Positions 1-64,000 of a stretch of DNA of 64,000 bases are shown here, in pieces; within the stretch, counting starts at the first letter, position 1, and every line of letters begins with the position of its first letter. The notes beneath the pieces were generated by a model that ran no database searches, had not been told where the DNA came from, and worked only from the letters and a program-made list of their open reading frames with translations. The DNA lies in the IMG/VR virus record IMGVR_UViG_3300036766_000194, positions 186,001 through 250,000 of that record; one strand, written 5' to 3'. Made by a program: the position numbers and the translations under genes.

Positions 1-728
1 GGAGTTGACCCAGGGAGCGCCGGAATCTGGGGTGTTTGTACAGAAGTCTTAACTCCTGCTGGATGCTCAGGGTCTAACCCACAAATGCAGACTTCTGTGG
101 CGCTGCGTTCGTTATTAGCAACACATTCATCGGAGTGCTTGTCTCCAGAAGCAACATTTGGAGTCTCCCGCTCATACGTCGGAGAACTCTTATCCATATA
201 AGTGTTAGGTTCCAAATAATTGATCCCTAGATTCGGCGCGGTGCGATTAAGATAATCTGTAGCCATACCTTTATTGAAGAGTTCTATCTCTCCGAGTTTC
301 TTGAGAGCAGCTACTTTAGCAGCAGCCGTTAGTCCCGATCCTAGGATCTTATCAATACGCCCGGTAACTTCGGCATCGGTGAGTTTCTTCTTCATCCCGT
401 CTGAATTATCCTTCATAGACTCTATGTCATGAAGTGCTTCTCCTAGGATGCTATCCTCATTCATAGCGTTTTTGCTACGTCCTGACCAATCGTCAGGTAC
501 AGAACTAACGAGCTTTTTCTTTCCACCTTTACCCCCAGCGGGGAGCATACTGTGATGAGAAGCCGACTCAGCTATTTCTTCCAGTATATCACCGTCAATA
601 TGGTCATGAGTGCGCTTCAGTTGCGTCTCTCCGGACTTAACCGCATCCTTGAGACCAAGATCTTTCCAATCCGGCTCCCGGTCCGAAAGAAACGCATCAA
701 TTATAGAACTGTACTCTTTTTTAGCCAT
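1..728 (-). CDS. Hypothetical phage protein, runs off the window start; probably head-associated
   Basis: Translated by hand from ATG at 728 (MAKKEYSSIIDAFLSD...); open to position 1. Missing from the ORF track because it has no stop in the window. Contains KVAA/KTS motifs like other head-module proteins. Confidence 0.8.
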   Translation of the reverse strand, partial: MAKKEYSSIIDAFLSDREPDWKDLGLKDAVKSGETQLKRTHDHIDGDILEEIAESASHHSMLPAGGKGGKKKLVSSVPDDWSGRSKNAMNEDSILGEALHDIESMKDNSDGMKKKLTDAEVTGRIDKILGSGLTAAAKVAALKKLGEIELFNKGMATDYLNRTAPNLGINYLEPNTYMDKSSPTYERETPNVASGDKHSDECVANNERSATEVCICGLDPEHPAGVKTSVQTPQIPALPGST

Positions 729-733
729 GTTGG

Positions 734-1057
734 TTACTCCAAACTTCCTAGAATTTCATCAAGAAAGCCCATAGGTGCCTGAGCCGGGGCAGCAGCAATA
801 CGCTCATGGTTATCAACTTCTTCAGCAGTCAGGCGAACGATGCTATTTCCTTTTACCTTCCAAAAATCCTTGGTAGAAGGACATTCGTATACATTACCTG
901 CTACTCGCTGTAATCCCATACTTGCTATCTTAACTTTGACCCCTGGTGCTATTGTAGTTGCCAAAGCAAAATGATTATTAGAAGGTATTTCTTCTCTTAC
1001 CTGAGTTCCGACTCCATGAGATTCAACGTGAATTAGTTTAGACATAGATTCCCTCAC
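734..1057 (-). CDS. Hypothetical protein
   Basis: ORF track; ends 5 nt before the next minus-strand start. Confidence 0.7.
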   Translation of the reverse strand: MRESMSKLIHVESHGVGTQVREEIPSNNHFALATTIAPGVKVKIASMGLQRVAGNVYECPSTKDFWKVKGNSIVRLTAEEVDNHERIAAAPAQAPMGFLDEILGSLE

Positions 1058-1127
1058 TTCATTTAGGGTCTTGAATTCAGTATCTTGAGGAGTAATCGTT
1101 TAACGACCCCTATTTAGAGAGGAATAG

Positions 1128-1745
1128 TTGACAATGATACCCAATATTCAAATAATTTTCGACAACACTGCCGCAACAGACGGGGCTTGGTTCTATGTAG
1201 GGAAGTATTCAAAATGGAGTCTTTACATAAAAAACGGAGTTGACGCAGCAGTTGTCACCTCGGTTGAGGCTTCTTCTGACCCCACAATTCAATCTAATAA
1301 CGTACAATCTCCTGCTTATCAACCCACTGCTCTAGCCTGGAAGCCTTTCACAGTATATGCTTTGAACGCTTTGGTTGTAGACTACCTTGGAAACGTACAA
1401 AAGGCCACTGTAGCGGGGACAAGTGGATCTAAACCTCCCACCTGGAACACAACCGGAACAACAGCAGATAACACCGTAACTTGGACTTATCAAGCTGCTC
1501 AGGGAAATTCAAACTATAACTCAGCACCAACATCTTCTGCAACCCCAGCAGGAGTTGTTATTTGCCCCACTGCAACTACAGCAGCAGTATTAACCACCAC
1601 AGGGTCGGGAACTGTTTTAGTTACAGGTGCCAACACCCTTTATGTACCTAGTGATGATCTTTATGTAGGATATATTCGCGTTCGTAAGGCTTCCAGCGGA
1701 TCACTAGAAACTATTGCTTATCTTTCTGGCGAAATAGATAGCTAG
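1128..1745 (+). CDS. Putative virion structural protein with one Trp-bounded repeat module (CBM5/12-like)
   Basis: Thr-rich; WKPFTVY...DYLGNVQ...GTSG..PTW...DNTVTW module also found in the sheath and baseplate proteins; AGAGAGG SD upstream. Confidence 0.75.
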   Translation: MTMIPNIQIIFDNTAATDGAWFYVGKYSKWSLYIKNGVDAAVVTSVEASSDPTIQSNNVQSPAYQPTALAWKPFTVYALNALVVDYLGNVQKATVAGTSGSKPPTWNTTGTTADNTVTWTYQAAQGNSNYNSAPTSSATPAGVVICPTATTAAVLTTTGSGTVLVTGANTLYVPSDDLYVGYIRVRKASSGSLETIAYLSGEIDS

Positions 1746-1811
1746 TATAAGAGTTTGAGCAGGGCAGACAAAGCCTTGCTGCTGGAGGGAAGTCAGCTTT
1801 TCTAAGAAAAC

Positions 1812-1833
1812 AACTTTAGATCTTTACTTATAG
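1812..1833 (+). promoter_or_regulatory. Putative phage late-type promoter motif (AACTTT-N11-TATAG)
   Basis: Similar [AT]A[CT]TTT-N8-12-TA[TG]AG motif on the minus strand at 10587-10609, 12620-12638, 32466-32486, 32971-32990, 35615-35634, 48697-48717, 49921-49940, 50550-50569 and 53823-53842, each just upstream of a gene start. Confidence 0.5.
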
Positions 1834-1844
1834 GGAGTTACACC

Positions 1845-2732
1845 ATGAAGATTAGCCGTGAAGAATTCAAAAAACAGATTCGTGCTCGCCGATTAGCCAA
1901 GGAAGCAATTAGCAAATATGCTCGTCTCCAAACTGTCGCCGAGAAGTACCCGCGTCATTTTAGTGCCGCAATTGTAGAGTTGGCGAACTCTTTCCACGAA
2001 ATTGGTGAAGGTCTCCATACAATGAATGAGAACTTGGGACTATCAGTTCCTTCCAAGACAGCTTCGTTGGAGATTCGCGTGGCGGCGGCTAAGATTTATG
2101 GTAATAATTTCCGCCTCATTGCCACCGAAAATCCAGAAGAATTAGCCGGAGCAATTAATGAGATATATTCTGAAATCAATTCTCTAGCAGAAGGCATTGA
2201 AAACCTAGCTGAGAACGCAGGGGTTGAACTTGTGGCTCCTATGGAAAGCGTAGAAGAATCTCACGAGGAAGAACTTGCTGAAGGACATACAACTTTAGAA
2301 GGTCCAGAGTTTATTCAAGAAGAATTACAAGAAGCGGAAGAAGCTGCTGAAGCAGGAGATATGGAAGAAGCTGCTGAAGAAGCTCATGACGCTGAAGAAG
2401 CTGCAGAAGTTGTAACCGCAGGATCTGAGGGTTGGGTCAACGACCGCGATGAAAATGGTCAACCGAAGGCTCCCAAGGAAGCTTCGAAGAATCATCCTTT
2501 GTTCATGAATCATGCCCACAATCAACTCACTCGAATGGGTTGGAAGCATTCAGGTACAGTTCCTCAAACTGGTGACACTCCTCTATTTCACTACTATAGT
2601 CACGATGATCATCCTGGTGACGTGATTCATGTAGCACGTCATGGGTTTGAGCATGAAAAGGATGATGGTAGTGTGAAGAAAGGTCCTGGGATTCCAAGAG
2701 AGCTGCAGACTTATTTGCTCCGAAATTTTTAA
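1845..2732 (+). CDS. Acidic head-associated protein with a small C-terminal domain
   Basis: ORF track; helical N-terminus, Glu-rich linker, C-terminal LTRMGW... domain after KEAS. Confidence 0.75.
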   Translation: MKISREEFKKQIRARRLAKEAISKYARLQTVAEKYPRHFSAAIVELANSFHEIGEGLHTMNENLGLSVPSKTASLEIRVAAAKIYGNNFRLIATENPEELAGAINEIYSEINSLAEGIENLAENAGVELVAPMESVEESHEEELAEGHTTLEGPEFIQEELQEAEEAAEAGDMEEAAEEAHDAEEAAEVVTAGSEGWVNDRDENGQPKAPKEASKNHPLFMNHAHNQLTRMGWKHSGTVPQTGDTPLFHYYSHDDHPGDVIHVARHGFEHEKDDGSVKKGPGIPRELQTYLLRNF

Positions 2733-2779
2733 TCTTGTTGTGAGAACGCCAGGAAACCGGAACTCATAACCTGGTGCAG

Positions 2780-3073
2780 TCACGGTTCGCTGGCAACTGC
2801 ATCCACCTTATTTCTCGCAATCTTAGACCTTACATGATGTTGATGTTTCCTGGAATTGGTTTTTTGCTTCTTCTTGGGCATGGGCGCACCCTCTGTATCA
2901 AGATCATTAAATACAGCGGTATGCTTGGCGATGTTCAAACCTTTTTCTGGTTTAATATTATTGGCGATGTCTTCCATGTCTTGCCTGGACTTACCGTACT
3001 CAATATGGAAGCGAATTCCATTGTCAGTAAATTTGGTTGTAATCAGGCTATTCGCTCCCCCAGGGGGCAGCAA
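2780..3073 (-). CDS. Possible hypothetical protein or gene remnant
   Basis: TTG start, no clear SD; in frame with the upstream DUF932 gene. Confidence 0.3.
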   Translation of the reverse strand: MLPPGGANSLITTKFTDNGIRFHIEYGKSRQDMEDIANNIKPEKGLNIAKHTAVFNDLDTEGAPMPKKKQKTNSRKHQHHVRSKIARNKVDAVASEP

Positions 3074-3124
3074 TCGCCCTCTTGGCCGCCAACCAGAACA
3101 CTCCCGTGAGTACGAAGAATAACT

Positions 3125-3853
3125 TCATGCTGCCTGAACCACCAAACCGAATTCACGACCGATTTGCTGGGTAGAAATAAGACGAGTGGTGAGAGGCATA
3201 GACTTCATAGCTTCGGTGAAGGCGTTATGGAGAGACCAGGCATTGCGAGGCTGGAACTCCAGGTGACGCGGCTCAAAGTACTCGTGGCTAACGTCATTGA
3301 AAAGCCTTACGGGAAGAATCTTTTTGACGAAGATATCGTGAATCATCGCCTTGGCTTCCAGGTCACCCAATTCGCGAGCCTGAAGATTATTTACTTCGAT
3401 CTTGAGATTGGCATAGTGCTCTTCAAACTTCGCAACGGCCAGGTTGAGTTCCTGAACCAGATTCAGTCCGGAAGTGTGACGACGATCCATGGCAACGAAA
3501 TCACCATTAAGAGCCAGATTGTCGCAAACGAAGACGCGGAGACCAGCGACGATTTGTAGAGCCATAGAGCGGTCGTTCGCTTGACGGAAACCCATTGCGG
3601 CGCAGGTATCGGGAACACCGTTGAGGGAGAGATCGAAAGTTCCAAAGAGGCGGGAACCGTCAGCGCGAATGGCATACTGCTCGCGCTCGATGGTGATGTT
3701 GCGCTTGCTCAGTGCCAATTCCATCGTCTCGACAAGCTCGATATGCGGAACGGGCTTGAAAGTTTCGGTGGCAACAGGCATGGGAATGTTGCGAAGTTGA
3801 TCGCGGGAAACCAGGGTGGTATCTTTGTGGGCGGAAAGGACTGCTTGACTCAT
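3125..3853 (-). CDS. DUF932/DUF945-family phage/plasmid protein
   Basis: P.ATETFKPVPHIELV and ANDRSMALQIVAGLRVFVCDNLAL motifs; strong SD (CAGGAGGA). Confidence 0.85.
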   Translation of the reverse strand: MSQAVLSAHKDTTLVSRDQLRNIPMPVATETFKPVPHIELVETMELALSKRNITIEREQYAIRADGSRLFGTFDLSLNGVPDTCAAMGFRQANDRSMALQIVAGLRVFVCDNLALNGDFVAMDRRHTSGLNLVQELNLAVAKFEEHYANLKIEVNNLQARELGDLEAKAMIHDIFVKKILPVRLFNDVSHEYFEPRHLEFQPRNAWSLHNAFTEAMKSMPLTTRLISTQQIGREFGLVVQAA

Positions 3854-3872
3854 CGGTAAATCCTCCTGGGTC

Positions 3873-3883
3873 TATTCTACCAG
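3873..3883 (-). promoter_or_regulatory. Putative second promoter class (CAGTAGAATA / CAGTATTA)
   Basis: Recurs upstream of gene starts at 38785-38794, 41161-41168, 44296-44303, 45960-45967, 46459-46468, 53518-53527 (minus) and 16234-16247 (plus). Confidence 0.5.
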
Positions 3884-3957
3884 ACAGGAGGAGAAAAGCT
3901 TAACGATCAGGTCATGTTGCAATTTATGTGCTCTACTCATCATTGATGAGTAGGTGA

Positions 3958-4689
3958 TTACCTATTAGCGCGGGAAGTGAAGAGATGATCAAAGTGAGGG
4001 TTGGTTATGTCCACGCGAAATTCTCCCAATATTTCCGGATCACGACGGTAAATGTGGCACTGCTTTGCCAACTTTCTCTTACTGAATCCTTGCCCACTGG
4101 CACTCGCCTTGTCAATCAGACCGTGAATGAAAGCTCCCAAAGCGGCTTCATCACCACTTTTAGAATCATTCAACTGTTTTGCTGCTCTACTCATAGCGCG
4201 GCGAATGTCGGGACGATGTAAATTGTATGCGTCGGACACCTTTTGAAAGGATCGCGTCTGTTCATACATCTTTATTACTTTAGAAAGTTCCACTCCACTT
4301 GTTTGGTCTCTCTTAACAGTGTTTTCAAGCCCCGCTTTGGTTAGAATCTCGTGCATGATTTCTATGGTAGGCTCTCCCAAGAGAAGGAACGTTCCCAGTT
4401 TCTTTATCGCCATGCGGATATAGAAAGAACAAGCCGTCTGGGTGGACTTATGTATCTCGGCTAAGATGTTCTGGGTCTTACTTAACATGTAATAGGAGAG
4501 GAGCAGTTCTTGATCTTCTTTGGAAAGGTAACGGATCATCTTGAGGAACTTGGCGAAGTTTTCTTGTATGTAGGTAAAAATATCATCTTCTGCCAAATCT
4601 CCTTGAGTTTCAAGTGAAATTGTAGTATTACCAGCTAACGCCTCTTCTTCGGTCAACAACATACTGCGTTGCGCCGTGATTGAGTCCAT
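3958..4689 (-). CDS. Sigma-70 region-4-like double-HTH protein (candidate phage sigma factor or regulator)
   Basis: LSKEDQELLLSYY..SKTQNILAEIHKSTQTACSFYIRMAIKKL resembles sigma region 4; second HTH RSFQKVSDAYNLHRPDIRRAMSRA. Confidence 0.6.
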   Translation of the reverse strand: MDSITAQRSMLLTEEEALAGNTTISLETQGDLAEDDIFTYIQENFAKFLKMIRYLSKEDQELLLSYYMLSKTQNILAEIHKSTQTACSFYIRMAIKKLGTFLLLGEPTIEIMHEILTKAGLENTVKRDQTSGVELSKVIKMYEQTRSFQKVSDAYNLHRPDIRRAMSRAAKQLNDSKSGDEAALGAFIHGLIDKASASGQGFSKRKLAKQCHIYRRDPEILGEFRVDITNPHFDHLFTSRANR

Positions 4690-4719
4690 GTATATGCTAT
4701 TCTCCGTATAATCAGTGAC

Positions 4720-5253
4720 TTACGTCACATCCCCTTTCAACAGATTGTTGGATTTTAGACCTTGAATCTTTGCTCTAGCAGATTGCGCGGCGCGGCGTTC
4801 TTGCGTCCAAGATTCTAGAGGATAGGTTTTCTTGAACTTGTAAGTCTTTCCCAAATTCCAGGGAATACTCCCCAGTTTAGGTCCTGTCTTTTTGCAGGAC
4901 TTGAGTCTGCGTGCCACCCACGCAGTCCGTTGCTTCGCTCGGGTTTCCTCACTCGCCTTGACGCCCTTACGATTATTCCGTCCACCCTCAGCCTGATTGT
5001 ACTCGGCCAACGTCCCCAACCAATTGATGAAACGAATTTCCAGGAAGTCCAATTCCTCAAGGGAGACCGCTCTCGCTATCTCTTTAATAGCAAAACTTTC
5101 CACTCCATACTTGCGGATCGCTTTATGCAGGACAGCTTGGCCTCCGCCATTGGCTGTGCAAACGTGATCCCGCCAGCGCGTAGCGAGGTCAAAGGTTGTC
5201 TGACCGACATAACGCTTTCCATTGGCAAGATTTTCTATGAGATAAATAACCAT
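4720..5253 (-). CDS. GIY-YIG homing endonuclease with NUMOD3
   Basis: VIYLIENLANGKRYVGQT...RWRDH; YNQAEGG; SEETRAK. Confidence 0.9.
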   Translation of the reverse strand: MVIYLIENLANGKRYVGQTTFDLATRWRDHVCTANGGGQAVLHKAIRKYGVESFAIKEIARAVSLEELDFLEIRFINWLGTLAEYNQAEGGRNNRKGVKASEETRAKQRTAWVARRLKSCKKTGPKLGSIPWNLGKTYKFKKTYPLESWTQERRAAQSARAKIQGLKSNNLLKGDVT

Positions 5254-5339
5254 TCCAATTTTTTCCCAGTAGACTTGTATTAAGGCAGGGTGTGCCCAAA
5301 ATTCTAATATCTATCTTATTCAATACTAGGGTTTTGGAA

Positions 5340-5576
5340 TTAATCACCGTATGTGTTTGTGAGAGAGTGTAGAGAAGTCATGTCCTTGCCTGCTCTTATA
5401 GGCTCTCCATCCATATAAGCAATCCACTTGCCACCCTGAGTATTAACACAAACTCTAAGTTCTCCATTGTCGTGTCCAATATTTTCACGATAGTACCAAG
5501 CTAAATTGTCGCCAGATTGTTTCTCATCTTTGCTAAAACTACGGTGAGACATAAGGTCGTCTACTGATATCATCAA
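5340..5576 (-). CDS. Hypothetical protein
   Basis: ORF track; packed in the operon. Confidence 0.6.
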   Translation of the reverse strand: MMISVDDLMSHRSFSKDEKQSGDNLAWYYRENIGHDNGELRVCVNTQGGKWIAYMDGEPIRAGKDMTSLHSLTNTYGD

Positions 5577-5790
5577 CAGCAGAGGTCTTTTTGTTCTCCA
5601 AGTTTACTGTAGAAATCATCTTCAGTCCGCATTCGGGACAAGCCATGTCACTGTGCTTATGCCAATCGTGTTCTTTTTTGTGAACGGGACACTGAACAGA
5701 GCGATAGAGAGGGATTCCCATATCATAATTGCAACAGTAATCAGCCGCCTTGTGGGGTCGAGCTAGCAGCATTCTAGAAAAGAATCTCAT
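5539..5790 (-). CDS. Small Cys/His-rich protein with leader MRFFSRMLLARPHKAA
   Basis: Start moved to ATG 5790 (AGGAG SD); CC, CPVH and CPECG motifs. Confidence 0.6.
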   Translation of the reverse strand: MRFFSRMLLARPHKAADYCCNYDMGIPLYRSVQCPVHKKEHDWHKHSDMACPECGLKMISTVNLENKKTSAVDDISRRPYVSP

Positions 5791-5798
5791 GTTTTCTC

Positions 5799-8700
5799 CT
5801 ATGTGCTGTACATTTGTTCTGCGGCCCAACTCTCAAAACGCATAGCAGGATAACTATCAGGTCCAGGAGTTTCCCCGCGCATGGCCCAACTAAATCTTTT
5901 ACCACTATGATCGGGGTCTAAATCGGGGAATACTTTCTTTGCTTCGGTCAAGTTAGGGAACATTTGATACCCGTGTCCGTTAGGTGTAATTTCTCCATCC
6001 TTAACGCCGACCACTTGAACAGCCATAGTGTCCCGGCTATAGCCCCTTGTTTCAAGGTCATTTAACCAATTTGGAGCAGCCCTTTTCCCTCCAGCAGCAA
6101 GGCTTTGTCTGCCGCTGAAGTTACTTGGGGCGGCGGAGATTAGAAAAGCTGACTTCCAACAAGCCTTCTTGCCGAACGGAACGCCAGCCTTATCGAATAC
6201 GTCTTGAAGATACTCGATTCCAACCTCTTTAGTTCCAAGCCTTGCTGCTGCCTGGGTCTTATCACGCCCTGGCTTTTCTCCAACGATCAACACCTGTGTG
6301 GAGCGGGTGACGCTTCCATGGGCAACAGCACCTAGATTCACCAATTTCTTGGTGATCTCATCGCGCTTTTCCGGAAACACCCCGGTAATACAAAAGGTTA
6401 TACCGGATAGAATTTGTTTAGGAGCTTCACCACTCTGGTCCTCCGAAGCGGGAGCATGTGGACTGAGCTTGCTCTTACGGCCAGCAATGACATCAGACAT
6501 TTGCTTCAAGTCGCCCACCATCTGAGAGCGCGAATACTTTGCATCGTTTAGTTTCGTGACAATCAGAGCCAGATTGTCACCCGTGTATTCCTCGGCCTTA
6601 GCGAAATCGCTCTTTTGGAAATCGTAGAAAAGTTTCCCCTGTGTTTGTCCCACAACACCAATGGCGCGAATAACACTCTCATCATCAGCAATGTTGGGAT
6701 ATGCGATAGCACCCTTACCATACCACAACATGCGATCCCCAACGAGGCTAAGTAGATCGGAGCGTGAGAAGTTATAAATACGCTTAGTCCAAACATCCTT
6801 CATGCCCGGAGTGCCCACAGAAACGTTGGCATCCGCAAGAGGCTCCCAATGATTACGAGGAGGAGCGTTTTCCCACATACCGTCGGAGAGTTGTCCCATT
6901 ATCTCCCCATACCACAACCAAACCTGTGTTTTGTTTTCGAAATGAATTTGTCCATGTCCATAGTACTCGTACCTTTTCGTAGACGAAAATTTGTGGTAAC
7001 GCCGATACTGAGCTTCCCAGTCAGGAAGTTCCATAAGACTATTCATACCTTCAGTATCTGTGAAATAAGAAGGATCTTGTCCAGGATTCTGTAATAACTG
7101 TTCAAACGCAGAGATAAGATCTTCCTTAGAAATAAAAGAATAATATCCTTCTGCCGCAGCCGCAGCTACATATCTAGGTTCTGACTCAAACACGTCCGCA
7201 AATTCTTGTAATGTTTTAGGAGCGATTTTTAATGGGGCTACTCTAATTGTACCCGCGCCTCCATACCCCCCTTCCCAAAAAATGGCGATGAAGTTAGCAG
7301 GCATCTTTTCAAGAATATCCAAAGATTTACTTATAAGATTCGGAGTCCCATACCAAGTTAATTGTGTTAAGTTAGGATAGTCTTGATCACTATCACCCTC
7401 ATCAGCTGTGAGTTTATTTGAACTAGTTAAAGGCTTTCCATGACGATCCCAAGGACCAGGATTATCCGCGTGCTCTCCGGGTGAAGTATCTCTATCAACT
7501 ATTTCATCAAACCCCTTGTTGCAAGAGTGACAATAGTATTTGTTAGGCAGATTATGACTCGGGTCTTCCAAATAAATAGGACTATGACCGCAAAGAGGAC
7601 ATTGTGAGTTTACAAGTTGACCACCGCTAATATCTGCTTCAGACACGGCCATAAAGTTAGAAAAATTTCCCGTATTACCACACCCTTGACAGACGTCTAT
7701 GTAAGATCCGTCTTGAGGAAGAACCTGTATCTGATCACTACCGCAGTTAGTACAATGCTTACCGCGTTTGGCGGATTCTTTATCCTCAGAAGTTATCATC
7801 AATTCGTCTGCGTCTTCAAGAATACCACCGGAATCGTGTACTAATTCCTCAATCTTACCTTTGTAGCTACGAGGGATAGTCAAGGTGTCACCTTCCCATT
7901 CTACATAACGTCCATATCTACCCATAACTGCGTTATAAGCCTTTTCACGCTCAGGTTCTGGTTCTATACGTCCTTCGCCAGCGGAAGTAACTGGACGCCC
8001 GTGACGGCGATTATACTCATCTTTATTTCGTTTTAGAGCTTCTTGTAGCTCAGGATCTTTGGGTGTTTCAGAATCGTCAAGTTGTTTCCCTAGATCAGCG
8101 CGTAGTTTTTCTAACTCTTCTTCATTACCACTTGTCTTATTTCTACTTTCTTCTTGTTGCTGTCTAGAAACAATCCAAAGAACTATTTGAGAAAGTGTTA
8201 TATCAGGCATCGCCGAAAGCTCTTCTTCCGTCCAGATTCCGCCTCCTCCTTCCTTGATAAAACGAATAGCTTCTTCACGAGGAACGTTAAAACCTAATTC
8301 TTTTTGCCACCATCTCACTGCATAATAGGCGATGAAAGGTTGAGATAGATCACTTAGACATTTCTTGGGCAATTGGTCATATTCTCCACCGTGAACACCC
8401 CAATTAGAACCCTCTGCTCCGTGCTTAACAGGAAGAATTTCAGGAGCAACAGTGCGTTGGGGTTGCTGTTGTTGCATTTGCCCTGGCTGAACGGTACGGA
8501 GAGAAGGCATCTTAGATTTATCTTGTAACTCTTGTTTAGCAGGATCTAACACTTGAACGGGACTCCCGCTCGTGTTAGGCTGCTGATTAGCATAGGGGTC
8601 CGTTGCGGACTGCTTTTCTTCTACAGCAGCTAAAGTAAGAGATGATGCTTTAGGTTCAGAAACTACTTCATCCTTACGTTTCTTTCGTAGAACATTCATT

Positions 8701-9893
8701 AGAAGTTGTACGAATTCAAAACTCTTTTCAAGTTCTGGATTTTCGTCAACAAAAGTTTCTACGTTGTTGACTAATTCACGAACATATTGCTTAAAGGCAT
8801 CATGAGAAAGTCCGGTTCTTTTCATCCACTCATCAGCATACATTCTACGGCTACTATGAGAAGATTTGGTATCCTCGCGAGCATCACGCAACATCAAACT
8901 GAACAGTAATTTGTAATTCTTAGCCTGCTGAGGCTTGTACTTCTTATCTATCCAATCATTAAAGAGTTTAGAGAAACGGGATATGTCTTCCCACTGCATA
9001 GTTTCTTCTACTTCTGGTTGTGTTGCGTGCTCGGGAATGTCAAGAATATTTGTGGTGAGATCACCCTCAGGATTTCTCATTCCTCCCCTACTAGGACTCG
9101 ATGTACTAGCAGACTCGTCCGTCTCCTTAAACATAGGAACAGTACCACCATAGGGCTTAACATCTTTGGAATGACATTTAGGACAATTTAAACTTTCTTT
9201 TGAACTTCCAGAAAAGAAAGTTTTTCCACAGTCTTCGCACTTGTATCGACGACCCGAAGGAGTATCTACACTCTGACTCAAACGACGGAGATTATCCACA
9301 GCATCACTATAGCGCCAAGAAAACAGAGTTTTTAGATATTCAGTGACTCTTTTTTCAAGAGGCTTGTCTTTATATTGTTGAAGAGGTTTCCAACTATTCA
9401 TAGCCTCTTCAAACTTACTAAGAGCATTACGGTCCCAAAGTTCCTTGATAATAATTTCCTGAGCAGCTTCTCGTATCAGTTCTTTATCATGAACATTGGT
9501 GTTACTATACAATCGGGATAGGTATGTCGTATTAAACCAACCATCCCAGTTCATCTTGGGATCAATAGGCATGCCCGCTTGTTTTAGTGCTTCATGGACA
9601 ATCACAGAAAACTTTAGACTAGCACAGAAACGAAATCTGGCCGCTATTCTGGCGAATAGAGGTGACAGCGGAACCATCGCTGCAAATTTTTCTGCGGTTA
9701 GATTTATAGGTTGCCCAGCTAAGTTAGTGACGCACAGAACGGTCTTATTGGAACTCGTAACCTTAGCGGTTACGCGGAACACAGGACCAGCTAGGGTATG
9801 AACGATGTCCCCAGTTTCTAACTTGGCGAGCTTTCTAAGATCTACCGCTTGTAGTTCAGCGCCTACTATTTTGTTCAAAATGTTAAAGTTCAT
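5799..9893 (-). CDS. 1364-aa mosaic protein: sigma-like helical region with a Zn-ribbon insert, further Zn ribbons, LigA-type BRCT domain
   Basis: CEDCG...CPKCH, CTNCG...CQGCG and CPLCG...CHSCN ribbons; LSGITFCITGVFPEKRDEITKKLVNLGA...GSVTRSTQVLIVGEKPGRDKTQAAARLG matches BRCT. Confidence 0.8.
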   Translation of the reverse strand: MNFNILNKIVGAELQAVDLRKLAKLETGDIVHTLAGPVFRVTAKVTSSNKTVLCVTNLAGQPINLTAEKFAAMVPLSPLFARIAARFRFCASLKFSVIVHEALKQAGMPIDPKMNWDGWFNTTYLSRLYSNTNVHDKELIREAAQEIIIKELWDRNALSKFEEAMNSWKPLQQYKDKPLEKRVTEYLKTLFSWRYSDAVDNLRRLSQSVDTPSGRRYKCEDCGKTFFSGSSKESLNCPKCHSKDVKPYGGTVPMFKETDESASTSSPSRGGMRNPEGDLTTNILDIPEHATQPEVEETMQWEDISRFSKLFNDWIDKKYKPQQAKNYKLLFSLMLRDAREDTKSSHSSRRMYADEWMKRTGLSHDAFKQYVRELVNNVETFVDENPELEKSFEFVQLLMNVLRKKRKDEVVSEPKASSLTLAAVEEKQSATDPYANQQPNTSGSPVQVLDPAKQELQDKSKMPSLRTVQPGQMQQQQPQRTVAPEILPVKHGAEGSNWGVHGGEYDQLPKKCLSDLSQPFIAYYAVRWWQKELGFNVPREEAIRFIKEGGGGIWTEEELSAMPDITLSQIVLWIVSRQQQEESRNKTSGNEEELEKLRADLGKQLDDSETPKDPELQEALKRNKDEYNRRHGRPVTSAGEGRIEPEPEREKAYNAVMGRYGRYVEWEGDTLTIPRSYKGKIEELVHDSGGILEDADELMITSEDKESAKRGKHCTNCGSDQIQVLPQDGSYIDVCQGCGNTGNFSNFMAVSEADISGGQLVNSQCPLCGHSPIYLEDPSHNLPNKYYCHSCNKGFDEIVDRDTSPGEHADNPGPWDRHGKPLTSSNKLTADEGDSDQDYPNLTQLTWYGTPNLISKSLDILEKMPANFIAIFWEGGYGGAGTIRVAPLKIAPKTLQEFADVFESEPRYVAAAAAEGYYSFISKEDLISAFEQLLQNPGQDPSYFTDTEGMNSLMELPDWEAQYRRYHKFSSTKRYEYYGHGQIHFENKTQVWLWYGEIMGQLSDGMWENAPPRNHWEPLADANVSVGTPGMKDVWTKRIYNFSRSDLLSLVGDRMLWYGKGAIAYPNIADDESVIRAIGVVGQTQGKLFYDFQKSDFAKAEEYTGDNLALIVTKLNDAKYSRSQMVGDLKQMSDVIAGRKSKLSPHAPASEDQSGEAPKQILSGITFCITGVFPEKRDEITKKLVNLGAVAHGSVTRSTQVLIVGEKPGRDKTQAAARLGTKEVGIEYLQDVFDKAGVPFGKKACWKSAFLISAAPSNFSGRQSLAAGGKRAAPNWLNDLETRGYSRDTMAVQVVGVKDGEITPNGHGYQMFPNLTEAKKVFPDLDPDHSGKRFSWAMRGETPGPDSYPAMRFESWAAEQMYST

Positions 9894-10576
9894 GTTTGAG
9901 CCTTCTTATGAGGATTCGGCATTGGGTATTTATCTAGATTACGCAATCTCGATTCACGAAGTTTAGCGCGGGTTTCAAGAGTGTGCGTTTTCCCAAAGAA
10001 ATGATTCTTTTCACCTTTCACTGAATCACGTTGTTTATTACAAGATTCTTGACTACGGGTTAGTCCTATATGAGAATCGCGAAGTTTATGTAAAGTTTCC
10101 TCACTAGCTTTTTTACCAAGACGACCATTATGGATAGCTTTTAGTCCTTCAGGAGTATGGTTAGGATGACTTCCTGTCATCTTTTTTGTGAAATTTTCAC
10201 GGATTTCTGATAGTGTCCACATTTTTCTAGAAGCAGTCGCGATCTTCTCTTTTGTTTTTGAAGTGTGAGGTCCCGTGAAACCTTCTCCGCCACGACAAAT
10301 ATTATAACCGATGTCGGGATGCTGAGATTTCAAACTTTTTATGAGCAACTTCTCGTACTCGCAGATTTCTCGATTAGTTTGACCTTCAAAAAGAGGGAAA
10401 ATGTGAAAATGCTCAGGACCGTATTTGCGGATAGCCTTATAAAGATGGGAACGCAAAGACACGTAGTGTTTTGCGTCGTAAAATTTCTGCTTCAGGTATC
10501 GGGTTAAGCAGGACCCTGTAGTCTTACCGATGTAGATTTTCCAAGTTACATCACAAACAATTAGGTATACAAACAC
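9890..10576 (-). CDS. GIY-YIG homing endonuclease with NUMOD3 repeats
   Basis: VYLIVCDVTWKIYIGKT; GYNICRGGEG; HTSKTKEKI, SEETLHKL, HTLETRAKL. Confidence 0.9.
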   Translation of the reverse strand: MFVYLIVCDVTWKIYIGKTTGSCLTRYLKQKFYDAKHYVSLRSHLYKAIRKYGPEHFHIFPLFEGQTNREICEYEKLLIKSLKSQHPDIGYNICRGGEGFTGPHTSKTKEKIATASRKMWTLSEIRENFTKKMTGSHPNHTPEGLKAIHNGRLGKKASEETLHKLRDSHIGLTRSQESCNKQRDSVKGEKNHFFGKTHTLETRAKLRESRLRNLDKYPMPNPHKKAQT

Positions 10577-10624
10577 GAAATCCCTCCTCTAAGGGAGGGT
10601 CTCATAGTTAGAAAACGTAAGTCG

Positions 10625-10843
10625 TTAATCTAAATTTACGTCGTTAGGATCCCAGCTCGTCTTTTCTCCTTCTTTTAATACAGACGAAAGGATGTCAGTG
10701 TATTCACTGTGGTCTTCAATAGCCTGGGGAGCTTTAGGTGCCCCATTCTGATCAGCCACAGACACTGCTATTTTCATACGCTTATGCTCACCTGTAAGCA
10801 GAGAGTTCATAGCGGTTGCGTCAACTTTTGCTATTTTTGCCAT
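10625..10843 (-). CDS. Small hypothetical head-module protein
   Basis: ORF with AGGAG SD. Confidence 0.7.
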   Translation of the reverse strand: MAKIAKVDATAMNSLLTGEHKRMKIAVSVADQNGAPKAPQAIEDHSEYTDILSSVLKEGEKTSWDPNDVNLD

Positions 10844-10917
10844 TCTAGTGCTCCTATGGGACTACGGGATGCCCCTCATTCTGGGGTCAAAAAGTCTAAA
10901 ATTTCGTAAGTTATGGA

Positions 10918-11247
10918 TTATGTTGGATAATAAATAGCTGTTAAGGCAAATCCTCCCAAAGTATTCGGGGGAGAACTAGAGTCTGTGAAGGGAGGATTCG
11001 GCATGTGGTGGATAACTTGGACTATGCCTTGTAAGTTGAAAGTCTTGTCGGCGAACAGCAAATAGCGATTGTTTACTGAGTCAAAAATGTAACTTGTTAT
11101 ATTTAACCCTTCTCCGTCTACATATACTTTTACATCTTTCGTAGGATCAAAAGAACCTGTAACGGCAGAAGAAAAGGGACCAGTTAAAGGAACACACTGA
11201 ATGACTATACGATTAGGATATGTCCCGGTTGTGGCTGCGTTAAGCAT
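10918..11247 (-). CDS. Hypothetical structural protein
   Basis: ORF track; beta-rich; overlaps the upstream stop. Confidence 0.7.
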   Translation of the reverse strand: MLNAATTGTYPNRIVIQCVPLTGPFSSAVTGSFDPTKDVKVYVDGEGLNITSYIFDSVNNRYLLFADKTFNLQGIVQVIHHMPNPPFTDSSSPPNTLGGFALTAIYYPT

Positions 11248-12607
11248 TAGATGTCCTCAAGAATGATGACTTCTTCTTAGGGGGTTTTTGAACAAGAGTT
11301 CTCTTGTAAGGAAGTCCTTTATGAAGGTGTGGTCCGGCAGGATGCTCTTCAATTTGTCCGGGCTTCTTCTTAGGAGCATTTTTCTCTTCCAGCAGCTTCT
11401 TATGCTTCTCTCGTATCAATTTACCTCGTTCTTCTTTTTCTTGCCATTTGAGAAATTCTTTATCTTCTTCCTCTGGTGTACTTGGTACAGTTACGATATC
11501 GGGCTTCTTCTCGGGCTTCTCTGGCTCTTCTACAGCCATTTCTTCCTCTTCACCAGGTTCTGTACGCTTTACAATACCCTGTTCTTTTAGAATACGTTCT
11601 CTTTCTCTCTTCTCCAATCCCTCTTGTAACTTTTGCTGTATCTGTTCATCCTTAGGAAGTAACTGGCGACGAATGGTAGGTGTGGGTTTACCCTCTTCTT
11701 CCCACTTTTCTTCCACTCTCTTTACCTCAAGTTTACGAATGATGTTATCCACGTTATGTTGAACAGACGGTAGAATGCGCTCAAACACTGATTTACAATG
11801 TTTGCAGATAACAAAATTACTACGAAGATCAAGACGTTTTGTAGGGGCTTGGAGCTTAGGGCGCGGTTCTCCTTCTAGCCCATCTCTCTGATGTAGATTC
11901 CACTGTGCTCCCCAGTAAAGGAAAGCAGGACAACTACAAGAAACACGTACATCAAGATTCTTAGCATCACCCGTTTCCTCCACCTTAGAAACATCAAAAT
12001 GAACACGAACTTCATGACCAGAAGGGTCTGATTCGGGGAGGTTACATTTTACATTGTAATCTAAGAATAGATCTTTGGGATCAGACTTACGGAGAATAGG
12101 AGTACAACCTGGACGATTCTTAACTGAAAAGGCATTCGTTTGTTGAACAAGATCGGGTAGAGACGCAGCAGACTTAGCAGCAAAAACACGACGATTTTCT
12201 AAAGAATCTAGAGCTTCTTCTATAGTCTTAAATTTTCGATGAAAAGGTGGATTGTAAGATTCAATCAAAACTTCTTTACTAGAGTTAGCTCCCTGTAAAA
12301 AGTCTATGATATGAGAACGGATCCGAGGGGTTAATTCTTTAAATTCTACAAAATAATCCCTAGAATACACAGCCACACGTATGCACCCAGCATCTAAAGC
12401 AGTCCTAGTGTTTGTATAACCCAATTCTTGAGCCAGGTTTGTATGTGGATCTACAAGTCTTGGTAGTAGAGGATGAATAGTTCCTTCTGTATCTATCCAA
12501 CCTCCATTCACATAGATAGAGGATTCTTCATCACGCGGGGTCAGACCGACCTTGTACGCGCCAGCAATAACACGTTTTAATGGGATGCGTATGTAGACTT
12601 TTTCCAT
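11240..12607 (-). CDS. SWIM zinc-finger protein with a charged C-terminal tail
   Basis: VRVSCSCPAFLYWG...ICKH SWIM motif. Confidence 0.75.
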   Translation of the reverse strand: MEKVYIRIPLKRVIAGAYKVGLTPRDEESSIYVNGGWIDTEGTIHPLLPRLVDPHTNLAQELGYTNTRTALDAGCIRVAVYSRDYFVEFKELTPRIRSHIIDFLQGANSSKEVLIESYNPPFHRKFKTIEEALDSLENRRVFAAKSAASLPDLVQQTNAFSVKNRPGCTPILRKSDPKDLFLDYNVKCNLPESDPSGHEVRVHFDVSKVEETGDAKNLDVRVSCSCPAFLYWGAQWNLHQRDGLEGEPRPKLQAPTKRLDLRSNFVICKHCKSVFERILPSVQHNVDNIIRKLEVKRVEEKWEEEGKPTPTIRRQLLPKDEQIQQKLQEGLEKRERERILKEQGIVKRTEPGEEEEMAVEEPEKPEKKPDIVTVPSTPEEEDKEFLKWQEKEERGKLIREKHKKLLEEKNAPKKKPGQIEEHPAGPHLHKGLPYKRTLVQKPPKKKSSFLRTSNA

Positions 12608-12639
12608 TCCCTAGTCCTTCACTAAGGGAATGAAAGTTC

Positions 12640-13062
12640 TTAAAGCAATTTGTCAAACACCCCGGCATTCATCAGTCTGTGTAATTCAGCCATAAATTTA
12701 CGTCCATGATCATCGAATTCAGGGTACGAACTTACATGACACATCTCATGAATTAGGGTAAGTTCCGTTTGATTAGGAGTGAGGTTATGTTTGGGATTAA
12801 TCTCAATGATAAATACCCCATTTTCATAAGAAGTAAATCCTGTATATTCGTCACTACCACCATAGCGAATTATCACTTTATTAGGCAATTTGGAAGAGAA
12901 GTATTTTTTGTTGTTATTCTTATACATTTCTTGTAATTCTATAATAGAAGGAGAATCAGAAGAACAAGCTGAAGGGGGTATCCTGCTGACAATATCAGTG
13001 TTTCCAATGCTAAGGACCATTAGAATTACTGTCGTAATTATAAATAATAAAATCTTTAACAT
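12640..13062 (-). CDS. SprT-like zinc metalloprotease with an N-terminal hydrophobic segment
   Basis: TLIHEMCHV...DDHGRKF. Confidence 0.8.
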   Translation of the reverse strand: MLKILLFIITTVILMVLSIGNTDIVSRIPPSACSSDSPSIIELQEMYKNNNKKYFSSKLPNKVIIRYGGSDEYTGFTSYENGVFIIEINPKHNLTPNQTELTLIHEMCHVSSYPEFDDHGRKFMAELHRLMNAGVFDKLL

Positions 13063-13070
13063 TTGTACCC

Positions 13071-13397
13071 CTATGTGTACCCTAGCGGATGAGGATTTCC
13101 TTCACCATAAAATGTGACAATTGTCTTGGTTAAATCACGTCCTAAATTTATACCATTGATAAGCATTTTACGCATAACAAGAGCCTTAACATAACGACGA
13201 TATTCGCTTATTGTCATGTCGCCTTTGTCATTGTTACAACTCCAACAAGCGGGGAGTAGATTATAATCCAAATTCCTACCTCCACGCGAGCGAGGTTTGG
13301 CGTGATCAATTGTATCGGCATAGTGTCCGCAGTACCAACAACGACCACGGCACTTATACATAGTGCGCATCCACTTAATTTTAGGCACGCGAGACAC
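13071..13397 (-). CDS. HNH endonuclease
   Basis: CWYCG...TIDHAKPRSRGG...NLLPACWSCNNDKG. Confidence 0.9.
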   Translation of the reverse strand: MSRVPKIKWMRTMYKCRGRCWYCGHYADTIDHAKPRSRGGRNLDYNLLPACWSCNNDKGDMTISEYRRYVKALVMRKMLINGINLGRDLTKTIVTFYGEGNPHPLGYT

Positions 13398-13408
13398 AAA
13401 AACCTTTC

Positions 13409-13834
13409 TTAGATGCTAACATCATCAACTTTTAGTTTTTTAACTTGAGGTTTAGCTTGAGGAGCCTTGGGCTTTTCCTTAACTTCAGGTTCTACCACTA
13501 CTACCCCAACGACTTCCGTAACAGGTTCAATGACTGGAAGTTCAATGACTGGAAGTTCAACAACAGCAAGTTCAGGGGCCGGGAGGGCTGATGGAGAGTC
13601 CTTTATATCATCAAAGAATCTGCCCTTAACTAGGGCTTCTATAGATATAGAAGACTGACCAGGCAACACCCTCGCTATCTGCTCATTCCTGTAAATGGTT
13701 AAATTGTTATTATTCTGGGCATCAAATACCAAAATATCCCCTGGACGCGTGAGGAATCCTTCGATGTTCCTGCCGTTTATATCATAACCACCCGACAAAT
13801 GAACAGCTTTTTTTACAACAAACGATTTTTGCAT
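13409..13834 (-). CDS. Hypothetical protein with a short (V/I)ELPV repeat
   Basis: ORF with GGAGG SD; 15-bp tandem repeat near 13527-13560. Confidence 0.7.
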   Translation of the reverse strand: MQKSFVVKKAVHLSGGYDINGRNIEGFLTRPGDILVFDAQNNNNLTIYRNEQIARVLPGQSSISIEALVKGRFFDDIKDSPSALPAPELAVVELPVIELPVIEPVTEVVGVVVVEPEVKEKPKAPQAKPQVKKLKVDDVSI

Positions 13835-13892
13835 GAAAATGATATTTGAGCCTCCGTAGAGTTAATACTCTAAAATAGGTTCTATAAAACAA

Positions 13893-13924
13893 AACGACCC
13901 TTGACTTTTCAGCCGAGGGTCGTT
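13893..13924 (-). terminator. Rho-independent terminator after the major capsid gene
   Basis: AACGACCCT/AGGGTCGTT stem followed by TTTTGTTTT on the minus strand. Confidence 0.8.
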
Positions 13925-13946
13925 AGGAAGTTATTCCCGCTATTGT

Positions 13947-14924
13947 TTAGCGGTCAGAAGTACCTACTCCAGAACCCGTACCAGTTGTTGCGCCACGGGT
14001 GATGAGCACGCGTTGAACTCCGCTCGGGTTGAATACGAGGAAGCCCAGGTTCTCGAAGATCGAGAAACCGATCTGACGAAGGTCAGGACGATCTGCCGAC
14101 ATAACCGTTAGAGGGATACGCTCAGGGATAACGCCAAGGAACTCTGCGTCTGCCAGAACATAAAATGTGCCGTAGCCAATTTTACGAGACTGGAGAAGCG
14201 TTGCGCCCCAGAGATAACCCATAACACCCGTCTTGAGCAGCTTGCGCTGAGTTTCACGGTCGATGTTAGCATCTGTCCACTTGAGCAAGTCAGCATAGTC
14301 GCGGGGGTTGAAGAAGACATAAGCGATAGACAGGTCGTGACGAGTAACCTGAGCAAAGCTATCTGCCATCTGGCTCACCGAGACTGGTGCTGTGATTGTC
14401 TGGTCGATGTTGTAGACGTAGTCGTTTACGTTGGAGCCAGCTGCAGCGTTAGCTGCTACTGCCACACCATCAAACAACTGGAATACATAAGCATCTTCCT
14501 GTGCGCCAACTTCTGCCTTAGCAAGGTTGAGCGCACGGGCGACCAAGTCAAAACGGCGTTCTTTGATCTGCGTGATCGGAATCATCGGGTTAGAGACGAT
14601 TTCGAACGTAGGAACGGTTACGCGCTTTGGCTTTGTGACGGAAACGATGTCTCCACCCTCTTCACCAACTACGAATGCCTCAACGAACGAGCCACCCTGT
14701 AAATCGGTGTTGACGGATCCACTGACATCAAATTCCTTGTCGTAGATCGGGAGTGCGCCATCAGGAAGCGTCTCGACCATGAGTGCCTTACGTGCGATAC
14801 TCATATAGTCGCGACGACGGCGGAGTGAAGGACCCAACGATGCGGCCAACTTCTGACGTCCACCTGCGGTCTTGAGCAACTGCCCAAGCATTGCGGTTTG
14901 CTGCTGTGTTCTAGAAAGATTCAT
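13947..14924 (-). CDS. Major capsid protein
   Basis: RRRRDYMSIARKALMVETLPDGALPIYDKE and VTVPTFEIVSNPMI motifs of a large-phage MCP family; follows protease, scaffold and decoration genes; terminator downstream. Confidence 0.85.
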   Translation of the reverse strand: MNLSRTQQQTAMLGQLLKTAGGRQKLAASLGPSLRRRRDYMSIARKALMVETLPDGALPIYDKEFDVSGSVNTDLQGGSFVEAFVVGEEGGDIVSVTKPKRVTVPTFEIVSNPMIPITQIKERRFDLVARALNLAKAEVGAQEDAYVFQLFDGVAVAANAAAGSNVNDYVYNIDQTITAPVSVSQMADSFAQVTRHDLSIAYVFFNPRDYADLLKWTDANIDRETQRKLLKTGVMGYLWGATLLQSRKIGYGTFYVLADAEFLGVIPERIPLTVMSADRPDLRQIGFSIFENLGFLVFNPSGVQRVLITRGATTGTGSGVGTSDR

Positions 14925-14948
14925 AGTAGTCTCTTTTCATCCTCTCTC

Positions 14949-15458
14949 TTAGAGCAAGCTCGCAACGCCAAGCCAAGGCTCGGTTGCGGTTGGAATGTGT
15001 GTGCATACGCCGACAGCAGGGTTTCCTGAGAGAGTACCCTTACGAGCACTCGAGGTATACTTGCCGATATTAGTGCTAGTGGTTCCGCCGCAATAAACAT
15101 ATGCTCCTACAACGAAAGTTGCAGAGGCATCGTAGGCTTCGGAATCAACGATTCCTTGCCAAAATGCGCGAACAACAGGGGCTTTCTTCGAACCCGCAGG
15201 TCCGATTGCGCCAGCGAACTCACCCGGACCGTTGAGCAGTGTTGCATAGGGCACTTGTGCCGCTGCCGTATCTGCATCGCACGGAACCGCGACTACGCCG
15301 CGCCCTGCAGTTGCAGAAGTTTTAAGGGCAACGATAATTCCACCCTTGTAACCTGCAGCCGAAAGAACAGCCTGGTCAGTTCCTGGATCGCCAGTCAGTG
15401 TAACATCCGGAACAGTAGTTCCGTCGTTCTGACCATAATAGATCAGTTTAAGTGACAT
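14949..15458 (-). CDS. Capsid decoration/stabilising protein
   Basis: Directly upstream of the MCP; start moved to MSLKLIYYG at 15458. Confidence 0.7.
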   Translation of the reverse strand: MSLKLIYYGQNDGTTVPDVTLTGDPGTDQAVLSAAGYKGGIIVALKTSATAGRGVVAVPCDADTAAAQVPYATLLNGPGEFAGAIGPAGSKKAPVVRAFWQGIVDSEAYDASATFVVGAYVYCGGTTSTNIGKYTSSARKGTLSGNPAVGVCTHIPTATEPWLGVASLL

Positions 15459-15610
15459 ATTTTTGGTTCTCCAATGTAGCTTTTGAATTTTGTATTTATC
15501 CCAGTCTAGCGGGTTGGAGACCCGGTAAGACTTTAGGATGAATACAATGACTACATTCATTATGAAAAAGTTAGTAAAGAAAGCATTAAACTAGCGAACT
15601 CCTAAACATT

Positions 15611-16216
15611 ATGTCCTTAGTGTATCTAATACATTGCACGCTTTCTAAAAAACCTTATATTGGGCAAACTATTCAATCTCTAAAAGATAGGTGGAAAGGG
15701 CACTGCTCCGATGCCCGAGCAGGGTCAAAAACTCATTTAGCTAATGCTATTCGCAAGTATGGAGCAAATGCATTTGAATTGTCCGTAGTATGTGAGGGTG
15801 AATTCACACAGCAAGAATTAGATAATCTAGAAAAACTCTGGATCATAGTGTTAAATGCACATGAAACGGTGGGAGGATATAATCAAACTTGGGGAGGAAC
15901 TAGTAATGCAGGATATTGGCATAGGGGCAAAAAGCGTTCTCCAAAAACCTGTGAAAAAATCAGAAAAGCTAAATTAGGAAACAAAAATCCGATGTTTGGG
16001 AAAAAGAATCCAAAAGGCTCTTTTTCAGCAACTAATAATCCTATGAAAGGAAAACGTAAATCTAAGGCATGGAAACAAAAAGTAAGCAAAATCATGTCAC
16101 ATCCAAGAACTCTTGAACATTACCAGGCTGTTCTATTAGGTAGAAGATCAAAAGGTCAGCACATCAAAAAAGAAGTTTGTAAAAAATATCAAATTTCTTA
16201 TCTAGACAAATACTAA
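15611..16216 (+). CDS. GIY-YIG homing endonuclease with NUMOD3, antisense to the head operon
   Basis: LVYLIHCTLSKKPYIGQT...RWKGH; GYNQTWGG; SPKTCEKI; NPMFGK. Confidence 0.9.
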   Translation: MSLVYLIHCTLSKKPYIGQTIQSLKDRWKGHCSDARAGSKTHLANAIRKYGANAFELSVVCEGEFTQQELDNLEKLWIIVLNAHETVGGYNQTWGGTSNAGYWHRGKKRSPKTCEKIRKAKLGNKNPMFGKKNPKGSFSATNNPMKGKRKSKAWKQKVSKIMSHPRTLEHYQAVLLGRRSKGQHIKKEVCKKYQISYLDKY

Positions 16217-16259
16217 CTTTTCTCCAATCCCTACAGTAGAGTATAATTGGAGGAACGTC

Positions 16260-16523
16260 ATGCCAACCGGATGCAAATGTGGTGAAAATAAAACTGCTGA
16301 TGTTGGAACTCTTTGGTATGTAGAAGGAAGAAACGCTTATTCAGCCGACGCTTCAGATCTTCAACACTCTGGAGAACGAGGAAAGAAATGCCCTGGATGT
16401 AACGGACCCATGCCACCAGTACGGCTGAACTTTCTTCCAAGATCTCAAGGGGGAGAAAACATAACCCACTGGATAGGTCGATGTCTTAACTGTAAAGCCA
16501 ATATAACTATTTGGAATGACTAA
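16260..16523 (+). CDS. Zn-ribbon protein; copy of the C-terminal domain of 55090..56055
   Basis: Identical to the C-terminus of 55090..56055 from GCKCGENKTA onward; own SD (GGAGG) and promoter-like CAGTAGAGTATAAT. Confidence 0.75.
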   Translation: MPTGCKCGENKTADVGTLWYVEGRNAYSADASDLQHSGERGKKCPGCNGPMPPVRLNFLPRSQGGENITHWIGRCLNCKANITIWND

Positions 16524-16525
16524 AA
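16269..16525 (+). repeat. 257-bp inverted repeat, copy A (partner 55088..55344)
   Basis: Compared base by base with the reverse complement of 55088..55344; no mismatch found. Confidence 0.95.
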
Positions 16526-16587
16526 TTGTGTATGACCAGATGGGTAAACTCGAGGACGCAATTCTTAAAGCTGAGGAGAATAGGTGA
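16516..16587 (+). CDS. 23-aa micro-ORF MTKIVYDQMGKLEDAILKAEENR
   Basis: ATG overlaps the previous stop; IVYDQMGK comes from a 26-bp match to 55467..55492. Confidence 0.35.
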   Translation: MTKIVYDQMGKLEDAILKAEENR

Positions 16588-16651
16588 TTCATATCTTCAA
16601 GACTTTCGACCAACGTCGGGAACGCCGTATTAAAACAAAAAGGAGCCGCTA

Positions 16652-16870
16652 ATGGACACTAATCGGCAGGCAATTCTTTTTCATCTCAAAAAGGGAGCAT
16701 CTCTAAAGATCGCTCTAAATAATCCTCAGGTGGCTTTTGTTTTCTATCCTGATGAAAAGTACGTCCCAGTGAACGCTGACACGGCTGCTGCTTTAATTGA
16801 AGAAGGGAATCTCATTGAAGTAAATCCTGGAGTTTTTGATCTTCTCAAGATTGCTTCAAACATAGTATAA
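16652..16870 (+). CDS. Hypothetical protein
   Basis: AAAGGAG SD. Confidence 0.7.
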   Translation: MDTNRQAILFHLKKGASLKIALNNPQVAFVFYPDEKYVPVNADTAAALIEEGNLIEVNPGVFDLLKIASNIV

Positions 16871-17196
16871 TGTTTTGGATACTTCTATTAGTTCAAAATG
16901 TAATACTTCCTCTACTCCTCGCCTATGGTGTGTTGAAAATGGACCAATATTGGCATGGGAAGCAGGAATTCAACCGCGCCTATGCGCGTGCTGTCAGTTT
17001 AGGTGTGGATAGTCGTAAACACCCAGAAAAAGTCACCTTGGAAGCTCTATTCATGGCCAGTGAAGCAGAGTTAGAATACGCAACAGAGAATATTGGGAGA
17101 GATGTAAACCAAATCTTCAAAGAATTGGAAGAAGAAATTTCTGACGAGTTAATGGAACACGTATTTCGTGGAAGATCAAAATCCTCGGGTGCTTAA
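16870..17196 (+). CDS. Hypothetical protein with an N-terminal TM helix
   Basis: TAATG coupling; hydrophobic N-terminus. Confidence 0.7.
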   Translation: MFWILLLVQNVILPLLLAYGVLKMDQYWHGKQEFNRAYARAVSLGVDSRKHPEKVTLEALFMASEAELEYATENIGRDVNQIFKELEEEISDELMEHVFRGRSKSSGA

Positions 17197-17366
17197 TGTG
17201 ACCGTCAGACTATGACTGTTATTACGTGGTGGGGATATTTTCTTCATTAGAAAAAGCACGGGAGTTTGCTGCTGAAAAGAATTCGGCCTACTCTGGTATA
17301 CACGAATATGTTTTAGATGAAGTTTTAGGTGAACCCGGTGAAGAAGTCTATCACTCCGTCGTATAA
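17196..17366 (+). pseudogene. Small phage protein with TGA at codon 2 (pseudogene or readthrough)
   Basis: ATG TGA CCG TCA GAC TAT...; downstream frame SDYDCYYVVGIFSSLEKAREF...IHEYVLDE is open to TAA at 17366. Confidence 0.5.
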
Positions 17367-17370
17367 AACG

Positions 17371-17399
17371 AAACACCCCGCCTTTTGAGCGGGGTGTTT
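17371..17399. terminator. Bidirectional terminator between the scaffold gene and the antisense island
   Basis: Perfect 11-bp stem AAACACCCCGC/GCGGGGTGTTT. Confidence 0.85.
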
Positions 17400-17438
17400 A
17401 AACTGAAGATGCCATCTTCAGGGTTGTATTAAACTCTG

Positions 17439-18845
17439 TTACTCGTCGCCAAAGAGCAAGTCAGCAAGAGATCCCTCAGTAGGTGCCCCGGCTGTAACCT
17501 TTAACTTCTTGATGGTTTCCTTCTTAGCAGCTGCCTTAGGAGTTTCCATGACAGGCTGTTGGTCTTCCTTAATGCGCTTCTGTCCGCTGTCTTCGGGCTT
17601 CTGATCTTCAATCAATTCTGCCCAAATGTCACCAGTGTGGTCGGATTCGCTATCGCGATCATCACCCTTGAGTTCAGATTCAAAGTGATTTGCTGCCTCA
17701 CCAGTAAAGGAGGGAACTACATCCACCCCGTCCACTGAAGTAGCTTCCTTGTAAGAGGCGAATAAGGTTGCCATCGAATCGTCACCTTCTACAGAAGCAA
17801 ACATCCCGGACATTTCATTGGAATTGTTGTCCATTGATGCTGCCATCTCACCTTCTTCAGAAGGCCCGAAGAAATCTTCTCCGCCTCCCATTTCATCCAT
17901 ACCCTCTTCCATCTCTTCGCCTTCATTTGCCAAGGAATCAACCTTGTCTTCAGGCTGAGAGAAAATAGAGTTGAGATCCAGTTCTTCCTGACCCTCTTCT
18001 AGAATAGTCTCTTCAATGTTTTGAATAGCCTGTTGTGCTTCTGCAATCTGCTCAGAAACCTGTTCTTTCTTTTCTTCTGTTAACATTGTTGCAGCTTCCT
18101 CTTCAGGAGCAGGTGCTGCCTCTTCTGTAGGTACCTCTTCAGCTGCTGGTGCTTCCTCAACTGGGGCTTCTTCAGCCTCCGGAGCGGCCTCAACAGGCGC
18201 AGCGTCTCCTTCATCAGCCTTCTTAGAAACTACATGTTCCTTGCAACCTACCTTACCGCATTCTGCACACTTGGAATCTGCCTTTTTTGCAGCGGCAGAA
18301 ACAGACTTCTGTTCTTTCTCACTGCCCTCACTCTTATCAACGGAGTCAGCGGGACGAGATTCCGACTTGCTTGCGTCCATTTCCTTTGGTTCAGAACCCT
18401 TGCGACCATCTTCGTACTTGTCAGGCTGAGGTCCTGCATCCTTACGATCGTCTGCAACCTTGCCAGCATTCTTGGCGTCACCCTTAACTTCTGTGGTTAC
18501 GGCACTCTTTTCCTTATTCAATTCGGATTCGGGAGACATAAGGTCATTAAGATCCTTCTTGTGTACCGACTCATACGTCTCAGCAAATTTGGACCAGTGA
18601 GCATTGATAGCGGTCTGACGTAGAGCCGCCTTCAATACTTTAGTGGACGCGCTCAATAGCGCAGACGCCAGGTGCTGTTGCACCTCAGCGGGAGCTTTAG
18701 GTAGCATGGTCTTGGCGATGGTCCAAGCACAGACTGTGCGTACACGAGCCTCTTTGCTTGCTGCCGTTACCACTTCTTGTGCCTGCTTTGCAGCGGCAAT
18801 ACGCTCTTTTATGGGGGACTTTTCGTTAAGATTCGCCATGTTCAC
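17439..18845 (-). CDS. Prohead scaffold/core protein
   Basis: Very acidic and low-complexity; lies between the protease and decoration/MCP genes. Confidence 0.7.
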   Translation of the reverse strand: MNMANLNEKSPIKERIAAAKQAQEVVTAASKEARVRTVCAWTIAKTMLPKAPAEVQQHLASALLSASTKVLKAALRQTAINAHWSKFAETYESVHKKDLNDLMSPESELNKEKSAVTTEVKGDAKNAGKVADDRKDAGPQPDKYEDGRKGSEPKEMDASKSESRPADSVDKSEGSEKEQKSVSAAAKKADSKCAECGKVGCKEHVVSKKADEGDAAPVEAAPEAEEAPVEEAPAAEEVPTEEAAPAPEEEAATMLTEEKKEQVSEQIAEAQQAIQNIEETILEEGQEELDLNSIFSQPEDKVDSLANEGEEMEEGMDEMGGGEDFFGPSEEGEMAASMDNNSNEMSGMFASVEGDDSMATLFASYKEATSVDGVDVVPSFTGEAANHFESELKGDDRDSESDHTGDIWAELIEDQKPEDSGQKRIKEDQQPVMETPKAAAKKETIKKLKVTAGAPTEGSLADLLFGDE

Positions 18846-18947
18846 TTTCCTTTAAGAAAGATTGGGGATATACAAACCCCTTCTTCTTTGTGTTCTAAAG
18901 TTAATTTATTATCAAAAAGCGGTTATCCGCTTTTTGAATCCCTGCTA

Positions 18948-19817
18948 TTACTTCAATTTAGAAGCTATTTCACTCATTTCCAGCATTAAATCTTCATGTT
19001 CACTAACACTAGCTGCTTTTGCGAACTTGGATTCCTTATCAGATTCAGCAGAAGCCGTAGTATAAGGAGTCTTAGGACCAATCCACTCTTCCATGACTGT
19101 ATTACGTTTAACCGCCCCTGGAAAAGCGGGAGTAGCAACCCAAGAAGCCTCAACGAATTTGACTCCACCATTTTTCATTGTCTTATGGCCACAAAGTTCT
19201 GCCACACGACGGGGAACGCCATTTTCATCGTTTAAAAAAGAACCTTTTTGAAAAGCCAAGTGATTACAGTAATTTCCATTATCGGTAACTCTTGCCCCGC
19301 AAAAAGAACAAATTACCAAGTCTGTAACACAACCCATGCTCAGATACTTGACTTTGCCTGAACGGATGTCGTCAATCAACTGTGTGTGTGCAAGGTCAGT
19401 GGCTACCAAGATGTCAACTAAATAAACCCACACTCCAGAAGCAATATTTATCTTACGAAGAATCGCATCCAAAATATGCCCCTTAGCGAATTTTGAGTTT
19501 TGAAAGTGTTCAACGAAGTTAAATGCTCCTACAAATGACTTATGAGACAACTTTAAGACTTCATTAGTCCAGGCATCGTCATTGTTGTTGACAAGATGGC
19601 TGCATTCTGGCTTGATAAAATAGTCATTAGGATCATCCTCTACCATGACAGAACTCATGATTGTGCAGTGTGATAAAAGATAGATACTTTTATCTGCTTT
19701 GGCTGCTATTTTTAAAAACGATGAGGAATTTGAGAAATTAGAATACAATGTATTCCAGTCTCTAATGTTGATAACTGGGTCGGCTACTAAGGCACGTGCT
19801 GTTTTGATAAAAGGCAT
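18948..19817 (-). CDS. Prohead (capsid maturation) protease with Zn ribbon
   Basis: NNNDDAW, FVEHFQ..KGHILDA, LSMGC (candidate catalytic Ser), CSFCG...CNHL, FVEASWVATPAFPGA; canonical gene position. Confidence 0.75.
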   Translation of the reverse strand: MPFIKTARALVADPVINIRDWNTLYSNFSNSSSFLKIAAKADKSIYLLSHCTIMSSVMVEDDPNDYFIKPECSHLVNNNDDAWTNEVLKLSHKSFVGAFNFVEHFQNSKFAKGHILDAILRKINIASGVWVYLVDILVATDLAHTQLIDDIRSGKVKYLSMGCVTDLVICSFCGARVTDNGNYCNHLAFQKGSFLNDENGVPRRVAELCGHKTMKNGGVKFVEASWVATPAFPGAVKRNTVMEEWIGPKTPYTTASAESDKESKFAKAASVSEHEDLMLEMSEIASKLK

Positions 19818-19877
19818 AGCTATAATGTGTGTTGTAATTAAATAATTACAGTATCAAGTAGTATAGGAGCACTACTT

Positions 19878-20807
19878 ATGCGTAAAACTGATATAAGAGA
19901 TATAAGATTCGATTGTTGGGTGGCTCTACGAGAAACTAGGAATGGATATTGGCTATGTAGGTGCGATTGTGGATTTGAAAAAGAGGTTCTAAAGAACAAT
20001 CTAGTACAAGGTCGTAGTCGTAGCTGTGGCTGTAACGCCCCCTACAAAGATCTAACAGGAAAGGTTTTTACACGATTAACAGTGATAGAAAAAGCTCCTT
20101 CACAGGTAACAAATAAAGAACGACACACTATGTGGAAAGTGCGTTGTCAGTGTGGTACAGAAAAGATAGTTTCTGGAAAAAACCTACAGTCTCATCACAC
20201 CAAAAGTTGTGGATGTTTAGGAAAAAGTGCCGTTTGGTTGCACTTAGATATAAGTGGAAAACGTTTTGGTAGGTTGAAAGTATTGGAAAAAGTAGGGGTA
20301 GAAAATGATAGAACTATTTGGAGAACTTTATGTGATTGTGGTGCTGAAAAGACTATTGCTGGTTCAGATCTCACATATGGAAATACAAAAAGTTGTGGTT
20401 GCTTAAAATACACCAGTAGAATGTTGTCTTTCGGTAGAGCGGCAAGAAATAATATGTATGAACACTATCGTTTAAACTGTGCAAAAAAACGAAATCTACC
20501 TTGGGACCTAACTAACGAACAATTTGACAAGTTAACACAGGAGAATTGCTACTATTGTGGAATGTCTCCTTCTAATCGTTGTAGGGGTTCAAAACTGGGA
20601 GGAGATTTTGTCTACAACGGTTTGGATAGAAAAAACAATGATCTAGGGTACGTTATAGAAAATGTAGTAACTTGCTGTAAACACTGTAACCGAGCTAAAT
20701 CTAGTCTTTCTTTTTTAGAATTTATAGCCTATATAAAAAGACTATGCACTCATTTCCAGAATTTTAGGGCAAAGGATCATGAAATGTTTTTAAGTATTCA
20801 TCCTTAG
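19878..20807 (+). CDS. HNH-type homing endonuclease with four CxCG/KSCGC repeat domains
   Basis: Repeats G..F.RL.V....W...C.CG......NL....TKSCGC; C-terminal CYYCG...NGLDRKNNDLGY..ENVVTCCKHCNRAK. Confidence 0.85.
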   Translation: MRKTDIRDIRFDCWVALRETRNGYWLCRCDCGFEKEVLKNNLVQGRSRSCGCNAPYKDLTGKVFTRLTVIEKAPSQVTNKERHTMWKVRCQCGTEKIVSGKNLQSHHTKSCGCLGKSAVWLHLDISGKRFGRLKVLEKVGVENDRTIWRTLCDCGAEKTIAGSDLTYGNTKSCGCLKYTSRMLSFGRAARNNMYEHYRLNCAKKRNLPWDLTNEQFDKLTQENCYYCGMSPSNRCRGSKLGGDFVYNGLDRKNNDLGYVIENVVTCCKHCNRAKSSLSFLEFIAYIKRLCTHFQNFRAKDHEMFLSIHP

Positions 20808-21918
20808 ACTCTGACCAAAGTGCTTCCATATCAACACCTTCCATTCGGGCCATTTCCTTCATACGAGGATCAGACATGAAACGTAATTTGACATCTTCTT
20901 CCTGCTCTGATATGAAATCCAACCAATTATCAGTAGCAACCTTTTCCATGGCTTGCTTAGATCTTAACCAGTGATTTATAAGATTTTGTTCACGACTGTC
21001 TAATTCTACCCAGGGACGGAAGAACAGCATTGAAGTTGGTTTGCCCGTTACTCCTAGCAATTTGCAACGACCTTTTGGAGTTAAAGCATTCCATGCCTGT
21101 TCTATGTTCTCACTAGAAATCTTTTTACTGGTTCCCCCACTGATTGTATCCTGTTTAATTTCTTCTTTAACATCTTCATCGAGATGACGACGCATATCGT
21201 TACGTGGCGGGAGTTTGGTAGGAGTCTCGTGGAATTCAACTTCTGAATCCCGAGGCTTAGAAGACGGAGTCGTGTTGAACTTATGTGCTACAGGAGGCTT
21301 ACCACGCTCACGACGTTTACGATTAAACAGCCAGGGTTCATCCTTAAAGCGACTGGGCATCTTATCAAAATGTCTCAATTGTCGAGTAACATTGGGAGCA
21401 AAGGTTTGAACATTTCGCGCAGCCGTCTTGCCCTTTAATCCTTGTAAGAATCCGTCTAATTCGAACAGTTCTCCCTGTTGAACGGGGATACGTTTCTCAA
21501 ATAATGTAAACCCCCAGTTGGTAACTTCTAACCTAAGACCAGGAAGATTTTTATTATTATAATGACTATACCCATCACATCGGTGGTATCTTCCACGGTG
21601 GTCTGAAGCGGTGGGAATCTTATACCAACCCATTTCTTCTATAGAATCTTGACTAGACCCATATCTTACATTTTCAGGTTCTGTACCTTTTTGAGCGTAA
21701 GGGAATCTGTCAGTAGATTCAGATGATGCGCGAGGATCCTGCGCTGCTTCAGGTCTGTTCAATTCTATACTGGTCTGATCTAGGGCTTGCTTTTTCTTCT
21801 TTTCATCTTCTTCACAAATACACTTAGCGGTAGGTTTTAGGCAAAAAGCGCAAGTATTATGCTTCCAAGATGTGCTTGTTTTATGTGTGGGAGCTACCGT
21901 TTGTTTTTTACTAACCAT
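20764..21918 (-). CDS. Mosaic hypothetical virion-associated protein
   Basis: ORF track; modules separated by KQA/KTAA/ISS/KVA motifs. Confidence 0.75.
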   Translation of the reverse strand: MVSKKQTVAPTHKTSTSWKHNTCAFCLKPTAKCICEEDEKKKKQALDQTSIELNRPEAAQDPRASSESTDRFPYAQKGTEPENVRYGSSQDSIEEMGWYKIPTASDHRGRYHRCDGYSHYNNKNLPGLRLEVTNWGFTLFEKRIPVQQGELFELDGFLQGLKGKTAARNVQTFAPNVTRQLRHFDKMPSRFKDEPWLFNRKRRERGKPPVAHKFNTTPSSKPRDSEVEFHETPTKLPPRNDMRRHLDEDVKEEIKQDTISGGTSKKISSENIEQAWNALTPKGRCKLLGVTGKPTSMLFFRPWVELDSREQNLINHWLRSKQAMEKVATDNWLDFISEQEEDVKLRFMSDPRMKEMARMEGVDMEALWSESKDEYLKTFHDPLP

Positions 21919-22000
21919 ATCACCCTCAAGAAATAAAGACGCAGCATGAGGTAGCTCCGCTGCGCCTTTTAACTAGCTAACTACTGTAGCATCACCCTTG

Positions 22001-22687
22001 TTATTTCCGCTGTTGGAAAAGAAGCGAGCGACCTGTAGCATCACCCTTGTTATTTCCGCTATCAATAAAGTCTCCGTAAACGCTGCCAGAGATATCAAAA
22101 ATGTCTGTAACGGTAATGCTGCAATCTTCTGCTACAGCTGCGGTTTCTACCTGATAGCCAGAGTTGTAAGAGTTCATCCAGCATCCTTCGTATACCGTAA
22201 CCACCGCATACAGCCCAGAATTACCCAGGTTGTTCAGCCCGCCTTCATTCGGTACATCTGCCTTAGAAGCCTTACCATGATTGCGTGTTTCTGAAGCAAG
22301 TTCAGAAAAAACTATTTCTGTCTTGATGTCAAAGGGCCATTTGTGATGCTTCAAAGATCTTACCAATCCACTAACTCCTGCTTTATAACCAAACATCTGC
22401 TGTAGGTTAGCAAGATAAAGAGCGGTACGAGTAACGCTAATGGTTGTTGGCTGCGTTACACCAGGGACTAGTTCCGCGATCTGATCACCATAACCAAGTC
22501 CACGAATAGTTTCAATATTCTTAGTCTCTGACACGCTGAAGGACGAAGTCACTCCTAGCTTTACAAACTTACCTACATCCACTGCGGGAGTGAAAATCTT
22601 AAACCGGGTACTAATGACCGATTCGGTCTGACCCGTTGTTCCTTGGCGGTAAAGATATCCGCCGATTGCGTTTGATCCGCTTGCCAT
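22001..22687 (-). CDS. Tail tube protein
   Basis: IRGLGYGDQIAELVPG motif; downstream of the sheath gene. Confidence 0.8.
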   Translation of the reverse strand: MASGSNAIGGYLYRQGTTGQTESVISTRFKIFTPAVDVGKFVKLGVTSSFSVSETKNIETIRGLGYGDQIAELVPGVTQPTTISVTRTALYLANLQQMFGYKAGVSGLVRSLKHHKWPFDIKTEIVFSELASETRNHGKASKADVPNEGGLNNLGNSGLYAVVTVYEGCWMNSYNSGYQVETAAVAEDCSITVTDIFDISGSVYGDFIDSGNNKGDATGRSLLFQQRK

Positions 22688-22741
22688 GTTGTTTCTCCTT
22701 GTTGCTACTAATTAGCAACGAAGTTGTTTTCTACTATTCCG

Positions 22742-25387
22742 TTATTCAGCTTCTGCTATGTTCAAACCGAAGAACTTAACAGATGCTTCCTTAGATGATT
22801 CTTTCTTTGCTGCCTTGGTAGCTTCTTCCTCAGCTTCTTCAGCCATGAGCATCTTGTTAAATGCTTTTTTAGCATCTTCAAAAAGAAGCATTGCGCTGTA
22901 GACGGCTTCAACTGAGTTACGGATAGCTGCCACATCATTCACTTTAGTTAAGGGTTTAAGTGATAGATACATCTTCTTGAGATCTTCCTCAGCATCTTCA
23001 CAAGCCTTCAACGCTTTGGTAACGGTCATCTCAGCTGCTAATTTCTCGGGCAGGACTGTTGCTGGACGCTTAATCCCTGTATTATCGTCACGCATTTTGT
23101 GCGCTTCGGCAACTTCAGGAACACGCTTACCTCCGTCACAAATTTCGGAGGTCTCGTCATTAGAAGTCCAAGCTCCCCCTATCGCAGCGGAAGCGAATTT
23201 CTTTACGAATAAAGATGCGTTCTTTTCAAGAAGATAAGCCGCACGATGAGGAGTATAACCTTCACCCTTCATATGCCATGCTAACGCCCAGGGATTATCA
23301 ATCTCTGGGTGCTTTTTCATCTTCTTAACAGTACCTTCCCATCCTTCAGGAGCAACCGCATTCTTATTAACAGAAGCTGCTTTTTCTTCCTGTGAAGCTG
23401 CATATTCCTTCTCACAAGCTCCACACATATCAGAACCCGCCATAGCCTTGTTACCACATTCACATTTTACAGGCTGACCATGACTCTTTGCTGACTTTTG
23501 TTCAACTGGACGATTCTTTAGAACCGAAGAAAGCTGTTCAATCCAAAGTACCGCAGACTTATCATCCATAAATTCGGGAACGCCCGCTAGAGCCTTAATG
23601 GCTGCTCCTATAGCCTTAGTTCCTAGGGATTGAGGATCCAGTCCACCTGTTCCAGACATATCTTCTGTAGGTAAACCTGATTCGGACACATCTTCAACAG
23701 GGAGGTCGTCTTCTACTGGGATATCGTCTTCAAGGATATCCTCAGGTGGTTCAACCATGTCTATTTCTTTATCTGCACGCTTTCTCACAAAAGCACCTCT
23801 CTTATTTAATCTCTTCTGACCTTCTTCAGAACGAAAGAAATCTTGAAGCGTTTCGGGACCATGACCTTCACTTACTATATCATTCGCTCCGCCACCACCA
23901 TAGGCTTCCCAACTACCATCTTCTTTTACTACCACAGCTTCTAAACCAGGGGTTTCATCGCCGTGTACGGGTCCCCAATAAACAGTTCCCATTTCCCTAC
24001 CTATTGGAGCATTGGTGTCTGCTTCAAAATCCAACGAGTTAAGAATCTGTTCATAATTGAGTGACATAGCTCTCTTTTTCTTAGCTATAACTGGAACGGC
24101 GATAGGAACGGTAGATTTAGGAGCAGATGAATTCTTGATAGGTTCTGATGCTGGAGAAGGAGATTCTGTTTCTGCTTTCTTTTTACGTTTTGGCATACAC
24201 TTCTTACAATATTCTTCATTACCAGAATGAAGTTTACCGCATAGCTCACACTTTGTACGATCATCATCCGAGGAGGACCCTACAATAGATTCACCCATTG
24301 GTCCTAAGTATCCTGCAATAGAGTCGGCTAAGTCAATTTCTCCCTTAGTACGAGCAAGTCTTTCTATACTCTTTAGGGCATTAGGATTTTGTTCTGCGTA
24401 ACTTTCTCCGTGGAGAATATCCTTAAGTTGTTCTTCAATAGCCCAACCATATCTAGAACTACAAATATCAATAAAATCTTGCATGTCATATCTAGTGAGA
24501 GAACCAGTAAACATGTCTTCTGCTTCAATCTCAGGTTCTTCATCTGCTACGGATGAGGTAACAACCCCACCAACTTCTCCCGGATCCACAGCTTCAACTG
24601 GGGCACTGAATGCAGAACTTGGACGAGGAATAGACGTAGGAGGAGTCTTTCCCACTAAAGGACTAGATTCAACAGTAAAACGGGCTTCAAACCAAGAATC
24701 TTTAGGCCAAGCATTCCAATGATTGCTAGCAGCTACAACAAATGCCCTCAATCCTACGTTATTCAAAGCCTTTACAACTTTATCGGCAAACTTACGTTCG
24801 TCCATACCGTGAGTATAGAAATACCCATGTTTTGCTATTAAAACTCTCTGTTGTGGGCTGTAACTTACATCAGCAATACCAGACAAAGCATCTCTTGCCT
24901 GTAGCTTTATCTTGGTGTTCATATCGGTTGCGGTTTTAACAGAAGCTAAAGCAGACCCTGGGCCTGTAATGGGCTTGGGTGCTGAATCTAATTTGAATTG
25001 GTCTACCTCTCTTGGGTCAAATTCATCAGTTTCTTCGAATCCATGTTTCATAAACCAACTAAAATCTATAGGTTGGCGACGCAACATCCCGTTAGCAAAG
25101 TCTACGTCAACTTCTTTACTTCCTAGACTATTACGAACCAAAACACCCTGAATACCACTTATAGATATTCCAGATTTATCAACAATAACAGTAACCTCAT
25201 CTAAGATCTTTTTAGGTTCTTCAAAATCATTAATCTCAGGCCAATTAGTAACCTTCATGTCAGCTATCAGAGGCTTAGACCCGTCTTCAAAAGGTTCTAC
25301 TCCCGTCACCCCATACCAGTCTGTCTTATCAAAAGGACGAAGTGCTTTGGAAGAAACCTTATTCCGTTCGTTGAAAAGTTTACTCAT
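22742..25387 (-). CDS. 881-aa mosaic virion-associated protein
   Basis: ORF track; short domains in low-complexity linkers; APEGWEGTVKKMKKHPEIDNPWALAW module. Confidence 0.8.
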   Translation of the reverse strand: MSKLFNERNKVSSKALRPFDKTDWYGVTGVEPFEDGSKPLIADMKVTNWPEINDFEEPKKILDEVTVIVDKSGISISGIQGVLVRNSLGSKEVDVDFANGMLRRQPIDFSWFMKHGFEETDEFDPREVDQFKLDSAPKPITGPGSALASVKTATDMNTKIKLQARDALSGIADVSYSPQQRVLIAKHGYFYTHGMDERKFADKVVKALNNVGLRAFVVAASNHWNAWPKDSWFEARFTVESSPLVGKTPPTSIPRPSSAFSAPVEAVDPGEVGGVVTSSVADEEPEIEAEDMFTGSLTRYDMQDFIDICSSRYGWAIEEQLKDILHGESYAEQNPNALKSIERLARTKGEIDLADSIAGYLGPMGESIVGSSSDDDRTKCELCGKLHSGNEEYCKKCMPKRKKKAETESPSPASEPIKNSSAPKSTVPIAVPVIAKKKRAMSLNYEQILNSLDFEADTNAPIGREMGTVYWGPVHGDETPGLEAVVVKEDGSWEAYGGGGANDIVSEGHGPETLQDFFRSEEGQKRLNKRGAFVRKRADKEIDMVEPPEDILEDDIPVEDDLPVEDVSESGLPTEDMSGTGGLDPQSLGTKAIGAAIKALAGVPEFMDDKSAVLWIEQLSSVLKNRPVEQKSAKSHGQPVKCECGNKAMAGSDMCGACEKEYAASQEEKAASVNKNAVAPEGWEGTVKKMKKHPEIDNPWALAWHMKGEGYTPHRAAYLLEKNASLFVKKFASAAIGGAWTSNDETSEICDGGKRVPEVAEAHKMRDDNTGIKRPATVLPEKLAAEMTVTKALKACEDAEEDLKKMYLSLKPLTKVNDVAAIRNSVEAVYSAMLLFEDAKKAFNKMLMAEEAEEEATKAAKKESSKEASVKFFGLNIAEAE

Positions 25388-25836
25388 AGTGTTGTATCCG
25401 TTAAGGACGGTACTACGCTTTGTGCTCTAAGACTCTGAATGGCCTGGCCTATACGAGAAGAAGGTCCTAAGGAAGCCATAACAGAATACCATATTTGAGC
25501 AGCCTTTGCAGGGTCAGTAGTTACAACTTGTAGCGGACCTTGAACAGGAACGGGTTGATTGGGTCCTGGTGAAGGAGGCAAAGCTGTCATGAATTGAGCA
25601 GTGTAATTTTGCAACTGAGTTGTGATACCAACTAAAAGTTGAGTCGTTGGAAATTGAAAAGAAAACGTACCAGGGGGATTAGGGTCTGTAAAAGTACCCG
25701 CAATATTAACTTGAGGATCACCAAAAGCTAATATCTTAGATTTATCCGTCGTATCATTCACGTCCCCAACGAACGAAGCCTGTAGAACGACGCTTATAAT
25801 ACCGTTTTGTTGAGTTATGACCGGATGAATTTTCAT
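25384..25836 (-). CDS. Hypothetical structural protein
   Basis: Lies between the sheath and tube region; ATGA coupling. Confidence 0.7.
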   Translation of the reverse strand: MKIHPVITQQNGIISVVLQASFVGDVNDTTDKSKILAFGDPQVNIAGTFTDPNPPGTFSFQFPTTQLLVGITTQLQNYTAQFMTALPPSPGPNQPVPVQGPLQVVTTDPAKAAQIWYSVMASLGPSSRIGQAIQSLRAQSVVPSLTDTTL

Positions 25837-25885
25837 TCTGCTATTCCCTCAGTTAATGAGGGGCCATTATGACCCCTCGTATATC

Positions 25886-28800
25886 TTACAGGTTTGTAGT
25901 AACCGTGAACGTTACGCTGATGTAAAGCAGGCTGAAGATAGGCTTAAAGCTAACCGTGATATCCAACAACGTCGGATCGTTAGGATCCGGAACCACAGAT
26001 AGATTCTTATAGCCGGAAATAATCTCCTGATTTACCAATATGCGTAACAGAGAGTTACATACAGCTGTTACATCATTGACGAGTGTTCCTACGAACTTAC
26101 GTCCAATAAACTGATCCAGAGCGGTGCGGAACTGTTGACGAACATAATCCGTAACCGTTGTAGATGTTGGTTCAGAAGTAAGAACATTAGAATTATCCGT
26201 AGACATATAATGACGAACCTTTAGTGCGCCATTGTTTTCCACCAGCAGGGTTAACCCATCAGCTGCCATTAAGTCCAGAGTAGGTTCATCAAGGCGTGTT
26301 CCGAGCAAGCGGCTGAAGCCAACAACTTGTTGATTTGTCAAAGTTGTTGCTACGTCATTCGCGGGGTTCACATTCAAACCTGCTAAAGCAGCTGCTAGGA
26401 AAGGACCATCTACAGCATACTCAGTTGCTGCAGCAGTAGATTGTGTAGCCTGTAGAAGAATTCCAGCCACAGAAGGAGCTACTGCGATAATACGGCTATT
26501 CTTAAAGCTGCGTGCTGCTTGACGTGCTGCTGAAGGAGTGGTATACTGGTCAAACCCAACGAATCCAATACCTTCCGCCTGAATACGGGGAGCAGCCTGA
26601 GTTATCAAGAAGCGACTCAAGAACTGCTGTACCGTAGAACTGGTACTGAGAGGTACGATTACCGAAGCAAATGAAGAGCTACCCGGTAACGGGGATGCTA
26701 AAGACTGGATTGCGTTGATAAATGACTGATCCGAAGCAACTGGAGTTCCGGTCTGTTTTGGAACTTGAATGACTCCAAACTGCTGTGCACCGTTTTCTGT
26801 TAACAGAGAAATACCCAAGGACACACGGTTGGTTGTGTTAGGAGTTCCGTAGACTTTGTAAGCATCTGAAGCATTGGTGTAGAGTTGAAGAGCAAAATCG
26901 CTGGCTTGTTTTGCTGTCTCAAAGGTTAGGTAGTAAAACTGTCCATTGTTAGGGTTGCTACCAGACTTATTAAATGTGGCAACAGTTGCTGTATCTGTAG
27001 GATTCATTCCAAATGTCGTAGACACAGAAGTTCTCAAACCACCTAGCACAATGACAGGAGTTACTCCCGTTACAAATGGAGAGTCCTTACTATCTTCCAG
27101 AAGGAAGGTAATTTTGTCTCCTGGAGCAAAAGAGTACGCTGGGCTAGGAAGTGTCGTATATCCGTAAGGTAGAGCATTACGAGGGTCTACGATTGTGAAC
27201 TTCACCGCAGTGTTAGGATCCAGGTAGGTTTCTCCTAAGTAGCTAGAGAGACCAAAAACGGGTCCGACGAACTGCCATGTAATAGCTGTGTAAGGAGACA
27301 CACTACCATCCACGGTGTTTCCAGCACTACCCCAAGTAGGTGCTGCTGCTCCAGAAGTACCCGGAACGATAACTTTCTGTATATTTCCGTTGGTATCAAC
27401 TACGGTATCATTGGTTGAGAAAGCTGTTAGGGCTGCCCATAGCTTTGAAGCAGCATTTACATATGCTGGTGTTGTTGCGTTTCCAGTACGACCTAATCCA
27501 TCGGCTGCTGTCTGTGTTGAAGTACGGCTGGAGGACACAACATAACGATTTGCTATTGCTGCAGTAACTTGAGCCGTTCCGCTAGAGAAAGCCACTAATG
27601 CGTGAGCGATTGACAAGTCAGTTGTTATACCTGCTCCTAATGAAGCCAGTATCTGACCAGCAAGAGGAGTGGTTACAATGTTTCCACTGAAGCCCGTGAC
27701 ACCTGTGAAGAGATTGATAATTCCACTTAATGTTAGAGCACCTGTAGTTGCAGATATGTTGACAAAAACTTGCTCTACAGTAGTAGGAGCTAGACCGTTA
27801 GAAGTCCAAGTAACTCCACTATCTGAGGTTGTGACTCCCGCAGTCGCACTGAATCCCCCTGGAATAGTTCCACCAGAAGTTCCAGCCACCGTTACAACTT
27901 GGATGCTAGTTCCAGTTATGATGATTTGACCCGCGACATAAGCGTGATTTGATTGCCAAGAAGCAAATGCTGTTGCGACTCCTGTGCTACCCGAGAAAGT
28001 TCCTGCGCTCGTATAAACTGTGTAAGCGGGAAGAATAGGTTGAGTACCATTGCCAACCATTGTGATGCTTGTGGTAGCGTTGGGTCCTGTTCCTGTGGTT
28101 GTAGCCGTAAATAGTAGAGAATCGGAGCCTGTTTGAGCCACAGAGGCTGTTGCCTGAGTTGCAGGGGTGACGATACGAGTATGACCATCCTGTTGAAAGG
28201 TCAATGTAAGGGTTTCATCAGGTCCACCAATACCTCCCTCGATGTCGGGGAAACTAAAGGGCCAAACGATTCCTGTGGTAGCGAAACTTCCATCAGTAAC
28301 CGAAGTTCCGGTTGATCCTGCGGCGGTTCCTGTAACCTTGATAATAGAACTTCCTGTTTCACTTACTACCGAATAAGTTCCTTGTCCAGGAGTGTTGGCA
28401 TTAACAACAGACAACGTAAATGTGTGGTCATTAAGAATCGTACGATAGCCACTTACATAAACTTTGCTGCTTGCTGCAGGAGGATTGTAAAGTGTAATTA
28501 CTCCTGTAGCTCCAACAAGACGGGAAACCGTAACTGCTCCTGCTGCTTGTGCAGAAGCAGGGTCGATGCCGACATACACTAAAATCTTGCTAGGATCATC
28601 GGTTACTTTTGCCAGACCACTACCGTCTACGGGAGTGAATGCAGAAGTAAATACAGCATTGACGCCGTCAGCAACTCCAGTAGCCGGAACCATGTAGACG
28701 TTTTCGTCTACCAAGGTTGTAGTTATCTGGGTAGCACTTAAAGGAGTGAATCCTGCTGTCTGCTTACCAATTGAGGTAACGGCAGCGGCACCCCAATAGA

Positions 28801-29941
28801 TTTTATTGTTAGCTAAAACATAGTCCACACCATTGATGTAGTCAGCACGTCCAGGACCAAGTCCTACACGATCTATTTGAACTATGTTATTTGCTGGTAG
28901 AAGATCAAAAGTATTCTGCCAGTTATTTGTATAATAAGTGACAGTTAAGGTAGACCCGAAAGTTACCCCAGTTGCTAACGTAACCAGACCGTGAGCACCA
29001 TCTACAGTGGTAACAGTTGCGGCTACTCCATTAACCTTGACTTGAACATCGGCAGTGTTTGTAGTTACGACTCCGCCGTTGGTCCCGTCTACTATAGGTG
29101 TAAAATGAGTCTTAAACACAGTGTTGGTAGAAGGCCCAGCACCACCCGAAAGGAAGGCAGCGGTATTAGCAACACCTACTGTGGTATCAATAGAACTTCC
29201 TGTTAGATACCCTTGAGAAGTAGGAATACCAGCAGCAATTAAATTGCTAATGTCCGTTAGGGTTCTGACCGATACGTTATCAGCCTTCAGAAGTTCAATG
29301 CTGATATTAGCGGTTCCTGCTCCTGTTACGGCTGTTACGTCAGACTTACCGTTAACCGGGGAAGTGGACAAAGTAAAAGTCACATTGACCAAATTACCCA
29401 GTTTACCAGGAGTATTTATACCAATTACAATGGAATGTCCTACAGCCGGAGTATAGGTCAGGCTTGCAAAAGAAGGGATTTGAGCGGAAAGATCCTCATT
29501 TACCTTGTGAGTGTCCGAACGCTTGAAGAAATACGTTACTAAAAGAACTGCTCCTGCTGGGATAATTTGTTGAGTCTGAAAAGAACCCAAGGTACCGTTT
29601 AGAGACACGACCGTTACCGGGATACCGTTGCTTGTTACCTGTATCTTAGTGTAATCGTTAGTTACAGTTCCAGAACCATCCCCCGTTGTTATAGGGAAGT
29701 AGGTTACTTGGAAAGTACGGGTAAGTCCCGTTGCCTGAGCCGAAATATCTTCGTTAACAGACTGGTCATCAGCGGAAGCCGAAGAACCACGAAAGATCTC
29801 TTGATCAGAAAAAACGAAATTCTCAACACCTTCTCCGATGAGTACGGGAATTCGCGCAGTGCCAAATAACGGCGCGGATGTTGGAGCTAATACAACGCTA
29901 GTGTATACTCCCGGAGGTGCGTATGATTGAAATAGTGCCAT
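25886..29941 (-). CDS. Contractile tail sheath protein with large inserted beta domains
   Basis: N-terminal YAPPGVY...RIPVLIGEG; C-terminal TDYVRQQFRTALDQFIGRK...DPTLLDITVSFKPIFSLLYISVTFTV. Confidence 0.9.
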   Translation of the reverse strand: MALFQSYAPPGVYTSVVLAPTSAPLFGTARIPVLIGEGVENFVFSDQEIFRGSSASADDQSVNEDISAQATGLTRTFQVTYFPITTGDGSGTVTNDYTKIQVTSNGIPVTVVSLNGTLGSFQTQQIIPAGAVLLVTYFFKRSDTHKVNEDLSAQIPSFASLTYTPAVGHSIVIGINTPGKLGNLVNVTFTLSTSPVNGKSDVTAVTGAGTANISIELLKADNVSVRTLTDISNLIAAGIPTSQGYLTGSSIDTTVGVANTAAFLSGGAGPSTNTVFKTHFTPIVDGTNGGVVTTNTADVQVKVNGVAATVTTVDGAHGLVTLATGVTFGSTLTVTYYTNNWQNTFDLLPANNIVQIDRVGLGPGRADYINGVDYVLANNKIYWGAAAVTSIGKQTAGFTPLSATQITTTLVDENVYMVPATGVADGVNAVFTSAFTPVDGSGLAKVTDDPSKILVYVGIDPASAQAAGAVTVSRLVGATGVITLYNPPAASSKVYVSGYRTILNDHTFTLSVVNANTPGQGTYSVVSETGSSIIKVTGTAAGSTGTSVTDGSFATTGIVWPFSFPDIEGGIGGPDETLTLTFQQDGHTRIVTPATQATASVAQTGSDSLLFTATTTGTGPNATTSITMVGNGTQPILPAYTVYTSAGTFSGSTGVATAFASWQSNHAYVAGQIIITGTSIQVVTVAGTSGGTIPGGFSATAGVTTSDSGVTWTSNGLAPTTVEQVFVNISATTGALTLSGIINLFTGVTGFSGNIVTTPLAGQILASLGAGITTDLSIAHALVAFSSGTAQVTAAIANRYVVSSSRTSTQTAADGLGRTGNATTPAYVNAASKLWAALTAFSTNDTVVDTNGNIQKVIVPGTSGAAAPTWGSAGNTVDGSVSPYTAITWQFVGPVFGLSSYLGETYLDPNTAVKFTIVDPRNALPYGYTTLPSPAYSFAPGDKITFLLEDSKDSPFVTGVTPVIVLGGLRTSVSTTFGMNPTDTATVATFNKSGSNPNNGQFYYLTFETAKQASDFALQLYTNASDAYKVYGTPNTTNRVSLGISLLTENGAQQFGVIQVPKQTGTPVASDQSFINAIQSLASPLPGSSSFASVIVPLSTSSTVQQFLSRFLITQAAPRIQAEGIGFVGFDQYTTPSAARQAARSFKNSRIIAVAPSVAGILLQATQSTAAATEYAVDGPFLAAALAGLNVNPANDVATTLTNQQVVGFSRLLGTRLDEPTLDLMAADGLTLLVENNGALKVRHYMSTDNSNVLTSEPTSTTVTDYVRQQFRTALDQFIGRKFVGTLVNDVTAVCNSLLRILVNQEIISGYKNLSVVPDPNDPTLLDITVSFKPIFSLLYISVTFTVTTNL

Positions 29942-30009
29942 GTGTCTTTTGCTCCCTTGAAGGAGATTGCCTTCTTAGTTGGACCTAATAAACTAAATTC
30001 TACTAACAC

Positions 30010-30140
30010 AAACGGTAATGCTGTACACATTCAAGAGCTTGTTTCATCCATGAATCTGCTTTGTCACCGATTCACATTCATTTAATAGTTCTTCTAAACA
30101 TCCTAATCGTCTATTACACTCACGACAGACCGACTCTTAC
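30010..30140 (-). pseudogene. Remnant of an endonuclease-VII-type homing endonuclease
   Basis: Frame-broken pieces CRECNRRLGCLEELL and DSWMKQALECVQHY. Confidence 0.5.
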
Positions 30141-30172
30141 GATTATTTCTAACAGATTTAGTTTCAGGTTCA

Positions 30173-30586
30173 TTAACGCTTATTAATAAGTTTAGCATCT
30201 CCATCATCATACTGAGGCTTAAAGCCATCCTTTTCTACTGTTTTCATAGCATCGGTACGACGAAACTTCTGTTTTGTATCAATGGGTTGGTATTCATTGG
30301 TACCCGTAGCAGTTAACCCAACAACTCCAGATTCCTGGCGAACTTTATTACGAACTTCTTGTCTCTCGTTAATTCGTGCCCATCTTGCATCTGCGTCACG
30401 ACCTACAACCACATCAATGGGAGCCGTATCCATGGTAGAAACCCCAAGAGATACTAAAGGAATGACAAAATCCATTCTTCCCTTACAACTAGGGCATTCT
30501 ATTGTTTTAGGAAGTTGTTTCTCAACGGATTGAATAACTTCCTTAACTATATCACACTTTTCACACTTGAAATCATATCTTGCCAT
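30173..30586 (-). CDS. FmdB-type zinc-ribbon protein
   Basis: MARYDFKCEKCD...ECPSCKG; AAGGAG SD. Confidence 0.8.
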   Translation of the reverse strand: MARYDFKCEKCDIVKEVIQSVEKQLPKTIECPSCKGRMDFVIPLVSLGVSTMDTAPIDVVVGRDADARWARINERQEVRNKVRQESGVVGLTATGTNEYQPIDTKQKFRRTDAMKTVEKDGFKPQYDDGDAKLINKR

Positions 30587-30599
30587 TAAGATTCTCCTT

Positions 30600-30867
30600 A
30601 AAATAAATATTGTTTAGGTGCTGGACCCTCTAAGAGAAGACCCTGTTGCTTGGCCCTTCCCTTACGACCTATCCACACTCTGAAATCCAAATTGATTCTC
30701 CCATTCTAACTATCTCTTTCTCTAGAGATTTTTGCTTTTCTTCTGTAGGGTGTTACCCTTCATAGAAGAATTTTCTAACTGAACTTCACTTAAATGCTGT
30801 TTGGTCTCTTCTGAATGAGACATACTATGGTACCATTGACTCTATTTGTAATTTTGTAGATTTGCAT
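30600..30867 (-). pseudogene. Decayed GIY-YIG/NUMOD3 homing endonuclease
   Basis: MQIYKITNRVNG start, then an internal deletion/frameshift into SHSEETKQHLS and further broken frames. Confidence 0.7.
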
Positions 30868-30876
30868 TGTTTATTT

Positions 30877-32454
30877 TCAGGCATAAGACTGAATAAACCC
30901 AAAAGCACCCAAAGCCTGAGAGCGAGGAACAATTTGTAATTTCCCTCCAAAATCAGTACCGTAAATTGTATTTGTGATTTGATAACTAACTAGACGAGTT
31001 ACCAGAGGAACAAATACTTTCCAGTCTGCTGACGCTTCTACCCGAAGAGAGTACAGATAACGAGGAGCCGTACCGGAAGGATCTCGCTGTTCTCCTTGAT
31101 ATTCACGAGTAGCTTCAAAAATCGTCACTCCATCACTTTCCATATTATTTCTACGCCATACGAGAAGTTCTTGTTTTAACATTTCAGTGAATTCAGAAGC
31201 GGTTTGTAAATCGTTTGCTTTCACTTCTAGGGTGAAATTTAAGTTTTCTTTACTTCCATACACATGATAAGTTTCTGTAAGAGTTGGGGATATAATGATA
31301 GCAACTTGATCTCCCACCTCTACTCTATCCCCAATAGCTAGTTGTAATCCGGGTATCACTGCTCCATTTAGTTCCTGCTTCATCGCTTTAGCTGTGAGTT
31401 GTCCTGTGTCTATACGAACTTCATAAAAAACGTATCCTCCGGTCGGTAGAAGAGTAGGTAACTGGACATTTCCTCCCGTAGTGGGAGAAATGTTAAAGAC
31501 ATCTCCTTGACTAGTACGAATAAAAACTTGTCCTGAGGCGAGAGTTTCTCCTGGTAATAGAGTAATAGGTAAGGTATTTTCAGGATTCATAGAACCGTAA
31601 GGAGCAGACATGTCTATTTTATAATTTCCTGTTGCTGTTATTGTAGATCCTGTGGGTGTCCACTCAGACAATTGAATCCAATCAGGACCACTGTAATAGC
31701 TAAAATCCAAATTTTCACGAAGTTGATATCCCGTTTGATCGGTAAGAATAACAGAACCTATTGAATTGGTGGGAACACTGACAAGTTCTTGACCTCCGAC
31801 AGTGGATTGGACAAGAGTTTTGGACTGAGAACGAACCGCCCAATAGTCTGTATTGGGGGTTAAAACTCCGGTGACAGGAGGAGAACTTATTTTTGTCCCT
31901 GTGATAACAAGATTCTGTACAGGAGTGTAGAGGGCTAGATAATCCCCATATGTCGTGTAGGAAATAGCTAAACTAGAATTTGAAGAATCACTCAACACTA
32001 AAGAACTCACATCTATACTGGAAGAGAAGTATACATTAGAACCAAAAGCGTTTGTTGTTTTCCCTTCACGCCATTTATATCTATGTATGGTTAATCCCAC
32101 TTCTCTAGTTTGTTCATCCACAGAATCAACATTGAGATAATAAACACCGGGGTCAAGGAGCAACCCGGTAGCGTCAGTCTCCGACACCCACTCTATAAAT
32201 TGTCCATCTTTATCTTCTACTTTTGCTAAAATAGCTCTGCCATGACGAGTACACATAAAGTAATCAGGCGATAAACGAGTTCCGGAAGTGGTCACACTCT
32301 TAACAATTAATTGAACGTCGCCTGTGTTGATTTGGTTAGAAGATGCAAAGGTTACTGCACCCAAAGTACTACGAAAACGTGGATTGCGGTTCATAACATC
32401 GCGGGTTATGCGCAACAAATAATTTATAAGTCCGGCCCCGGTGAGATCAATCAC
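30877..32454 (-). CDS. Putative tail completion/neck protein with an inserted domain
   Basis: Position in the neck module; conserved-looking N- and C-terminal halves. Confidence 0.6.
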   Translation of the reverse strand: MIDLTGAGLINYLLRITRDVMNRNPRFRSTLGAVTFASSNQINTGDVQLIVKSVTTSGTRLSPDYFMCTRHGRAILAKVEDKDGQFIEWVSETDATGLLLDPGVYYLNVDSVDEQTREVGLTIHRYKWREGKTTNAFGSNVYFSSSIDVSSLVLSDSSNSSLAISYTTYGDYLALYTPVQNLVITGTKISSPPVTGVLTPNTDYWAVRSQSKTLVQSTVGGQELVSVPTNSIGSVILTDQTGYQLRENLDFSYYSGPDWIQLSEWTPTGSTITATGNYKIDMSAPYGSMNPENTLPITLLPGETLASGQVFIRTSQGDVFNISPTTGGNVQLPTLLPTGGYVFYEVRIDTGQLTAKAMKQELNGAVIPGLQLAIGDRVEVGDQVAIIISPTLTETYHVYGSKENLNFTLEVKANDLQTASEFTEMLKQELLVWRRNNMESDGVTIFEATREYQGEQRDPSGTAPRYLYSLRVEASADWKVFVPLVTRLVSYQITNTIYGTDFGGKLQIVPRSQALGAFGFIQSYA

Positions 32455-32484
32455 GATGAAGTCCTCTATAAGGGGACAGAAAGG

Positions 32485-32961
32485 TTACTTTACGATCTTT
32501 ACGCGCTGAACGTCGTAATCCTGGTTTCCTGGAGGTGGCGGAGGAACAATAATCTGTACGGGTTCAATCCAACTATGAATGCTACGACGGACGTCCCACA
32601 CGCTGACTACTGCGTGAATCTTAGGATACCAAACATTTTCAAGTTCTATGCTGTAATTCTGGAAGTTATAATCAATAATTTCCCACCAGCTACCATCGTG
32701 GGCTTGGAATCTAGCCCCGGCGATCAGATAGGAAAAGAATGTGTTGTCTCCTTGAATGGGGGAAAGAGGATTAGGCAACTGCATTGTTCCCGGATTAGGC
32801 TTGAACTGTGAGAACGGAGTAACTACTTGATCATCGGGATCTCCAACCATACGTTGAAGAGCAGGCGTGGTTCCTGTGTGTTCTACTTCTAGCATACGGG
32901 CAGTCTTGATATTTGCTACTTCAGAAAGTTCTGCCGCAAGGATATTTGGGTTAGTGCTCAT
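32485..32961 (-). CDS. Hypothetical neck-module protein
   Basis: SD and promoter motif upstream. Confidence 0.7.
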   Translation of the reverse strand: MSTNPNILAAELSEVANIKTARMLEVEHTGTTPALQRMVGDPDDQVVTPFSQFKPNPGTMQLPNPLSPIQGDNTFFSYLIAGARFQAHDGSWWEIIDYNFQNYSIELENVWYPKIHAVVSVWDVRRSIHSWIEPVQIIVPPPPPGNQDYDVQRVKIVK

Positions 32962-32997
32962 AAAGCCTCTCTCTAATGTAGCTGAAAGTAGTTTTCC

Positions 32998-34272
32998 TTA
33001 GATAACTGGATTCTTATTGCCTTTTATACGATTAAATGTAACGGTTCTTCCATCCTGTTTATCTGGATTTTCCCAATTCTTTCCGGCATCAGGGTCATTA
33101 ACCATTTTAGAAATCGGTTCTCCTCCAGCATTCGGTTGAGATGTAATATCGTACACAGGATTATAAATAACAGGAGGAATCTGGGGATAAACCACAGGAA
33201 CTAGGTATCTAGTATCTCCTATCCTCAGCAAGGTAGTTGTAAAATCTTGCATGAGAAGAACGCCACGAGGAGACTTATAACGAACCTTATTAATGACCAG
33301 ACGTTCCCCATTACGACGAATGATAAGATCCCCGTCTTGAACTATAGGAGAAGGTCCAAGATAAGCAGTAGATTCACGTTCTACTTCTATACCGCCTTCT
33401 TGAAGAGTTCTCATAACTTGCGAATCTGGATCTATGTAAAGAAAGTCATAGGGACCAAAATATCCACCCACTATCCCTATTTCAAAACAACCGGAACATC
33501 CAGTGCGGGGTTGATTGAGTCCTCCTTGAAGACAACCGCAGGTAACTCCTTTGGTTTTTCTAAACATAAGGAAGGCAGGCTCACCGACTTGTTCGAAGAG
33601 CCAGTCATTTCTGCGCACCATTTCGCGCTGCATATAGTCCATGCGATCAATCTGTTGGGTGTCCACAATCTCAGTATTGGGTTCCCCTGGTGTATGAAGT
33701 TCTTGTCCATCGGCCCCTATTCCTACCACTGTATAGAAGGTGCGAGTTAGTCTCGTGTAGATGTCAACATAGTTAACTAATTTGCTGTATACAACCTGAA
33801 ATACTTGAACTTGGGTCAAATCTGGCATTGCGGGCAGATCACTCACCGCCCCACCCTGATGTAGAGTATTATCCCGTTGAATCCATATACTTTGATCTAA
33901 CCCCTGAACTTGAATAGGACGAAAAGACTTACCGTCCATAAGGATGGTTACATCCTGAGGACTATTTGTAACTTGAGCACGGCCCCTTACAATAGTAGAA
34001 TACGGTATGTCGGGAATATGAAGAACCCAATGCCCACCCTCACCCTTTTCTACAAAATCATTTGACGTTACAGTGTAAGTAACTTGTTGTAAGGTCGTCT
34101 CATCTCTGTAAAAATGAATAGTTAGAGGATAAGAATTGAGTTTAACCCAACTTGTTGGATAGTCAAATGCTCGATAGATATTATACCCTAAAACCGCTTT
34201 AGGATCATCTACCCAGTGAAGATCTCGGGCACCCACGTAGTTGGAGTTTAGAATTAGTAGATTTGAAATCAT
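32998..34272 (-). CDS. Putative head closure/neck protein
   Basis: RRNDWLFEQVGEP...CGC...CSGCFEIGIVGGY motif typical of large-myovirus closure proteins. Confidence 0.65.
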   Translation of the reverse strand: MISNLLILNSNYVGARDLHWVDDPKAVLGYNIYRAFDYPTSWVKLNSYPLTIHFYRDETTLQQVTYTVTSNDFVEKGEGGHWVLHIPDIPYSTIVRGRAQVTNSPQDVTILMDGKSFRPIQVQGLDQSIWIQRDNTLHQGGAVSDLPAMPDLTQVQVFQVVYSKLVNYVDIYTRLTRTFYTVVGIGADGQELHTPGEPNTEIVDTQQIDRMDYMQREMVRRNDWLFEQVGEPAFLMFRKTKGVTCGCLQGGLNQPRTGCSGCFEIGIVGGYFGPYDFLYIDPDSQVMRTLQEGGIEVERESTAYLGPSPIVQDGDLIIRRNGERLVINKVRYKSPRGVLLMQDFTTTLLRIGDTRYLVPVVYPQIPPVIYNPVYDITSQPNAGGEPISKMVNDPDAGKNWENPDKQDGRTVTFNRIKGNKNPVI

Positions 34273-34311
34273 GCAATGCGATCCTCTTGTAAGTTACTGA
34301 TAATAAAGGAC

Positions 34312-35199
34312 TTATCCTAGCAACCAACGCTGCTGTCTGAGGCCAGCACTAAATGGACGGTTAGCCGTAACCAATGGAGCCATAATAATAAACTTTTGGT
34401 CGTAAATCTGTCCAAGTGACTGATACAACTGTGACTTATTGATATCCAAACTGACACCATTAAGCGAATACGAAAATTCTTCTTCAGCCCATCGGCACCC
34501 TTCAGCCGTAAGACACATAGAAGCTGCTCCTAACGCAGCTACGTTACCCCAATCTACAGGAACAGAATCCAAAGTAAAGCTGTAAATATTCTTTGTGTTA
34601 TAATAATTCAACTGAGAAATGGTTAACTGTAAAAAGGTTATAATCATGTCATCGGGCCAGATAAATCCTACACGACTTGTAAAGTTTGCTACAACTTTTC
34701 CTGGAGTAGGAGGACGGAAGTGGTAATTACGATCTGGGTTGGTATCAAAAAGTAACTGACGAACTGCCACGATAGCCGGGGCATATTTAGGTAGGGTGGC
34801 GAGCTTCGGTGAGACTAATACAGACTGAGCTTCTAATGAACCAGAAGCAGGATTTATGAAAACAACTTGAAAGTCTTCATAGACTTGAACTTCTGGATCC
34901 CCTTGATTCTGAATTAGATACCATACCAATTTAAACTCTCCATGCCAAACGGAAGGAATGGTCAGGTTTATAAAGTAGGCTCCCAACCCTGCTCTAGAAG
35001 GAGAAGATTTGGGTTGAGTCATCATAGTCTGATTACCCTGCTCATCTAGTTGAAAAATCGTGTATGATATATTGAAAGGGTCAATGATATTATTTTGTGA
35101 ATCGCGTACAAGTAGACTCAGGTCACCCGTGCCTAATTGCTTCCCTTGGTTGAAGCACACACCGCCAGCCACTACACACCTCCCTGACAAAGAAGGCAA
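34312..35199 (-). CDS. Putative head-tail adaptor protein
   Basis: FSYSLNGVSLDINKSQLYQSL motif; position. Confidence 0.65.
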   Translation of the reverse strand: MPSLSGRCVVAGGVCFNQGKQLGTGDLSLLVRDSQNNIIDPFNISYTIFQLDEQGNQTMMTQPKSSPSRAGLGAYFINLTIPSVWHGEFKLVWYLIQNQGDPEVQVYEDFQVVFINPASGSLEAQSVLVSPKLATLPKYAPAIVAVRQLLFDTNPDRNYHFRPPTPGKVVANFTSRVGFIWPDDMIITFLQLTISQLNYYNTKNIYSFTLDSVPVDWGNVAALGAASMCLTAEGCRWAEEEFSYSLNGVSLDINKSQLYQSLGQIYDQKFIIMAPLVTANRPFSAGLRQQRWLLG

Positions 35200-35288
35200 T
35201 CCGGATCAAGAAAGGAGAAATAAGACTTCAAATTAGCATCTGGAAACCGATCCTCCATCACTTTCCGCAAATTCACCTGTATCTCCAT
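35172..35288 (-). CDS. 38-aa hypothetical protein
   Basis: GAGGGAG SD before ATG 35288; the longer ORF-track version is probably over-extended. Confidence 0.45.
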   Translation of the reverse strand: MEIQVNLRKVMEDRFPDANLKSYFSFLDPDCLLCQGGV

Positions 35289-35317
35289 AGAGTCTCCCTC
35301 TATAGAGCGGCGGAAAG

Positions 35318-35605
35318 TTAATATAGGATAGGATGATCCTGAACTTTCGCATCTGCTGAGAAGAACAAGTATCCCGGCCAGTTGCGATCGTAGCGGAGGA
35401 GATACAGATGGAAGTGAAGAACCCATCCACGGCCCTTCCAGAACGCCGGGGCATTGATGCCAAAGCCTAGAGGGAAAACGAAATAGAGGGATACCGGATC
35501 CCATCCTGACTTAAAACTCAATTTTTGAGACAACCAGGGTCCCAGCCCCCAAAGAGTTGTCCATCTCTTATCTGTTCCTTCGTTTATGAACCCTTGTCCA
35601 CCCAT
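35318..35605 (-). CDS. Hypothetical, Trp/Phe-rich protein
   Basis: GAGGTG SD and promoter motif. Confidence 0.6.
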   Translation of the reverse strand: MGGQGFINEGTDKRWTTLWGLGPWLSQKLSFKSGWDPVSLYFVFPLGFGINAPAFWKGRGWVLHFHLYLLRYDRNWPGYLFFSADAKVQDHPILY

Positions 35606-35632
35606 AAGTCACCTCTCTAATAGAGGAGACAG

Positions 35633-35815
35633 TTAGATAAATTCTTGTATTTCTGGTTGAATAACTAGACTAGGAAGGATTTTTTCATAAACACATTTTT
35701 CACAAATCTGTAATTTGAAGTGTTCAGAATCGTGTTCACTACCATAGCCCCAATCAGCACTTAATACTGCATACTCATATTGTCCTGGAATGCCAGAAGT
35801 TTCATAGATCATCAC
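35633..35815 (-). CDS. Hypothetical protein
   Basis: QICEKC motif; packed operon. Confidence 0.6.
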   Translation of the reverse strand: MMIYETSGIPGQYEYAVLSADWGYGSEHDSEHFKLQICEKCVYEKILPSLVIQPEIQEFI

Positions 35816-36001
35816 ACATGTTACATAAAATCTCTGCTACCTCTACAATCCTAACAGTCTTCTCGACTTCCTGGTGTCTCATTTTCTCTCTCCTTTTCGG
35901 CGGCTGGCCCGCAAGTGCAACCATAGTCTCGGAGGTGAGCTTCTTCCGCTGTTATATACCGCAGTTGACATTCTTGGCTGTGTTGCGGATTGATGTACGC
36001 T

Positions 36002-36217
36002 TCACTGGCGGACGTTCCCGCCTGGATGCGGGAGGATGGCGGAGAGTTCGTCGGCGCACCCATCCCAAACCTCTGCGCGTATTAAGCAGTTTGCTTCCGC
36101 CTCAGTTGCCACATAAACAGTACGGCGAATACGCCTCGATTCTTCGCGGGATATTACTGCCATGTCGCGCCACTTTCCTTCCAGCGCCGCAATCTCTTCC
36201 CGTTCGGCCAGCAGCAT
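36002..36217 (-). CDS. Hypothetical protein in a GC-richer patch
   Basis: ORF track. Confidence 0.5.
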   Translation of the reverse strand: MLLAEREEIAALEGKWRDMAVISREESRRIRRTVYVATEAEANCLIRAEVWDGCADELSAILPHPGGNVRQ

Positions 36218-36278
36218 CTGATACTTTCGGCGCAGGTTAAGAACGTCTTGGTACGAAACGCTCCATCCGTATTGTTCT

Positions 36279-36503
36279 TTAGTTGCAGCCTCGCCATCCT
36301 GGCCAACCGGCGGCGGCTACGCTAATTCCAGCCATCTGCACCTCGTGCCGTTCCTGCTCGGCCCGCAATTGATTCACTTGGCAGATAGCACAAAGTGGAT
36401 TCGCTTCCATATCGAAACGCTGATATTTTTTCGCATGCCCACAGGCCATCGCAGTCAGAAAGGCTTCCCTGGCGTCATTGATAAGTTTGACTTCAATTCT
36501 CAT
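36279..36503 (-). CDS. Hypothetical protein
   Basis: Start moved to ATG 36503, coupled to the upstream stop. Confidence 0.55.
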   Translation of the reverse strand: MRIEVKLINDAREAFLTAMACGHAKKYQRFDMEANPLCAICQVNQLRAEQERHEVQMAGISVAAAGWPGWRGCN

Positions 36504-36943
36504 GTTGTTCCCCTGCATTTTACACAACGATAGTGTTCATCATCTTCCACAAGAGTATTTTCGTATGGAAGATTCATGTCAGATTTAATCTTAGCAATAG
36601 CAGAAGGGTTACTAAGAATACACCTGTCTGCCGTTATGACATATTTTCTTGACTCTATTAAATAAGTCACTCTACCCCGAGGAATATCATCGTATTTTTG
36701 ATCTTTTGGTATTACATCGGCTCTTTGATATATTCCCCAAATAGTACCGTGGTCTCTAGGGTTTATTTTGAACCCACAAACTTCTGGTGCTTCAGTAACA
36801 GGTAATCCATCACCCAGAAGTCTACCATCATCCAAAAGCCAAAAAGGACCTACTTCGGGAATTCCCGCTTGTTTTGCAGATGAAATCTTTTGTCCTACTT
36901 CATACATATCCACTAATAATTTTTTATATTCTAGATTAGACAT
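36500..36943 (-). CDS. Hypothetical protein (GPFW...H...YDDIPRGRV)
   Basis: ORF track; coupled to MetAP. Confidence 0.75.
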   Translation of the reverse strand: MSNLEYKKLLVDMYEVGQKISSAKQAGIPEVGPFWLLDDGRLLGDGLPVTEAPEVCGFKINPRDHGTIWGIYQRADVIPKDQKYDDIPRGRVTYLIESRKYVITADRCILSNPSAIAKIKSDMNLPYENTLVEDDEHYRCVKCRGTT

Positions 36944-37647
36944 TATTTCACCGTCACCGTTCTTTCAAAATGAGCGGATACTCCCCCACCTTGGAGTTTA
37001 ACGGTCCACTTATTATTCTTGTCAATTACAGTGTATCCTTTATTGGAACTAAGCATTGGTTCAATAGCCAGACGCATACCAGCTTCCAACTTAACGGGCA
37101 CTCCTACGGGCTTATTAGGGACGTCAGGAGCCATATGAAGGGCTGTTCCTATCCCATGTCCACTATATCCCTCAATAACTGAGAAACCCTCCCGCTGAGC
37201 AACCGCGTAGATAGCTCTGGCTATGTCATGGGTCGTGTTGCCTGCCTTGGCTTGGGCTACTCCCGCTTCTAGAGCTTCTTTTGTGGTCTTTACTAGACGA
37301 CGGGCTACCGCAGAACCCGCCCGTTCTCCCACGATTACCGTAAGAGCACCGTCATCAAAATTTCCTTCTGCATCCTTCAAACCTAAATCTAGTTTGACTA
37401 TATCTCCGAATTGAAATTTTCTATCATCAGGAATTCCATGAATGACTTCCCCGTTGATACTGACACAGAGAACATTTGGAAATCCTTCTGTTGGAGCGTT
37501 TCCTCCTGGAGTATAGTGTAAAAACGCTGATTCTACCTTTTGTTGTCTAAGTAACCCCGATGCCAAAGAATCTAGGTTCTTTCCAGTAGATCCCTCCACC
37601 GTCAACGCTGCCAGAATTTCTAAAATAGACTGTAAGGGAGAATTCAC
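36943..37647 (-). CDS. map: Methionine aminopeptidase type I
   Basis: CVSINGEVIHGIP, DLG, DDGALT, GHGIG, AIEPM, AHFE: all five metal-ligand positions present. Confidence 0.95.
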   Translation of the reverse strand: MNSPLQSILEILAALTVEGSTGKNLDSLASGLLRQQKVESAFLHYTPGGNAPTEGFPNVLCVSINGEVIHGIPDDRKFQFGDIVKLDLGLKDAEGNFDDGALTVIVGERAGSAVARRLVKTTKEALEAGVAQAKAGNTTHDIARAIYAVAQREGFSVIEGYSGHGIGTALHMAPDVPNKPVGVPVKLEAGMRLAIEPMLSSNKGYTVIDKNNKWTVKLQGGGVSAHFERTVTVK

Positions 37648-38015
37648 TTTTTCCTCTTTCCTTCTGTTTTAAGTTGTTTTTCAATAGCAGCAAATAACCA
37701 CCTTAGCACCTTAATGTCTTTAATCCTCTTTTTATTTGTGTTGCTTATGGAAAAATCGGGGTAAACACCAGAAGGAGTTGGAATCTTTGCCATAGCATCA
37801 AGAACAGAAGTGTAATAATTTAGTAGTTCAAATCCCCCACGGACACTCTTTATCAGAGGTTTTAATTTTCTATCTCTACGGAAGAGATTTTCTATGGCTT
37901 TTATGGAATCTTCACGAAGCCGCTTTGTGTTTTCACTTTCAGTAATACAGGTAGAACACCCACCGCCACCCCCATCGCAAGAACCTGCTTTATAAGACAT
38001 AGCCCAATCACTCAT
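37644..38015 (-). CDS. Hypothetical protein
   Basis: ORF track; coupled. Confidence 0.65.
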   Translation of the reverse strand: MSDWAMSYKAGSCDGGGGGCSTCITESENTKRLREDSIKAIENLFRRDRKLKPLIKSVRGGFELLNYYTSVLDAMAKIPTPSGVYPDFSISNTNKKRIKDIKVLRWLFAAIEKQLKTEGKRKK

Positions 38016-38410
38016 TAATTTACCCTCTCCTTCTCTTTTGCCATCTCTAAGAGATGTTGGAGAAGTATGCCGACACGAAAAAGCTCGTCCATAGATGTGT
38101 AGGTTAAGAGGAGATAGAAAATTGTGTATTCAACACTGTGAAGTTCATTAGAAATCTTAAACTCTTCTAAGAACTTAGGCTCACGACTATAAGGCAGGTC
38201 AAGCACCTTATTTTCTAATAATTCAGTCAGCTTTTCATGATAATGAATAGACTTTTCTACATCTTGAACCCCGTTTTTCTTCTTCCAACGGGTGATATAT
38301 TTTGTTATCTGGGCTTCAAAATAACCCATCTTATTATGAGCTACTAAATCCCAATGCTGTAATCCCGAGCGGTAGTGATCCCCCGCCACTTGACGTTCAT
38401 TCGCTGCCAT
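38015..38410 (-). CDS. DUF3310/SaV-like protein
   Basis: QVAGDHY...QHWD...YFEAQITKYITRWKKKNGVQDVEKSIHY. Confidence 0.85.
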   Translation of the reverse strand: MAANERQVAGDHYRSGLQHWDLVAHNKMGYFEAQITKYITRWKKKNGVQDVEKSIHYHEKLTELLENKVLDLPYSREPKFLEEFKISNELHSVEYTIFYLLLTYTSMDELFRVGILLQHLLEMAKEKERVN

Positions 38411-38437
38411 TTAGACCCTCTTTTAGGATAATACTTC

Positions 38438-38779
38438 CTATTGAGAGTAATACTTTATAATTTCCTCAACGTCAACATATGGCCCCTTATGGCCTAGACT
38501 CTTTTCGGAATTCATCTTATCCTTAAAGAGTTTTACAACCCGTTCATTCGTAGGATTCCAAGAACACTTGATCACAGATTCCTGAAAGGTGACTGAAGAA
38601 ATAACGAATTTAGTAAGAGTGAAAGGGTGAAGCAGAGTCGTTTGTTTGGGTGACTGATCCAGAACAAAGTAGATAGACTCTCCATCCACTGGAGCCGAGA
38701 ACGACTTGGTTAGATACAAAGAACAGTATCCAAATTTGGGAATTTGGATATCTTCATCGGGCATAGGTAGCGTTTCCAT
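38438..38779 (-). CDS. Hypothetical protein
   Basis: ORF behind a CAGTAGAATA motif. Confidence 0.65.
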   Translation of the reverse strand: METLPMPDEDIQIPKFGYCSLYLTKSFSAPVDGESIYFVLDQSPKQTTLLHPFTLTKFVISSVTFQESVIKCSWNPTNERVVKLFKDKMNSEKSLGHKGPYVDVEEIIKYYSQ

Positions 38780-38913
38780 ACCCTTATTCTACTGTCTCTA
38801 TTGTATTTAGGTTAATTTTGAAGATCATCTTGGTATATGGATACACAAAATCTCTTTGATGGAACTACGAACTAGATACCTTGTGAGCTTTGTTTTAGAG
38901 GGAATAATTTCTA

Positions 38914-40308
38914 TCATATTTTAGCCAACTCCCTAATTTCGTCTAGGGTCTGAATACGCTTCATCTCCCCGTTGCGGAAGACCAGTTCAAGTTGGTCAAA
39001 AGGAACACCATTACCATAAGTATCCGGAATTGTAACCCAATGACCTCCTAGTTGCTTGAGAAGAGCCAGACGACCACCCTTGCTGGCCTTGCCTTTATCG
39101 GTGACTGGATCCTTGCTAACCGGGGTATCTACTCCGTCAATAACCGCATTACAAAGTTTAATGGCAACCTTCTGAGTATCACGATTGACCTTTTGAAGCA
39201 GACCGCCTCCCATGCCATTGACTATGTTTTCAGTGCTCCAGTGAAAGTTCCTAATAGCACAAAGAAGTCCCTGAATAGAATATAGGTCCATACCATCTCC
39301 CCAGAGTGTACCAATACAAGGGGCGAGAACTTTATAGGACTTGGAATTTTCACGAAATCCAAAACACTCCCCAAAGATGTCGAACAACTGGGGAACTTGG
39401 GTAATAGGATCACCTGAGTCGGGACGGGCTACAACTTTTCCCTCTCGATTACGGATAATATCCCGATATTGATGACCAAGGATTTCCTTACAGAAATTGA
39501 AGATGTTGTAGGAATCCCCCACGAGACTAATGATTCCCTTGGGATACTTTCTTAATGCCGCGCCAACTTGTTCCGCTTCTCCATTACGGCCCTTGATAGT
39601 AAACATGGAGTGCTCTGTGGCAGGAACGCTATACCCAGAAACTCGGGGGGCACCATAGTACTGATGGAGATAATCCATGGCAATTTTAGTATCGGTGCCT
39701 AGAAAATTAATCAAATGGGCCGCACCGCCGCGAGCCGCCGCCTGAGTTCCCGTAGCCCCTCTAAATCCAAAGTCATGAAGTTGAAAGGGGAGCGCCGACA
39801 GGTCATCTGCGGTTTCTAGCAAAAACCGATGATAAATTTCCTTTGCCATGCGGCTCTTTGTAGCAACTGCGGTTGTATACCAGACATGTTGAAGAACGGT
39901 TTCCGCCCATTGACCAATCCAAGGTACCCGCTTATCTGTGGATTTAATGGTGTAAAGAACATTGCCGACAGGAACGACGCTGCCTTCCTTAACGGCTCGA
40001 ATTTCCATTGGTAGACGTCCGTTGTAGGTATCTAGGATATACTTCCAGTCGTCGTAATGGTAGGGAAAACCTGCGCCAAAATGCTGCTGGGAGTTCTCAT
40101 ACTCTTCATTCAGATCGTCCAGAGTAAAGAATTCACCCTCGAATTCCTCCATTAAAATTCCCTGTAACCCGAAGAATTCCGTGTACGGATACTCTCCTCC
40201 GCGAGCTTCAAAATACGATAGAAGTTCCGTAATCTCTGGTCCGTAGAAATGTGTATCTTTGTAGCTATCCGCTTTACGAAGAGGATTGGGTTTAAACGGA
40301 GTGGGCAT
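38914..40308 (-). CDS. nadV: Nicotinamide phosphoribosyltransferase (NAMPT)
   Basis: DSYK, FFGLQ, LHDFGFRG, HLINFLGTD, SVPATEHS, SLVGDSY, RPDSGDP, WGDG, FGMGG-like NGMGGGLLQKVNRDT. Confidence 0.95.
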   Translation of the reverse strand: MPTPFKPNPLRKADSYKDTHFYGPEITELLSYFEARGGEYPYTEFFGLQGILMEEFEGEFFTLDDLNEEYENSQQHFGAGFPYHYDDWKYILDTYNGRLPMEIRAVKEGSVVPVGNVLYTIKSTDKRVPWIGQWAETVLQHVWYTTAVATKSRMAKEIYHRFLLETADDLSALPFQLHDFGFRGATGTQAAARGGAAHLINFLGTDTKIAMDYLHQYYGAPRVSGYSVPATEHSMFTIKGRNGEAEQVGAALRKYPKGIISLVGDSYNIFNFCKEILGHQYRDIIRNREGKVVARPDSGDPITQVPQLFDIFGECFGFRENSKSYKVLAPCIGTLWGDGMDLYSIQGLLCAIRNFHWSTENIVNGMGGGLLQKVNRDTQKVAIKLCNAVIDGVDTPVSKDPVTDKGKASKGGRLALLKQLGGHWVTIPDTYGNGVPFDQLELVFRNGEMKRIQTLDEIRELAKI

Positions 40309-40495
40309 ATGTTTTCTCCATATAACTTTTCAAACGAAGATGAACCGTCTGCTTTTCGTCCCATAAGGACGCTAATATCACATACAGGACCACGAGGACT
40401 CCTATGAATGATGGCAATGTCCACGCCCAATACTTGCCCTTTTCAATGCGCTCTGTTAGGTTCTGGATTCCTATCTCCTTAATCCACCGTTCCAA
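40292..40495 (-). CDS. Small membrane protein
   Basis: One TM segment. Confidence 0.5.
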   Translation of the reverse strand: MERWIKEIGIQNLTERIEKGKYWAWTLPSFIGVLVVLYVILASLWDEKQTVHLRLKSYMEKTYAHSV

Positions 40496-40573
40496 AATGG
40501 CTTTCTTCTTGGTCGTGCGGGAAGAAAGACGGTCAATTTCAACTTGTATATTCTTAATCTTTTTGTGCAGAAA

Positions 40574-40840
40574 TCATGATAAGGGTTTCTCCCCGTGTTC
40601 ACCATATGCTTTCATAGCTTTATTTCTCAATTTTTTATCCTGCTTACTCTGCCAATCCTTAACATGAGGAACAAGTTCTTCGGGTTTTGTGTCTGGATAA
40701 TCAGCGAAATTAATTAAATCCACAGCAACGGCGTGGGGGTTACCGACAAGAACCCAGTCATAACCTCCTTCTAAAGAGTTATTAAGGTCACGACCTACCG
40801 TACCAGCAAGGTCCGCTGGACGTTCAGGCTCCTGCTTCAT
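40574..40840 (-). CDS. Hypothetical protein
   Basis: ORF track; coupled. Confidence 0.65.
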   Translation of the reverse strand: MKQEPERPADLAGTVGRDLNNSLEGGYDWVLVGNPHAVAVDLINFADYPDTKPEELVPHVKDWQSKQDKKLRNKAMKAYGEHGEKPLS

Positions 40841-41090
40841 CTCGTTCCTTTTCTCTCCAGAATTCCAAATTAATTTCAGGGTGAACTTCCTTCGAGCCGA
40901 CAGGCCTCATATTTTTAGCATACTGCGGGAGCATAGATACTCTAGCCCCTGTATCATCTACAAAAACCACATGACCCATAGACGAGTCAAACTCGTGTAA
41001 GACTCGAAAGTACGCAGTGTAGACGGTCCCGTCCTTACGAGTTACCAAGGCTGCAAAGTAATCGCCTTCCTGTAATGGTAGTCTACTCAT
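40824..41090 (-). CDS. Hypothetical protein
   Basis: ORF track. Confidence 0.65.
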   Translation of the reverse strand: MSRLPLQEGDYFAALVTRKDGTVYTAYFRVLHEFDSSMGHVVFVDDTGARVSMLPQYAKNMRPVGSKEVHPEINLEFWREKERDEAGA

Positions 41091-41207
41091 GAATTTCAGA
41101 AAGAGTTAATACTTCATCTTTCTCTGGAGATACTTGTGGCATCTATCAGATACTCAATGTTAATACTGCCAAATCCTACATCGGCAGCTCTGAGGATATA
41201 GTATATA

Positions 41208-43115
41208 CTATCTTATCCCAATCTCCCAAAGGAATCTAGAGGGGGCTACGATAGTGGTATTAGGTCCCACCTGTATTAGCCCTGGTATACAAAGAATTAA
41301 CTGATCTTTAGCTCTTGTAATTGCAACGTAAAAAAGTCTGCGCTCCTCTTCCAATTCTTCCGCGTTTCCCATTGAAAATCTATGTGGTAGACTTCCCTCA
41401 TACAGACCCACAATATAACACCGTTTCCATTCTAGCCCCTTAGCTGAATGAATCGTAGAAACTGTTACTTTTCCCTCTTCACTCTTATCTTCAGTACGGT
41501 CCAGGGTGAGTTGGAATACAAGATCTTCAGTTGTCAGCCCAGTATTTTCGGTTAAGGTGGAAACCATCTCCTTTAACCGTTCAAGATTCTCTAATTTGGT
41601 AATAACTTTTTGATGATCCTTCTTATATTTCTCAGCAATGTATTCCCTATATCTGGTCATCTGGATAATCAAATCAATTGCTTTTACAGGGTCGTCTTTA
41701 GCTTCAATCACGAGCGTAAGAACTTGTATAAACATGTTCAGCTTAGGAAGTTTAGCCGCTGCTGCTTCAAGAAGATTGTCGTTGTAGTCCTTAGCTAAGA
41801 ATCTAAGTTTCTCCAATGCTCCCGGTCCTATTCCTCGCTTAGGAGCGGAGACGGCTCGTGATAGGGCCATGAAATCATTGGGATTAGTAGCTAGACGGAG
41901 ATAAGATAGGATGTCACGGACTTCTTCTGTAGCAAGCAACCCACGTCCACCACGTATAACGTAAGGTACTCGCCAACGAACAAGCTCCGTTTCAATATCC
42001 CTAACTTGCATAGCGGAGCGGACCAGGATACAGTTGTCCCGGTATAGAATTAGGTTCTTGCGTCGGTTGTCACTGTAGATCTCTTCTACAATTTTCTTAG
42101 CCAGATCACAAGGCATACTGGCTTTATAGGTTTTTACAGATCCCGTATGACCTAGAGTTTCTCTAAAACACTCCATCTTTAGCGGGAGGGTGTGGGTCAT
42201 TTTTGCTTGAACAGCGTTAGCCATTTTGACTACTTCAGGAACGCTACGATGATTCCTAGCAATGTGATATAATCTAGGTTTTATTCCGCGCCAGTCCTCA
42301 CTGTATTCTTTCAATAGACGCGGGCAAGCGCCATTGAAGGCGTAAATGCTTTGGCTCATATCCCCAACCGCATAGAGATTACGATTCTCTGGCCCTAGGA
42401 AAAGATTGACCACCTTCCATTGTATGGGTGAGAGATCTTGCGCTTCGTCTACGAGAACGTGCTCGAAGGCATGTTGTAGGGCAATGAGCCAGGGTAGATC
42501 AACTTCGCCACGTCTAACCACGATATGCAACATGTCATCAAAATCTACAACAGAATTAGCAGTTTTCTCTCGTTCATAAGCTGCCCAAAGTTCCTGAGCT
42601 TCTCTTTCCATAGCGTGATAGCCCGCATGAGAGGTTAAAGCTGCTGCGTGTACTTCTGCTGTATAGTCTTTACTGAATCCAACCCCACGAGCGCGATGAT
42701 AAGAGATTTGTTCAAGAACGAAATAGGGATTGATTTCTACCTGTGCCCGTTCTACAAGTTTCTTCATCATCTGGGACTGATCGTAATCGTCTAAAGGAGA
42801 AACTTTTTCTTGTAAACCAAACCCTTTAGGATTACGACGGATAGCAGACAAGGCTAAGGAATGAATAGTGGAAACGCGGGGGCAGAGATCATGAGGAGTC
42901 TCGTCATTTAAGCCGAGACGCTCTACCATTTCATCTGCGGCCTTGTTCGTAAAAGTTACCGCCAAAACACGCTTGGGAGGAACGCGCTGGCCCATCAGAT
43001 AGCGGACACGCTCAGTTAAGACACGAGTTTTACCGCTTCCCGCGCCTGCTATTAGACACGCGGGTTCGTTTAACGGATGTTCTACGGCTAGTTTTTGTTC
43101 TTCGTTTAGGTCCAC
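41208..43115 (-). CDS. uvrD: UvrD/PcrA-family SF1 helicase, lacking the C-terminal Tudor domain
   Basis: AGAGSGKT, VTFTNKAA, STIHSL, VDEAQD, VGDMSQSIYAF, NHRS, STIHSAKGLEW, EERRLFYVAITRA; start set at GTG (MDLNEEQ). Confidence 0.95.
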   Translation of the reverse strand: MDLNEEQKLAVEHPLNEPACLIAGAGSGKTRVLTERVRYLMGQRVPPKRVLAVTFTNKAADEMVERLGLNDETPHDLCPRVSTIHSLALSAIRRNPKGFGLQEKVSPLDDYDQSQMMKKLVERAQVEINPYFVLEQISYHRARGVGFSKDYTAEVHAAALTSHAGYHAMEREAQELWAAYEREKTANSVVDFDDMLHIVVRRGEVDLPWLIALQHAFEHVLVDEAQDLSPIQWKVVNLFLGPENRNLYAVGDMSQSIYAFNGACPRLLKEYSEDWRGIKPRLYHIARNHRSVPEVVKMANAVQAKMTHTLPLKMECFRETLGHTGSVKTYKASMPCDLAKKIVEEIYSDNRRKNLILYRDNCILVRSAMQVRDIETELVRWRVPYVIRGGRGLLATEEVRDILSYLRLATNPNDFMALSRAVSAPKRGIGPGALEKLRFLAKDYNDNLLEAAAAKLPKLNMFIQVLTLVIEAKDDPVKAIDLIIQMTRYREYIAEKYKKDHQKVITKLENLERLKEMVSTLTENTGLTTEDLVFQLTLDRTEDKSEEGKVTVSTIHSAKGLEWKRCYIVGLYEGSLPHRFSMGNAEELEEERRLFYVAITRAKDQLILCIPGLIQVGPNTTIVAPSRFLWEIGIR

Positions 43116-43508
43116 GCTTGAGTGCCTTTTCTTTATGTAATTTCTTCCAATCGGTATGATCCCAAACACACCCGTTAGTACAATACTGTTTTATTTTGGG
43201 CTTATAATTTGTACAACCAGGATAGGCGCAAATAATTTTCTTACAACCATCTACATCAAGATGTTCGGCATCCTAGTGACTGTTTTACCCCACTTATTAC
43301 AACGATACACAGTCCACTCGTCCGAAGCACCTCTATTGCCAAGAAATACCCAATGATGTAACATTTAGAACGCAGCCTTTTTGATATTCTCAGGACGAAA
43401 ATAATCATGGACGTAGAATACCGTGCCACCCCCATTCACGCCATCAAAAAAACTTCTGCTCAAAACTCACTTGACACTGAGGCAATATTTGATATATTTT
43501 TTCTTCCA

Positions 43509-44279
43509 TTAAAACGCAGCCTTCTGTTGAGAATTTTGAATCCTTTCCCATTGCTTCGGCCACCCAGTCTTATACCATACCCCGATAATGGCCTCAGCAT
43601 CTTCAGTGTTCAAAAAAGCATTACCAAATTCGCTGTTGTAGGAAGTTTTCTCATTCAGACTCCGCCATCCGATTATGAGACGTAGCAACCCATCTTCTCG
43701 TTTTACGGTTCCAACCAGAGGGTCAACTCCATGTTTGCAACTAGCGTTATCAAAGATCAGCAGATCTCCCGCTTGAGCGGCTACAACTTCTTCCGTTCCA
43801 TCAGGTAGATAAATACGAGTTCCACCACCATCGGTGTCGTTGACAAGAGTGAGTACCGCGACTTTATCGGGACGGATGCTACGCTTAATATCTAGGTTCC
43901 CGTTATCAATAGAAAAATCTAGCAATTCTCCATCATGATGTTTAGGAACAACTTCAGAAGAAGAGAAGTACTCCTGAACATTGAAAAGTATTCTTGCTTT
44001 AAGAGACAATCCGAGTTCTCCCAAGGCGCGTCGGTGAAGGTCTACTAGATTTTCCAATCTTACATTGAAGAGGTCAATGAAAGGAAGTTCCCCATTATAG
44101 TAGAGAGAAGTCGCATAGGCATGGGAAGTTCTATTGGGATGGGTATCGCTTAGATAAGCCGCATGACAGGCTAAGTTTTCTTGAGTATAGAAAGTCTTCT
44201 TAAAAGAGAACGTCTCCTTAATAATGTTCTCAATCTGATTTTGTGGTACGAAGTTCTTGATAAGATGGTAGTAGTTCAC
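43509..44279 (-). CDS. 2OG-Fe(II) oxygenase
   Basis: HHD...GGGT...GDLLIFDN...HGV...R triad pattern. Confidence 0.8.
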   Translation of the reverse strand: MNYYHLIKNFVPQNQIENIIKETFSFKKTFYTQENLACHAAYLSDTHPNRTSHAYATSLYYNGELPFIDLFNVRLENLVDLHRRALGELGLSLKARILFNVQEYFSSSEVVPKHHDGELLDFSIDNGNLDIKRSIRPDKVAVLTLVNDTDGGGTRIYLPDGTEEVVAAQAGDLLIFDNASCKHGVDPLVGTVKREDGLLRLIIGWRSLNEKTSYNSEFGNAFLNTEDAEAIIGVWYKTGWPKQWERIQNSQQKAAF

Positions 44280-44408
44280 TGTGCCCCCAAGGGGTTAATA
44301 CTGTAGAAGCAGGGATTGAGCAAGCTGTTAAAACTCCTCTTCTCGCAATATTAAATATCGAGGAGAGATGTCTCAATGAATAAGCTATTGAGTTATTTCA
44401 AAGTTATT

Positions 44409-44708
44409 CTACTTTAACTTCACCCTATCCGTATTACACAGCACCTGAAGCTCACACCCATAATGTCGCTTCTCAGCGCCACGAATAACAGGATGGTCGT
44501 AATAACAAATACCACACTTTTCACAAATGCGGTCTCCTCCCGCTCGATAATAGCGGAAGGCTTTATTCCAAGTGTTCTCATCTCCAGCTAGGTTATCACG
44601 CTCAACATCTAAGAGGTGGGAATTATTACAGAAAAAATTCAACTCCGCTCGTCTAACGTTGTGGTTATGATGGTGGTAGAAATTCTGACCTGGGTAATAT
44701 TCAGGCAC
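44409..44708 (-). CDS. Cys/His-rich hypothetical protein
   Basis: ICEKCG...HP...VLCN. Confidence 0.65.
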   Translation of the reverse strand: MPEYYPGQNFYHHHNHNVRRAELNFFCNNSHLLDVERDNLAGDENTWNKAFRYYRAGGDRICEKCGICYYDHPVIRGAEKRHYGCELQVLCNTDRVKLK

Positions 44709-45015
44709 AGGGATTCCCTTCTAACTCCATTTTAAACTTTTCATAATTGGTGCGAATTTCGTTGAAAGATTTTTCCACTCTCTTGAAATGACAACAACGA
44801 CAAATCTTCTCCGTCATACCATGAACATAAGCTAACGTAGATTCAGAAAAATTTACTGTCGCTTTATGAATTTCGCAGTCAACACAAAGGTCAGCCGCGA
44901 AGACTGCGCTACACTTAGGACAGCTAGGAACACGCCAAGCGTCGGTAGGCAAGTCAGCCTCAAACTCCCCATGCTTAAAACAAAACCATTTTTCACCTTG
45001 TCCGTATACGCTCAT
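44701..45015 (-). CDS. Cys-rich hypothetical protein
   Basis: Multiple CxxC motifs; AAGGAG SD. Confidence 0.65.
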   Translation of the reverse strand: MSVYGQGEKWFCFKHGEFEADLPTDAWRVPSCPKCSAVFAADLCVDCEIHKATVNFSESTLAYVHGMTEKICRCCHFKRVEKSFNEIRTNYEKFKMELEGNPCA

Positions 45016-45223
45016 ACAATCTCCTTACGGTAATTCTTCATCATCAGGAATGTTAAGTATTTTCCTAAGCAAAATTTCTTCTGGTGAAAGATGACCCTTA
45101 CCCTTATTGGGTTTAACTGATTTTCTTCCTTCATGCTTATCACACAATACGTCGTGCTGGTCGTTACAATGGGTAACTTTTCGTTCACAAAAGGAACAAT
45201 TCAAACCTTCTTTAATTTCAATC

Positions 45224-45952
45224 TCACAACCCCGGCAGATCGTATATTCCCGCCGCAGACGCAGCCTTTATCCACCACTTTCCCTCAGGACTCTCCCAAC
45301 TAGGAAGAGAACAATCGTGAGGATAAAACTCCATTTCTCTCCCAGTAAACAAAACCCTAAAATCATTAGCTATGATCTCTCCCGGAGAAGAATGCCATTT
45401 ACCTCCGGTGTATTTCTTGGAATAATCTTCTATCCCTCGGAGCTTCATGTATTCTTCTTTTAATTTTTCTTGATGAGTATCCGGGTACCCCATTTTACGA
45501 GCAACATAATCAAATACCGCATGACCGTACTCGTGGGGAACCAGGTAGCGCGTCATAGCAGGCATGATAGGAATACGCTTCGCGGCCAAAATTATGGAAA
45601 GGGCTTGACCGTAGGACCTTATTACCTTCCCATCATAGCGATTGATTTCTTCGTCCCACTCAGATCCGTCTTCCTTGTTATAGACAGAGTCTTCAAAAGT
45701 ACACCCATTTATTCTATCAACAAAGTCATGAGACAAAATCCATATGCCAACTCTAGCATCTTTTAAGGGGAATACTTTTTCGCATTGTGTGGCTAGACTG
45801 TTGACGAGTCCTATGTCGTGGGCATAAGCAGGATAAGGATCGACCTTATTATTACGAGGATATGTACCCGCTCCGCATTGATATACGGGCGTGGTTTCTT
45901 GACTTCCTAGCGGCCAATGAAGATCTTCAGGGGTTAGTAGAGTAACTTGCAT
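45224..45952 (-). CDS. Putative zinc metallopeptidase
   Basis: HEYGH motif with downstream EIIANDF. Confidence 0.65.
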   Translation of the reverse strand: MQVTLLTPEDLHWPLGSQETTPVYQCGAGTYPRNNKVDPYPAYAHDIGLVNSLATQCEKVFPLKDARVGIWILSHDFVDRINGCTFEDSVYNKEDGSEWDEEINRYDGKVIRSYGQALSIILAAKRIPIMPAMTRYLVPHEYGHAVFDYVARKMGYPDTHQEKLKEEYMKLRGIEDYSKKYTGGKWHSSPGEIIANDFRVLFTGREMEFYPHDCSLPSWESPEGKWWIKAASAAGIYDLPGL

Positions 45953-45972
45953 GAGTTACTAATACTGGAAAT

Positions 45973-46046
45973 TGGAGCACGGTGAGGGAATCGAACCCTC
46001 CTAGACGGTTTTGCAGACCGCCGCCTTCCCAATCGGCATACCGTGC
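45973..46046 (-). tRNA. tRNA-Cys(GCA)
   Basis: Cloverleaf; anticodon loop CT-GCA-AA; GGTTCGATTCC; encoded CCA. Confidence 0.95.
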
Positions 46047-46286
46047 TTAAAAATCGTTAACCGTTATCGGTTTTTGTATCCGAGTCTTACCGTTAATTCG
46101 GTCTGCCCAGAACTGTAAATTCTTTTCAAAATCTTTCCCTTTTTGAGGAAATATGTCCCAAAAAGCCATGTACGGATTATGGATGTCTTTTTCAAATCGG
46201 TCTTTCCCACAGAGCACGACCGCCGTGATCTTGTTAATGACCACGCCGCGCTCCCTTGCTTTCCGTATTCCGCCATCAAAGCTCAT
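46047..46286 (-). CDS. Hypothetical protein
   Basis: ATG overlaps the TGA of the upstream iscU-fragment ORF. Confidence 0.65.
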   Translation of the reverse strand: MSFDGGIRKARERGVVINKITAVVLCGKDRFEKDIHNPYMAFWDIFPQKGKDFEKNLQFWADRINGKTRIQKPITVNDF

Positions 46287-46453
46287 TTTATGCAAATCCC
46301 TCTGTTTTCTTCTAAAACGTAGAAATCAATATCGTCCGTCTTAGCCCAACGCCCTGCGTATCCGGTCATCTGCAACTTCATGACGTCGCCGCATTCCGGC
46401 GCACCCACCAGTCCCGTACCCACGTTGGGATCACTCTTGTCGAGTGAACCCAT
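46283..46453 (-). CDS. iscU: 56-aa chimeric ORF: IscU fragment (28 aa) fused to unrelated sequence
   Basis: MGSLDKSDPNVGTGLVGAPECGDVMKLQ then MTGYAGRWAKTDDIDFYVLEENRGICIK; hand-translated, below the ORF-track cutoff. Confidence 0.8.
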   Translation of the reverse strand: MGSLDKSDPNVGTGLVGAPECGDVMKLQMTGYAGRWAKTDDIDFYVLEENRGICIK

Positions 46454-46481
46454 ATCTCTATTCTACTGGAAGACAAGTATC

Positions 46482-46555
46482 TGGAGCTATCGGATGGAAT
46501 CGAACCATCACTTCGACTTTACCAAAGTCGAGAACTGCCACTATTCTACGATAGC
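46482..46555 (-). tRNA. tRNA-Thr(GGT)
   Basis: Cloverleaf; loop TT-GGT-AA; CCA. Confidence 0.93.
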
Positions 46556-46601
46556 ATTTTCAGGTATTTCTCCACTTTTTCTGCATTTGGATCCATAAAA
46601 C

Positions 46602-46675
46602 TGGAGCCTAGTGTCAGAATCGAACTGACATCCCCTGATTACGAAACAGGGATTCTGCCATTGAACCAACTAGGC
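46602..46675 (-). tRNA. tRNA-Thr(CGT)
   Basis: Cloverleaf; loop TT-CGT-AA; CCA. Confidence 0.9.
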
Positions 46676-46744
46676 AAATACCCCGAACGGTAATGTTTCT
46701 GAGAAATATCCTTTGAATCTCAAAAATATTACCGCCCGGTAACT

Positions 46745-46822
46745 TGGAGCTAACGGTGAGATTCGAACTCACGGGTTGCCTGTTTACAAGACAGGTGCGA
46801 TGGGCCACTCCGCCACGTTAGC
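46745..46822 (-). tRNA. tRNA-Thr(TGT)
   Basis: Cloverleaf; loop CT-TGT-AA; CCA. Confidence 0.93.
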
Positions 46823-46825
46823 AAA

Positions 46826-46900
46826 TGGTTCCCAGAACACGACTCGAACGTGTACAGCAAGTTCCAAAGACTTGCGTCCTACCGATTAGACGATCTGGGA
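46826..46900 (-). tRNA. tRNA-Gln(TTG)
   Basis: Cloverleaf, U1-A72; loop CT-TTG-GA; CCA. Confidence 0.93.
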
Positions 46901-47035
46901 GTAGAAAAACAAGCAGCGACTTCAAGATATTACGATTCAGTTGTGAGAGAAAAAGCCGCCGCGAACCGCTTACAGAGTGTAAGTTCGTTGGTACGTTCGT
47001 GTTCGGCGACAAGTGTTCATGGTGTTCTGTATATA

Positions 47036-47332
47036 TTATACCGTAGTTCTCTGAAAAAAGTTAATTAGCGATTTTCTTCTCTTTGCGCACTCCAGAGACC
47101 AACGCGGCGTCATAAAGAGGCCGCGAATCCAATCTTCCATCTCCTCATCCATAAAACTTCTCAATGGTACGATTTCTGAATGACCAATACCAAAGGTCAT
47201 GGCATGGGATTCAATTTCTTCTAAATAGCAACATTGGGCGGGGTTACGAGGGGCAATTGGTTTTTTATATTTCTCAGGAACAGGATGAGAAGACTTTGGC
47301 GGTCTATTTTTGATAAGAACCTCGCTACTCAT
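47036..47332 (-). CDS. Hypothetical protein
   Basis: ORF track. Confidence 0.55.
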   Translation of the reverse strand: MSSEVLIKNRPPKSSHPVPEKYKKPIAPRNPAQCCYLEEIESHAMTFGIGHSEIVPLRSFMDEEMEDWIRGLFMTPRWSLECAKRRKSLINFFQRTTV

Positions 47333-47347
47333 TTAAGGTTCTGGTAG

Positions 47348-48010
47348 CTACTCTTCTAAATCTAAGGTAGAATACTCCAGAGAGGCTGCGTGCGCAGCAG
47401 GCTCCCCAGCTAAAGCATTTGCTGCAGACTGTAAATCATTACGTCCTAGGACAAAACCGTGACGAAATAGCTCCCAAATGAACCCATTATTAGCGATAAA
47501 AAGTTCGTTGGGATGTTGGGGAGAAGAATAAGTTTCATACGGGATGTGAAAATTGTCAGTGGGCTTAGGAAACCGGACAATCATTGTCAATGCCCAACGT
47601 TTTGTATCGTCCCTTAGTATACTGACCCCGGAAGTTTCTTTAGTAATTTTATACCCGGTGGCGACTTCATAATCGGATTGAAATTTAGGATACTGCTTAG
47701 GAGGCATACTGGCGGATATAGAACATCCGTTATGGAGTAGGTAGTTTTCAAACTCACCACTAGGAAGAATGGTGACTTTCTTGTGACCTGGCCCCTTTTT
47801 CTTTTCTGGTAGAGGTTTTACCGCATGGTTGGAAGGTTGTAAAAATTGTTCCTTGAGTTTTTTGTCACCAAATTCAGACTTATCAAAACGAACGGTTACG
47901 ATGTCGCCATCTTGGGATACAACGGTTCCGGTACCAAATGCTGTACTAATAACGCCTTGTCCTGGTAGGTAGTCCATGTTAAGGGATGGAAAAGTAGATA
48001 TATATGGCAA
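47348..48010 (-). CDS. Protein with an N-terminal PcrA/UvrD-type Tudor-like domain (start possibly ATG 47977)
   Basis: GQGVISTAFGTGTVVSQDGDIVTVRFDKSEFGDKKL. Confidence 0.65.
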   Translation of the reverse strand: MPYISTFPSLNMDYLPGQGVISTAFGTGTVVSQDGDIVTVRFDKSEFGDKKLKEQFLQPSNHAVKPLPEKKKGPGHKKVTILPSGEFENYLLHNGCSISASMPPKQYPKFQSDYEVATGYKITKETSGVSILRDDTKRWALTMIVRFPKPTDNFHIPYETYSSPQHPNELFIANNGFIWELFRHGFVLGRNDLQSAANALAGEPAAHAASLEYSTLDLEE

Positions 48011-48062
48011 AGATTATTGAATTTCCCACACCCAAGTGTCAAAAATGCGATAGACCCATACA

Positions 48063-48290
48063 TTATGGACTGGAGGGAGATCCTTGTTCATTGTGTGAGG
48101 AATGCTGCGTGTTAGATATGTTGGAAATTGTGAAAAAATCTAAACAAATTTTGTAACGAATAGAATTTCGTAATTTTAGAGTTTTGCGAACGTGACAATT
48201 AGCACAATGCACATCACATAGAGCTATCTCTTCCAATAAGCTTTTTCGGCTTCCCAAGGTTAAAGAAGTTACATGTTGTTTTATCTAAAA
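48063..48290 (-). pseudogene. HNH-type endonuclease C-terminal remnant
   Basis: LLEEIALCDVHCANCHVRKT with no intact N-terminus. Confidence 0.55.
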
Positions 48291-48292
48291 CA

Positions 48293-48322
48293 AAAAGGTC
48301 CTAGATTTCTCTAGGACCTTTT
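48293..48322 (-). terminator. Terminator downstream of the tmRNA gene
   Basis: Perfect 12-bp stem AAAAGGTCCTAG/CTAGGACCTTTT plus T run. Confidence 0.9.
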
Positions 48323-48340
48323 CGTAGCCGTTATTTTATA

Positions 48341-48694
48341 GAGTGGACAAACTCCAGGCTGATGTTAAGCCGCCGCTGCCATCGCAAAGGTGGCTGTTGG
48401 CTGCATAGCAGCGAACGGCAGAACCTTGGATGTCATACGGGCAACAGTGTTTTTGACACTTATTGTCTGCGACCCGAATATCGTTCGGATTGCACCTACG
48501 GCGCGTAAGCAATTTCGATTCAGTCGGATCGGCGACTCCAGATCAGGCCCATAGAAAAACTTGGTGGACCTGCGGGGATTCGAACCCCGGTACGAAACGA
48601 CAACCAAAACGCCTTCTTCCCTTACGGGTATTTACGAGCGTCAATGTCTCAGCAACCAGACCGGGTAACGAACTTCTGTCCGGCACCAGTCGCT
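48341..48694 (-). ncRNA. ssrA: Two-piece (circularly permuted) tmRNA gene
   Basis: Minus strand order: T arm CGGGG-TTCGAAT-CCCCG, CAGGTCC-A-CCA (CCA end at 48562), 11-nt spacer, then GGGCCTGATCTGGAGTCG (starts 48550). The acceptor stem has G3-U70 and A73. A frame ending ...TFAMAAAA-TAA follows. Outer limits approximate. Confidence 0.9.
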
Positions 48695-48749
48695 GTCTAT
48701 ATATTACTTGAAAAGTTAAGAAAAGCTAGTGTCTTTCGCTTTTCTATTT

Positions 48750-48974
48750 CTATCGCCCAATCTTTTCTATTTTTGTTAGAAAAATAGAATTTAGAGCTTC
48801 ATTAACTGCCTTCATCTGTTCAATTCCCTGTTGGCAAGCATCTAGGCTCTCTTTACTTATGTTGAAGATGCCGAGGCTGCCATTGTCAAGTTCCATTTCT
48901 TGAATGATGGCTTTGGCAATTTCACGGGGATTAGGTGAAACGTTTAATTCCGTTGTCCGCAACAAACTGGGCAT
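48750..48974 (-). CDS. Hypothetical protein
   Basis: ORF track; overlaps the upstream gene end. Confidence 0.5.
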   Translation of the reverse strand: MPSLLRTTELNVSPNPREIAKAIIQEMELDNGSLGIFNISKESLDACQQGIEQMKAVNEALNSIFLTKIEKIGR

Positions 48975-49911
48975 GATCAGCGGGAGGGAGTTCCCACGGG
49001 AGCGTCTTTACTCCCGGATAATAATAATTATCTGTTGGTCCATACATATCCAGAGTATAAGCGCCCCGTTGATTAAGAAGTTCCTTACCGATTTCGGTCA
49101 ACAGCCAGGGAGAGTTCACTCCGTCTTTCTTTTCAATGACACCCTCACGACGCATGTGGGTAAGAAGAGAAGAATCGTGTAAGGAGGGAAAATACGCCTT
49201 GAGTTCTTTGCTTATACAACCATCCGGGCGCGTGGCAATGGCTTGGAGAATTCCGTGACCTTGACTGCCAGCACGATACAACTTGGAAACGGTCCTGTTA
49301 CGGGGTGTAGAAAATTCCTGAGTCGTGTGGTCCAGCTTTTTGAAGAAATTCATATTTTGGACATCGTCCATGTCATTATAACTTGTAAACTGGTGGCGGA
49401 TATTCTCAAGCTCGGAGTGAGTATCGGAGAAGTTGGCATAACCATTAGCGAAGCTACCCCCGATCATGTTGAGTTTATTGGAAATGGAATTCTTGTCCTT
49501 AACCCTGTTCAACTGAAGAACTTCTTTTCCCAGTTGTGTCAGCTGCATACCCAAGTCATATCTGCGCTTTTGTTCCAGAGTTTGGATATTCGGCATTGCG
49601 CGTTTCCTCCGTTTGTATTCTACTGGATTAGACGCTAAACGGCTATTTCCCATATGCTCTATAGGTTTAGCCTGACCACTTACATAGATTTTAAGTGATT
49701 CTGAATCGGATCCTTCGGCTAAAATTCTACGCAAGTTACTAAGGAATTGCCAACTTCCGTCAGGATACACAAACATCTTACCTGTATCTCCCTGCTTACG
49801 CCACATAGAAAATTCATCAGGGCTTGCTATTCTATCCCATCCGTGTTCCATCAACAGGATATCAGCATCCCTGTCCATAGCTCCTTTGTGTAAAAACCAA
49901 GCCTTAGCCAT
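48931..49911 (-). CDS. Mosaic protein starting with leader MAKAWFLHKGA
   Basis: Three modules separated by RLAS, KRA and YRA motifs; last module winged-HTH-like. Confidence 0.8.
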   Translation of the reverse strand: MAKAWFLHKGAMDRDADILLMEHGWDRIASPDEFSMWRKQGDTGKMFVYPDGSWQFLSNLRRILAEGSDSESLKIYVSGQAKPIEHMGNSRLASNPVEYKRRKRAMPNIQTLEQKRRYDLGMQLTQLGKEVLQLNRVKDKNSISNKLNMIGGSFANGYANFSDTHSELENIRHQFTSYNDMDDVQNMNFFKKLDHTTQEFSTPRNRTVSKLYRAGSQGHGILQAIATRPDGCISKELKAYFPSLHDSSLLTHMRREGVIEKKDGVNSPWLLTEIGKELLNQRGAYTLDMYGPTDNYYYPGVKTLPWELPPADHAQFVADNGIKRFT

Positions 49912-49958
49912 TATTGACCTCTATAGTGGAGTGGAAATTAACTCAACTGAGGAAGAAT
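49862..49958. repeat. 97-bp direct repeat, copy 1 (promoter motif + SD + first 17 codons)
   Basis: Identical to 50491..50587 (offset 629). Confidence 0.95.
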
Positions 49959-49973
49959 GATTTGTAGTCCAAC

Positions 49974-50237
49974 TTACGAAATCCCGTTTCTAGAATTTCG
50001 TAATCCCAAGTAACTAATAATATCACCATTCACCAAGCTCCGTGTATAAGGAGCAAGTTGAACTTCGTTCTGACCGTATTCCCAAACCAAATGGAGAATT
50101 CGAGAGTCAAACTCATCATGATCACGACTCTGAATCCCACGAAGAAGTTCGACATCCTTATCTGGAATTTCGACTATGCGAAAGTAGTTCAAACTATCCC
50201 CTTGATACATTCCTCGAAGTTCAACTGGAATTCTCAT
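49974..50237 (-). CDS. Hypothetical protein
   Basis: AAGGAG SD. Confidence 0.7.
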   Translation of the reverse strand: MRIPVELRGMYQGDSLNYFRIVEIPDKDVELLRGIQSRDHDEFDSRILHLVWEYGQNEVQLAPYTRSLVNGDIISYLGLRNSRNGIS

Positions 50238-50248
50238 TCAAAGTCTCC

Positions 50249-50374
50249 TTGATAAGGAGTCGCAGCACGTTCATCAAGAATTCGTCGGTACGCCAAATTC
50301 CAATCAGTATGCTTGATAAGGCCTCGCAGCATTTTCATCAAGAATTCGTCGGTACGCCAAATTCCAATCAGTAT
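50249..50374. repeat. Tandem duplication with 64-bp period (41-bp perfect core)
   Basis: 50270..50310 = 50334..50374. Confidence 0.95.
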
Positions 50375-50540
50375 ACTGACCAAGTTCCTCGAAAGTAGTG
50401 ACGGAACCGTCATCACCGACCCAACGAGTCGGCATACGACCAACAGAAGCAGCAACATATCCGTCGTTGCGACGCCAGACATAATAAACGTCAGCATCCC
50501 TGTCCATAGCTCCTTTGTGTAAAAACCAAGCCTTAGCCAT
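50304..50540 (-). CDS. 78-aa protein with the same MAKAWFLHKGAMDRDAD leader
   Basis: Starts inside repeat copy 2; its stop is created by the 64-bp duplication. Confidence 0.7.
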   Translation of the reverse strand: MAKAWFLHKGAMDRDADVYYVWRRNDGYVAASVGRMPTRWVGDDGSVTTFEELGQYTDWNLAYRRILDENAARPYQAY

Positions 50541-50587
50541 TATTGACCTCTATAGTGGAGTGGAAATTAACTCAACTGAGGAAGAAT
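50491..50587. repeat. 97-bp direct repeat, copy 2
   Basis: Identical to 49862..49958. Confidence 0.95.
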
Positions 50588-50604
50588 TAAGTACTTATAC
50601 AATT

Positions 50605-51618
50605 ATGCAGATTCCTATTCCTCCTTCTGGAGTTATACCTAACCACATTTTTGAAACCTATTGGAATTTTGCCAGTGAGCGTCAACGTGTGTTTTGGAAA
50701 CGCAAGAATGGTGAACCAGGTCCTTGGAGTGAAGATCCTATTCTGCAAACCTATAAATTTACCAATACTTACCGGGTACTGGATAGAGTCAGCCAGTACC
50801 TATTGAGGAATATCATCGTCTATCCGGAGTGTAGCGATTTGGATTGTACAGTCCACTCTTCTCCTGAGAACACAATCTTCCGTATTATGTTCTTTAAGCT
50901 ATTCAATCGTCCAGAAACTTGGGAAATGCTCAGCAGTGAATTAGGCGAAGAACCCCATATAGATAATTTTAACTTTACCATCTACGATGAAACTCTTACA
51001 TCTGCTCAAGATCGTGGAGAGAAAATTTATTCCAACGCATACATGATGACAGCTGCGGGTAGTAACGGGGATCGTCGTCACCGGATGTATTTGCGATTGT
51101 ATGAAAAGATGTTTCATGAGGATAAAATCCAGGACAAGATTTTAGAAGCCACTTCACTAGAGGCTCTCTACAATCTTATCCGTACATATCGGACCATGGG
51201 ACCATTCCTCGCGATGCAGTACGCAATTGACCTCAATTATTCTCCGTTCGTAAATTTCTTAGAGACAGACTTCATCATAGCCGGACCGGGAGCTAGAAGA
51301 GGAATCCTAAAATGTTTTGATAGCATAGGAAACCACAATGAAGCTGATGTTATAAGATGGGTTCAAGAAACTCAAGATGAACAATTTATGTCGCGAGGGT
51401 TAGAATTTAAAAAGATAGGAAATCGTCCTCTACAGTTAATTGATTGCCAGTCGTTATTTTGTGAGGTGGATAAATTTACAAGAGCAAGTAACCCTGAAAT
51501 CCAGGTTGAGACAGGATCCGGGGATGCTCAAAAACGAGCAAGGATTAAACAGAACTTCAAGGAAAACAGTAATAAGATTGAGTATGTGTTTCCCTCCAAA
51601 TGGGGAGTTAAGATATGA
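50605..51618 (+). CDS. aGPT-Pplase1 family (alpha-glutamyl/putrescinyl thymine pyrophosphorylase clade 1; amino acid:DNA transferase-like)
   Basis: YWNFASERQRVF...GPWSEDPILQTYKFTNTYRVLDRVSQYL, FKLFNRPETW, GPFLAMQYAIDLNY, AGPGARRG, IDCQSLFCEVDK; start moved to ATG 50605. Confidence 0.85.
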   Translation: MQIPIPPSGVIPNHIFETYWNFASERQRVFWKRKNGEPGPWSEDPILQTYKFTNTYRVLDRVSQYLLRNIIVYPECSDLDCTVHSSPENTIFRIMFFKLFNRPETWEMLSSELGEEPHIDNFNFTIYDETLTSAQDRGEKIYSNAYMMTAAGSNGDRRHRMYLRLYEKMFHEDKIQDKILEATSLEALYNLIRTYRTMGPFLAMQYAIDLNYSPFVNFLETDFIIAGPGARRGILKCFDSIGNHNEADVIRWVQETQDEQFMSRGLEFKKIGNRPLQLIDCQSLFCEVDKFTRASNPEIQVETGSGDAQKRARIKQNFKENSNKIEYVFPSKWGVKI

Positions 51619-51811
51619 TGACTTTTCTAGCCAGAGTATCTAGAGGACTTGTAGTTATCTTGAACCTTTATAGTGACTTTTATAGTGTTATTAGGGTTGA
51701 CGGTTTGGACTCTTCTAACAAAGCATCCCTACGGATTCTGGATTATTCTAGGAAGTACGGGAGGGTGTTATCTAATGGGTTGGGCTGACGAACGCCTAGA
51801 ATGGTTATGAA

Positions 51812-52183
51812 ATGATAGACCACAAAAAAGACTGGATTGGCGTGGACTTTGACGGTACACTAGCTTTCTATGACAAATGGCACGGTCCCACCCATCTGGG
51901 AGAGCCTCTACCCGAAATGGTGAGTCGGGTGAAGCAGTGGATAGCGGAAGATAAGAATGTTCGTATATTTACTGCTCGTTGTTATTCTCCTATTGATGAT
52001 GCCATTGCTCAACGAGAAGCAGCAATGGCCTTACTTGCTATGCAAGAATGGTGTCTAAAGCATCTTGGTGCTGTACTTCCTATCACTTGTGTTAAGGATT
52101 ATGGTATGACCGAATTTTGGGATGATCGTGCCGTACAGATGGAAAAGAATACCGGAAAACCTATAAAATCGCGAGGTGAGTGA
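51812..52183 (+). CDS. HAD-superfamily phosphatase-like protein
   Basis: IGVDFDGTLA, IFTAR, WDDRA. Confidence 0.8.
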   Translation: MIDHKKDWIGVDFDGTLAFYDKWHGPTHLGEPLPEMVSRVKQWIAEDKNVRIFTARCYSPIDDAIAQREAAMALLAMQEWCLKHLGAVLPITCVKDYGMTEFWDDRAVQMEKNTGKPIKSRGE

Positions 52184-52815
52184 GAATGTATCCCCAACGT
52201 ATTATAATAAATTTGAGGTCTACAAATGGAGGCGGCAAAACTTTTGCCGTCAAAAGTCTAATAAAGTATATGCAGGGAATTCCTATGTTCAGGGATGGGA
52301 AGATCTGGGCATATAACCTACAAAATCGTGTCTTCGTTTTGGGTCGTTATGAAACTCCAACCGGAGGATGTGATGGTATACGGACTCAAGAAGAAATCTA
52401 CGCAGGTATTCGTGAATTAGCAAAGCTAGGTAGCGTAGTATTTGAAGGTGTTCTTATATCCTGTATGTATGGGAAATATCGGGAGCTAGAAGATGAACTC
52501 AAGCCCACCCATAACTGGATCTGGGCTTGTCTTGACACGCCGTTAGAAAAGTGTATTGAACAGACTCTAAAACGTCGGGCGGAGAAAGGTAATACAAAAC
52601 CATTTGACCCAGAAAAGAGTCTTACAGGTAAATTCAGAGGAGTCATCACAACGCGAGCAACCTTAGAGAAGGAAGGTAGAGATGTCCGTACCCTTAACCA
52701 CCAGTTCACTCTGGCGAGTCTCTTAGACTGGCTAGGAGAACGTCCTCTAATTTACAGGTCTGTAGAACGCAGAGAAGCTGTTAGTCCCATTGATATTATG
52801 GGAGAGGTAAAATGA
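52180..52815 (+). CDS. P-loop nucleotide kinase of the type associated with base-modification clusters
   Basis: INLRSTNGGGKT, LGRYETPTGGCDGI, VVFEGVL, LDTPLEKCI. Confidence 0.75.
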   Translation: MRMYPQRIIINLRSTNGGGKTFAVKSLIKYMQGIPMFRDGKIWAYNLQNRVFVLGRYETPTGGCDGIRTQEEIYAGIRELAKLGSVVFEGVLISCMYGKYRELEDELKPTHNWIWACLDTPLEKCIEQTLKRRAEKGNTKPFDPEKSLTGKFRGVITTRATLEKEGRDVRTLNHQFTLASLLDWLGERPLIYRSVERREAVSPIDIMGEVK

Positions 52816-52930
52816 GAGTGATTAAGGAAACATTCGACACTAAATAGCTGCTTATGGCGTTAGACGACATATTGCTCTTCTTCCAACGTTTTCAAAGTCT
52901 TTACAGAAATCTTCCTATAAAGTCCCGACA

Positions 52931-53512
52931 TTACTGCACCAACTCGGGATGACGATACCCCGCCACCGTGAGAACCTTGGTAGCATAATCATCCCCGCTA
53001 ATAGTTCCGTCGTCAGTTCCCATTCCCAGATAGTGATGAAGTCCACCGCGCAATCCGTGAAGTCTTTTGTAAGAAGATAGAATCTTCGTTCCTTCTTCAA
53101 TTCCGCGTTCAGGGTCCATAAGATCTTCACAAGGGATGTTCCAAACTCTACTGTTAACCTGCATGTATCCGCAAGAATAACGCTTAGAAGACGCCTGAGA
53201 ATGACAACTTGACTCCACAAAAATGAGAGCAGACAATACTCTTGCCGGGATGTTGTGATCAACGGCCTTACGAGCCGTAATATAGATCAGATCCTCGTCT
53301 TCACAGCCATTAGCCGCATAAATATGACGAGAAACATCTTCAGCCATATGATATTTCTTCTGAAGTTTTTCCTGAGAAATTTGATTGATTATATCCTCAG
53401 GGGAGAAAGCCTTAACACGGAGGGGTTGGGGAACTTGAAACTCAGCGGTGATAAAGGACCCTGCTGTAGCTGAGAAAACTATAATTGAAGTTACAATAAC
53501 CAATATTCTCAT
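52931..53512 (-). CDS. Lytic transglycosylase (SLT) with N-terminal signal/TM segment
   Basis: ALIFVESS...GYMQV...LMDPERGIEEGTKIL. Confidence 0.85.
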   Translation of the reverse strand: MRILVIVTSIIVFSATAGSFITAEFQVPQPLRVKAFSPEDIINQISQEKLQKKYHMAEDVSRHIYAANGCEDEDLIYITARKAVDHNIPARVLSALIFVESSCHSQASSKRYSCGYMQVNSRVWNIPCEDLMDPERGIEEGTKILSSYKRLHGLRGGLHHYLGMGTDDGTISGDDYATKVLTVAGYRHPELVQ

Positions 53513-53574
53513 ACAGGTATTCTACTGTAGAAAGCAGACTTCGGTTAGTTTGTAAACCTATGTAGATACTGTAG

Positions 53575-53814
53575 TTACTTGCTTAATTCAGCCTTCAAAG
53601 CATCGTGACTCTGGCCCTTATTAACTTTTCCATCAATAATGTGTTTCCAATTATCTCCCGGTCCAGTCCATACTTCTTCATTTCCTCTAGTGTAGTGATC
53701 CCATCCAGAAGGTTCAGCATGTTGGAATTCAAAACCTAAAGGAGTGAGCAACGCCATATCTTCATCACGATCGCGAGCATCAGCCCAACGGAATAAACGG
53801 GAAGTAAGTCTCAT
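53575..53814 (-). CDS. Small protein with leader MRLTSRLFRWA
   Basis: Start moved to ATG 53814 (AGAGG SD, promoter motif). Confidence 0.7.
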   Translation of the reverse strand: MRLTSRLFRWADARDRDEDMALLTPLGFEFQHAEPSGWDHYTRGNEEVWTGPGDNWKHIIDGKVNKGQSHDALKAELSK

Positions 53815-53972
53815 GGGTGCCTCTATAATGAAAGCGAAAAATTGGTGCCTGCAATAACGAATTTTCGAACGAATAGAGTATTCATAGATAGACGGACGCT
53901 CTGTTCGGCGCAACCCGTCAAATCACAAAAACCAAAAATATTCTTTTTGTTTTTCAGTCATAGTCTCACCTT

Positions 53973-54046
53973 TGGAACGCCCGACGAGACTTGTACCCGC
54001 AACCTTCCCTTTTGAAGAGGGCTGCTCTACATTGAGCTACGGGCGT
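53973..54046 (-). tRNA. tRNA with UCA anticodon (opal suppressor or Trp-like; atypical)
   Basis: 7-bp acceptor ACGCCCG/CGGGCGT, U73, CCA; loop CT-TCA-AA; short variable arm; T loop TACAAGT and a D loop with a single G are non-canonical. Confidence 0.7.
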
Positions 54047-54053
54047 GTAGTTT

Positions 54054-54265
54054 TACCAAGATTCATATTCCGTTACGTCTAAACTATCGTTACACTTGTT
54101 ACAGCGGACTACAGTGTTTGGTCCAATTCCACTTGCCCCGCTCTGCGCTACAGTAATATTCTCTCCCTCACAATCAAACTGGTGGGTAAGAGGGATAAAT
54201 GGTCACGTTACCACTTCATGAGATCTGAACTTATAAAGATAGCAGGTTGGTTACAGGAACACCAT
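54054..54265 (-). pseudogene. Decayed small phage gene (...GIGPNTVVRCNKCNDSLDVTEYESW)
   Basis: Coupled ATG at 54265, but in-frame TAA (codon 5) and TGA (codon 21). Confidence 0.5.
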
Positions 54266-54408
54266 TACGAGAGAAATAGGATCAATTCGTATGAGCATTC
54301 CAGCAAAAGTAAATTGATAGATGCTTGTTTAAGAATTTCGTTAACAGCAAGTTGTAAATCAAGAGGTAACGGCGTTAATTGCCGTAACTCATCATCCAGA
54401 GATGACAT
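54265..54408 (-). CDS. 47-aa hypothetical protein
   Basis: AAGGAGAG SD; hand-translated. Confidence 0.45.
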   Translation of the reverse strand: MSSLDDELRQLTPLPLDLQLAVNEILKQASINLLLLECSYELILFLS

Positions 54409-54426
54409 TGTAACTCTCCTTAAAGA

Positions 54427-55065
54427 CTAGAACGACAAAATCCAACTAAAAATTAAATTGACTCCAGGCGGTAGTAAAAGAGGGGGTAGGGTCTTATAAT
54501 TTATTAGAGTAACTGAATTAGGACTCGGTCCTCCCCCATATGAAATGTCAGCGGGGTTCCAATAAGGAGCCGTAAGCATGTTGGTGGGAGTCTGCTTAGA
54601 TCCTCCTCCAATTAAGCCCATTTCTCTTATTCCCACACCTGTGATGTTATCTGTGGTTGCGTTAACAAGTGTTTGAAAATCCACAAGATTGGTAAACTTT
54701 GTAACCGGAGTAAAATTTATATTGTCTGTGGTCGTAACGAAATTTACAGTACTAAGCTGCTTACGCAATACCTGAGCGATGAGAGCCGTCTGACCAGGGG
54801 TTTCTGTAGGCTGGGTATCAGGACTCCAGGTGGGATCTCCAGTTCCTAGAGCCAGTCCCCAAACCGCATAGAGACAATCGCTTGATAGAACATTCGGTCC
54901 CGAAATGAGAGCCGTATTGGGGAGGTTATTCGCCATGAGTCTAGCAAACAAACTCTTAACTGTGTTGACTATAACATTGGGACTCTGCCACAGAATTTCT
55001 CCCGTATCTTGACGAATGATACGCGGTAGCCCCTTTACAACTGTGTTTTCGACATGCTCTAGCAT
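54427..55065 (-). CDS. Baseplate-module protein
   Basis: LALGTGDPTW and IREMGLIGG motifs common in myovirus baseplate/collar proteins. Confidence 0.65.
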   Translation of the reverse strand: MLEHVENTVVKGLPRIIRQDTGEILWQSPNVIVNTVKSLFARLMANNLPNTALISGPNVLSSDCLYAVWGLALGTGDPTWSPDTQPTETPGQTALIAQVLRKQLSTVNFVTTTDNINFTPVTKFTNLVDFQTLVNATTDNITGVGIREMGLIGGGSKQTPTNMLTAPYWNPADISYGGGPSPNSVTLINYKTLPPLLLPPGVNLIFSWILSF

Positions 55066-55087
55066 AGTGCTCCTCTAAAATAATACC

Positions 55088-55344
55088 TTTTAGTCATTCC
55101 AAATAGTTATATTGGCTTTACAGTTAAGACATCGACCTATCCAGTGGGTTATGTTTTCTCCCCCTTGAGATCTTGGAAGAAAGTTCAGCCGTACTGGTGG
55201 CATGGGTCCGTTACATCCAGGGCATTTCTTTCCTCGTTCTCCAGAGTGTTGAAGATCTGAAGCGTCGGCTGAATAAGCGTTTCTTCCTTCTACATACCAA
55301 AGAGTTCCAACATCAGCAGTTTTATTTTCACCACATTTGCATCC
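55088..55344 (-). repeat. 257-bp inverted repeat, copy B (partner 16269..16525)
   Basis: Exact reverse complement of 16269..16525. Confidence 0.95.
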
Positions 55345-56055
55345 TGGAGGACATTTGCAATTTGCGCCGCATTTGCAGTTGGGACCGCAATGACAGCTTG
55401 AACTGGCCTGAATCTTCTGTAGCAATCTACTTTTCCACTGTTGTTCCACGGGAAGTACTCCTGTCGGTTTACCCATCTGGTCATACACAATTACATATAA
55501 CGGTTTGGGTTGGGTTTTCAATTGTCTATTTCTATACATCTGGATGACCCGCTGAGCATCATTTATAGTCGGCTTGATCGGTATTGCTTTAGCAAACTCT
55601 ATTTTACGGACCTGTGGAGCACGTTGTATATATGTTGCCGAGGTTATCACCCGTTCTTGTGTCTCTTGAACAAACGTCTGGGGAAGTTTAAACAACCCCC
55701 TATAAGTTTGTAGAGTGGGATCGTGTCCTACGTCAGGTGTACTTGCCTGGGTTGAATTTTCCATAGACAAACCAGCAAAACAATTTAAAGCACGCGCATA
55801 AATGTCTGTGATAACATCTTTGTCATAGCGCAAACTAAGCATAAAAGTAGCGACTTCGTCAAGAAGAACTCCTAGAGCTTCTTGCGTAACCGTAACCATA
55901 TTCTTTGGTTCGTCCACAACAAGTGGGAATTTTAAGGAGAATCTTGTGAAGTTGGGTATTCCTAAATCTAATTCTATAACGACACAAGGGGTAGCATCAC
56001 GGATAATCGTGATTTCTAATTCTCCAGCAACAGGCGAAATGTAGGAAATCTTCAT
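55090..56055 (-). CDS. Mosaic protein with a metallothionein-like Cys cluster and a C-terminal Zn ribbon
   Basis: CHCGPNCKCGANCKCPPGCKCG; CPGCNG...CLNCK. Confidence 0.75.
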   Translation of the reverse strand: MKISYISPVAGELEITIIRDATPCVVIELDLGIPNFTRFSLKFPLVVDEPKNMVTVTQEALGVLLDEVATFMLSLRYDKDVITDIYARALNCFAGLSMENSTQASTPDVGHDPTLQTYRGLFKLPQTFVQETQERVITSATYIQRAPQVRKIEFAKAIPIKPTINDAQRVIQMYRNRQLKTQPKPLYVIVYDQMGKPTGVLPVEQQWKSRLLQKIQASSSCHCGPNCKCGANCKCPPGCKCGENKTADVGTLWYVEGRNAYSADASDLQHSGERGKKCPGCNGPMPPVRLNFLPRSQGGENITHWIGRCLNCKANITIWND

Positions 56056-56058
56056 ATA

Positions 56059-57294
56059 CTATACCATCAAAAATCCGTTAAATATATCACCGCCGGAAAT
56101 CTCCCATGCTTGATTGATACGTGGCGCAAGAACACCTGGTGGAACACCTCTATTAGTCCACACCACCGTACCATCGGTTGTTGTTCCGTCTACACTAGAA
56201 GAGAAAGCAAAGGCAGAAGTGTTAGTCCAGGTGATGTGGTTATCTACAACAGTTCCCGATAAGATACGACTGAAAGTTGGGACTCCTGTTCCCGATTTCT
56301 GGTCCCCTGTAACCGCTGTAACTGTCTGAATATTGTTATTCAAATCTCTTATCTTATCTCCAATATTGTAGACGTGAGAAGAGACCCAATAGGGGTAGGT
56401 GGTTCCTGCTGTCGTAACTTGCTGCACAAAACCATTTAAATCTAAGATTGAATCTCCTATGGCGGGACTTCCGGTAAATCCGTAAGCCTGACCACGGTTG
56501 TAGTAGGAGTTAATGGGCCAACCTGACACCATAGCTAATCCAGTATGAGGGGTGGTTGGTAGAAGGTCGGGAACCAAGAATAATTGAGGAGGAAAAGTAT
56601 CTCCTTCAATTTGACGAACAAAAATGCGTAAAGTATCCTGTATGCTTAGGATGAAAGCATCAATGTCTTCACCCGAACCGAACACAGTGGCTAGATTTAG
56701 TCCCACATGGGCTGGTTTAGCTAAGTTTATAGCCCCTGATAAAGTCTGTGTTATAGCTTGAAGTTGATTTAAATCTGAAATACTATTTAAAGATCCTCCA
56801 ACACTTATGCTTACGTTAAGACTGTTACGATCTGACTGATCATAAAACTGACCAATTAGCTTATACAGTTCTACTATCTTGATATTGAGTCCTGTGTATG
56901 CTGAGATCACCCTTTCTATCCCGTCTACCTTGGACCCTTCCAAATAAGCCTGTATTAACTGAACTAACATAGTACGATAAGCTATGTCAGACTGAGTGTC
57001 TTGAGGATAGATACGACTGATAGATAAGGGTTCTGACCAACGACGACGAATATCCGGAGGAGTAAGGTAACTTGGGTTTTTGTTTACCTGATCGTAGGCA
57101 TAATTGTATTCCAATTGAGCCAATTCTATAGCCACAGCACGGAGAATCTCTCCCCATATACTTTGGTCATTTCTAGGTGTGTAGTAATTAGCAGTGGCTT
57201 GTAACAACGAGTTCATTAGAGCATCTTCATATTGAAGAAGATCTTCTCGTGTTCTTATGTAAAGATTATCTGCTTGTTGGGTAGGTACGCTCAT
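56059..57294 (-). CDS. Baseplate wedge protein (gpI/gp7-like) with nested Trp-bounded modules
   Basis: YRTMLVQLIQAYLEGSKVDGIERVISAYTG; KPAHVG. Confidence 0.7.
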   Translation of the reverse strand: MSVPTQQADNLYIRTREDLLQYEDALMNSLLQATANYYTPRNDQSIWGEILRAVAIELAQLEYNYAYDQVNKNPSYLTPPDIRRRWSEPLSISRIYPQDTQSDIAYRTMLVQLIQAYLEGSKVDGIERVISAYTGLNIKIVELYKLIGQFYDQSDRNSLNVSISVGGSLNSISDLNQLQAITQTLSGAINLAKPAHVGLNLATVFGSGEDIDAFILSIQDTLRIFVRQIEGDTFPPQLFLVPDLLPTTPHTGLAMVSGWPINSYYNRGQAYGFTGSPAIGDSILDLNGFVQQVTTAGTTYPYWVSSHVYNIGDKIRDLNNNIQTVTAVTGDQKSGTGVPTFSRILSGTVVDNHITWTNTSAFAFSSSVDGTTTDGTVVWTNRGVPPGVLAPRINQAWEISGGDIFNGFLMV

Positions 57295-57297
57295 GAA

Positions 57298-60200
57298 TTA
57301 ACTCGTTTTGTAATCCAGCTGTATTCTTCCCGGTACGAAATATTCAGTGCTTGATATCTGTATATCCTTGGCTCCGCCTTCTCCAAAAACTTGATAAGTT
57401 ACAAAATAGGACTGTAATCCTGGATTTGCTATAGTAGAAGGAATAGTGATTAGAATTTTCTGAGCATAAGAAGAGCTTAGGGATTGAGTACTGCTTATTT
57501 GATCATTTGTTCCAATTATGTAGAAACTAGGAACAGTACTATTTACTAGGAAATCTTGAACACTTGTAGCTCTACGATACGCTTGTCCTTGATACAACAA
57601 TCCTACATAAGCAGTTGAGGATCCTCCTCCGGGGATAGTCGCATCGGGGAGAACAGCAGAATTGGTTATAAATGACTGTATGGGTAATTGTAAGTTTGTA
57701 AAAGAAGGATCCGAACTTAAAGGATTCCAGGTTGTCTGTGAAGGGACCACAATTCCTATGTCATAAGCTCCATCACTCTTAGCAAACTTTATCAAAGGAA
57801 GCTGTACATTGGTAACTCCTGTTACAGACTTAACCTGACGAACAACTTCGGACATGACCAACTTATTACCGGGTACATTGTCTAAAACAATGCTAATCAT
57901 GCTACGGATCTTGGCATCTATAACATCCGGAGATACCTGGGAAGAGATCTCCACCACCATTGTTATATCAACGGGGTTAGCAATCATTGACTTAACCAGG
58001 ACATCTGCTGCTGCGTGCTTTGTTACCGCAATTTGAGTTGCTAACTGATTAACAAAAGCAGGATATTGGGTACTTATTGAAAATGTCTCATTGATGAAGT
58101 AGCTAACTTTCACCGTAGACCCCGTAGGGATCTGTCCTGTAAGAATTCTTGCTAGGCTTGCTATTCCACTGGTGGAATTATATACTAGAGAAAAGTCAAT
58201 CCCTTCACGCATAACAACATCAATACCTGCTACGGTAAGTGTTACTTTTATGTATCGGTTATCGTGAGCAATTCCTGCTCCGGTTAACCCCGTTGCTAAG
58301 AGAGGATCGGTGTTAAAACCGTCCAAAGACAGTTGAGTGAAGTCATAAGACTCAGGCATCCACACGTTATGAATAAACCCCGAGTTTGCCAATTGGCTAG
58401 AAACAGTTCCATTAAGAGTTGTGTTTTCTTGATTTACAAATGTAACCTGTTCATATAGAGAATACTTGTAATATGAAACCACCAAAACAGGGGGATTGAC
58501 ACTGGCTGGGGCAGGAATGCTCCCTGTAGAAACCCTATTCAAACTCCAGTTGTTATAACGTCCAGTCCTAACCAAGGTGTAATCCACCCCATAAGTATAC
58601 AAGGTAGAAAGGTCCCCACTACGAACAACTAAGGAAGGTAACACCTGACCGTTGATGGTTTTTTGTAGAACTACGTTTGCTCCCGAATCAACGTCAACGG
58701 ACATTGCGTTATCAATAGAAACTATGGAAGAAGTTAACGAGACATTTTTAGTTGTCTGTAATAGGCTAGAAGACGGAATCAAAATCGTATCTCCTGCTAA
58801 CTGAGAACCCCCATTCAATAGAAAATCTTGGGTGCGTACTAGTTGTATTGAAGTAGGAGAAACCACCCCGGTATTCTGATTTCCAGTTACGCTATTCACA
58901 GAAATAATGGGTTGTAGGGTAGGAACATTGTTCAAAGGAGTATGAATTCTAGCAAACATTCCTATGCTATAGGTTCCAGCAGAAGCGGATTGTAAGGCAT
59001 TGACAGCCACTGAATTTGTAGCCGAAACACCTGCTATGACAAGAGGTTGCTGAGATACAAATACAGAATTTCCTACCAGTTGATAGGCTAATTCGTTGGG
59101 ATTCAAGAAAAGAAACCCATCTGTATTGTCAATGAAAGAATTCAAAGTACCTAAATAAAACGATTGACCACCTCGTTGTACAATAACTTCTACTGCCTGT
59201 TCTAAAGGAGAAGTTAGCTGAGAAAACCCACTTATAGAAAATTTCAAAATACTGCGATCCACAAGAGTCAAGGGAGTGTAAGCACTAAATGTCCCCTGAG
59301 GAGCAGTGTTTTGATATTGATAAATCGCGGTTTCTGTCTGCTGAGAATTGGACGAACCACGAACATATAAATCAACTGTACCAAAGACGTGTTTCTGTCG
59401 AATAGGATCCCAATCACGCAGCATCTCTAGATCCCCAGCGGCCACAACATTAGCAGCAACAATAGAAGGAATAGCACGAGCCTGAATTAAGTATCCATTC
59501 CGTGTTCCTGTATCAACTCCAGTAACAATACGGTCCTGAATCTGGGCTGCATAAACAGAATTGTTTTGGCTGTCAGTTCCAAAATTAGCCGGAACTAAGT
59601 TTGTTACACTCCAACCTTGAGGTCCCCCACTAACCACTGTAGTAATTGTTCCTACTCCTACATTTCCAATACTTCCAGTGGTTGTACACTGAGCGGGAAC
59701 TATCACCTGGTATCTTCCATATTGGGAATCGAAAAAACTGGACGCGGAGGCAGGAGAAATAGACGCACTTCCTGTAGTTACAAAATTTAACGCAGGAGTC
59801 TGAGAGTTTGGGCTAGTTGCTACAATAGCTCCTTGAGGGATAACTATAGATTGTAGAGGTTTAGTGTATGTGTAGAAAGTAAGATTAACAACCGCTGTTG
59901 TAGATCCCCCTCTCACAACACCTGCCTGCTCACCCAACATATCAAACTGCTTATTGATGAATGCCTGTGTATCAGAAGCCTTCATTCCATAAGCTCTAGA
60001 AATCTGCTGTTTTATAGGAGAATCAGAGTAAGAGTCACTAATTCCATCATTATTAGCATCATCAATCTGAGTAATAGCACTGATACTAGAAGCCATATGA
60101 CTGAACCACTCTCGAACAGACATGTTAGATAGTTCTACTGCGATAGGATCAATAACTAAGTCACGCAATTCGGAACGAGGAGTTAAGTCTAGTTGAGGAT

Positions 60201-61215
60201 AGGCGCGAGTAATTTGAGAGATCATTCTCCCTGCTATATCCTCCTTACGCTGTAATCCTAAAAAGTCTGTAGGATTTACCTTCTTTAGATTGACAAAACC
60301 ACAAGTAAGAGGACCATTCTGCTGAGACTCAAACACCACGTTGGTAGTGGGGTCTTGAATAACTGTAGAAAATAAGGCATAAAACTTGTCCGAATTGATA
60401 GCTGAGGTAGGGACAAAAATAGAACTATAATTGGTTGTTTGGGTTGAAGTAACAGTGGTTGCTGTGGTAGTGTTTCCACTAACGACCGTGGTGGTATTAG
60501 AAGTAACCGGGTCGTTTGATGTCCTGCTGATGGTTGTTACCAAGTCTCCAAATTGAGTATAGGGTATCGTAACCCCGGAAGAATCTGTTGATAATACAGC
60601 TCTTACACCTAAAAATCCGGTGAAAGGGGGAGTTGCCCATTCTAATTGACAAGATTGGGAACCCTTATAAGCTCTTAAAGCTGATGGAGGACTAATCTTT
60701 AAAGCTAGTCCTGAATTGAAGAATAGAAGAGTAAACTTAGAAGTCGGTGTTATAGCGATGGGCCCTAAACACTTCCAAATAACTGTTCCATCTGTGGTAA
60801 TAGAACTTGGTACAGTTCCCCAAGTAGGTGCTGTGAACCCCGTAATCCCTGCGATCAAAACTACCTGAACATTTCCATTGCTATCGGTAACTCTATAACC
60901 CACAGCAAGAGAAGTAGAAGTGGCCCATACTACGTTTGGGACATAATTTCTTCCCGTAATCTGTACAGTTGTTGAAGCTACACTAGTGTCTAGAGGTATG
61001 GTCCCAGAAAATGTGTTAAAAAATCCTGTAACAGGATTTGAAAATACCAGAGTCTGACTGTAGATAGAAATTTCTAAACGTATGGTATTAGCATCGGTTT
61101 GAACCTTAAAAGGTAAGATAGAAGTGTCAACAGACAGAGTGCTTACCCCTTCTGTAGAAGGTATGTAAGGCGACAAAATAGATATAGGTGTTAAGCTAGA
61201 AATCGGTGCTGACAT
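57298..61215 (-). CDS. Baseplate J/gp6-like protein (large)
   Basis: LDLTPRSELRDLVIDP, GVVRGGSTTAVVNLTFY, QCTTTGSIGNV, VTNLVPANFGTD, GTRNGY, GTVDLYV. Confidence 0.85.
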   Translation of the reverse strand: MSAPISSLTPISILSPYIPSTEGVSTLSVDTSILPFKVQTDANTIRLEISIYSQTLVFSNPVTGFFNTFSGTIPLDTSVASTTVQITGRNYVPNVVWATSTSLAVGYRVTDSNGNVQVVLIAGITGFTAPTWGTVPSSITTDGTVIWKCLGPIAITPTSKFTLLFFNSGLALKISPPSALRAYKGSQSCQLEWATPPFTGFLGVRAVLSTDSSGVTIPYTQFGDLVTTISRTSNDPVTSNTTTVVSGNTTTATTVTSTQTTNYSSIFVPTSAINSDKFYALFSTVIQDPTTNVVFESQQNGPLTCGFVNLKKVNPTDFLGLQRKEDIAGRMISQITRAYPQLDLTPRSELRDLVIDPIAVELSNMSVREWFSHMASSISAITQIDDANNDGISDSYSDSPIKQQISRAYGMKASDTQAFINKQFDMLGEQAGVVRGGSTTAVVNLTFYTYTKPLQSIVIPQGAIVATSPNSQTPALNFVTTGSASISPASASSFFDSQYGRYQVIVPAQCTTTGSIGNVGVGTITTVVSGGPQGWSVTNLVPANFGTDSQNNSVYAAQIQDRIVTGVDTGTRNGYLIQARAIPSIVAANVVAAGDLEMLRDWDPIRQKHVFGTVDLYVRGSSNSQQTETAIYQYQNTAPQGTFSAYTPLTLVDRSILKFSISGFSQLTSPLEQAVEVIVQRGGQSFYLGTLNSFIDNTDGFLFLNPNELAYQLVGNSVFVSQQPLVIAGVSATNSVAVNALQSASAGTYSIGMFARIHTPLNNVPTLQPIISVNSVTGNQNTGVVSPTSIQLVRTQDFLLNGGSQLAGDTILIPSSSLLQTTKNVSLTSSIVSIDNAMSVDVDSGANVVLQKTINGQVLPSLVVRSGDLSTLYTYGVDYTLVRTGRYNNWSLNRVSTGSIPAPASVNPPVLVVSYYKYSLYEQVTFVNQENTTLNGTVSSQLANSGFIHNVWMPESYDFTQLSLDGFNTDPLLATGLTGAGIAHDNRYIKVTLTVAGIDVVMREGIDFSLVYNSTSGIASLARILTGQIPTGSTVKVSYFINETFSISTQYPAFVNQLATQIAVTKHAAADVLVKSMIANPVDITMVVEISSQVSPDVIDAKIRSMISIVLDNVPGNKLVMSEVVRQVKSVTGVTNVQLPLIKFAKSDGAYDIGIVVPSQTTWNPLSSDPSFTNLQLPIQSFITNSAVLPDATIPGGGSSTAYVGLLYQGQAYRRATSVQDFLVNSTVPSFYIIGTNDQISSTQSLSSSYAQKILITIPSTIANPGLQSYFVTYQVFGEGGAKDIQISSTEYFVPGRIQLDYKTS

Positions 61216-61234
61216 TATGAGGTCGCCTTTTTCA

Positions 61235-61996
61235 TTATGACGTAGCCTTTAAAGAAAAATTTAACGGCATTGTTTGTCCTGAATACGATGACACGGTAGC
61301 TGAGATATTTACCAAAGTGGGATCGTTAGGATCCAAGTCGGCTGACACGCTGACAATGTCTTTTAAAATCTCAGGAAGATCTAGAGTTTGTATAGTACGT
61401 TGTGCTAATTGTATTTGTTTCATACTATCCAAGACCCTGGTTACTTCCGAAGCTATGTCCGAATCGGTTATCGTAAAACCGTATTTCTGACCAATAAAAT
61501 CCTTAATTCTACAAGTGAAAGAAGGATAAAACGCGCAACGAGATGTTAAGATAAATTTCAATGCTCTCTGATATAGTTTCAAATTTCCACCTATCTTAGC
61601 CAGAACCCCCCCACTGTTCTGTTCGAAGTTGTTCAATCTACCTATTCCATTACACTTTAAGCAAAATAGTTTTTGTGTTAGATAGCTAACCTCGATGAGG
61701 GGGTTAAAAAGTCTAACTTCTCTATTGAAAACAATCTTGTAGAAAATTACTCCTGCTTCCAGGATACGATTTGTATCCTTGATCACTTGATACCCATAAA
61801 TAGAATCATTTATGTTAACTAGATTTCCTTGTATATAAACTTTCACTTGGTCTGTTCCATTAATTGGCGCACGTTGATTTATAGCCGTGTTTCCCACATA
61901 ATTGAGGGTTCTCAAATCACTAGGACTTATGATATAGCGTTCATTGCTCTGAGAATGATCACAAACCATCAATGATGTGTTAAAATCGTATGACAT
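61235..61996 (-). CDS. Baseplate gp25/W-like wedge protein with Zn finger
   Basis: CLKCNGIG...LYQRALKFILT...DPNDPTLVNISATV. Confidence 0.7.
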   Translation of the reverse strand: MSYDFNTSLMVCDHSQSNERYIISPSDLRTLNYVGNTAINQRAPINGTDQVKVYIQGNLVNINDSIYGYQVIKDTNRILEAGVIFYKIVFNREVRLFNPLIEVSYLTQKLFCLKCNGIGRLNNFEQNSGGVLAKIGGNLKLYQRALKFILTSRCAFYPSFTCRIKDFIGQKYGFTITDSDIASEVTRVLDSMKQIQLAQRTIQTLDLPEILKDIVSVSADLDPNDPTLVNISATVSSYSGQTMPLNFSLKATS

Positions 61997-62656
61997 TTAA
62001 AATGTCCTATCCACGAATTTAAGGTCAATTGGAGCACCAGGTGTAGACCTGTTATGTTGCTCCAATTCCCAAGTAGTTGGAGTATCCAAAGGATGAACAC
62101 GGAAGTAAGGTTCTTTACTATTCTGTGGGTAATTCTCCGTCTTATCCTTCACTAAGACTGCTTGGTATTGTTTTTGAGCAAATAGACTTTCAATTTCCTG
62201 CAACAGAATAGGAATTTGAGTAACAGCATCTTTAGCATATTGGGCTTTATCTTCGTTCTTTTCAATAAGATTACGAAGATGATTCATGTGAAAAACTGCC
62301 TCATCTTGACGATTCAACTGTTCCTTGTAATATTTCTTGATTTCTGATGTAACTACCATAGGCATATGATCATTACGAGGAGCGGGGACGAAGTGCCCAT
62401 GGGGACCCGGTTGCCAAGATGCTTTGTCAAAAGTAGGAGACAAAATTTCATCGTTAGAACTACGATACCATTCTTCTAAAACTCCTGCTGTTTTTCTTAG
62501 TTGAGTAGCTCGTATTTGATAAGCCTGTTGTATTGCTGGAAATTTTTTTAAACGAACATTTAACCAACTCTTAAATACTTCTTTTTGAGTTTCAGAAAAT
62601 GTCCCAAGGAAATTGAAGGGTGGACCTGGGTAAGAATATTTGAATGAATTAGCCAC
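61997..62656 (-). CDS. Hypothetical protein
   Basis: AAGGAGG SD; abuts the next gene. Confidence 0.7.
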   Translation of the reverse strand: MANSFKYSYPGPPFNFLGTFSETQKEVFKSWLNVRLKKFPAIQQAYQIRATQLRKTAGVLEEWYRSSNDEILSPTFDKASWQPGPHGHFVPAPRNDHMPMVVTSEIKKYYKEQLNRQDEAVFHMNHLRNLIEKNEDKAQYAKDAVTQIPILLQEIESLFAQKQYQAVLVKDKTENYPQNSKEPYFRVHPLDTPTTWELEQHNRSTPGAPIDLKFVDRTF

Positions 62657-62669
62657 ACGTCCTCCTTCC

Positions 62670-64000
62670 TTACTTTACTGTCAGCAGCAGGTTATGAGAG
62701 AATACACGCTTCTTAGCATCACGACCTGCTGCGTAGTTTCTTCCTCCCACATACAGACGAGCAACTTGTTTCTTACCGATACAGGTAAATTTGGCAAAAG
62801 ACCATTCCAGTTTACCTTCTATATCAGTTAAGACCGAAGCTGAACCCATTTTATCAAACACCTCTTCTACAGTTAGAGGAGTGACCCGATTATCTTCTAA
62901 TGCTTTTAGAGATTCTAGTGTAGGAATAGGAGTTGACCCAGACAATTCAACCTCAGCCCCATTTTCTGCTACGATAAGATAGCAAACCTCTTCACTAGTT
63001 CCTGTCCATTCCACAGGGAACTTATCTACAGAAGAATTAATTGAAATAGTCTCTCCTGTCAAACAATCTAATAGACTCCCCACAGCTACACTAGACACTA
63101 CAACACCTTCTTGAACAAACATGTCTAGAGTTGGGCAACCCCCTCCTCCACCACCTGAAGAAGGAGCAGCAGGAACCGTTAGAGAAACCGTAGCAACGTT
63201 CACATTGTTCATATAAGTGACATCGCTTGTCACGAAACTATCTCCACTAAGATAGGTAATTACTCCATGTAAAGTAAGATTTAGAGTAGACGAAGAAGCA
63301 GTACTTATTACAGGCGGAGTTGCTTGAACGGTGTAACCAGAAATTCCAGAATAATTAGGAACTGTAGCAGTAACGGGGTTCAACTTAAATGCAGCGGTAA
63401 TACCTGAACCATTGAAGCTAGACCCTGTCCAAGTCGGGTTGTAAGTACCTGTTGAAGATACTTTCAAATAGGCAGCTTGAACAGTAGAAGCAGGGATAAC
63501 CCCAGCAGGTATGTTTACCGTTCCTAGATTAGTATAACCAGAAGGAGCGGCCCCTCCCATATCAATGACTGAAACAACTACATCATTTGCGTTGGAGGTA
63601 GTTACTGATCCTGTTCCGAATGTACTAGTTGTGGACCCGGTAAAATGTCCTTGAACATCTACCGATACTGGAACAAGCAGCCCACTTACTTCATTTGCTA
63701 TCACTCCAATAAGAGAATTAAATTGAGTTCCGGTTACTGACAAAGTGATTGTTGTAGTTCCTGCAGAAGTAATAGGCGCTGTCCAAATAAAGTTACACCA
63801 CTCAGAGGAAGGATCCACATACCCCACTTGACGAGTCCACACGTTACCACGTGTATCACTTATTGTAGGACTAATCAAGGTTCCCGGTCCCGCGTAGTCA
63901 AAGAAGGTTCCTGTAACCATCAACTGGTTACCAGAAGTAGTAGCGGAATTTAGAGTTACAGATAGGGTTCCTGGAGATCCGTTTTCAACATACCCTGTCT
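62670..64000 (-). CDS. Fibre/spike-like virion protein (5' end outside window) with a C-terminal Hint domain
   Basis: Frame open to 64000; Thr/Ser/Gly-rich beta region, then GGGGGG-CPTLDMF...VFSHN-LLLTVK. Confidence 0.75.
   Translation of the reverse strand, partial: TGYVENGSPGTLSVTLNSATTSGNQLMVTGTFFDYAGPGTLISPTISDTRGNVWTRQVGYVDPSSEWCNFIWTAPITSAGTTTITLSVTGTQFNSLIGVIANEVSGLLVPVSVDVQGHFTGSTTSTFGTGSVTTSNANDVVVSVIDMGGAAPSGYTNLGTVNIPAGVIPASTVQAAYLKVSSTGTYNPTWTGSSFNGSGITAAFKLNPVTATVPNYSGISGYTVQATPPVISTASSSTLNLTLHGVITYLSGDSFVTSDVTYMNNVNVATVSLTVPAAPSSGGGGGGCPTLDMFVQEGVVVSSVAVGSLLDCLTGETISINSSVDKFPVEWTGTSEEVCYLIVAENGAEVELSGSTPIPTLESLKALEDNRVTPLTVEEVFDKMGSASVLTDIEGKLEWSFAKFTCIGKKQVARLYVGGRNYAAGRDAKKRVFSHNLLLTVK

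Follow-up and report, generated by a model that had tools for sequence, protein, structure and literature searches.

The head module of this locus raises the question of whether the short basic-x-Ala/Ser tripeptides recurring in its proteins mark the sites cut by a prohead protease, and whether the variable proteins encoded next to the protease are among its substrates. The window, i.e. the whole stretch of 64,000 nucleotides analysed here, is a part of the 299,875-bp genome of a jumbo myophage. The nearest isolate to this phage is Tunturiibacter phage Tunturi 5, with Bacillus phage G being more distant. At the nucleotide level, the head module matched none of the GenBank phages, and the relatives were found by protein search. 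The window shares the gene order of protease, scaffold, decoration protein, and major capsid protein (MCP) with Tunturi 5, phage G, and the metagenomic loci that were inspected. Phage G and the mycobacteriophages of cluster C (Catera gp94/gp96) encode a homologous protease, MCP, and decoration protein in matching order, with identities to the window proteins of only 27–35%. No Pfam family was found for the protease (E 0.01), the scaffold, the MCP, or the 881-, 384-, and 228-aa proteins. Neither the 2025 multi-omics paper on phage G nor the Tunturi paper gives data on cleavage.

The 289-aa product of the ORF at 18948..19817 (minus strand) matches phrog_18299 'head maturation protease' (E 3.5e-18) and is predicted to be an assemblin-fold prohead serine protease. 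Its AF2 model reached a pLDDT of 51 with 19 close homologs and of 83.6, with the core above 90, when an alignment of 91 diverse sequences spanning 33–71% identity was used. The core comprises residues from about 41 to 250 and is accompanied by a C-terminal helix (276–288); residues 1–40 and 251–275 are modelled with low confidence. The top 33 PDB entries aligned to the model by VIA-align (Z 10.7–7.2) are herpesvirus proteases (VZV, PRV, HSV, KSHV, EBV, HCMV) and T4 gp21 (5jbl, Z 10.0), and the next unrelated fold, MlaD, follows at Z 6.6. Foldseek of the model alone gave weak E-values of 0.07–0.3, and profile searches against PDB sequences returned only spurious zinc-finger and low-complexity matches. 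At the sequence level, H50, H104, S160, and S225 are invariant in the 91 homologs, and the spacing of 56 between H104 and S160 presumably resembles that of T4. A cluster of cysteines (C170, C173, C184) is inserted in the protease domain.

Basic-x-Ala motifs are located on both sides of the catalytic domain. The initial annotation had placed a boundary at IKTA↓RA of the protease, and this site, K5-T6-A7 (19797..19805, minus strand), is conserved in the 91 homologs and is a candidate autoprocessing site: a basic residue is present in 89 of them (K70/R19), position 7 is A75/G8/S6, and position 9 is Ala in 83. It falls inside the low-confidence N-terminal segment of the AF2 model. The last K-x-A ahead of the folded core is K36-I37-A38 (19704..19712, minus strand), which lies in a conserved F-x-K-x-A-A column of the clade alignment. 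On the other side, the sequence K264-F-A-K267-A-A269-S270 (19008..19028, minus strand) joins the catalytic domain to the C-terminal tail and resembles a release site. Residues 267–270 are K74/R11, A63/V15, A86, and S53 in the 91 homologs, while the neighbouring columns are variable, and the junction motif recurs as KIAS in phage G and as KQAS in LR745208. Both flanking motifs, K/R-x-A at 5–7 and K/R-x-A-S at 267–270, have a pLDDT below 60. The protease and scaffold of the window are separate ORFs (289 and 468 aa, about 100 bp apart). Most protease homologs are fused proteins of 450–550 aa, in which an extension of 200–300 aa starts at the 267–270 motif, so that the motif stands at the junction, and a further [KR]-x-A motif precedes the conserved C-terminal domain; Catera gp94, with a scaffold part of about 1100 aa, reaches 1369 aa. 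At 50% identity, the protease family falls into at least 1404 clusters, most of which have the C-terminal extension.

The only experimental cut in the clade comes from the MCP of phage G. The 325-aa MCP of the window (13947..14924, minus strand; phrog_2522 major head protein, E 6e-44) is 70% identical to the major head protein of Tunturi 5 and 34% identical to phage G gp27. According to N-terminal sequencing, processing shortens gp27 from 282 to 255 aa (PMC5646251), which means that it is cut after Ala27; the masses computed for the two forms, 31.19 and 28.17 kDa, agree with those published (31.2 and 28.2). The site of phage G, A25-L26-A27↓Q28, aligns with K25-L26-A27 of the window MCP (14844..14852, minus strand), and all members of the clade, as well as LR745208, have KLA at this place. 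The predicted mature protein of the window would thus comprise residues 28–325 (298 aa). As P3 of the phage G site is Ala and not Lys, the experimental cut is stronger support for Ala at P1 than for Lys at P3. The MCP boundary put forward earlier, LLKTA↓GG, corresponds to K18-T19-A20 (14865..14873, minus strand). It is retained as K-[TS]-A in all clade members and in LR745208, but phage G has E-T-E at this place, and the counterpart of the experimental site is KLA↓AS; K18-T19-A20 may be an additional site inside the propeptide.

The scaffold-like acidic protein (468 aa, pI 4.5; 17439..18845, minus strand) is encoded between the protease and the MCP, is syntenic in all relatives, and contains 13 K-x-A motifs against 6.3 expected (p 0.01). 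The best conserved of them are the neighbouring K125-N-A127 and K129-V-A131 (18453..18473, minus strand), where K-x-A is found in 22/24 and 24/24 orthologs, respectively. In columns 125–131, the P2 residue is V, S, K, T, Q, or R, while K and A stay fixed. K-x-A also occupies the positions of K86-F-A88 (18582..18590) in 19 of the 24 orthologs, K208-K-A210 (18216..18224) in 20, in a region that is otherwise poorly alignable, and K366-E-A368 (17742..17750) in 16, all on the minus strand. The previously noted KVA↓DD, KKA↓DE, and KEA↓TS are among these conserved sites. The fourth one, KKA↓DS, is present in the window scaffold, but its conservation in orthologs is absent or not assessable.

All peptides quoted by the initial annotation do exist in the genes named there; the question is whether the pattern is more than chance combined with selective quoting of common [KR]-x-[AS] tripeptides. 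For this broad motif, proposed as a general boundary code, the objection holds. Genome-wide, it occurs 0.0153 times per residue, with 0.0158 expected from composition, and the 117 occurrences in the head set are not above chance (98 expected). About 20 matches are expected by chance in the 881-aa protein, and therefore a few hits picked at boundaries prove nothing; several of the cited sites are, moreover, unconserved or not assessable. The strict K-x-A motif contradicts this composition-level picture by a family-wide excess. Within the window, the protease has 5 against 2.1 expected and the 881-aa protein 15 against 8.1. Such single-genome statistics are modest, with per-protein p of 0.01–0.06, and the case is carried by the comparative data only. 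In 26 non-redundant scaffold orthologs, K-x-A ranks first of 400 a-x-b pairs (446 against 245 expected; Z 12.8, a value that overstates significance, as Z values from orthologs do in general, because orthologs are non-independent samples), and the observed number exceeds the expected one individually in 26/26. K-x-S in this family stays near expectation, and R-x-S falls below it. In the proteases, K-x-A ranks second of 400 pairs (143 against 49.5). For 129 distant homologs, each representing one 50%-identity cluster, the C-terminal extensions contain 442 K-x-A (245 expected) and 319 R-x-A (185 expected), with K-x-A enriched in 105 of the 129 and Ser 3.4-fold enriched after the motif Ala. K-x-A is also the top pair of phage G gp19 (8 against 2.4) and of the Catera gp94 protease–scaffold fusion (18 against 8.2), and phage G gp21 has 7 against 2.8. 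Given its rank in independent families, chance is a very improbable explanation of strict K-x-A. Judged from the comparative sequence data, the motif is to be corrected from [KR]-x-[AS] to K-x-A, with R tolerated at P3 in distant relatives and Ser favoured at P1'.

The excess is restricted to certain proteins of the module. It was found neither in the MCP (whole protein, five non-redundant orthologs) nor in the 455-aa protein. The decoration-like head protein (14949..15560, minus strand), recognised by synteny with phage G gp26 'capsid decoration', is not a predicted substrate; its 24 K-x-A over 27 orthologs, against 17.2 expected, were counted as no excess. The true start of this protein is probably Met35 (nt 15458), since orthologs align from residue 35. 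The conserved 228-aa virion protein (22001..22687, minus strand), encoded between two candidate cargo genes and sharing 65–79% identity with its relatives, shows 1 K-x-A over 14 orthologs where 7.6 are expected, and is not a predicted substrate either. The HNH homing endonuclease at 19878..20807 (phrog_374 HNH endonuclease, E 4e-44), located between the protease and the 384-aa gene on the opposite, plus strand, is outside the protease system; Tunturi 5 has no gene between gp330 and gp331 at this place. Glutamate motifs are not enriched: [LIVM]-x-E reaches 1.21 times the expectation in the head set and 1.12 elsewhere, and [AGS]-x-E reaches 0.99 and 0.97, respectively.

An excess of this kind could also arise if K-x-A were an interaction or structural motif, for instance between scaffold and capsid or scaffold and DNA, or a by-product of Lys/Ala-rich sequence, and were not cut at all. 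The surroundings of the motif in the scaffolds are indeed Ala- and Lys-rich, with Ala 1.3–1.8-fold enriched at P7–P4, and the reversed pair A-x-K shows a mild excess (288 against 245 expected). Furthermore, the N-terminal block M-A-F-L-K-x-A-x-A of the protease is conserved as one unit and could be a binding element instead of a cut site. However, the excess depends on the i/i+2 spacing and on Lys preceding Ala, no enrichment being observed for K-A, K-xx-A, or K-xxx-A, and it persists in the scaffolds after shuffling within 10-residue windows (459 against 282 ± 14). The motifs of the protease lie in the low-confidence segments flanking its domain, where assemblin-type enzymes self-cleave, and the aligned site of the phage G MCP is a proven cut. 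An uncut motif therefore appears improbable, if somewhat less so than chance.

Most likely, K-x-A is where a herpesvirus-like protease cuts during head maturation. Enrichment, conserved columns, flanking motifs, the assemblin fold, and the phage G cut agree in marking basic-x-Ala as a probable prohead-protease site, unlike the (I/L)-x-E of T4, and on this point the original proposal stands. We consider it likely that the assemblin-fold protease prefers Lys-x-Ala and cuts after the Ala in itself, the scaffold, and the MCP, and probably in the variable proteins as well. From these data, we infer that the protease is the agent of the cuts, exactly which bond is split, and that both variable proteins are processed.

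The proposed course of events is as follows. The protease would cut after the Ala of K-x-A where Ser, Ala, Gly, or Asp comes next. It would trim itself at K-x-A within its N-terminal 40 residues and at K-A-A↓S ahead of the C-terminal helix. The scaffold would be chopped at about a dozen K-x-A motifs into small peptides and one very acidic fragment of 158 residues, and the MCP would lose about 27 residues at K25-L26-A27. In the 881-aa and 384-aa proteins, whose genes sit between the tail tube and the protease, K-x-A in a hydrophobic–basic leader probably marks propeptides and module junctions.

The 384-aa protein (20764..21918, minus strand) occupies a hypervariable slot upstream of the protease and is a candidate processed head protein. 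The slot proteins of relatives range from 178 to 2567 aa, and the window protein shares conserved blocks with those of L007, L077, and L075 and with Tunturi gp330. In 39 non-redundant slot ORFs, homing-endonuclease inserts included, 292 K-x-A were counted where 179 are expected. About 16 non-redundant slot proteins begin with the leader (M..SP)LL-x-K-[KQR]-[AG]↓[LM]-D, and copies of this peptide are also found inside the proteins, at module junctions of L075, L077, and the window protein. In the latter, the earlier boundary KQA↓LD (K43-Q44-A45 followed by L-D; 21784..21792, minus strand) proved to be homologous to the conserved leader, although it lies at residues 43–45, away from the extreme N-terminus. 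A genome-wide search with the leader as a regular expression gave 3 matches against 3.6 expected, i.e. chance level, and no genome-wide leader class emerges. By their sequences, the slot proteins with a leader ending in K-x-A/G are candidate processed head proteins.

The 881-aa protein (22742..25387, minus strand) is a candidate internal or ejected head protein by synteny. It is the ortholog of Tunturi 5 gp328, which bears the automatic annotation 'DNA ejection protein'. Its relatives have 454–832 aa, and what they have in common is limited to the N-terminal peptide and the C-terminal half; the window protein carries a specific insert of about 450 aa. The N-terminal peptide of the family reads M-x-S-x-L-x-A-R-R-K-K-A↓T; the window copy is degenerate and has K-V-S. 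Of the four boundaries suggested in this protein, KNA↓VA (K675-N-A677; 23357..23365, minus strand) is conserved, with K-x-A in 19 of the 21 orthologs that have a residue there, whereas the other three lie within the window-specific insert and are not conserved or not assessable. The ESM Atlas contained no usable neighbour for the conserved half. A 1276-aa protein encoded just outside the window has 20 K-x-A against 9.7 expected, and its ortholog 20 against 11.7; the locus search found two relatives only, too few for a family test.

The initial annotation went further and regarded leaders ending in the motif as capsid-targeting sequences like the CTS of T4, with polyproteins of the 881- and 384-aa type being packaged, cut, and injected as effectors. 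The conserved leader on hypervariable slot proteins, its repetition at module junctions, the K-K-A↓T end of the 881-aa family peptide, the K-x-A excess in the slot ORFs and the 881-aa and 1276-aa proteins, and the label of Tunturi 5 gp328 all speak for this model, for which T4 and SPN3US offer a precedent (PMC10052503). Against it, no enzymatic or effector domain was recognised in the candidate cargo proteins, the window 881-aa peptide and the position of the 384-aa motif depart from the expected form, the leader pattern is at chance level genome-wide, and targeting could equally reside in C-terminal tails, as in herpesvirus scaffolds. The short leaders of small ORFs that had been adduced do not help: MAKAWFLHKGA, found twice, lies inside a 97-bp direct repeat of 100% identity whose extent includes sequence ahead of the start codon. 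These leaders represent recent duplications of DNA in a non-structural part of the genome, and we rejected them as targeting peptides. The leader idea has a better candidate in the slot-protein peptide LL-x-K-[KQR]-[AG], with [LM]-D next. The module edge drawn at NKTA↓DV in 55090–56055 proved to be displaced, with the motif lying several residues inside a 257-bp inverted repeat of 100% identity. Taken as a whole, delivery of injected effectors is a possible but rather doubtful extension of the K-x-A cleavage system.

Related proteases with known specificity are useful for comparison. T4 gp21 cuts after Glu in (L/I)-x-E. It has the fold predicted for the window protease, and self-processing, degradation of the scaffold to small peptides, and removal of an MCP propeptide are predicted here as in T4. 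Variable proteins encoded close to the protease also carry brief N-terminal leaders that stop at its putative motif, a possible further parallel. The differences are that Glu motifs show no enrichment in the window phage and that leader-type motifs are also internal. Herpesvirus enzymes cut at YLQA↓T/S and VQA↓S (PMC4498786), and in SPN3US, whose enzyme is of the phiKZ type, P3-x-P1 is A-x-E, followed by Ser at P1' (PMC10052503); a P3-x-P1 frame is thus the family norm.

The herpesvirus assemblin (pUL26; MEROPS S21) resembles the window protease in predicted fold (Z up to 10.7), in a putative Ala at P1, preferred Ser at P1', and P3-x-P1 frame, as read here from the motif consensus [K/R]-x-A-S, and in a conserved motif at the junction of the protease domain and the C-terminal scaffold-like extension. 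It differs in having Val, Leu, or Ile at P3 instead of the Lys/Arg of the phage clade and in being fused in frame with its scaffold, unlike the unfused window proteins; no sequence similarity between the two is detectable, and the Cys cluster is found in the phage domain. The phiKZ gp175/SPN3US gp245 system likewise belongs to jumbo phages and combines one protease with many substrates (predicted for the window phage), including large proteins whose propeptides carry several motif copies, with Ser favoured at P1' (PMC10052503). Its motif, however, is A-x-E and not K-x-A, and the MCP of the window is of the small phage G/Bxz1 type, not of the T4 gp23 type. Phage G (gp19) and Catera (gp94) share K-x-A as the top pair, and the MCP of phage G is cut after Ala27; the differences are A-L-A and E-T-E in the phage G MCP versus K-L-A and K-T-A in the window, and the protease–scaffold fusion of Catera. 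In our judgement, the maturation system is of a known type, and its specificity is a new variant.

A broader reading is that a huge-phage protease clade with Ala at P1 and Lys at P3, encompassing phage G, cluster C mycobacteriophages, and Acidobacteriota soil jumbo phages within the family of clusters described above, combines a herpes-like layout of release and maturational sites with leader-packaged, K-x-A-cut polyproteins encoded beside the protease and delivered to the host. We regard this combination as speculative and rather unlikely in its entirety, slightly more so than the injection of effectors taken by itself. The prohead proteases of T4 and the phiKZ type cut after Glu, and the herpesvirus enzymes of the same fold cut after Ala. 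If the K-x-A specificity is true, a phage clade with Ala at P1 and a junction motif would link phage and herpesvirus capsid maturation more closely in function than T4 gp21 does. Tunturi 5 and phage G, which are both cultivable, allow a direct test of the K-x-A code. Once defined, it would predict mature N-termini and scaffold removal in hundreds of uncultured huge phages and flag candidate internal or ejected proteins in head modules, most of whose genes are without annotation.

The window, bases 186001-250000 of a single 299,875-bp contig, carries a long structural module on the minus strand, which runs from the tail sheath (25886-29941) through proteins of 150 aa, 881 aa (22742-25387), 228 aa, and 384 aa (20764-21918), the head-maturation protease (18948-19817), a scaffold-like acidic protein (17439-18845), and a decoration-like protein (14949-15560) to the major capsid protein (MCP; 13947-14924). 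The closest isolate is Tunturiibacter phage Tunturi 5 (the MCPs are 70% identical and the proteases 60%), followed at growing distance by an uncultured 485-kb phage, Bacillus phage G, and cluster C mycobacteriophages. The gene order of the module is identical in Tunturi 5 and phage G, and it is also kept in all four metagenomic loci examined in full, a subset of the 80 loci with the protease retrieved from IMG/VR. All orthologs of the decoration-like ORF align from residue 35 (Met, nucleotide 15458), and its start was probably set too far upstream by the mechanical ORF call. Four homing endonuclease genes, three GIY-YIG and one HNH, interrupt the module at 4720-5253 and 9890-10576 on the minus strand and, opposite to the module genes, at 15611-16216 and 19878-20807 on the plus strand. 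In all related loci examined, a small HNH protein (13071-13397 in the window, minus strand; 48-60% identity) is encoded at the same place, two genes downstream of the MCP, and it resembles a stable module component rather than a mobile endonuclease. Downstream of the tail genes, a nicotinamide phosphoribosyltransferase homolog (38914-40308, E 6e-131) and a DNA helicase (41208-43169) are encoded, both on the minus strand. The stretches 45973-46900, 48274-48654, and 53973-54046 hold a cluster of five tRNA genes (Cys, three Thr, and Gln), one tmRNA prediction, and a tRNA that has the anticodon TCA and was called tRNA-SeC by ARAGORN.

The initial annotation proposed that the protease cuts head-region polyproteins at [KR]-x-[AS] motifs. 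All the peptides quoted in its support are present. The motif as quoted is uninformative: its frequency in the genome is 0.0153 per residue versus 0.0158 expected from composition, and it reaches just 1.19 times expectation in the head set. The strict form K-x-A does show an excess in three window proteins: the scaffold (13 observed vs. 6.3 expected), the protease (5 vs. 2.1), and the 881-aa protein (15 vs. 8.1), where the spacings K-A, K-xx-A, and K-xxx-A are not over-represented. Since the p values within the single genome were only 0.01-0.06, K-x-A was tested on relatives in a scan of the 400 possible residue pairs two positions apart (i/i+2), with no pair chosen beforehand. It came out as the highest-ranking pair in 26 non-redundant scaffold orthologs (446 vs. 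245) and was second both in the proteases (143 vs. 49.5) and in the small 384-aa family (50 vs. 29.5); in the 881-aa family its excess is modest (100 vs. 72.5, Z 3.2). It is the top-ranked pair in phage G gp19 together with the Catera gp94 fusion, and phage G gp21 gives the same signal. In the scan of the 400 pairs, no excess was detected in the whole MCP or in the 228-aa, decoration, and 455-aa proteins.

Taken one by one, all 26 scaffolds have more K-x-A than expected. In this family, R-x-A shows only a slight excess, K-x-S shows none, and R-x-S is rarer than expected. Shuffling within windows of 10-40 residues, which keeps the local richness in Lys and Ala, gives 266-282 ± 14 K-x-A motifs against 459 observed. 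K-x-A recurs in fixed alignment columns (window residues 86-88, 125-127, 129-131, 208-210, and 366-368; 16-24 of 24 aligned sequences), in which K and A are kept while the middle residue drifts. Three of the four scaffold sites named initially coincide with such conserved columns. Most relatives have a longer scaffold (720-790 aa) with an N-terminal domain of about 200 aa that is coiled-coil-like, opens with a leader-like ...K-K-Q-A|D-L-D (the bar marks the putative cut), and is missing from the window scaffold (468 aa).

A cut in phage G provides an anchor. Its capsid protein has 282 residues (31.2 kDa) before maturation and 255 residues (28.2 kDa) in the mature form, as determined by N-terminal sequencing (Hua et al. 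2017, PMC5646251). Loss of 27 residues gives computed masses of 31.19 and 28.17 kDa, matching the published ones, and puts the cut after Ala27, within G-R-V-A-L-A|Q. This position aligns with K25-L26-A27|A28 of the window MCP, and this K-x-A motif does not vary within the clade. The MCP site proposed earlier, K18-T19-A20, is kept in the clade but reads E-T-E in phage G and lies seven residues upstream of the anchored cut; it may be a second cut inside the propeptide.

A profile search covering 1.8 billion representatives placed the protease among at least 1404 clusters, mostly of 450-550 aa, consisting of the protease domain and a C-terminal extension. In an alignment of 91 sequences (33-71% identity), two motifs amid variable columns bracket the domain: the N-terminal M-A-F-x-[K70/R19]-x-[A75]-x-[A83] and, at window residues 267-270, [K74/R11]-[A/V]-[A86]-[S53], where numbers are counts among the 91. 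In the AlphaFold model built from this alignment (pLDDT 83.6), residues 41-250 form a confidently predicted core and residues 276-288 a terminal helix; the low-confidence segments of the model coincide exactly with the motif-bearing ends. Foldseek by itself gave weak matches; in structural alignment, herpesvirus proteases and T4 gp21 took places 1-33 (Z 10.7-7.2), with unrelated folds at 6.6. The C-terminal extensions of 129 distant representatives are enriched in K-x-A (442 vs. 245) and R-x-A (319 vs. 185) and not in other K/A spacings, and Ser is 3.4-fold enriched right after the motif Ala. Fused homologs often have another [KR]-x-A ahead of a conserved C-terminal domain.

The gene place just upstream of the protease, taken by HNH-type ORFs in several relatives, encodes proteins of 178-2567 aa with little in common. 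A common N-terminal peptide, (M..SP)LL-x-K-[KQR]-[AG] and then [LM]-D, is present in many of them, and several have a zinc-ribbon-like C-terminal end in common. The leader peptide also occurs internally in the proteins of two related loci (L075 and L077) and in the window 384-aa protein (K43-Q44-A45|L-D), at junctions of blocks found separately in other phages. In the 881-aa family, a different peptide is conserved at the N-terminus, with K-K-A|T at its end in the relatives, and window residues 675-677 fall in a K-x-A column; the window protein contains about 450 extra residues, which include three of the sites cited initially. The largest K-x-A excess in the genome (20 vs. 9.7) belongs to a 1276-aa protein just left of the window (genome 180776-184606; 6777-10607 of the flanking locus L085), and its sole full-length ortholog, in the related locus L086, has 20 vs. 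11.7. The gene is flanked by those of a 633-aa protein and of a 542-aa protein, the latter reaching into the start of the window; the same flank encodes the large terminase (L085:1427-4423). The leader-bearing, 881-aa, and 1276-aa proteins fit the role of candidate processed head-internal proteins; no effector-like domain was detected. At the margin of the interval first singled out, a 1364-aa protein (5799-9893, minus strand; BRCT domain at residues 1160-1232 and a zinc-ribbon match) has no K-x-A excess (8 vs. 7.0) and no homolog in the retrieved loci.

Two other supposed signals trace back to repeats. The small-ORF leader MAKAWFLHKGA heads two minus-strand genes because a 97-bp stretch including the DNA upstream of the start is duplicated with 100% identity (49862-49958 and 50491-50587), so that the first 17 residues are identical. 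The start of another small ORF (53575-53811), A-D-A-R-D-R-D-E-D, resembles theirs, which suggests a paralogous family of N-terminal domains. The module thought to begin at NKTADV is a perfect 257-bp inverted repeat (16269-16525, plus strand; 55088-55344, minus strand), with its edge several residues ahead of the motif. Through this repeat, the otherwise unrelated ORFs 16260-16523 and 55090-56055 have the same Cys-rich module at the C-terminus, with ITIWND as its last residues, which looks like a recent module exchange.

Established precedents are head maturation driven by a protease, the processing of multiple substrates in jumbo phages, and internal proteins tagged with a leader. The T4 protease recognizes Leu/Ile-x-Glu. 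The SPN3US protease recognizes Ala-x-Glu with Ser next (PMC10052503), and the herpesvirus enzymes cut at hydrophobic-x-Ala|Ser (PMC4498786). The reading of P3-x-P1 is common to all these assemblin-fold enzymes, and the protease of this clade appears to read it as Lys-x-Ala, with the herpes-like Ala at P1 retained and Lys replacing the hydrophobic residue at P3. The conserved K-A-A-S past the protease domain would be the positional counterpart of the herpes release site, and the [KR]-x-A ahead of the C-terminal domain in fused homologs would correspond to a maturational-type site. The window scaffold would be cut at its 13 K-x-A motifs into mostly small fragments (computed as 4-71 residues plus one of 158, pI 4.05), which resembles core degradation in T4. 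Lys at P3 with Ala at P1, the clade-wide breadth, and the herpes-like site placement seem to be new, or would be an extension if a motif of phage G gp19 has already been published. The clade sharing this putative specificity is very large and mostly uncultured.

Follow-up and report, generated by a model that had tools for sequence, protein, structure and literature searches.

The 1364-aa ORF (P0001) at 5799..9893 of the window, the 64,000-nt stretch of phage DNA analyzed here, raises the question of what a protein assembled from so many domains does near the head genes of a phage. Our tentative answer, held at slightly less than an even chance, is that it belongs to a new family of polyvalent cargo proteins encoded in the head module, which would be packaged and cleaved. 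The sequence-only reading had described the ORF without giving its strand; the frame is indeed single and unbroken and lies on the minus strand, as do all of its domains, with a start (ATG at 9893) overlapping the stop codon of the GIY-YIG gene just upstream and a stop codon of its own at 5799-5801. Its N-terminus, MNFNILN, is also present in the relative P0003. The genome that carries it (299,875 bp with terminal repeats) is that of a jumbo phage from sediment, and its capsid protein is 70% identical to the major head protein of the Tunturiibacter phage Tunturi_5.

The source is a metagenome-assembled genome, in which assembly or sequencing error could make genes look fused that relatives keep apart, and the ORF might then be a chimeric assembly or a decaying pseudogene, open only by chance. 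We regard this as barely credible. The entire 4095-nt region sits within a single 27-kb contig (run X1), and a near-identical 20.7-kb contig from a different study (run X2) retains the same fusion and the same open frame. Within the ORF the two contigs differ in length at three points (438 nt, +3 nt, and a block of ~73-75 nt equivalent to 25 aa of P0002), every one a multiple of three, and the frame is likewise open in P0002, a near-identical variant of 1244 aa from ENA. Because the independent contig is open throughout despite three in-frame indels, the ORF is not an assembly artefact.

Sequence comparison indicates that aa 1-413 define a previously unannotated and undescribed family of Tunturi_5-like jumbo phages. 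With aa 1-1150 as the query, phmmer found 841 matches among 1.84 billion representatives. Members range from 115 to 1936 aa, and in all but P0061, where it starts at residue 334, the domain sits at the N-terminus or close to it. The domain (~410 aa) comprises a Tudor-like barrel and two helical subdomains, A1 and A2, with both halves conserved. In the AF2 model (m83047d83d91e) the Tudor/SH3-type small beta-barrel (aa 14-79; 9657..9854) has strands at aa 30-66; its three best VIA matches, the TraI translocation-signal domain (Z 6.5), the ERCC6-L2 Tudor domain (Z 5.9), and the CarD N-domain (Z 5.6), were tied and all in the noise range. Subdomain A1 (aa 80-208; 9270..9656), delimited by alignment and the AF2 model, is the most conserved part of the family, with P109 invariant and W116 nearly so, and is common to 70 of the 152 proteins compared. 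Subdomain A2 (aa 286-413; 8655..9038) has modeled helices at aa 293-411, whose arrangement weakly resembles an HTH or sigma region 4. Between the two lies Zn ribbon 1 (C219, C222, C237, and C240; aa 214-250; 9144..9254), assigned from its CxxC motifs, a subthreshold Pfam match, and the model. Its earlier description as an insertion holds insofar as it separates two conserved helical halves and occurs only in the five closest sequences, i.e., the protein analyzed here plus four relatives; proteins more distantly related lack it, and in them A2 directly follows A1.

Beyond A2, a boundary region (aa 414-492; 8418..8654), placed from the alignment columns of A2, opens with the family-wide motif [ST]-S-L-x-L-A, here PKASSLTLA (aa 414-422), and continues through a P/Q-rich linker and MPSLRT (aa 462-467) to RTVAPEILPVKHG (aa 480-492), for which the family consensus is TIPPEIPGVNH. 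The boundary motifs recur across the family, but in a regex scan they were found in no other ORF of the genome. Since they are absent from the other head proteins, they do not serve, as far as such a scan can tell, as the site that the head protease recognizes in general. Among four phages searched that have a related capsid type, Tunturi_5 alone encodes the carrier family, and it was not found in Bacillus phage G, phage I3, or LR745208; the family is therefore not a core head component.

The N-terminal domain had also been read, across aa ~90-400, as ECF-sigma-like, and this leads to a specific alternative, namely a sigma-70/ECF factor (regions 2 and 4 with a Zn ribbon between them) freed from a packaged polyprotein to redirect the host RNA polymerase. 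The resemblance exists only weakly and at the level of fold. Nine sigma or sigma-4-type chains were among the 50 best VIA-align matches, and four of these aligned both helical halves collinearly: ECF SigL 6dv9_F (Z 5.3, 152 residues), Taq sigma-A 4xln_F (Z 5.2), 9n9q_C (Z 5.1), and 7vpd_F (Z 5.0). Region 4 of SigB and SigH scored Z 5.7 and 5.6, and, with Z values in the same range, the barrel resembled the Tudor domains through which CarD, UvrD, and PcrA bind RNAP. All of these values, the 5.0 to 5.7 of the sigma matches included, fall below the VIA-align guide for chance (Z under 8, or under ~13 for helical bundles), and the two-domain alignments had an rmsd of 22-25 A. No sigma factor appeared among the 50 best Foldseek PDB matches and none fell below E 0.3, while BFVD gave a single sigma-named match (E 0.064, probability 0.35). 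Sequence profiles agreed, and Pfam, NCBIfam, and profile-profile comparison lent no support to a released transcription factor. Pfam sigma families gave no match to the 1364-aa protein at E<=1 or to 47 relatives at E<=0.1, a profile of 36 family members retrieved no sigma factor from PDB sequences, and hhalign against ECF and group-3 sigma alignments returned P values of 0.14-0.6, equal to the negative control (positive control, 1.9e-26). Sigma70_r2 matched nowhere in the genome; Sigma70_r4_2 did match other ORFs, and the real sigma-4-like ORF nearby is a separate gene (3958-4689). The protein shares with sigma-70/ECF factors two helical subdomains in the same order, superposable on sigma-2 and sigma-4 at Z ~5, but lacks sequence or profile similarity to them and has an additional N-terminal barrel, a Zn ribbon, and ~950 more residues of cargo. 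We consider the sigma factor interpretation very improbable.

The cargo of this phage consists of the three Zn ribbons, three further modules, domain B, a BRCT domain, and a tail. Modularity had been put at no fewer than eight modules; a simple order-residue scan located five low-complexity linkers (aa 256-275, 421-451, 582-649, 799-836, and 1140-1157) bounding six blocks, or ~12 modules once subdomains are counted, and the proposed regularity of linkers ending in xA/xS did not appear at the linker ends. Three paired CxxC sets read from the sequence uphold the three Zn ribbons previously called (C219/C222+C237/C240, C714/C717+C735/C738, and C765/C768+C788/C791), of which Pfam supports only the first, below cut-off (Zn_ribbon_8, E 0.0028; HypA, E 6.6e-4). 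Module M1 (aa 493-581; 8151..8417) was matched only in the near-identical P0002 among the 152 proteins, as was the C-terminal tail T (aa 1243-1364; 5802..6167). M1 is followed by a charged linker (aa 582-649; 7947..8150) carrying junction motif 1, DPELQEALKRNKDEYNRRHGRPVTS, which motif comparison also placed in P0004 and the distant P0008; at the end of this linker P0002 has a 25-aa in-frame insertion, found in run X2 at 7947/7948. Module M2 (aa 650-705; 7779..7946) recurs at a different position in P0004 (56% identity over 52 aa), and in P0004 and P0008 both M2 and the junction motif are located elsewhere. Zn ribbons 2 and 3 (aa 712-793; 7515..7760) come next, the former shared with P0003 (54% over 59 aa), and then a linker (aa 799-836; 7386..7499) with junction motif 2 (WDRHGKPLTS, aa 815-824). 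The motif RHG[RK]P[VL]TS lies at sites of module gain, loss, or fusion. Presence and absence between contigs define module C (aa ~828-973; 6975..7412), a unit of 438 nt or 146 codons that natural populations either carry or lack without loss of frame. The X2 contig skips exactly 6975-7412 and P0002 lacks the module, while minor X2 and X3 contigs contain it, such that run X2 has both forms; stand-alone homologs are P0055 (40% identity) and P0151. These comparisons indicate that the modules after the boundary motifs are exchanged, inserted, deleted, and fused over short evolutionary times.

The BRCT domain (aa 1153-1240; 6174..6437) is of the NAD-ligase/RFC1 type, in agreement with the initial call. 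PF00533 matched aa 1160-1232 at 40.6 bits against a cut-off of 21.3 (E 3e-10), the best PHROG match was 'NAD-dependent DNA ligase' (E 1.2e-11), NCBIfam gave LigA (9e-10), and the best PDB sequences were LigA from Thermus (1l7b, 2e-7; 1dgs, 8e-7) and human RFC1 (2k6g, 1.8e-6; also 2k7f). Its 48% identity over 98 aa to the LigA-like ORF of the same genome (E 7e-23) points to a paralog duplicated from the NAD-ligase BRCT of the phage lineage itself. Unlike in LigA, no adenylation, OB, or HhH domain accompanies it, and domain B precedes it. To call a BRCT detached from ligase unusual was fair but overstated, as short PHROG phage families also match (phrog_2561, 3498, and 3989). Domain B (aa 975-1140; 6474..6971), delimited by an AF model (mdf0f69c39505; pLDDT 92.3, pTM 0.86) and homolog alignment, had no match in Pfam or NCBIfam and no fold match in the PDB (Foldseek best E 0.07, VIA best Z 3.3). 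It was common to 81 of the 152 proteins and is widespread in phages, where it is unannotated. Dozens of clusters contain it as a stand-alone protein of ~160 aa, and it occurs at five different positions in a second family of carriers, which has a conserved N-terminus of its own. Its motif E-x-x-G-Q-x-S-D-G-x-W-E-N-x-x-P-x-x-H is conserved, and across 74 sequences one loop-helix region holds eight polar residues that are invariant and many more that are nearly so, which looks like a functional site. In relatives, the BRCT is part of a free-standing B+BRCT gene of 326-381 aa rather than of a giant ORF; aa 981-1255 correspond to a gene of its own farther downstream in L004 (54% identity) and in L005 (49%). 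The junction before B+BRCT has no in-frame start codon and reads YYGHGQIHF. Given that B+BRCT is a separate downstream gene in these two relatives, the 1364-aa ORF represents an in-frame gene fusion.

A GIY-YIG homing endonuclease gene (9890..10576, minus strand) lies directly upstream of the ORF, a position it holds in all relatives examined. The major head protein (13947..14924, minus strand; phrog_2522, E 6e-44) is encoded ~4 kb upstream and the head maturation protease (18948..19817, minus strand; phrog_18299, E 3.5e-18), which had no S77 or S78 Pfam match and no PDB match, ~9 kb upstream. On one strand the order is protease, a 468-aa ORF, a 203-aa ORF, the capsid gene, more small ORFs, and the 1364-aa ORF, with homing-endonuclease genes interspersed in this run, one of them on the opposite strand. 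The neighborhood also includes DUF932, homing endonucleases, and the sigma-4-like regulator. The N-terminus of a SprT-like HExxH protein encoded nearby is hydrophobic, and this protein may be unrelated to processing.

The general idea of a multi-module head-region protein that takes effectors into the host fits this evidence. It is favored by the location of the gene downstream of the head maturation protease and major capsid genes on the same strand; by the combination, within the family, of a conserved N-domain, conserved boundary motifs, and hypervariable cargo; by the placement of RHG[RK]P[VL]TS where modules were gained, lost, or fused; and by relatives whose cargo, according to Pfam, includes ART-PolyVal (3.8e-14), DMP19 (4.4e-9, three members), and NUDIX (2.9e-7). 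The protein would be produced late, together with head proteins, and its N-domain would help it to enter or leave the capsid; the likeliest sites of processing or docking are the conserved motifs at the boundary and the junctions. Cargo would then act in the newly infected cell, as Iyer et al. (2017) propose for polyvalent proteins, and, by analogy with LigA and RFC1, the BRCT may recruit domain B to nicked DNA or 5'-phosphate ends, whether in the injected genome or in host DNA.

Two other functions compete with delivery. The protein could be a nonpackaged intracellular scaffold, its BRCT, zinc ribbons, and HTH-like N-domain organizing DNA replication, repair or recombination, or else host takeover, inside the cell. 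The descent of the BRCT from a replication ligase is in keeping with this, as are the DUF932, homing-endonuclease, and sigma-4-like genes nearby and one context in which stand-alone B proteins are encoded near small ORFs and polymerase genes and not head genes; a virion location is, moreover, a prediction. Yet the gene belongs to the same-strand run that includes the protease gene, the capsid gene, and further head genes, a conserved head with variable cargo is the pattern of delivery systems, and ART-PolyVal and the DNA-mimic-like DMP19 occur in relatives, so we judge a scaffold unlikely, though worth serious weight. It is less likely still that the product serves as an internal or structural component of the head (inner-body, scaffold-like, or decoration) without an effector role, whose modules vary under little constraint. 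Its gene does lie inside the head module, its low-complexity linkers are long, and the family is confined to one phage group (Tunturi_5 only, of the four capsid-related phages searched), but the BRCT retains a clear ligase/RFC1-type sequence, the invariant polar residues of domain B look like a functional site, and the ART and NUDIX enzyme domains of relatives argue for activity.

Among known systems, the 1364-aa protein comes closest to the polyvalent proteins, which combine several effectors and are thought to be injected by phages. These were described in phages and conjugative elements as predicted delivered effectors (Iyer, Burroughs, Anand, de Souza, and Aravind 2017, J Bacteriol; PMC5512222). 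Shared features are the great size of the polypeptide and the many unrelated domains in it, a gene adjoining the late/structural genes of a portal/terminase-type phage, domain shuffling among relatives, and, in relatives of this family, DMP19 and ART-PolyVal (PF18760), Pfam's name for the polyvalent-protein ADP-ribosyltransferase. In contrast, the 1364-aa protein itself contains none of the hallmark Pfam domains (MPTase, ART, and SNF2), thus lacking the zincin-like MPTase that is the hub domain of the class, and has no named PolyVal or LPD Pfam domain. Neither BRCT, domain B, nor the N-terminal carrier domain is among the domains of PMC5512222, in whose text 'BRCT' occurs 0 times; for the protein described here, delivery is a prediction. 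A second comparison is with capsid-targeted internal proteins cut by the prohead protease, such as the IP proteins and Alt of T4 and the inner-body proteins of phiKZ and 201phi2-1. As in those, a conserved N-terminal part and a conserved short motif are followed by a C-terminal part that varies, the head module contains the gene, and the phage encodes a head maturation protease. Here, however, the N-terminal part is a folded, 410-aa, multidomain unit and not a short targeting peptide, and the boundary motif is not shared with the other head proteins of the genome.

The sole homolog from a cultured phage is Tunturi_5 gp345 (XOB77788.1, 667 aa; family HMM, E 2e-163), to which the ORF is 24.9% identical over aa 23-230 by tblastn. 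Although the two phages belong to the same group, as their capsid proteins attest, gp345 is half as long and lacks the BRCT, domain B, and the Zn ribbons. Its annotation as 'virion structural protein', the only such label among relatives, appears to be computational as far as the Tunturi_5 paper shows, in which predictions come from Phold and HHpred and mass spectrometry is nowhere mentioned. The gp345 gene follows tail-fiber genes near the end of the record, whereas the capsid gene is 4 kb away in the genome studied here, and it lies near a DarB-like gene.

The 1364-codon open frame that the sequence-only reading had proposed at 5799-9893 was recovered, and it lies on the minus strand, which that reading left unsaid. 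The gene belongs to the run of head genes of a myovirus-type jumbo phage, whose record (299,875 bp) carries direct terminal repeats. The major head protein of this phage (13947-14924, minus strand) shares 70% identity with its counterpart in Tunturiibacter phage Tunturi_5 (309 kb), 49% with the one in an uncultured phage of 485 kb, 34% with gp27 of Bacillus phage G, and 27% with those of cluster-C mycobacteriophages. Along the minus strand, a head maturation protease (18948-19817; phrog_18299, E 3.5e-18) is followed by a 468-aa ORF, a 203-aa ORF, the capsid gene encoding the major head protein, directly after it a 141-aa ORF, an HNH endonuclease (13071-13397), a 140-aa SprT-like HExxH protein (12640-13062), three ORFs (455, 109, and 72 aa), a GIY-YIG endonuclease (9890-10576) directly upstream of the giant ORF, and the giant ORF itself; a plus-strand GIY-YIG gene (15611-16216) sits between the 468-aa and 203-aa ORFs. 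Two small ORFs come next and then, again on the minus strand, a second GIY-YIG endonuclease (4720-5253), a 243-aa ORF (3958-4689) that is the fourth after the giant ORF, and a DUF932 protein (3125-3853; E 8.6e-9). The whole gene order is preserved in the contig encoding P0002, a near-identical 1244-aa variant, and the order around the giant gene is also preserved at the loci of three further relatives (L004, L005, and L013); the DUF932 gene likewise keeps its relative position, in L004, L005, and the P0002 contig.

When aa 1-1150 were searched with phmmer against 1.84 billion representative proteins, 841 matched at E<0.001, and the best 150 of these fell into three groups, covering aa ~5-210 together with ~270-410, aa ~980-1140 (domain B), and aa 844-963 (module C). 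The first group defines a fixed N-terminal domain (N-domain, aa 1-413), which in the matches listed is N-terminal, or nearly so, in proteins of 115-1936 aa, the exception being P0061, where it starts from residue 334. In most family members, the second half of the domain directly follows the first, and a Zn ribbon with its linker (aa 205-285) is confined to the window's own protein and its four closest relatives; hence, this segment is an insertion. An AlphaFold2 model built from 36 family sequences (mean pLDDT 78.9, pTM 0.64) comprises a small beta-barrel (strands 30-66), a helical subdomain (78-206), the three-stranded ribbon (216-248, pLDDT about 80-85), a disordered stretch (250-285), and a second helical subdomain (293-411). 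In the members tested, the N-domain matched no Pfam or NCBIfam model, and in the giant ORF it matched no PHROG; the family profile found nothing among PDB sequences, and the family HMM was absent from Bacillus phage G, LR745208, and mycobacteriophage I3. Likewise, megablast of the giant ORF against 50,697 phage records returned no match, aa 1-440 as a single-protein query confirmed no related loci in viral contigs, and ESM Atlas feature searches with aa 1-420 and aa 843-968 gave no usable match. The sole homologue in a cultured phage, the 667-aa Tunturi_5 gp345, is labelled a virion structural protein, which is a computational annotation as far as the paper shows, Phold and HHpred predictions being given there and mass spectrometry never mentioned.

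The N-domain is followed by equally fixed boundary motifs, beyond which sequence varies from protein to protein. The first, [ST]-S-L-x-L-A-[DE], occurs family-wide (PKASSLTLA, 414-422, in the giant ORF), the second stretch is rich in P and Q (PNPNVQQQ in many members), and the third is K/R-x-T-I-P-P-E-I-P-G-V-N-H (RTVAPEILPVKHG, 480-492). A role for these motifs as a general head-protease site was rejected, as a pattern scan placed them in no other head-gene product of the genome. The head maturation protease is recognised by its PHROG model alone, having no sequence relative in the PDB, and no Pfam S77 or S78 prohead protease was found across the genome. The gene for the SprT-like zinc metallopeptidase lies 2.7 kb upstream of the giant ORF, is also conserved in the P0002 contig, and encodes an HEMCH motif behind 20 strongly hydrophobic N-terminal residues. 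Its product is a candidate peptidase for processing in trans, or else a membrane protein with no such connection.

The three Zn ribbons reported from the sequence were all borne out, since three pairs of CxxC knuckles, each spaced within the 12 to 25 residues expected of a zinc ribbon, are present (219/222 and 237/240, 714/717 and 735/738, 765/768 and 788/791); Pfam Zn_ribbon_8 and HypA matches fell below their cut-offs. The same reading had at least eight modules separated by low-complexity linkers ending in xA/xS. A simple scan found five low-complexity linkers, and about 12 modules result if subdomains are counted, but the proposed linker ends were not apparent. The giant ORF has two copies of a junction motif, W/Y-[DN]-R-(R)-H-G-[RK]-P-[VL]-T-S, one at 630-637 and a second at 817-824 that directly precedes the module C indel described below. 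In P0002 it stands approximately ten residues ahead of the start of domain B, and related motifs are found in P0004 and the distant P0008.

The cargo behind these motifs is exchanged rapidly. The giant-gene stretch or part of it was found in four sediment metagenomes from four studies, in one of them as a small share only. A contig from metagenome run X2, from another study, is near-identical to the giant-gene stretch, with exactly 6975-7412 (438 nt, corresponding to module C) missing, 3 nt added after 6074, and about 73 to 75 extra nt at 7947/7948. All of these length differences preserve the reading frame, and the form without module C corresponds to P0002. Module C was present in low-depth contigs of X2 and of a further run, X3. 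Co-occurring strains differ by the in-frame gain and loss of whole modules, which demonstrates ongoing diversifying turnover of the cargo. Among relatives, cargo includes DMP19 (three members), ART-PolyVal (one member), NUDIX, and double zinc ribbons.

Domain B was modelled confidently from 74 sequences (pLDDT 92.3, pTM 0.86), and no known fold was found for it, the best Foldseek E being 0.07 and the best VIA-align Z 3.3. Eight residues (E, G, S, D, G, W, L, and R) are invariant, and the conserved motif ExxGQxSDGxWENxxPxxH looks like a functional site from its sequence. In the matches listed, domain B is mostly a stand-alone protein of ~160 aa, and among 185,579 species genomes it was found on eight contigs, seven of them from metagenome-assembled genomes. 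It also recurs in a second family of giant proteins (P0029, P0031, P0038, P0063, and P0077; all metagenomic, 950-1521 aa), which has its own N-terminal domain of ~275 aa (52-78% identical), shuffled cargo, and domain B at five different positions; the gene for P0031 is ~10 kb downstream of a capsid gene.

The BRCT domain noted from the sequence was confirmed at aa 1160-1232 (PF00533, 40.6 bits, cut-off 21.3, E 3e-10, covering positions 4-77 of the 78-position model), as was its ligase type, the best matches everywhere being the BRCTs of NAD-ligases and RFC1. In the PDB, 1l7b, 1dgs, and 2k6g matched at 2e-7 to 2e-6 and Dpb11 and Rad4 at just 0.07 to 0.7, such that LigA and RFC1 BRCTs are closer to it than tandem phosphopeptide-binding BRCTs. 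NCBIfam LigA equivalogs also matched (1e-9 to 6e-8), via their C-terminal ends. A second BRCT is encoded in the genome, together with adenylation and OB domains, by a LigA-like ORF, an NAD-dependent DNA ligase (G000:C1:118756-120837 on the genome record, plus strand). The two BRCTs share 48% identity over 98 aa (E 7e-23). Given that the match to the phage's own ligase is far closer in E-value than that to bacterial LigA in the PDB (2e-7), we infer that the BRCT was probably duplicated from the ligase of this phage lineage. In L004 and L005, the counterpart of aa 981-1255, spanning domain B and BRCT, is encoded by its own gene (357 or 381 aa), which immediately follows the giant gene (54% and 49% identity, respectively), and P0006 represents a third free-standing form. 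In the giant ORF and P0002, this pair has been fused in frame, and no start codon remains at the junction in the giant ORF. Literature searches for BRCT-bearing ejection proteins, or for a link to the phage G proteome, returned nothing relevant.

Polyvalent phage proteins are a known kind, with hallmark domains that include zincin-like MPTase, ART, SNF2/MTase, ArdC-N, and LPDs (Iyer et al. 2017, PMC5512222). The giant protein resembles them in joining many unrelated domains, about 12 modules, in one phage polypeptide, and in sharing a strand with the genes for the head protease and capsid and with nearby ORFs of the head region, here and in the P0002 contig. Unlike them, it has no hallmark domain, ART-PolyVal and DMP19 occurring in relatives only. 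The explanation we tentatively prefer is that it is a cargo protein of this polyvalent type, which would be synthesised late and then incorporated into the head. The N-domain would act as the carrier, the boundary and junction motifs would be candidate processing or docking sites, and the fused domain B and BRCT may act on nicks or DNA ends once injected. The literature searched contained no description of the carrier domain, domain B, a BRCT as cargo, or in-frame module turnover.

A sigma-like factor, as the sequence-only reading had proposed from an ECF-type region 2 and a region-4 helix-turn-helix in the N-domain, is an improbable alternative. VIA-align of the N-domain model against 48,161 chains placed nine sigma or sigma-4-type chains in its 50 best rows, four of them with both helical halves aligned in order, and this modelled likeness is what that reading had seen. 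Their Z scores (5.0 to 5.7), however, lie in the range expected by chance according to the tool's guide, and the top score (6.5) aligned the barrel with TraI and Tudor domains. Foldseek against the PDB and BFVD returned nothing below E 0.02, with no sigma factor in the 50 best PDB rows and one sub-threshold sigma row in BFVD. No Pfam sigma family matched the giant ORF at E<=1 or 47 relatives at E<=0.1, Sigma70_r2 (PF04542) matched nowhere in the genome, and all Sigma70_r4_2 (PF08281) matches were in other ORFs. Against hhalign profiles of 13 ECF and seven group-3 sigma genes from five bacterial genomes, the N-domain, whole or halved, scored P 0.14 to 0.6 (aa 80-210 against ECF sigmas, 0.18 to 0.48; aa 286-415, 0.14 to 0.3), equal to the domain B negative control, while group 3 aligned with ECF as a positive control reached E 1.9e-26. 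With independent Pfam, genome, and hhalign tests all negative, homology of the N-domain to sigma factors is not supported; the ribbon is indeed inserted between two halves, and these sequence tests matched neither half to a sigma region. In the model, aa 293-411 may yet pack in a sigma-4/HTH-like way, by convergence or through very remote kinship. The sole sigma-like sequence signal in the neighbourhood comes from the 243-aa ORF, which matched the sigma-70 ECF model TIGR02937 at its region-4 end, below cut-off (E 4.2e-5), and Sigma70_r4_2 along positions 3-54 of a 54-position model (E 0.015), and whose positional counterpart in L013 shows a faint Phage_antitermQ match; from these matches, it may be a transcription regulator. 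A long shot is that the N-domain is a virion-delivered RNA-polymerase-binding module, a structural mimic of sigma-2/sigma-4 with no detectable sequence kinship and a CarD/UvrD-like Tudor barrel in front, tethering exchangeable effectors to host RNA polymerase at infection. These effectors would here be a new-fold domain and a DNA-end-binding BRCT, and elsewhere an ADP-ribosyltransferase, a DNA mimic, or NUDIX. We know of no precedent for a packaged sigma-like adaptor.

Among other explanations, an intracellular scaffold is doubtful and carries the most weight. A merely structural head protein is unlikely, and an artefact is scarcely credible.

If the polyvalent-type cargo reading is right, the phage cargo carriers to which the giant protein belongs form a family that is new and fairly large, parts of it being matched by those 841 representative clusters. 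Its combination of fixed head, fixed motifs, and free cargo would provide a natural catalogue of early-acting effectors in poorly studied jumbo phages of soil and sediment. Domain B is widespread, has an invariant polar motif, and recurs in combination with a putative DNA-end-binding BRCT, itself apparently a copy from the phage's own replication ligase now placed in a different functional setting. SLxLA, PPEIPGVNH, and RHGxPxTS provide precise candidate sites for processing, and a cultured relative exists in Tunturi_5 on Tunturiibacter.

Three GIY-YIG genes and one HNH gene, all of homing-endonuclease type, lie within 12 kb of the head module, and the three GIY-YIG proteins are merely 28-37% identical to one another. 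As in the window, a GIY-YIG gene directly upstream overlaps the start codon of the giant gene in every relative examined (L004:2194-2883; L005:2449-2961; L013:9475-10014). The upstream GIY-YIG of the window shares 67% identity with that of L004, 31% with that of L005, and 30% with that of L013. A co-inherited partner of the giant gene was therefore rejected; with endonucleases from different lineages at the site, homing seems to have struck the conserved 5' end of the giant gene repeatedly, as at a hot-spot, rather than one gene having been inherited there.

Elsewhere in the window are tail-sheath genes, baseplate genes, a helicase, and a nicotinamide phosphoribosyltransferase. In a 1351-aa ORF (25886-29941, minus strand), tail-sheath profiles matched aa 1015-1349 only, the last 335 residues, leaving the first 1000 unmatched. 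The nicotinamide phosphoribosyltransferase (38914-40308, minus strand; phrog_448, E 6e-131) and the NAD-dependent DNA ligase occur in one phage, which suggests NAD salvage by the phage in support of its own ligase.

What the first reader, a model, noticed from the sequence alone, without database searches (positions are those of the whole stretch)
16269..16525. Exact 257-bp inverted duplication 39 kb apart frees a domain as its own gene
Seen: identical to 55088..55344 in opposite orientation. The copy is the Zn-ribbon domain that follows NKTA in the 55090 protein, now with a new start (MPT), SD and class-2 promoter motif. Perfect identity implies a very recent event. Recombination between the copies would invert about 38.5 kb (16526-55087), including the tail and accessory genes.
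Basis: seen in the sequence. Interest (0 to 1): 0.65.

Follow-up and report, generated by a model that had tools for sequence, protein, structure and literature searches.

The report
Recent inverted partial-gene copy in jumbo phage
A 300-kb phage from sediment carries a real, exact 257-bp inverted copy of the zinc-ribbon tail end of a baseplate-region gene, pasted beside a homing endonuclease gene, which makes a small new reading frame and could flip 38.5 kb; this is an ordinary kind of phage genome scar with some instructive details.

Summary
Window 16269-16525 (+) and 55088-55344 (-) are 100% identical over 257 nt. In the likely source run the repeat has twice the depth of its four flanks, and its junctions occur in two further sediment studies.

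The copy went from locus 2 to locus 1.
- Orthologues at 56-65% identity already carry the zinc-ribbon domain fused to the 321-aa protein.
- The repeat starts inside a lineage-specific Cys-rich linker array.
- A second 26-nt piece of the same gene (codons IVYDQMGK) sits directly after copy 1, in permuted order.

Copy 1 lies 53 nt downstream of a GIY-YIG/NUMOD3 homing endonuclease gene, in a known endonuclease hot spot between the scaffold and decoration genes. It sits behind a promoter-like motif, a Shine-Dalgarno site and an ATG, giving an 87-aa ORF. That is the usual size of the free-standing members of this small unnamed family.

I read it as a two-piece templated repair patch, not a programmed switch; the genome has no invertase. 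In one population an in-frame 150-bp deletion allele that removes the first zinc knuckle is about as common as the full allele, so the ORF looks dispensable.

One 27.6-kb metagenome contig carries the recombinant junction expected of the 38.5-kb inversion. No reads were available to tell a true isomer from a misjoin.

The parts
16269..16525 (+). Copy 1 of the 257-nt repeat (derived copy): last 84 codons, stop and 2 nt of the 321-aa gene
55088..55344 (-). Copy 2 of the repeat (source): native 3' end of the 321-aa gene
16260..16523 (+). 87-aa ORF: M-P-T plus the copied linker unit and zinc-ribbon domain (CPGC ... CLNC, ends IWND)
55090..56055 (-). 321-aa gene of the baseplate module: conserved N-domain of about 215 aa, Cys-rich linker, zinc-ribbon domain
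16524..16549 (+). Second patch: 26 nt identical to 55467-55492(-), codons IVYDQMGK of the 321-aa gene. It overlaps the repeat's end by 2 nt (AA). In the source gene it lies 123 nt upstream of the repeat
55467..55492 (-). Source of the 26-nt patch, in the conserved N-domain (also conserved in the 47%-identical orthologue)
55324..55395 (-). Four degenerate 18-nt units coding CHCGPN/CKCGAN/CKCPPG/CKCGEN (Cys-rich linker). The repeat's 5' border (55344) falls inside unit 3
16229..16259 (+). Promoter-like motif (TATAAT 16242-16247), GGAGGA 16249-16254, 5-nt spacer before the ATG. One of a 5-site motif family in the genome
15611..16216 (+). Free-standing GIY-YIG + NUMOD3 homing endonuclease gene; it ends 53 nt before copy 1
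16259..16415 (+). Span bounded by two CATGCCA direct repeats (16259-16265, 16409-16415). The 150-bp in-frame deletion allele joins them, leaving a 117-nt repeat and a 37-aa ORF
16526..55087 (.). 38,562-nt segment between the arms, which homologous exchange would invert
16652..17399 (+). Rest of the antisense island: ORFs of 72, 108 and 46 aa with no relatives found, closed by a strong hairpin terminator at 17371-17399 facing the scaffold gene

Best explanation
This is a genuine, evolutionarily young partial-gene duplication in a roughly 300-kb phage.

The last 257 nt of a baseplate-module gene (linker unit, zinc-ribbon domain, stop) were copied in inverted orientation into an accessory island 38.5 kb away. 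The island sits between the capsid scaffold and decoration genes. The copy lies right after a free-standing GIY-YIG homing endonuclease gene.

The copy is followed at once by a second, 26-nt piece taken from 123 nt further upstream in the same gene and joined at a 2-nt overlap. The borders do not coincide with any homology between the two loci. So the patch was most likely laid down by break repair that copied an ectopic template and switched template once (inferred). The break was plausibly linked to the neighbouring endonuclease or to homing into this hot spot (inferred).

The patch landed in frame behind an existing promoter-like motif, ribosome-binding site and ATG. That created an 87-aa ORF the size of the free-standing members of this domain family. 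Whether the ORF is used is not shown.

The two arms are substrates for the phage's own RecA/UvsX-type recombination, which would flip 38.5 kb without changing any protein. A later slip between two CATGCCA repeats removed 150 bp in part of the population. This shortened the repeat to 117 nt and disabled the ORF.
For: Two copies are real:
- Exact 257-nt inverted pair.
- Depth 65.5 against 33-34 in the flanks, with four flank unitigs.
- Two profile matches in the genome.
- Junctions also present in other samples.

Direction is locus 2 to locus 1:
- Orthologues P0015-P0017 (56-65% identity) already have the domain fused, with the same gene order 1315-439-333-218 aa.
- The repeat begins inside an 18-nt Cys-codon array that continues upstream only at locus 2.
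- The array is absent from the orthologues and from the free-standing homologues.
- The 26-nt patch encodes IVYDQMGK, which is conserved in the 47%-identical orthologue.

The join is non-homologous:
- Flanks outside the 257 nt are unrelated.
- Only a 2-nt overlap exists at the inner junction.

Endonuclease context:
- GIY-YIG + NUMOD3 gene at 15611-16216.
- In 80 relatives the scaffold-decoration gap either holds an antisense GIY-YIG gene or is about 200 bp and empty. None has the 87-, 72- or 108-aa ORFs.

Other points:
- Promoter-like motif family.
- Deletion allele.
- RecA-like gene present; no serine or tyrosine recombinase.
- A second, independent patchwork ORF built from two near-identical ectopic pieces lies at window 50261-50587. 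Such events therefore recur in this genome.
Against: - The link to the homing endonuclease rests on adjacency only; no cleavage site is known.
- No relative with an 'empty' version of this particular island was found, so the pre-insertion sequence is unknown.
- The in-frame landing behind an ATG, and the match of the ORF's size to free-standing family members, could instead point to an older resident gene.
- No RNA or protein data exist.
- The order of flanks across a 257-nt repeat cannot be read from the k=31 contigs that were the only read-level data.
Confidence: 0.7

Rival explanations
1. Both genome isomers really exist. Homologous exchange between the arms flips the 38.5-kb segment in natural populations, so the window shows only one of two orientations.
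For: - Contig Ga0315268_10001412 (27.6 kb) runs from the tail genes through the 321-aa gene and the repeat into the sequence that follows copy 1 in the window.
- The phage encodes a RecA/UvsX-like recombinase.
- The flip changes no protein, because both arms end with the same codons and stop.
Against: - In the same metagenome, contig _10021015 links the endonuclease side to the window-type downstream sequence across the 117-nt allele. That allele is short enough to be spanned by reads.
- The reciprocal junction (endonuclease side, repeat, 212-aa gene) was not found. The 212-aa side is a dangling 1-kb contig.
- A 257-nt repeat exceeds the usual k and read length, so a misjoin is easy in a two-allele mixture.
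- The window order keeps the gene order of relatives on both sides.
Confidence: 0.3
2. The 87-aa ORF is a working new gene. The freed zinc-ribbon domain is expressed from its own promoter and acts apart from the baseplate-module protein, for example as a soluble partner or competitor.
For: - Intact ORF with a ribosome-binding site and a promoter-like motif shared with four other genes.
- Most homologues are free-standing proteins of 74-89 aa, so the domain can fold and act alone.
- AlphaFold gives pLDDT 75-88 for parts of the domain.
Against: - The 150-bp deletion allele removes the CPGC knuckle yet is at least as frequent as the full allele in one population.
- There is no divergence between the copies from which selection could be read.
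- There are no expression data.
Confidence: 0.25
3. The free-standing gene at locus 1 is the older one. Either the fusion at locus 2 arose from it, or the two are old paralogues kept identical by gene conversion.
For: - The family is mostly free-standing and sits in arrays of small ORFs like locus 1.
- The ORF's size is typical for the family.
Against: - The fusion is conserved in orthologues at 56-65% identity.
- The repeat includes a linker unit that belongs to the array at locus 2.
- Locus 1 carries a 26-nt piece of the conserved N-domain.
- The identity ends abruptly with unrelated flanks.
- No relative has a zinc-ribbon gene in the scaffold-decoration gap.
- Five large relatives lack the domain altogether (with its control).
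Confidence: 0.06
4. Programmed invertible segment, like Mu G or P1 C, that switches tail genes.
For: Inverted repeats flank a segment that includes tail genes.
Against: - No serine or tyrosine recombinase in the complete genome.
- The arms are 257 nt of coding sequence, not short crossover sites.
- Both orientations give identical proteins.
- One arm is polymorphic and partly deleted.
Confidence: 0.02
5. Assembly artefact: only one copy exists.
For: The genome is a metagenome assembly. Its 'terminal repeat' is just 127 nt, the usual largest k.
Against: - Twofold depth of the repeat unitig and four distinct flank unitigs.
- The same junctions in other samples and assemblies.
Confidence: 0.02

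Closest known systems
Free-standing GIY-YIG homing endonucleases of large lytic phages (T4 Seg type) and the genetic-exchange boundaries they mark (Barth et al. 2023, PMC10448857; T4 Seg biology from general knowledge)
   Same: - A GIY-YIG + NUMOD3 gene sits between essential capsid genes.
- The same gap is occupied or empty in different relatives.
- Foreign or ectopic DNA lies directly at its border.
   Different: - Here the DNA at the border is an ectopic copy of the phage's own tail-region gene.
- No cleavage site or homing event has been shown.
Templated, microhomology-joined insertions at repaired breaks (template switching, as in microhomology-mediated break-induced replication; general knowledge)
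   Same: - Two pieces of one donor gene are joined in permuted order at a 2-nt overlap.
- The outer borders are non-homologous.
- A later 150-bp loss occurred between 7-nt repeats.
   Different: - The mechanism is inferred from the scar only.
- The enzymes in this phage are unknown.
Flip-flop isomerisation across inverted repeats by general recombination (plastid inverted repeats, herpesvirus segments; general knowledge)
   Same: An inverted identical pair flanks a unique segment, a recombinase gene is present, and one contig has the recombinant junction.
   Different: - The arms are only 257 nt.
- The isomers are unproven.
- The flip would split the capsid and baseplate gene clusters.
Site-specific invertible segments of phages Mu and P1 (Gin/Cin; general knowledge)
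   Same: Inverted repeats lie around tail-related genes.
   Different: There is no invertase, no alternative protein ends, and the arms are long coding sequence.
Gene fission by partial duplication (a domain of a fusion protein re-appearing as its own gene; general knowledge)
   Same: A domain that is fused in this lineage and free-standing elsewhere is re-issued as a separate ORF.
   Different: - The event is too young to show selection.
- A disabling allele is common.

Membership tests
Segmental (partial-gene) duplication | Two copies per genome, not an assembly collapse or expansion | tested here: met
   Repeat unitig at depth 65.5 against 33-34 in four flank unitigs; two profile matches
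Segmental (partial-gene) duplication | An identifiable source copy in its ancestral context | tested here: met
   The fusion and the gene order are conserved in orthologues; the linker array and the 26-nt patch point to locus 2
Homing-endonuclease-associated insertion | An endonuclease gene of a homing family directly adjacent | tested here: met
   GIY-YIG 6.3e-11 and NUMOD3 5.7e-6; PHROG homing endonuclease 6e-27; 53 nt from copy 1
Homing-endonuclease-associated insertion | Presence/absence polymorphism of the endonuclease gene at this site among relatives | tested here: met
   The scaffold-decoration gap has an antisense GIY-YIG gene in many relatives and is about 200 bp and empty in others
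Homing-endonuclease-associated insertion | Cleavage at or near the insertion site by this enzyme | not testable with these tools
   Needs an in-vitro or in-vivo cleavage assay
Programmed invertible segment (Gin/Cin/Hin type or shufflon) | A site-specific recombinase encoded by the element | tested here: not met
   No Resolvase or Phage_integrase match in the complete genome, with controls positive
Programmed invertible segment (Gin/Cin/Hin type or shufflon) | Inversion exchanges alternative gene ends | tested here: not met
   Both arms carry the same codons and stop, so the proteins are unchanged
Inverted-repeat flip-flop isomers | Both orientations present in the population | tested here: inconclusive
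   One contig has the recombinant junction; the reciprocal junction was not found. The only read data were k=31 contigs, which cannot link flanks
Zinc ribbon (four-Cys knuckle pair) | Two CxxC knuckles about 25-35 residues apart, conserved across homologues | tested here: met
   CPxC and CxxC are conserved in 13 sequences, with CxxC replaced by HxC in two. Only weak generic zinc-ribbon hits in Pfam and PDB; no curated family
Zinc ribbon (four-Cys knuckle pair) | Zinc binding | not testable with these tools
   Needs metal analysis of the purified protein

The most novel reading that the evidence does not exclude
A homing-endonuclease hot spot in a jumbo phage captured a templated patch of the phage's own baseplate-module gene. 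That patch re-created a free-standing zinc-ribbon gene. It also set up a 257-nt inverted pair that now drives a real, reversible 38.5-kb flip in wild populations. Selection against the flip or the ORF is already eroding the repeat through the 150-bp deletion allele. That would be gene birth, genome isomerism and repeat decay seen together in nature.
Probability: 0.2. Interest if true: 0.55.

Novelty: new member of a known kind. Interest (0 to 1): 0.32.

Why it matters
The case is clean and well bounded. It shows how large lytic phages make new small ORFs: a two-piece templated patch beside a homing endonuclease gene, landing in frame behind an existing promoter. The source, the direction and a later decay allele are all readable from the sequence.

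It also warns that the order of a 38.5-kb block holding capsid, sheath and baseplate genes cannot be trusted from short-read assemblies of this phage. Two assemblies of nearly the same phage disagree across the repeat.

The zinc-ribbon family itself ends in I/V-F/W/Y-N-D and is free-standing or C-terminally fused. It is undescribed and small: 13 homologues were found among 1.8 billion representatives.

Tried and rejected
- blastn of both loci against 50,697 phage records: no match.
- Pfam and PHROGs on the 87-aa and 321-aa proteins: nothing.
- Word search with the 87-aa ORF: only itself.
- AlphaFold of the 321-aa protein without an alignment: useless, pLDDT 39.
- AlphaFold with a 53-row alignment gave a good N-domain (pLDDT above 90 for residues 11-130). 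Foldseek on PDB then had no match at E <= 0.001, and VIA-align reached only Z 5.1 (LptE-like, not convincing). The fold and role of the N-domain stay open.
- ESM Atlas by features: unnamed clusters only.
- PDB and Pfam with the family profile: generic zinc-finger and zinc-ribbon noise.
- Search for an 'empty-site' relative through the 108-aa neighbour: only the same phage.
- Closest endonuclease relative (L062, 62% identity): different small ORFs beside it.
- Invertase or integrase as the driver of inversion: none found.
- The 558-nt X3 contig that runs 321-aa gene, repeat, 212-aa gene is not evidence of linkage. A k=31 path through a 257-nt repeat is uninformative.
- Homology extending 5' of the repeat (ATGCCAACC against TGTCCTCCA) is not above chance.
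- I first read the deletion as 143 bp from BLAST coordinates. Read laying shows it is 150 bp with a 7-nt overlap.

Full report
**Observation**

The repeat finder on the whole window gives a single inverted pair: 16269-16525 and 55088-55344, 257 nt, 100% complementary, with 38,562 nt between the arms. I read both loci directly.

The window is bases 186001-250000 of a 299,875-bp IMG/VR virus record. Its 'direct terminal repeat' is only 127 nt, which is the signature of a circular assembly path at k=127.

**Is it an assembly artefact?**

No raw reads were on offer, only Logan contigs built at k=31. They still settle copy number.

- In run X1, probably the source sample, the repeat is a separate 257-nt unitig at depth 65.5.
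- Four different flank unitigs at depth 33-34 each overlap it by 30 nt. So there are two copies per genome and all four junctions are real.
- The junctions recur in run X2 and run X3, from other studies.
- They also recur in three contigs of metagenome Ga0315268. X2 carries the same SNPs and 15-nt insertion as those contigs, so X2 and Ga0315268 are one population.

**Anatomy of locus 2 (the source)**

On the minus strand lie four genes in a row:

| Product | Assignment |
|---|---|
| 1305 aa | baseplate wedge subunit |
| 411 aa | weak baseplate match |
| 321 aa | the gene in question |
| 212 aa | virion protein, weakly like a baseplate wedge 3 tail fibre network component |

The 321-aa protein has 47 homologues with a conserved N-domain of about 215 aa and a variable C-terminal part, for total lengths of 193-558 aa.

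Three homologues at 56-65% identity (P0015-P0017) carry the same zinc-ribbon domain at their C-terminus. One of them lies in a contig with the same gene order, 1315-439-333-218 aa. A 47%-identical orthologue has another C-terminus but the same neighbours. So the fusion is old, and the order 321-aa gene then 212-aa gene is ancestral.

Between the N-domain and the zinc ribbon, this phage alone has four degenerate 18-nt units coding CHCGPN, CKCGAN, CKCPPG and CKCGEN at 55395-55324. TRF reports two of these units, at 55352-55389. The repeat's 5' border at 55344 falls inside the third unit.

**Anatomy of locus 1 (the copy)**

The capsid genes run on the minus strand: protease at 18948-19817, a scaffold-like acidic protein at 17439-18845, a 203-aa protein at 14949-15560 and the major head protein at 13947-14924.

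Between the scaffold gene and the 203-aa gene lies a plus-strand island. In order it holds:

1. A GIY-YIG + NUMOD3 homing endonuclease gene at 15611-16216.
2. A promoter-like motif with TATAAT at 16242-16247, GGAGGA at 16249-16254 and an ATG at 16260.
3. The repeat.
4. ORFs of 72, 108 and 46 aa.
5. A strong hairpin terminator.

The 26-nt motif recurs with 5-6 mismatches before four other starts in the genome, each followed by GGAGGAACGT and an ATG.

In 80 relatives whose head protein is 78-85% identical, the same gap either holds an antisense GIY-YIG gene or is about 200 bp and empty. None has the 87-, 72- or 108-aa ORFs. The genome has five GIY-YIG genes, three of them in this window.

**A second patch**

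Directly after copy 1, overlapping its last two bases, come 26 nt (16524-16549) identical to 55467-55492 on the minus strand. In the source gene these are the codons IVYDQMGK, 123 nt upstream of the repeat. They are conserved in the 47%-identical orthologue.

So locus 1 holds two pieces of the same donor gene in permuted order. Outside these pieces the two loci are unrelated.

**Direction and mechanism**

Four things all point from locus 2 to locus 1:

- the old fusion;
- the linker unit inside the repeat;
- the 26-nt piece of the conserved N-domain;
- the lack of any zinc-ribbon gene at this place in relatives.

The abrupt non-homologous borders and the permuted two-piece structure joined at 2 nt fit repair synthesis on an ectopic template with one template switch. 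That is inference from the scar.

The position in an endonuclease hot spot, 53 nt from the endonuclease gene, makes a break linked to that enzyme or to homing the most likely trigger. This rests on adjacency alone. Published work shows nuclease genes at boundaries of exchange in phages (PMC10448857).

The genome holds a second, independent patchwork ORF:

- An exact 97-nt copy of the start region and first 17 codons of a 326-aa gene forms its start.
- It is joined at shared DRDAD codons to a 249-nt, 99.6% identical inverted copy of the end of a 79-aa ORF 143 kb away.

Such events therefore recur in this phage.

**The product**

The ORF 16260-16523 codes 87 aa. It has no Pfam or PHROG match and no word-search relative.

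Full HMMER against 1.84 billion representatives found 13 distant homologues. Most are free-standing proteins of 74-89 aa. Some are C-terminal domains of 104-149-aa proteins, and some sit inside proteins of 500-850 aa.

Twelve aligned homologues (nine of these plus the three fused orthologues) share this pattern: W, then Y-S/T-A-E/D-A/M-S, then CPxC, then E-I-T-H-W-x-G-x-C-x-x-C, with a C-terminus of I/V-F/W/Y-N-D. They lie in arrays of small ORFs on phage-like contigs.

The copy therefore re-creates the usual free-standing format. The function of the family is unknown. Five large relatives lack it, and the same profile finds both copies in this genome as a control.

**A decay allele**

Contig Ga0315268_10021015 and a unitig of X2 join 16258 to 16409 across two CATGCCA repeats. 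This is an in-frame loss of 150 bp.

- It leaves a 37-aa ORF without the CPGC knuckle and a repeat of 117 nt.
- In X2 this junction has depth 8.5 against 5.8 for the full junction.
- It was not seen in X1.
- Both alleles share the inner junction with the 26-nt patch, so the deletion is secondary.

A disabling allele at this frequency argues that the ORF is dispensable. It could also mean that the shorter repeat is favoured.

**Inversion**

There is no serine or tyrosine recombinase in the genome, and a RecA/UvsX-like gene is present. So any flip would be by general recombination. It would change no protein, but it would split the capsid and baseplate clusters.

Evidence for a flipped form:

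- Contig Ga0315268_10001412 (27.6 kb) runs from the tail genes through the 321-aa gene and the repeat into the sequence that follows copy 1 in the window.

Evidence against, or neutral:

- In the same sample the deletion-allele contig links the endonuclease side to that same downstream sequence across only 117 nt.
- The 212-aa side is a dangling 1-kb contig.
- The reciprocal junction was not found.

With two alleles mixed and a repeat longer than the reads, a misjoin is at least as likely as a true isomer. I put the isomer at about 0.3. The window's order agrees with the gene order of relatives on both sides.

**Age**

The duplication is shared by populations whose flanks differ by 0.1-0.7%. 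About 1.3 differences would be expected in 257 nt at that divergence. Zero differences is compatible with simple youth and needs no gene conversion.

**Verdict**

The feature is real and well explained, and of a known kind: a partial-gene duplication beside a homing endonuclease gene. Three details are worth keeping: the two-piece patch, the decay allele, and two assemblies that disagree across the repeat.

Noticed in passing
window 50261-50587 and 49862-49958; genome 93052-93334: A second patchwork ORF (78 aa, 50304-50540, minus strand). An exact 97-nt copy of the start region and first 17 codons of the 326-aa gene (48931-49911) is joined at shared DRDAD codons to a 249-nt, 99.6% identical inverted copy of the 3' part of a 79-aa ORF 143 kb away.
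   Followed up: partly
window 50242-50369: Two tandem 64-nt units (91% identical) inside the same patchwork region.
   Followed up: no
window 4996-5250(-), 10325-10573(-), 15614-15859(+), 19878-20807(+): The capsid region is crowded with homing-type nuclease genes: three GIY-YIG genes and one HNH gene within 16 kb, and five GIY-YIG genes in the genome.
   Followed up: partly
genome ends (1-127 = 299749-299875): The recorded 'direct terminal repeat' is exactly 127 nt, i.e. an assembler overlap of a circular path and not evidence of physical terminal repeats. Larger imperfect repeats (307-378 nt, 89-92%) lie near the ends.
   Followed up: no
window 38914-40308(-): A nicotinamide phosphoribosyltransferase gene (PHROG 448, E 6e-131), an auxiliary metabolic gene inside the segment that would be inverted.
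   Followed up: no
contig holding P0002 (sample 3300041809; no DNA locus returned): The closest free-standing homologue of the zinc-ribbon protein (85 aa, 47% identity) lies directly upstream of a TnpB/IS605 OrfB-like gene.
   Followed up: no
L104 (GCA_052915985.1 contig): A contig joins a truncated baseplate gene and the fused orthologue to bacterial genes (ABC transporter, aminotransferase, MarR). It is either a chimeric assembly or an integrated or degraded phage.
   Followed up: no
321-aa protein homologues (P0015-P0061): The conserved 215-aa N-domain carries very different C-terminal extensions in different phages (total 193-558 aa). This looks like a swappable C-terminal module. The N-domain model is confident but has no convincing PDB match.
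   Followed up: partly
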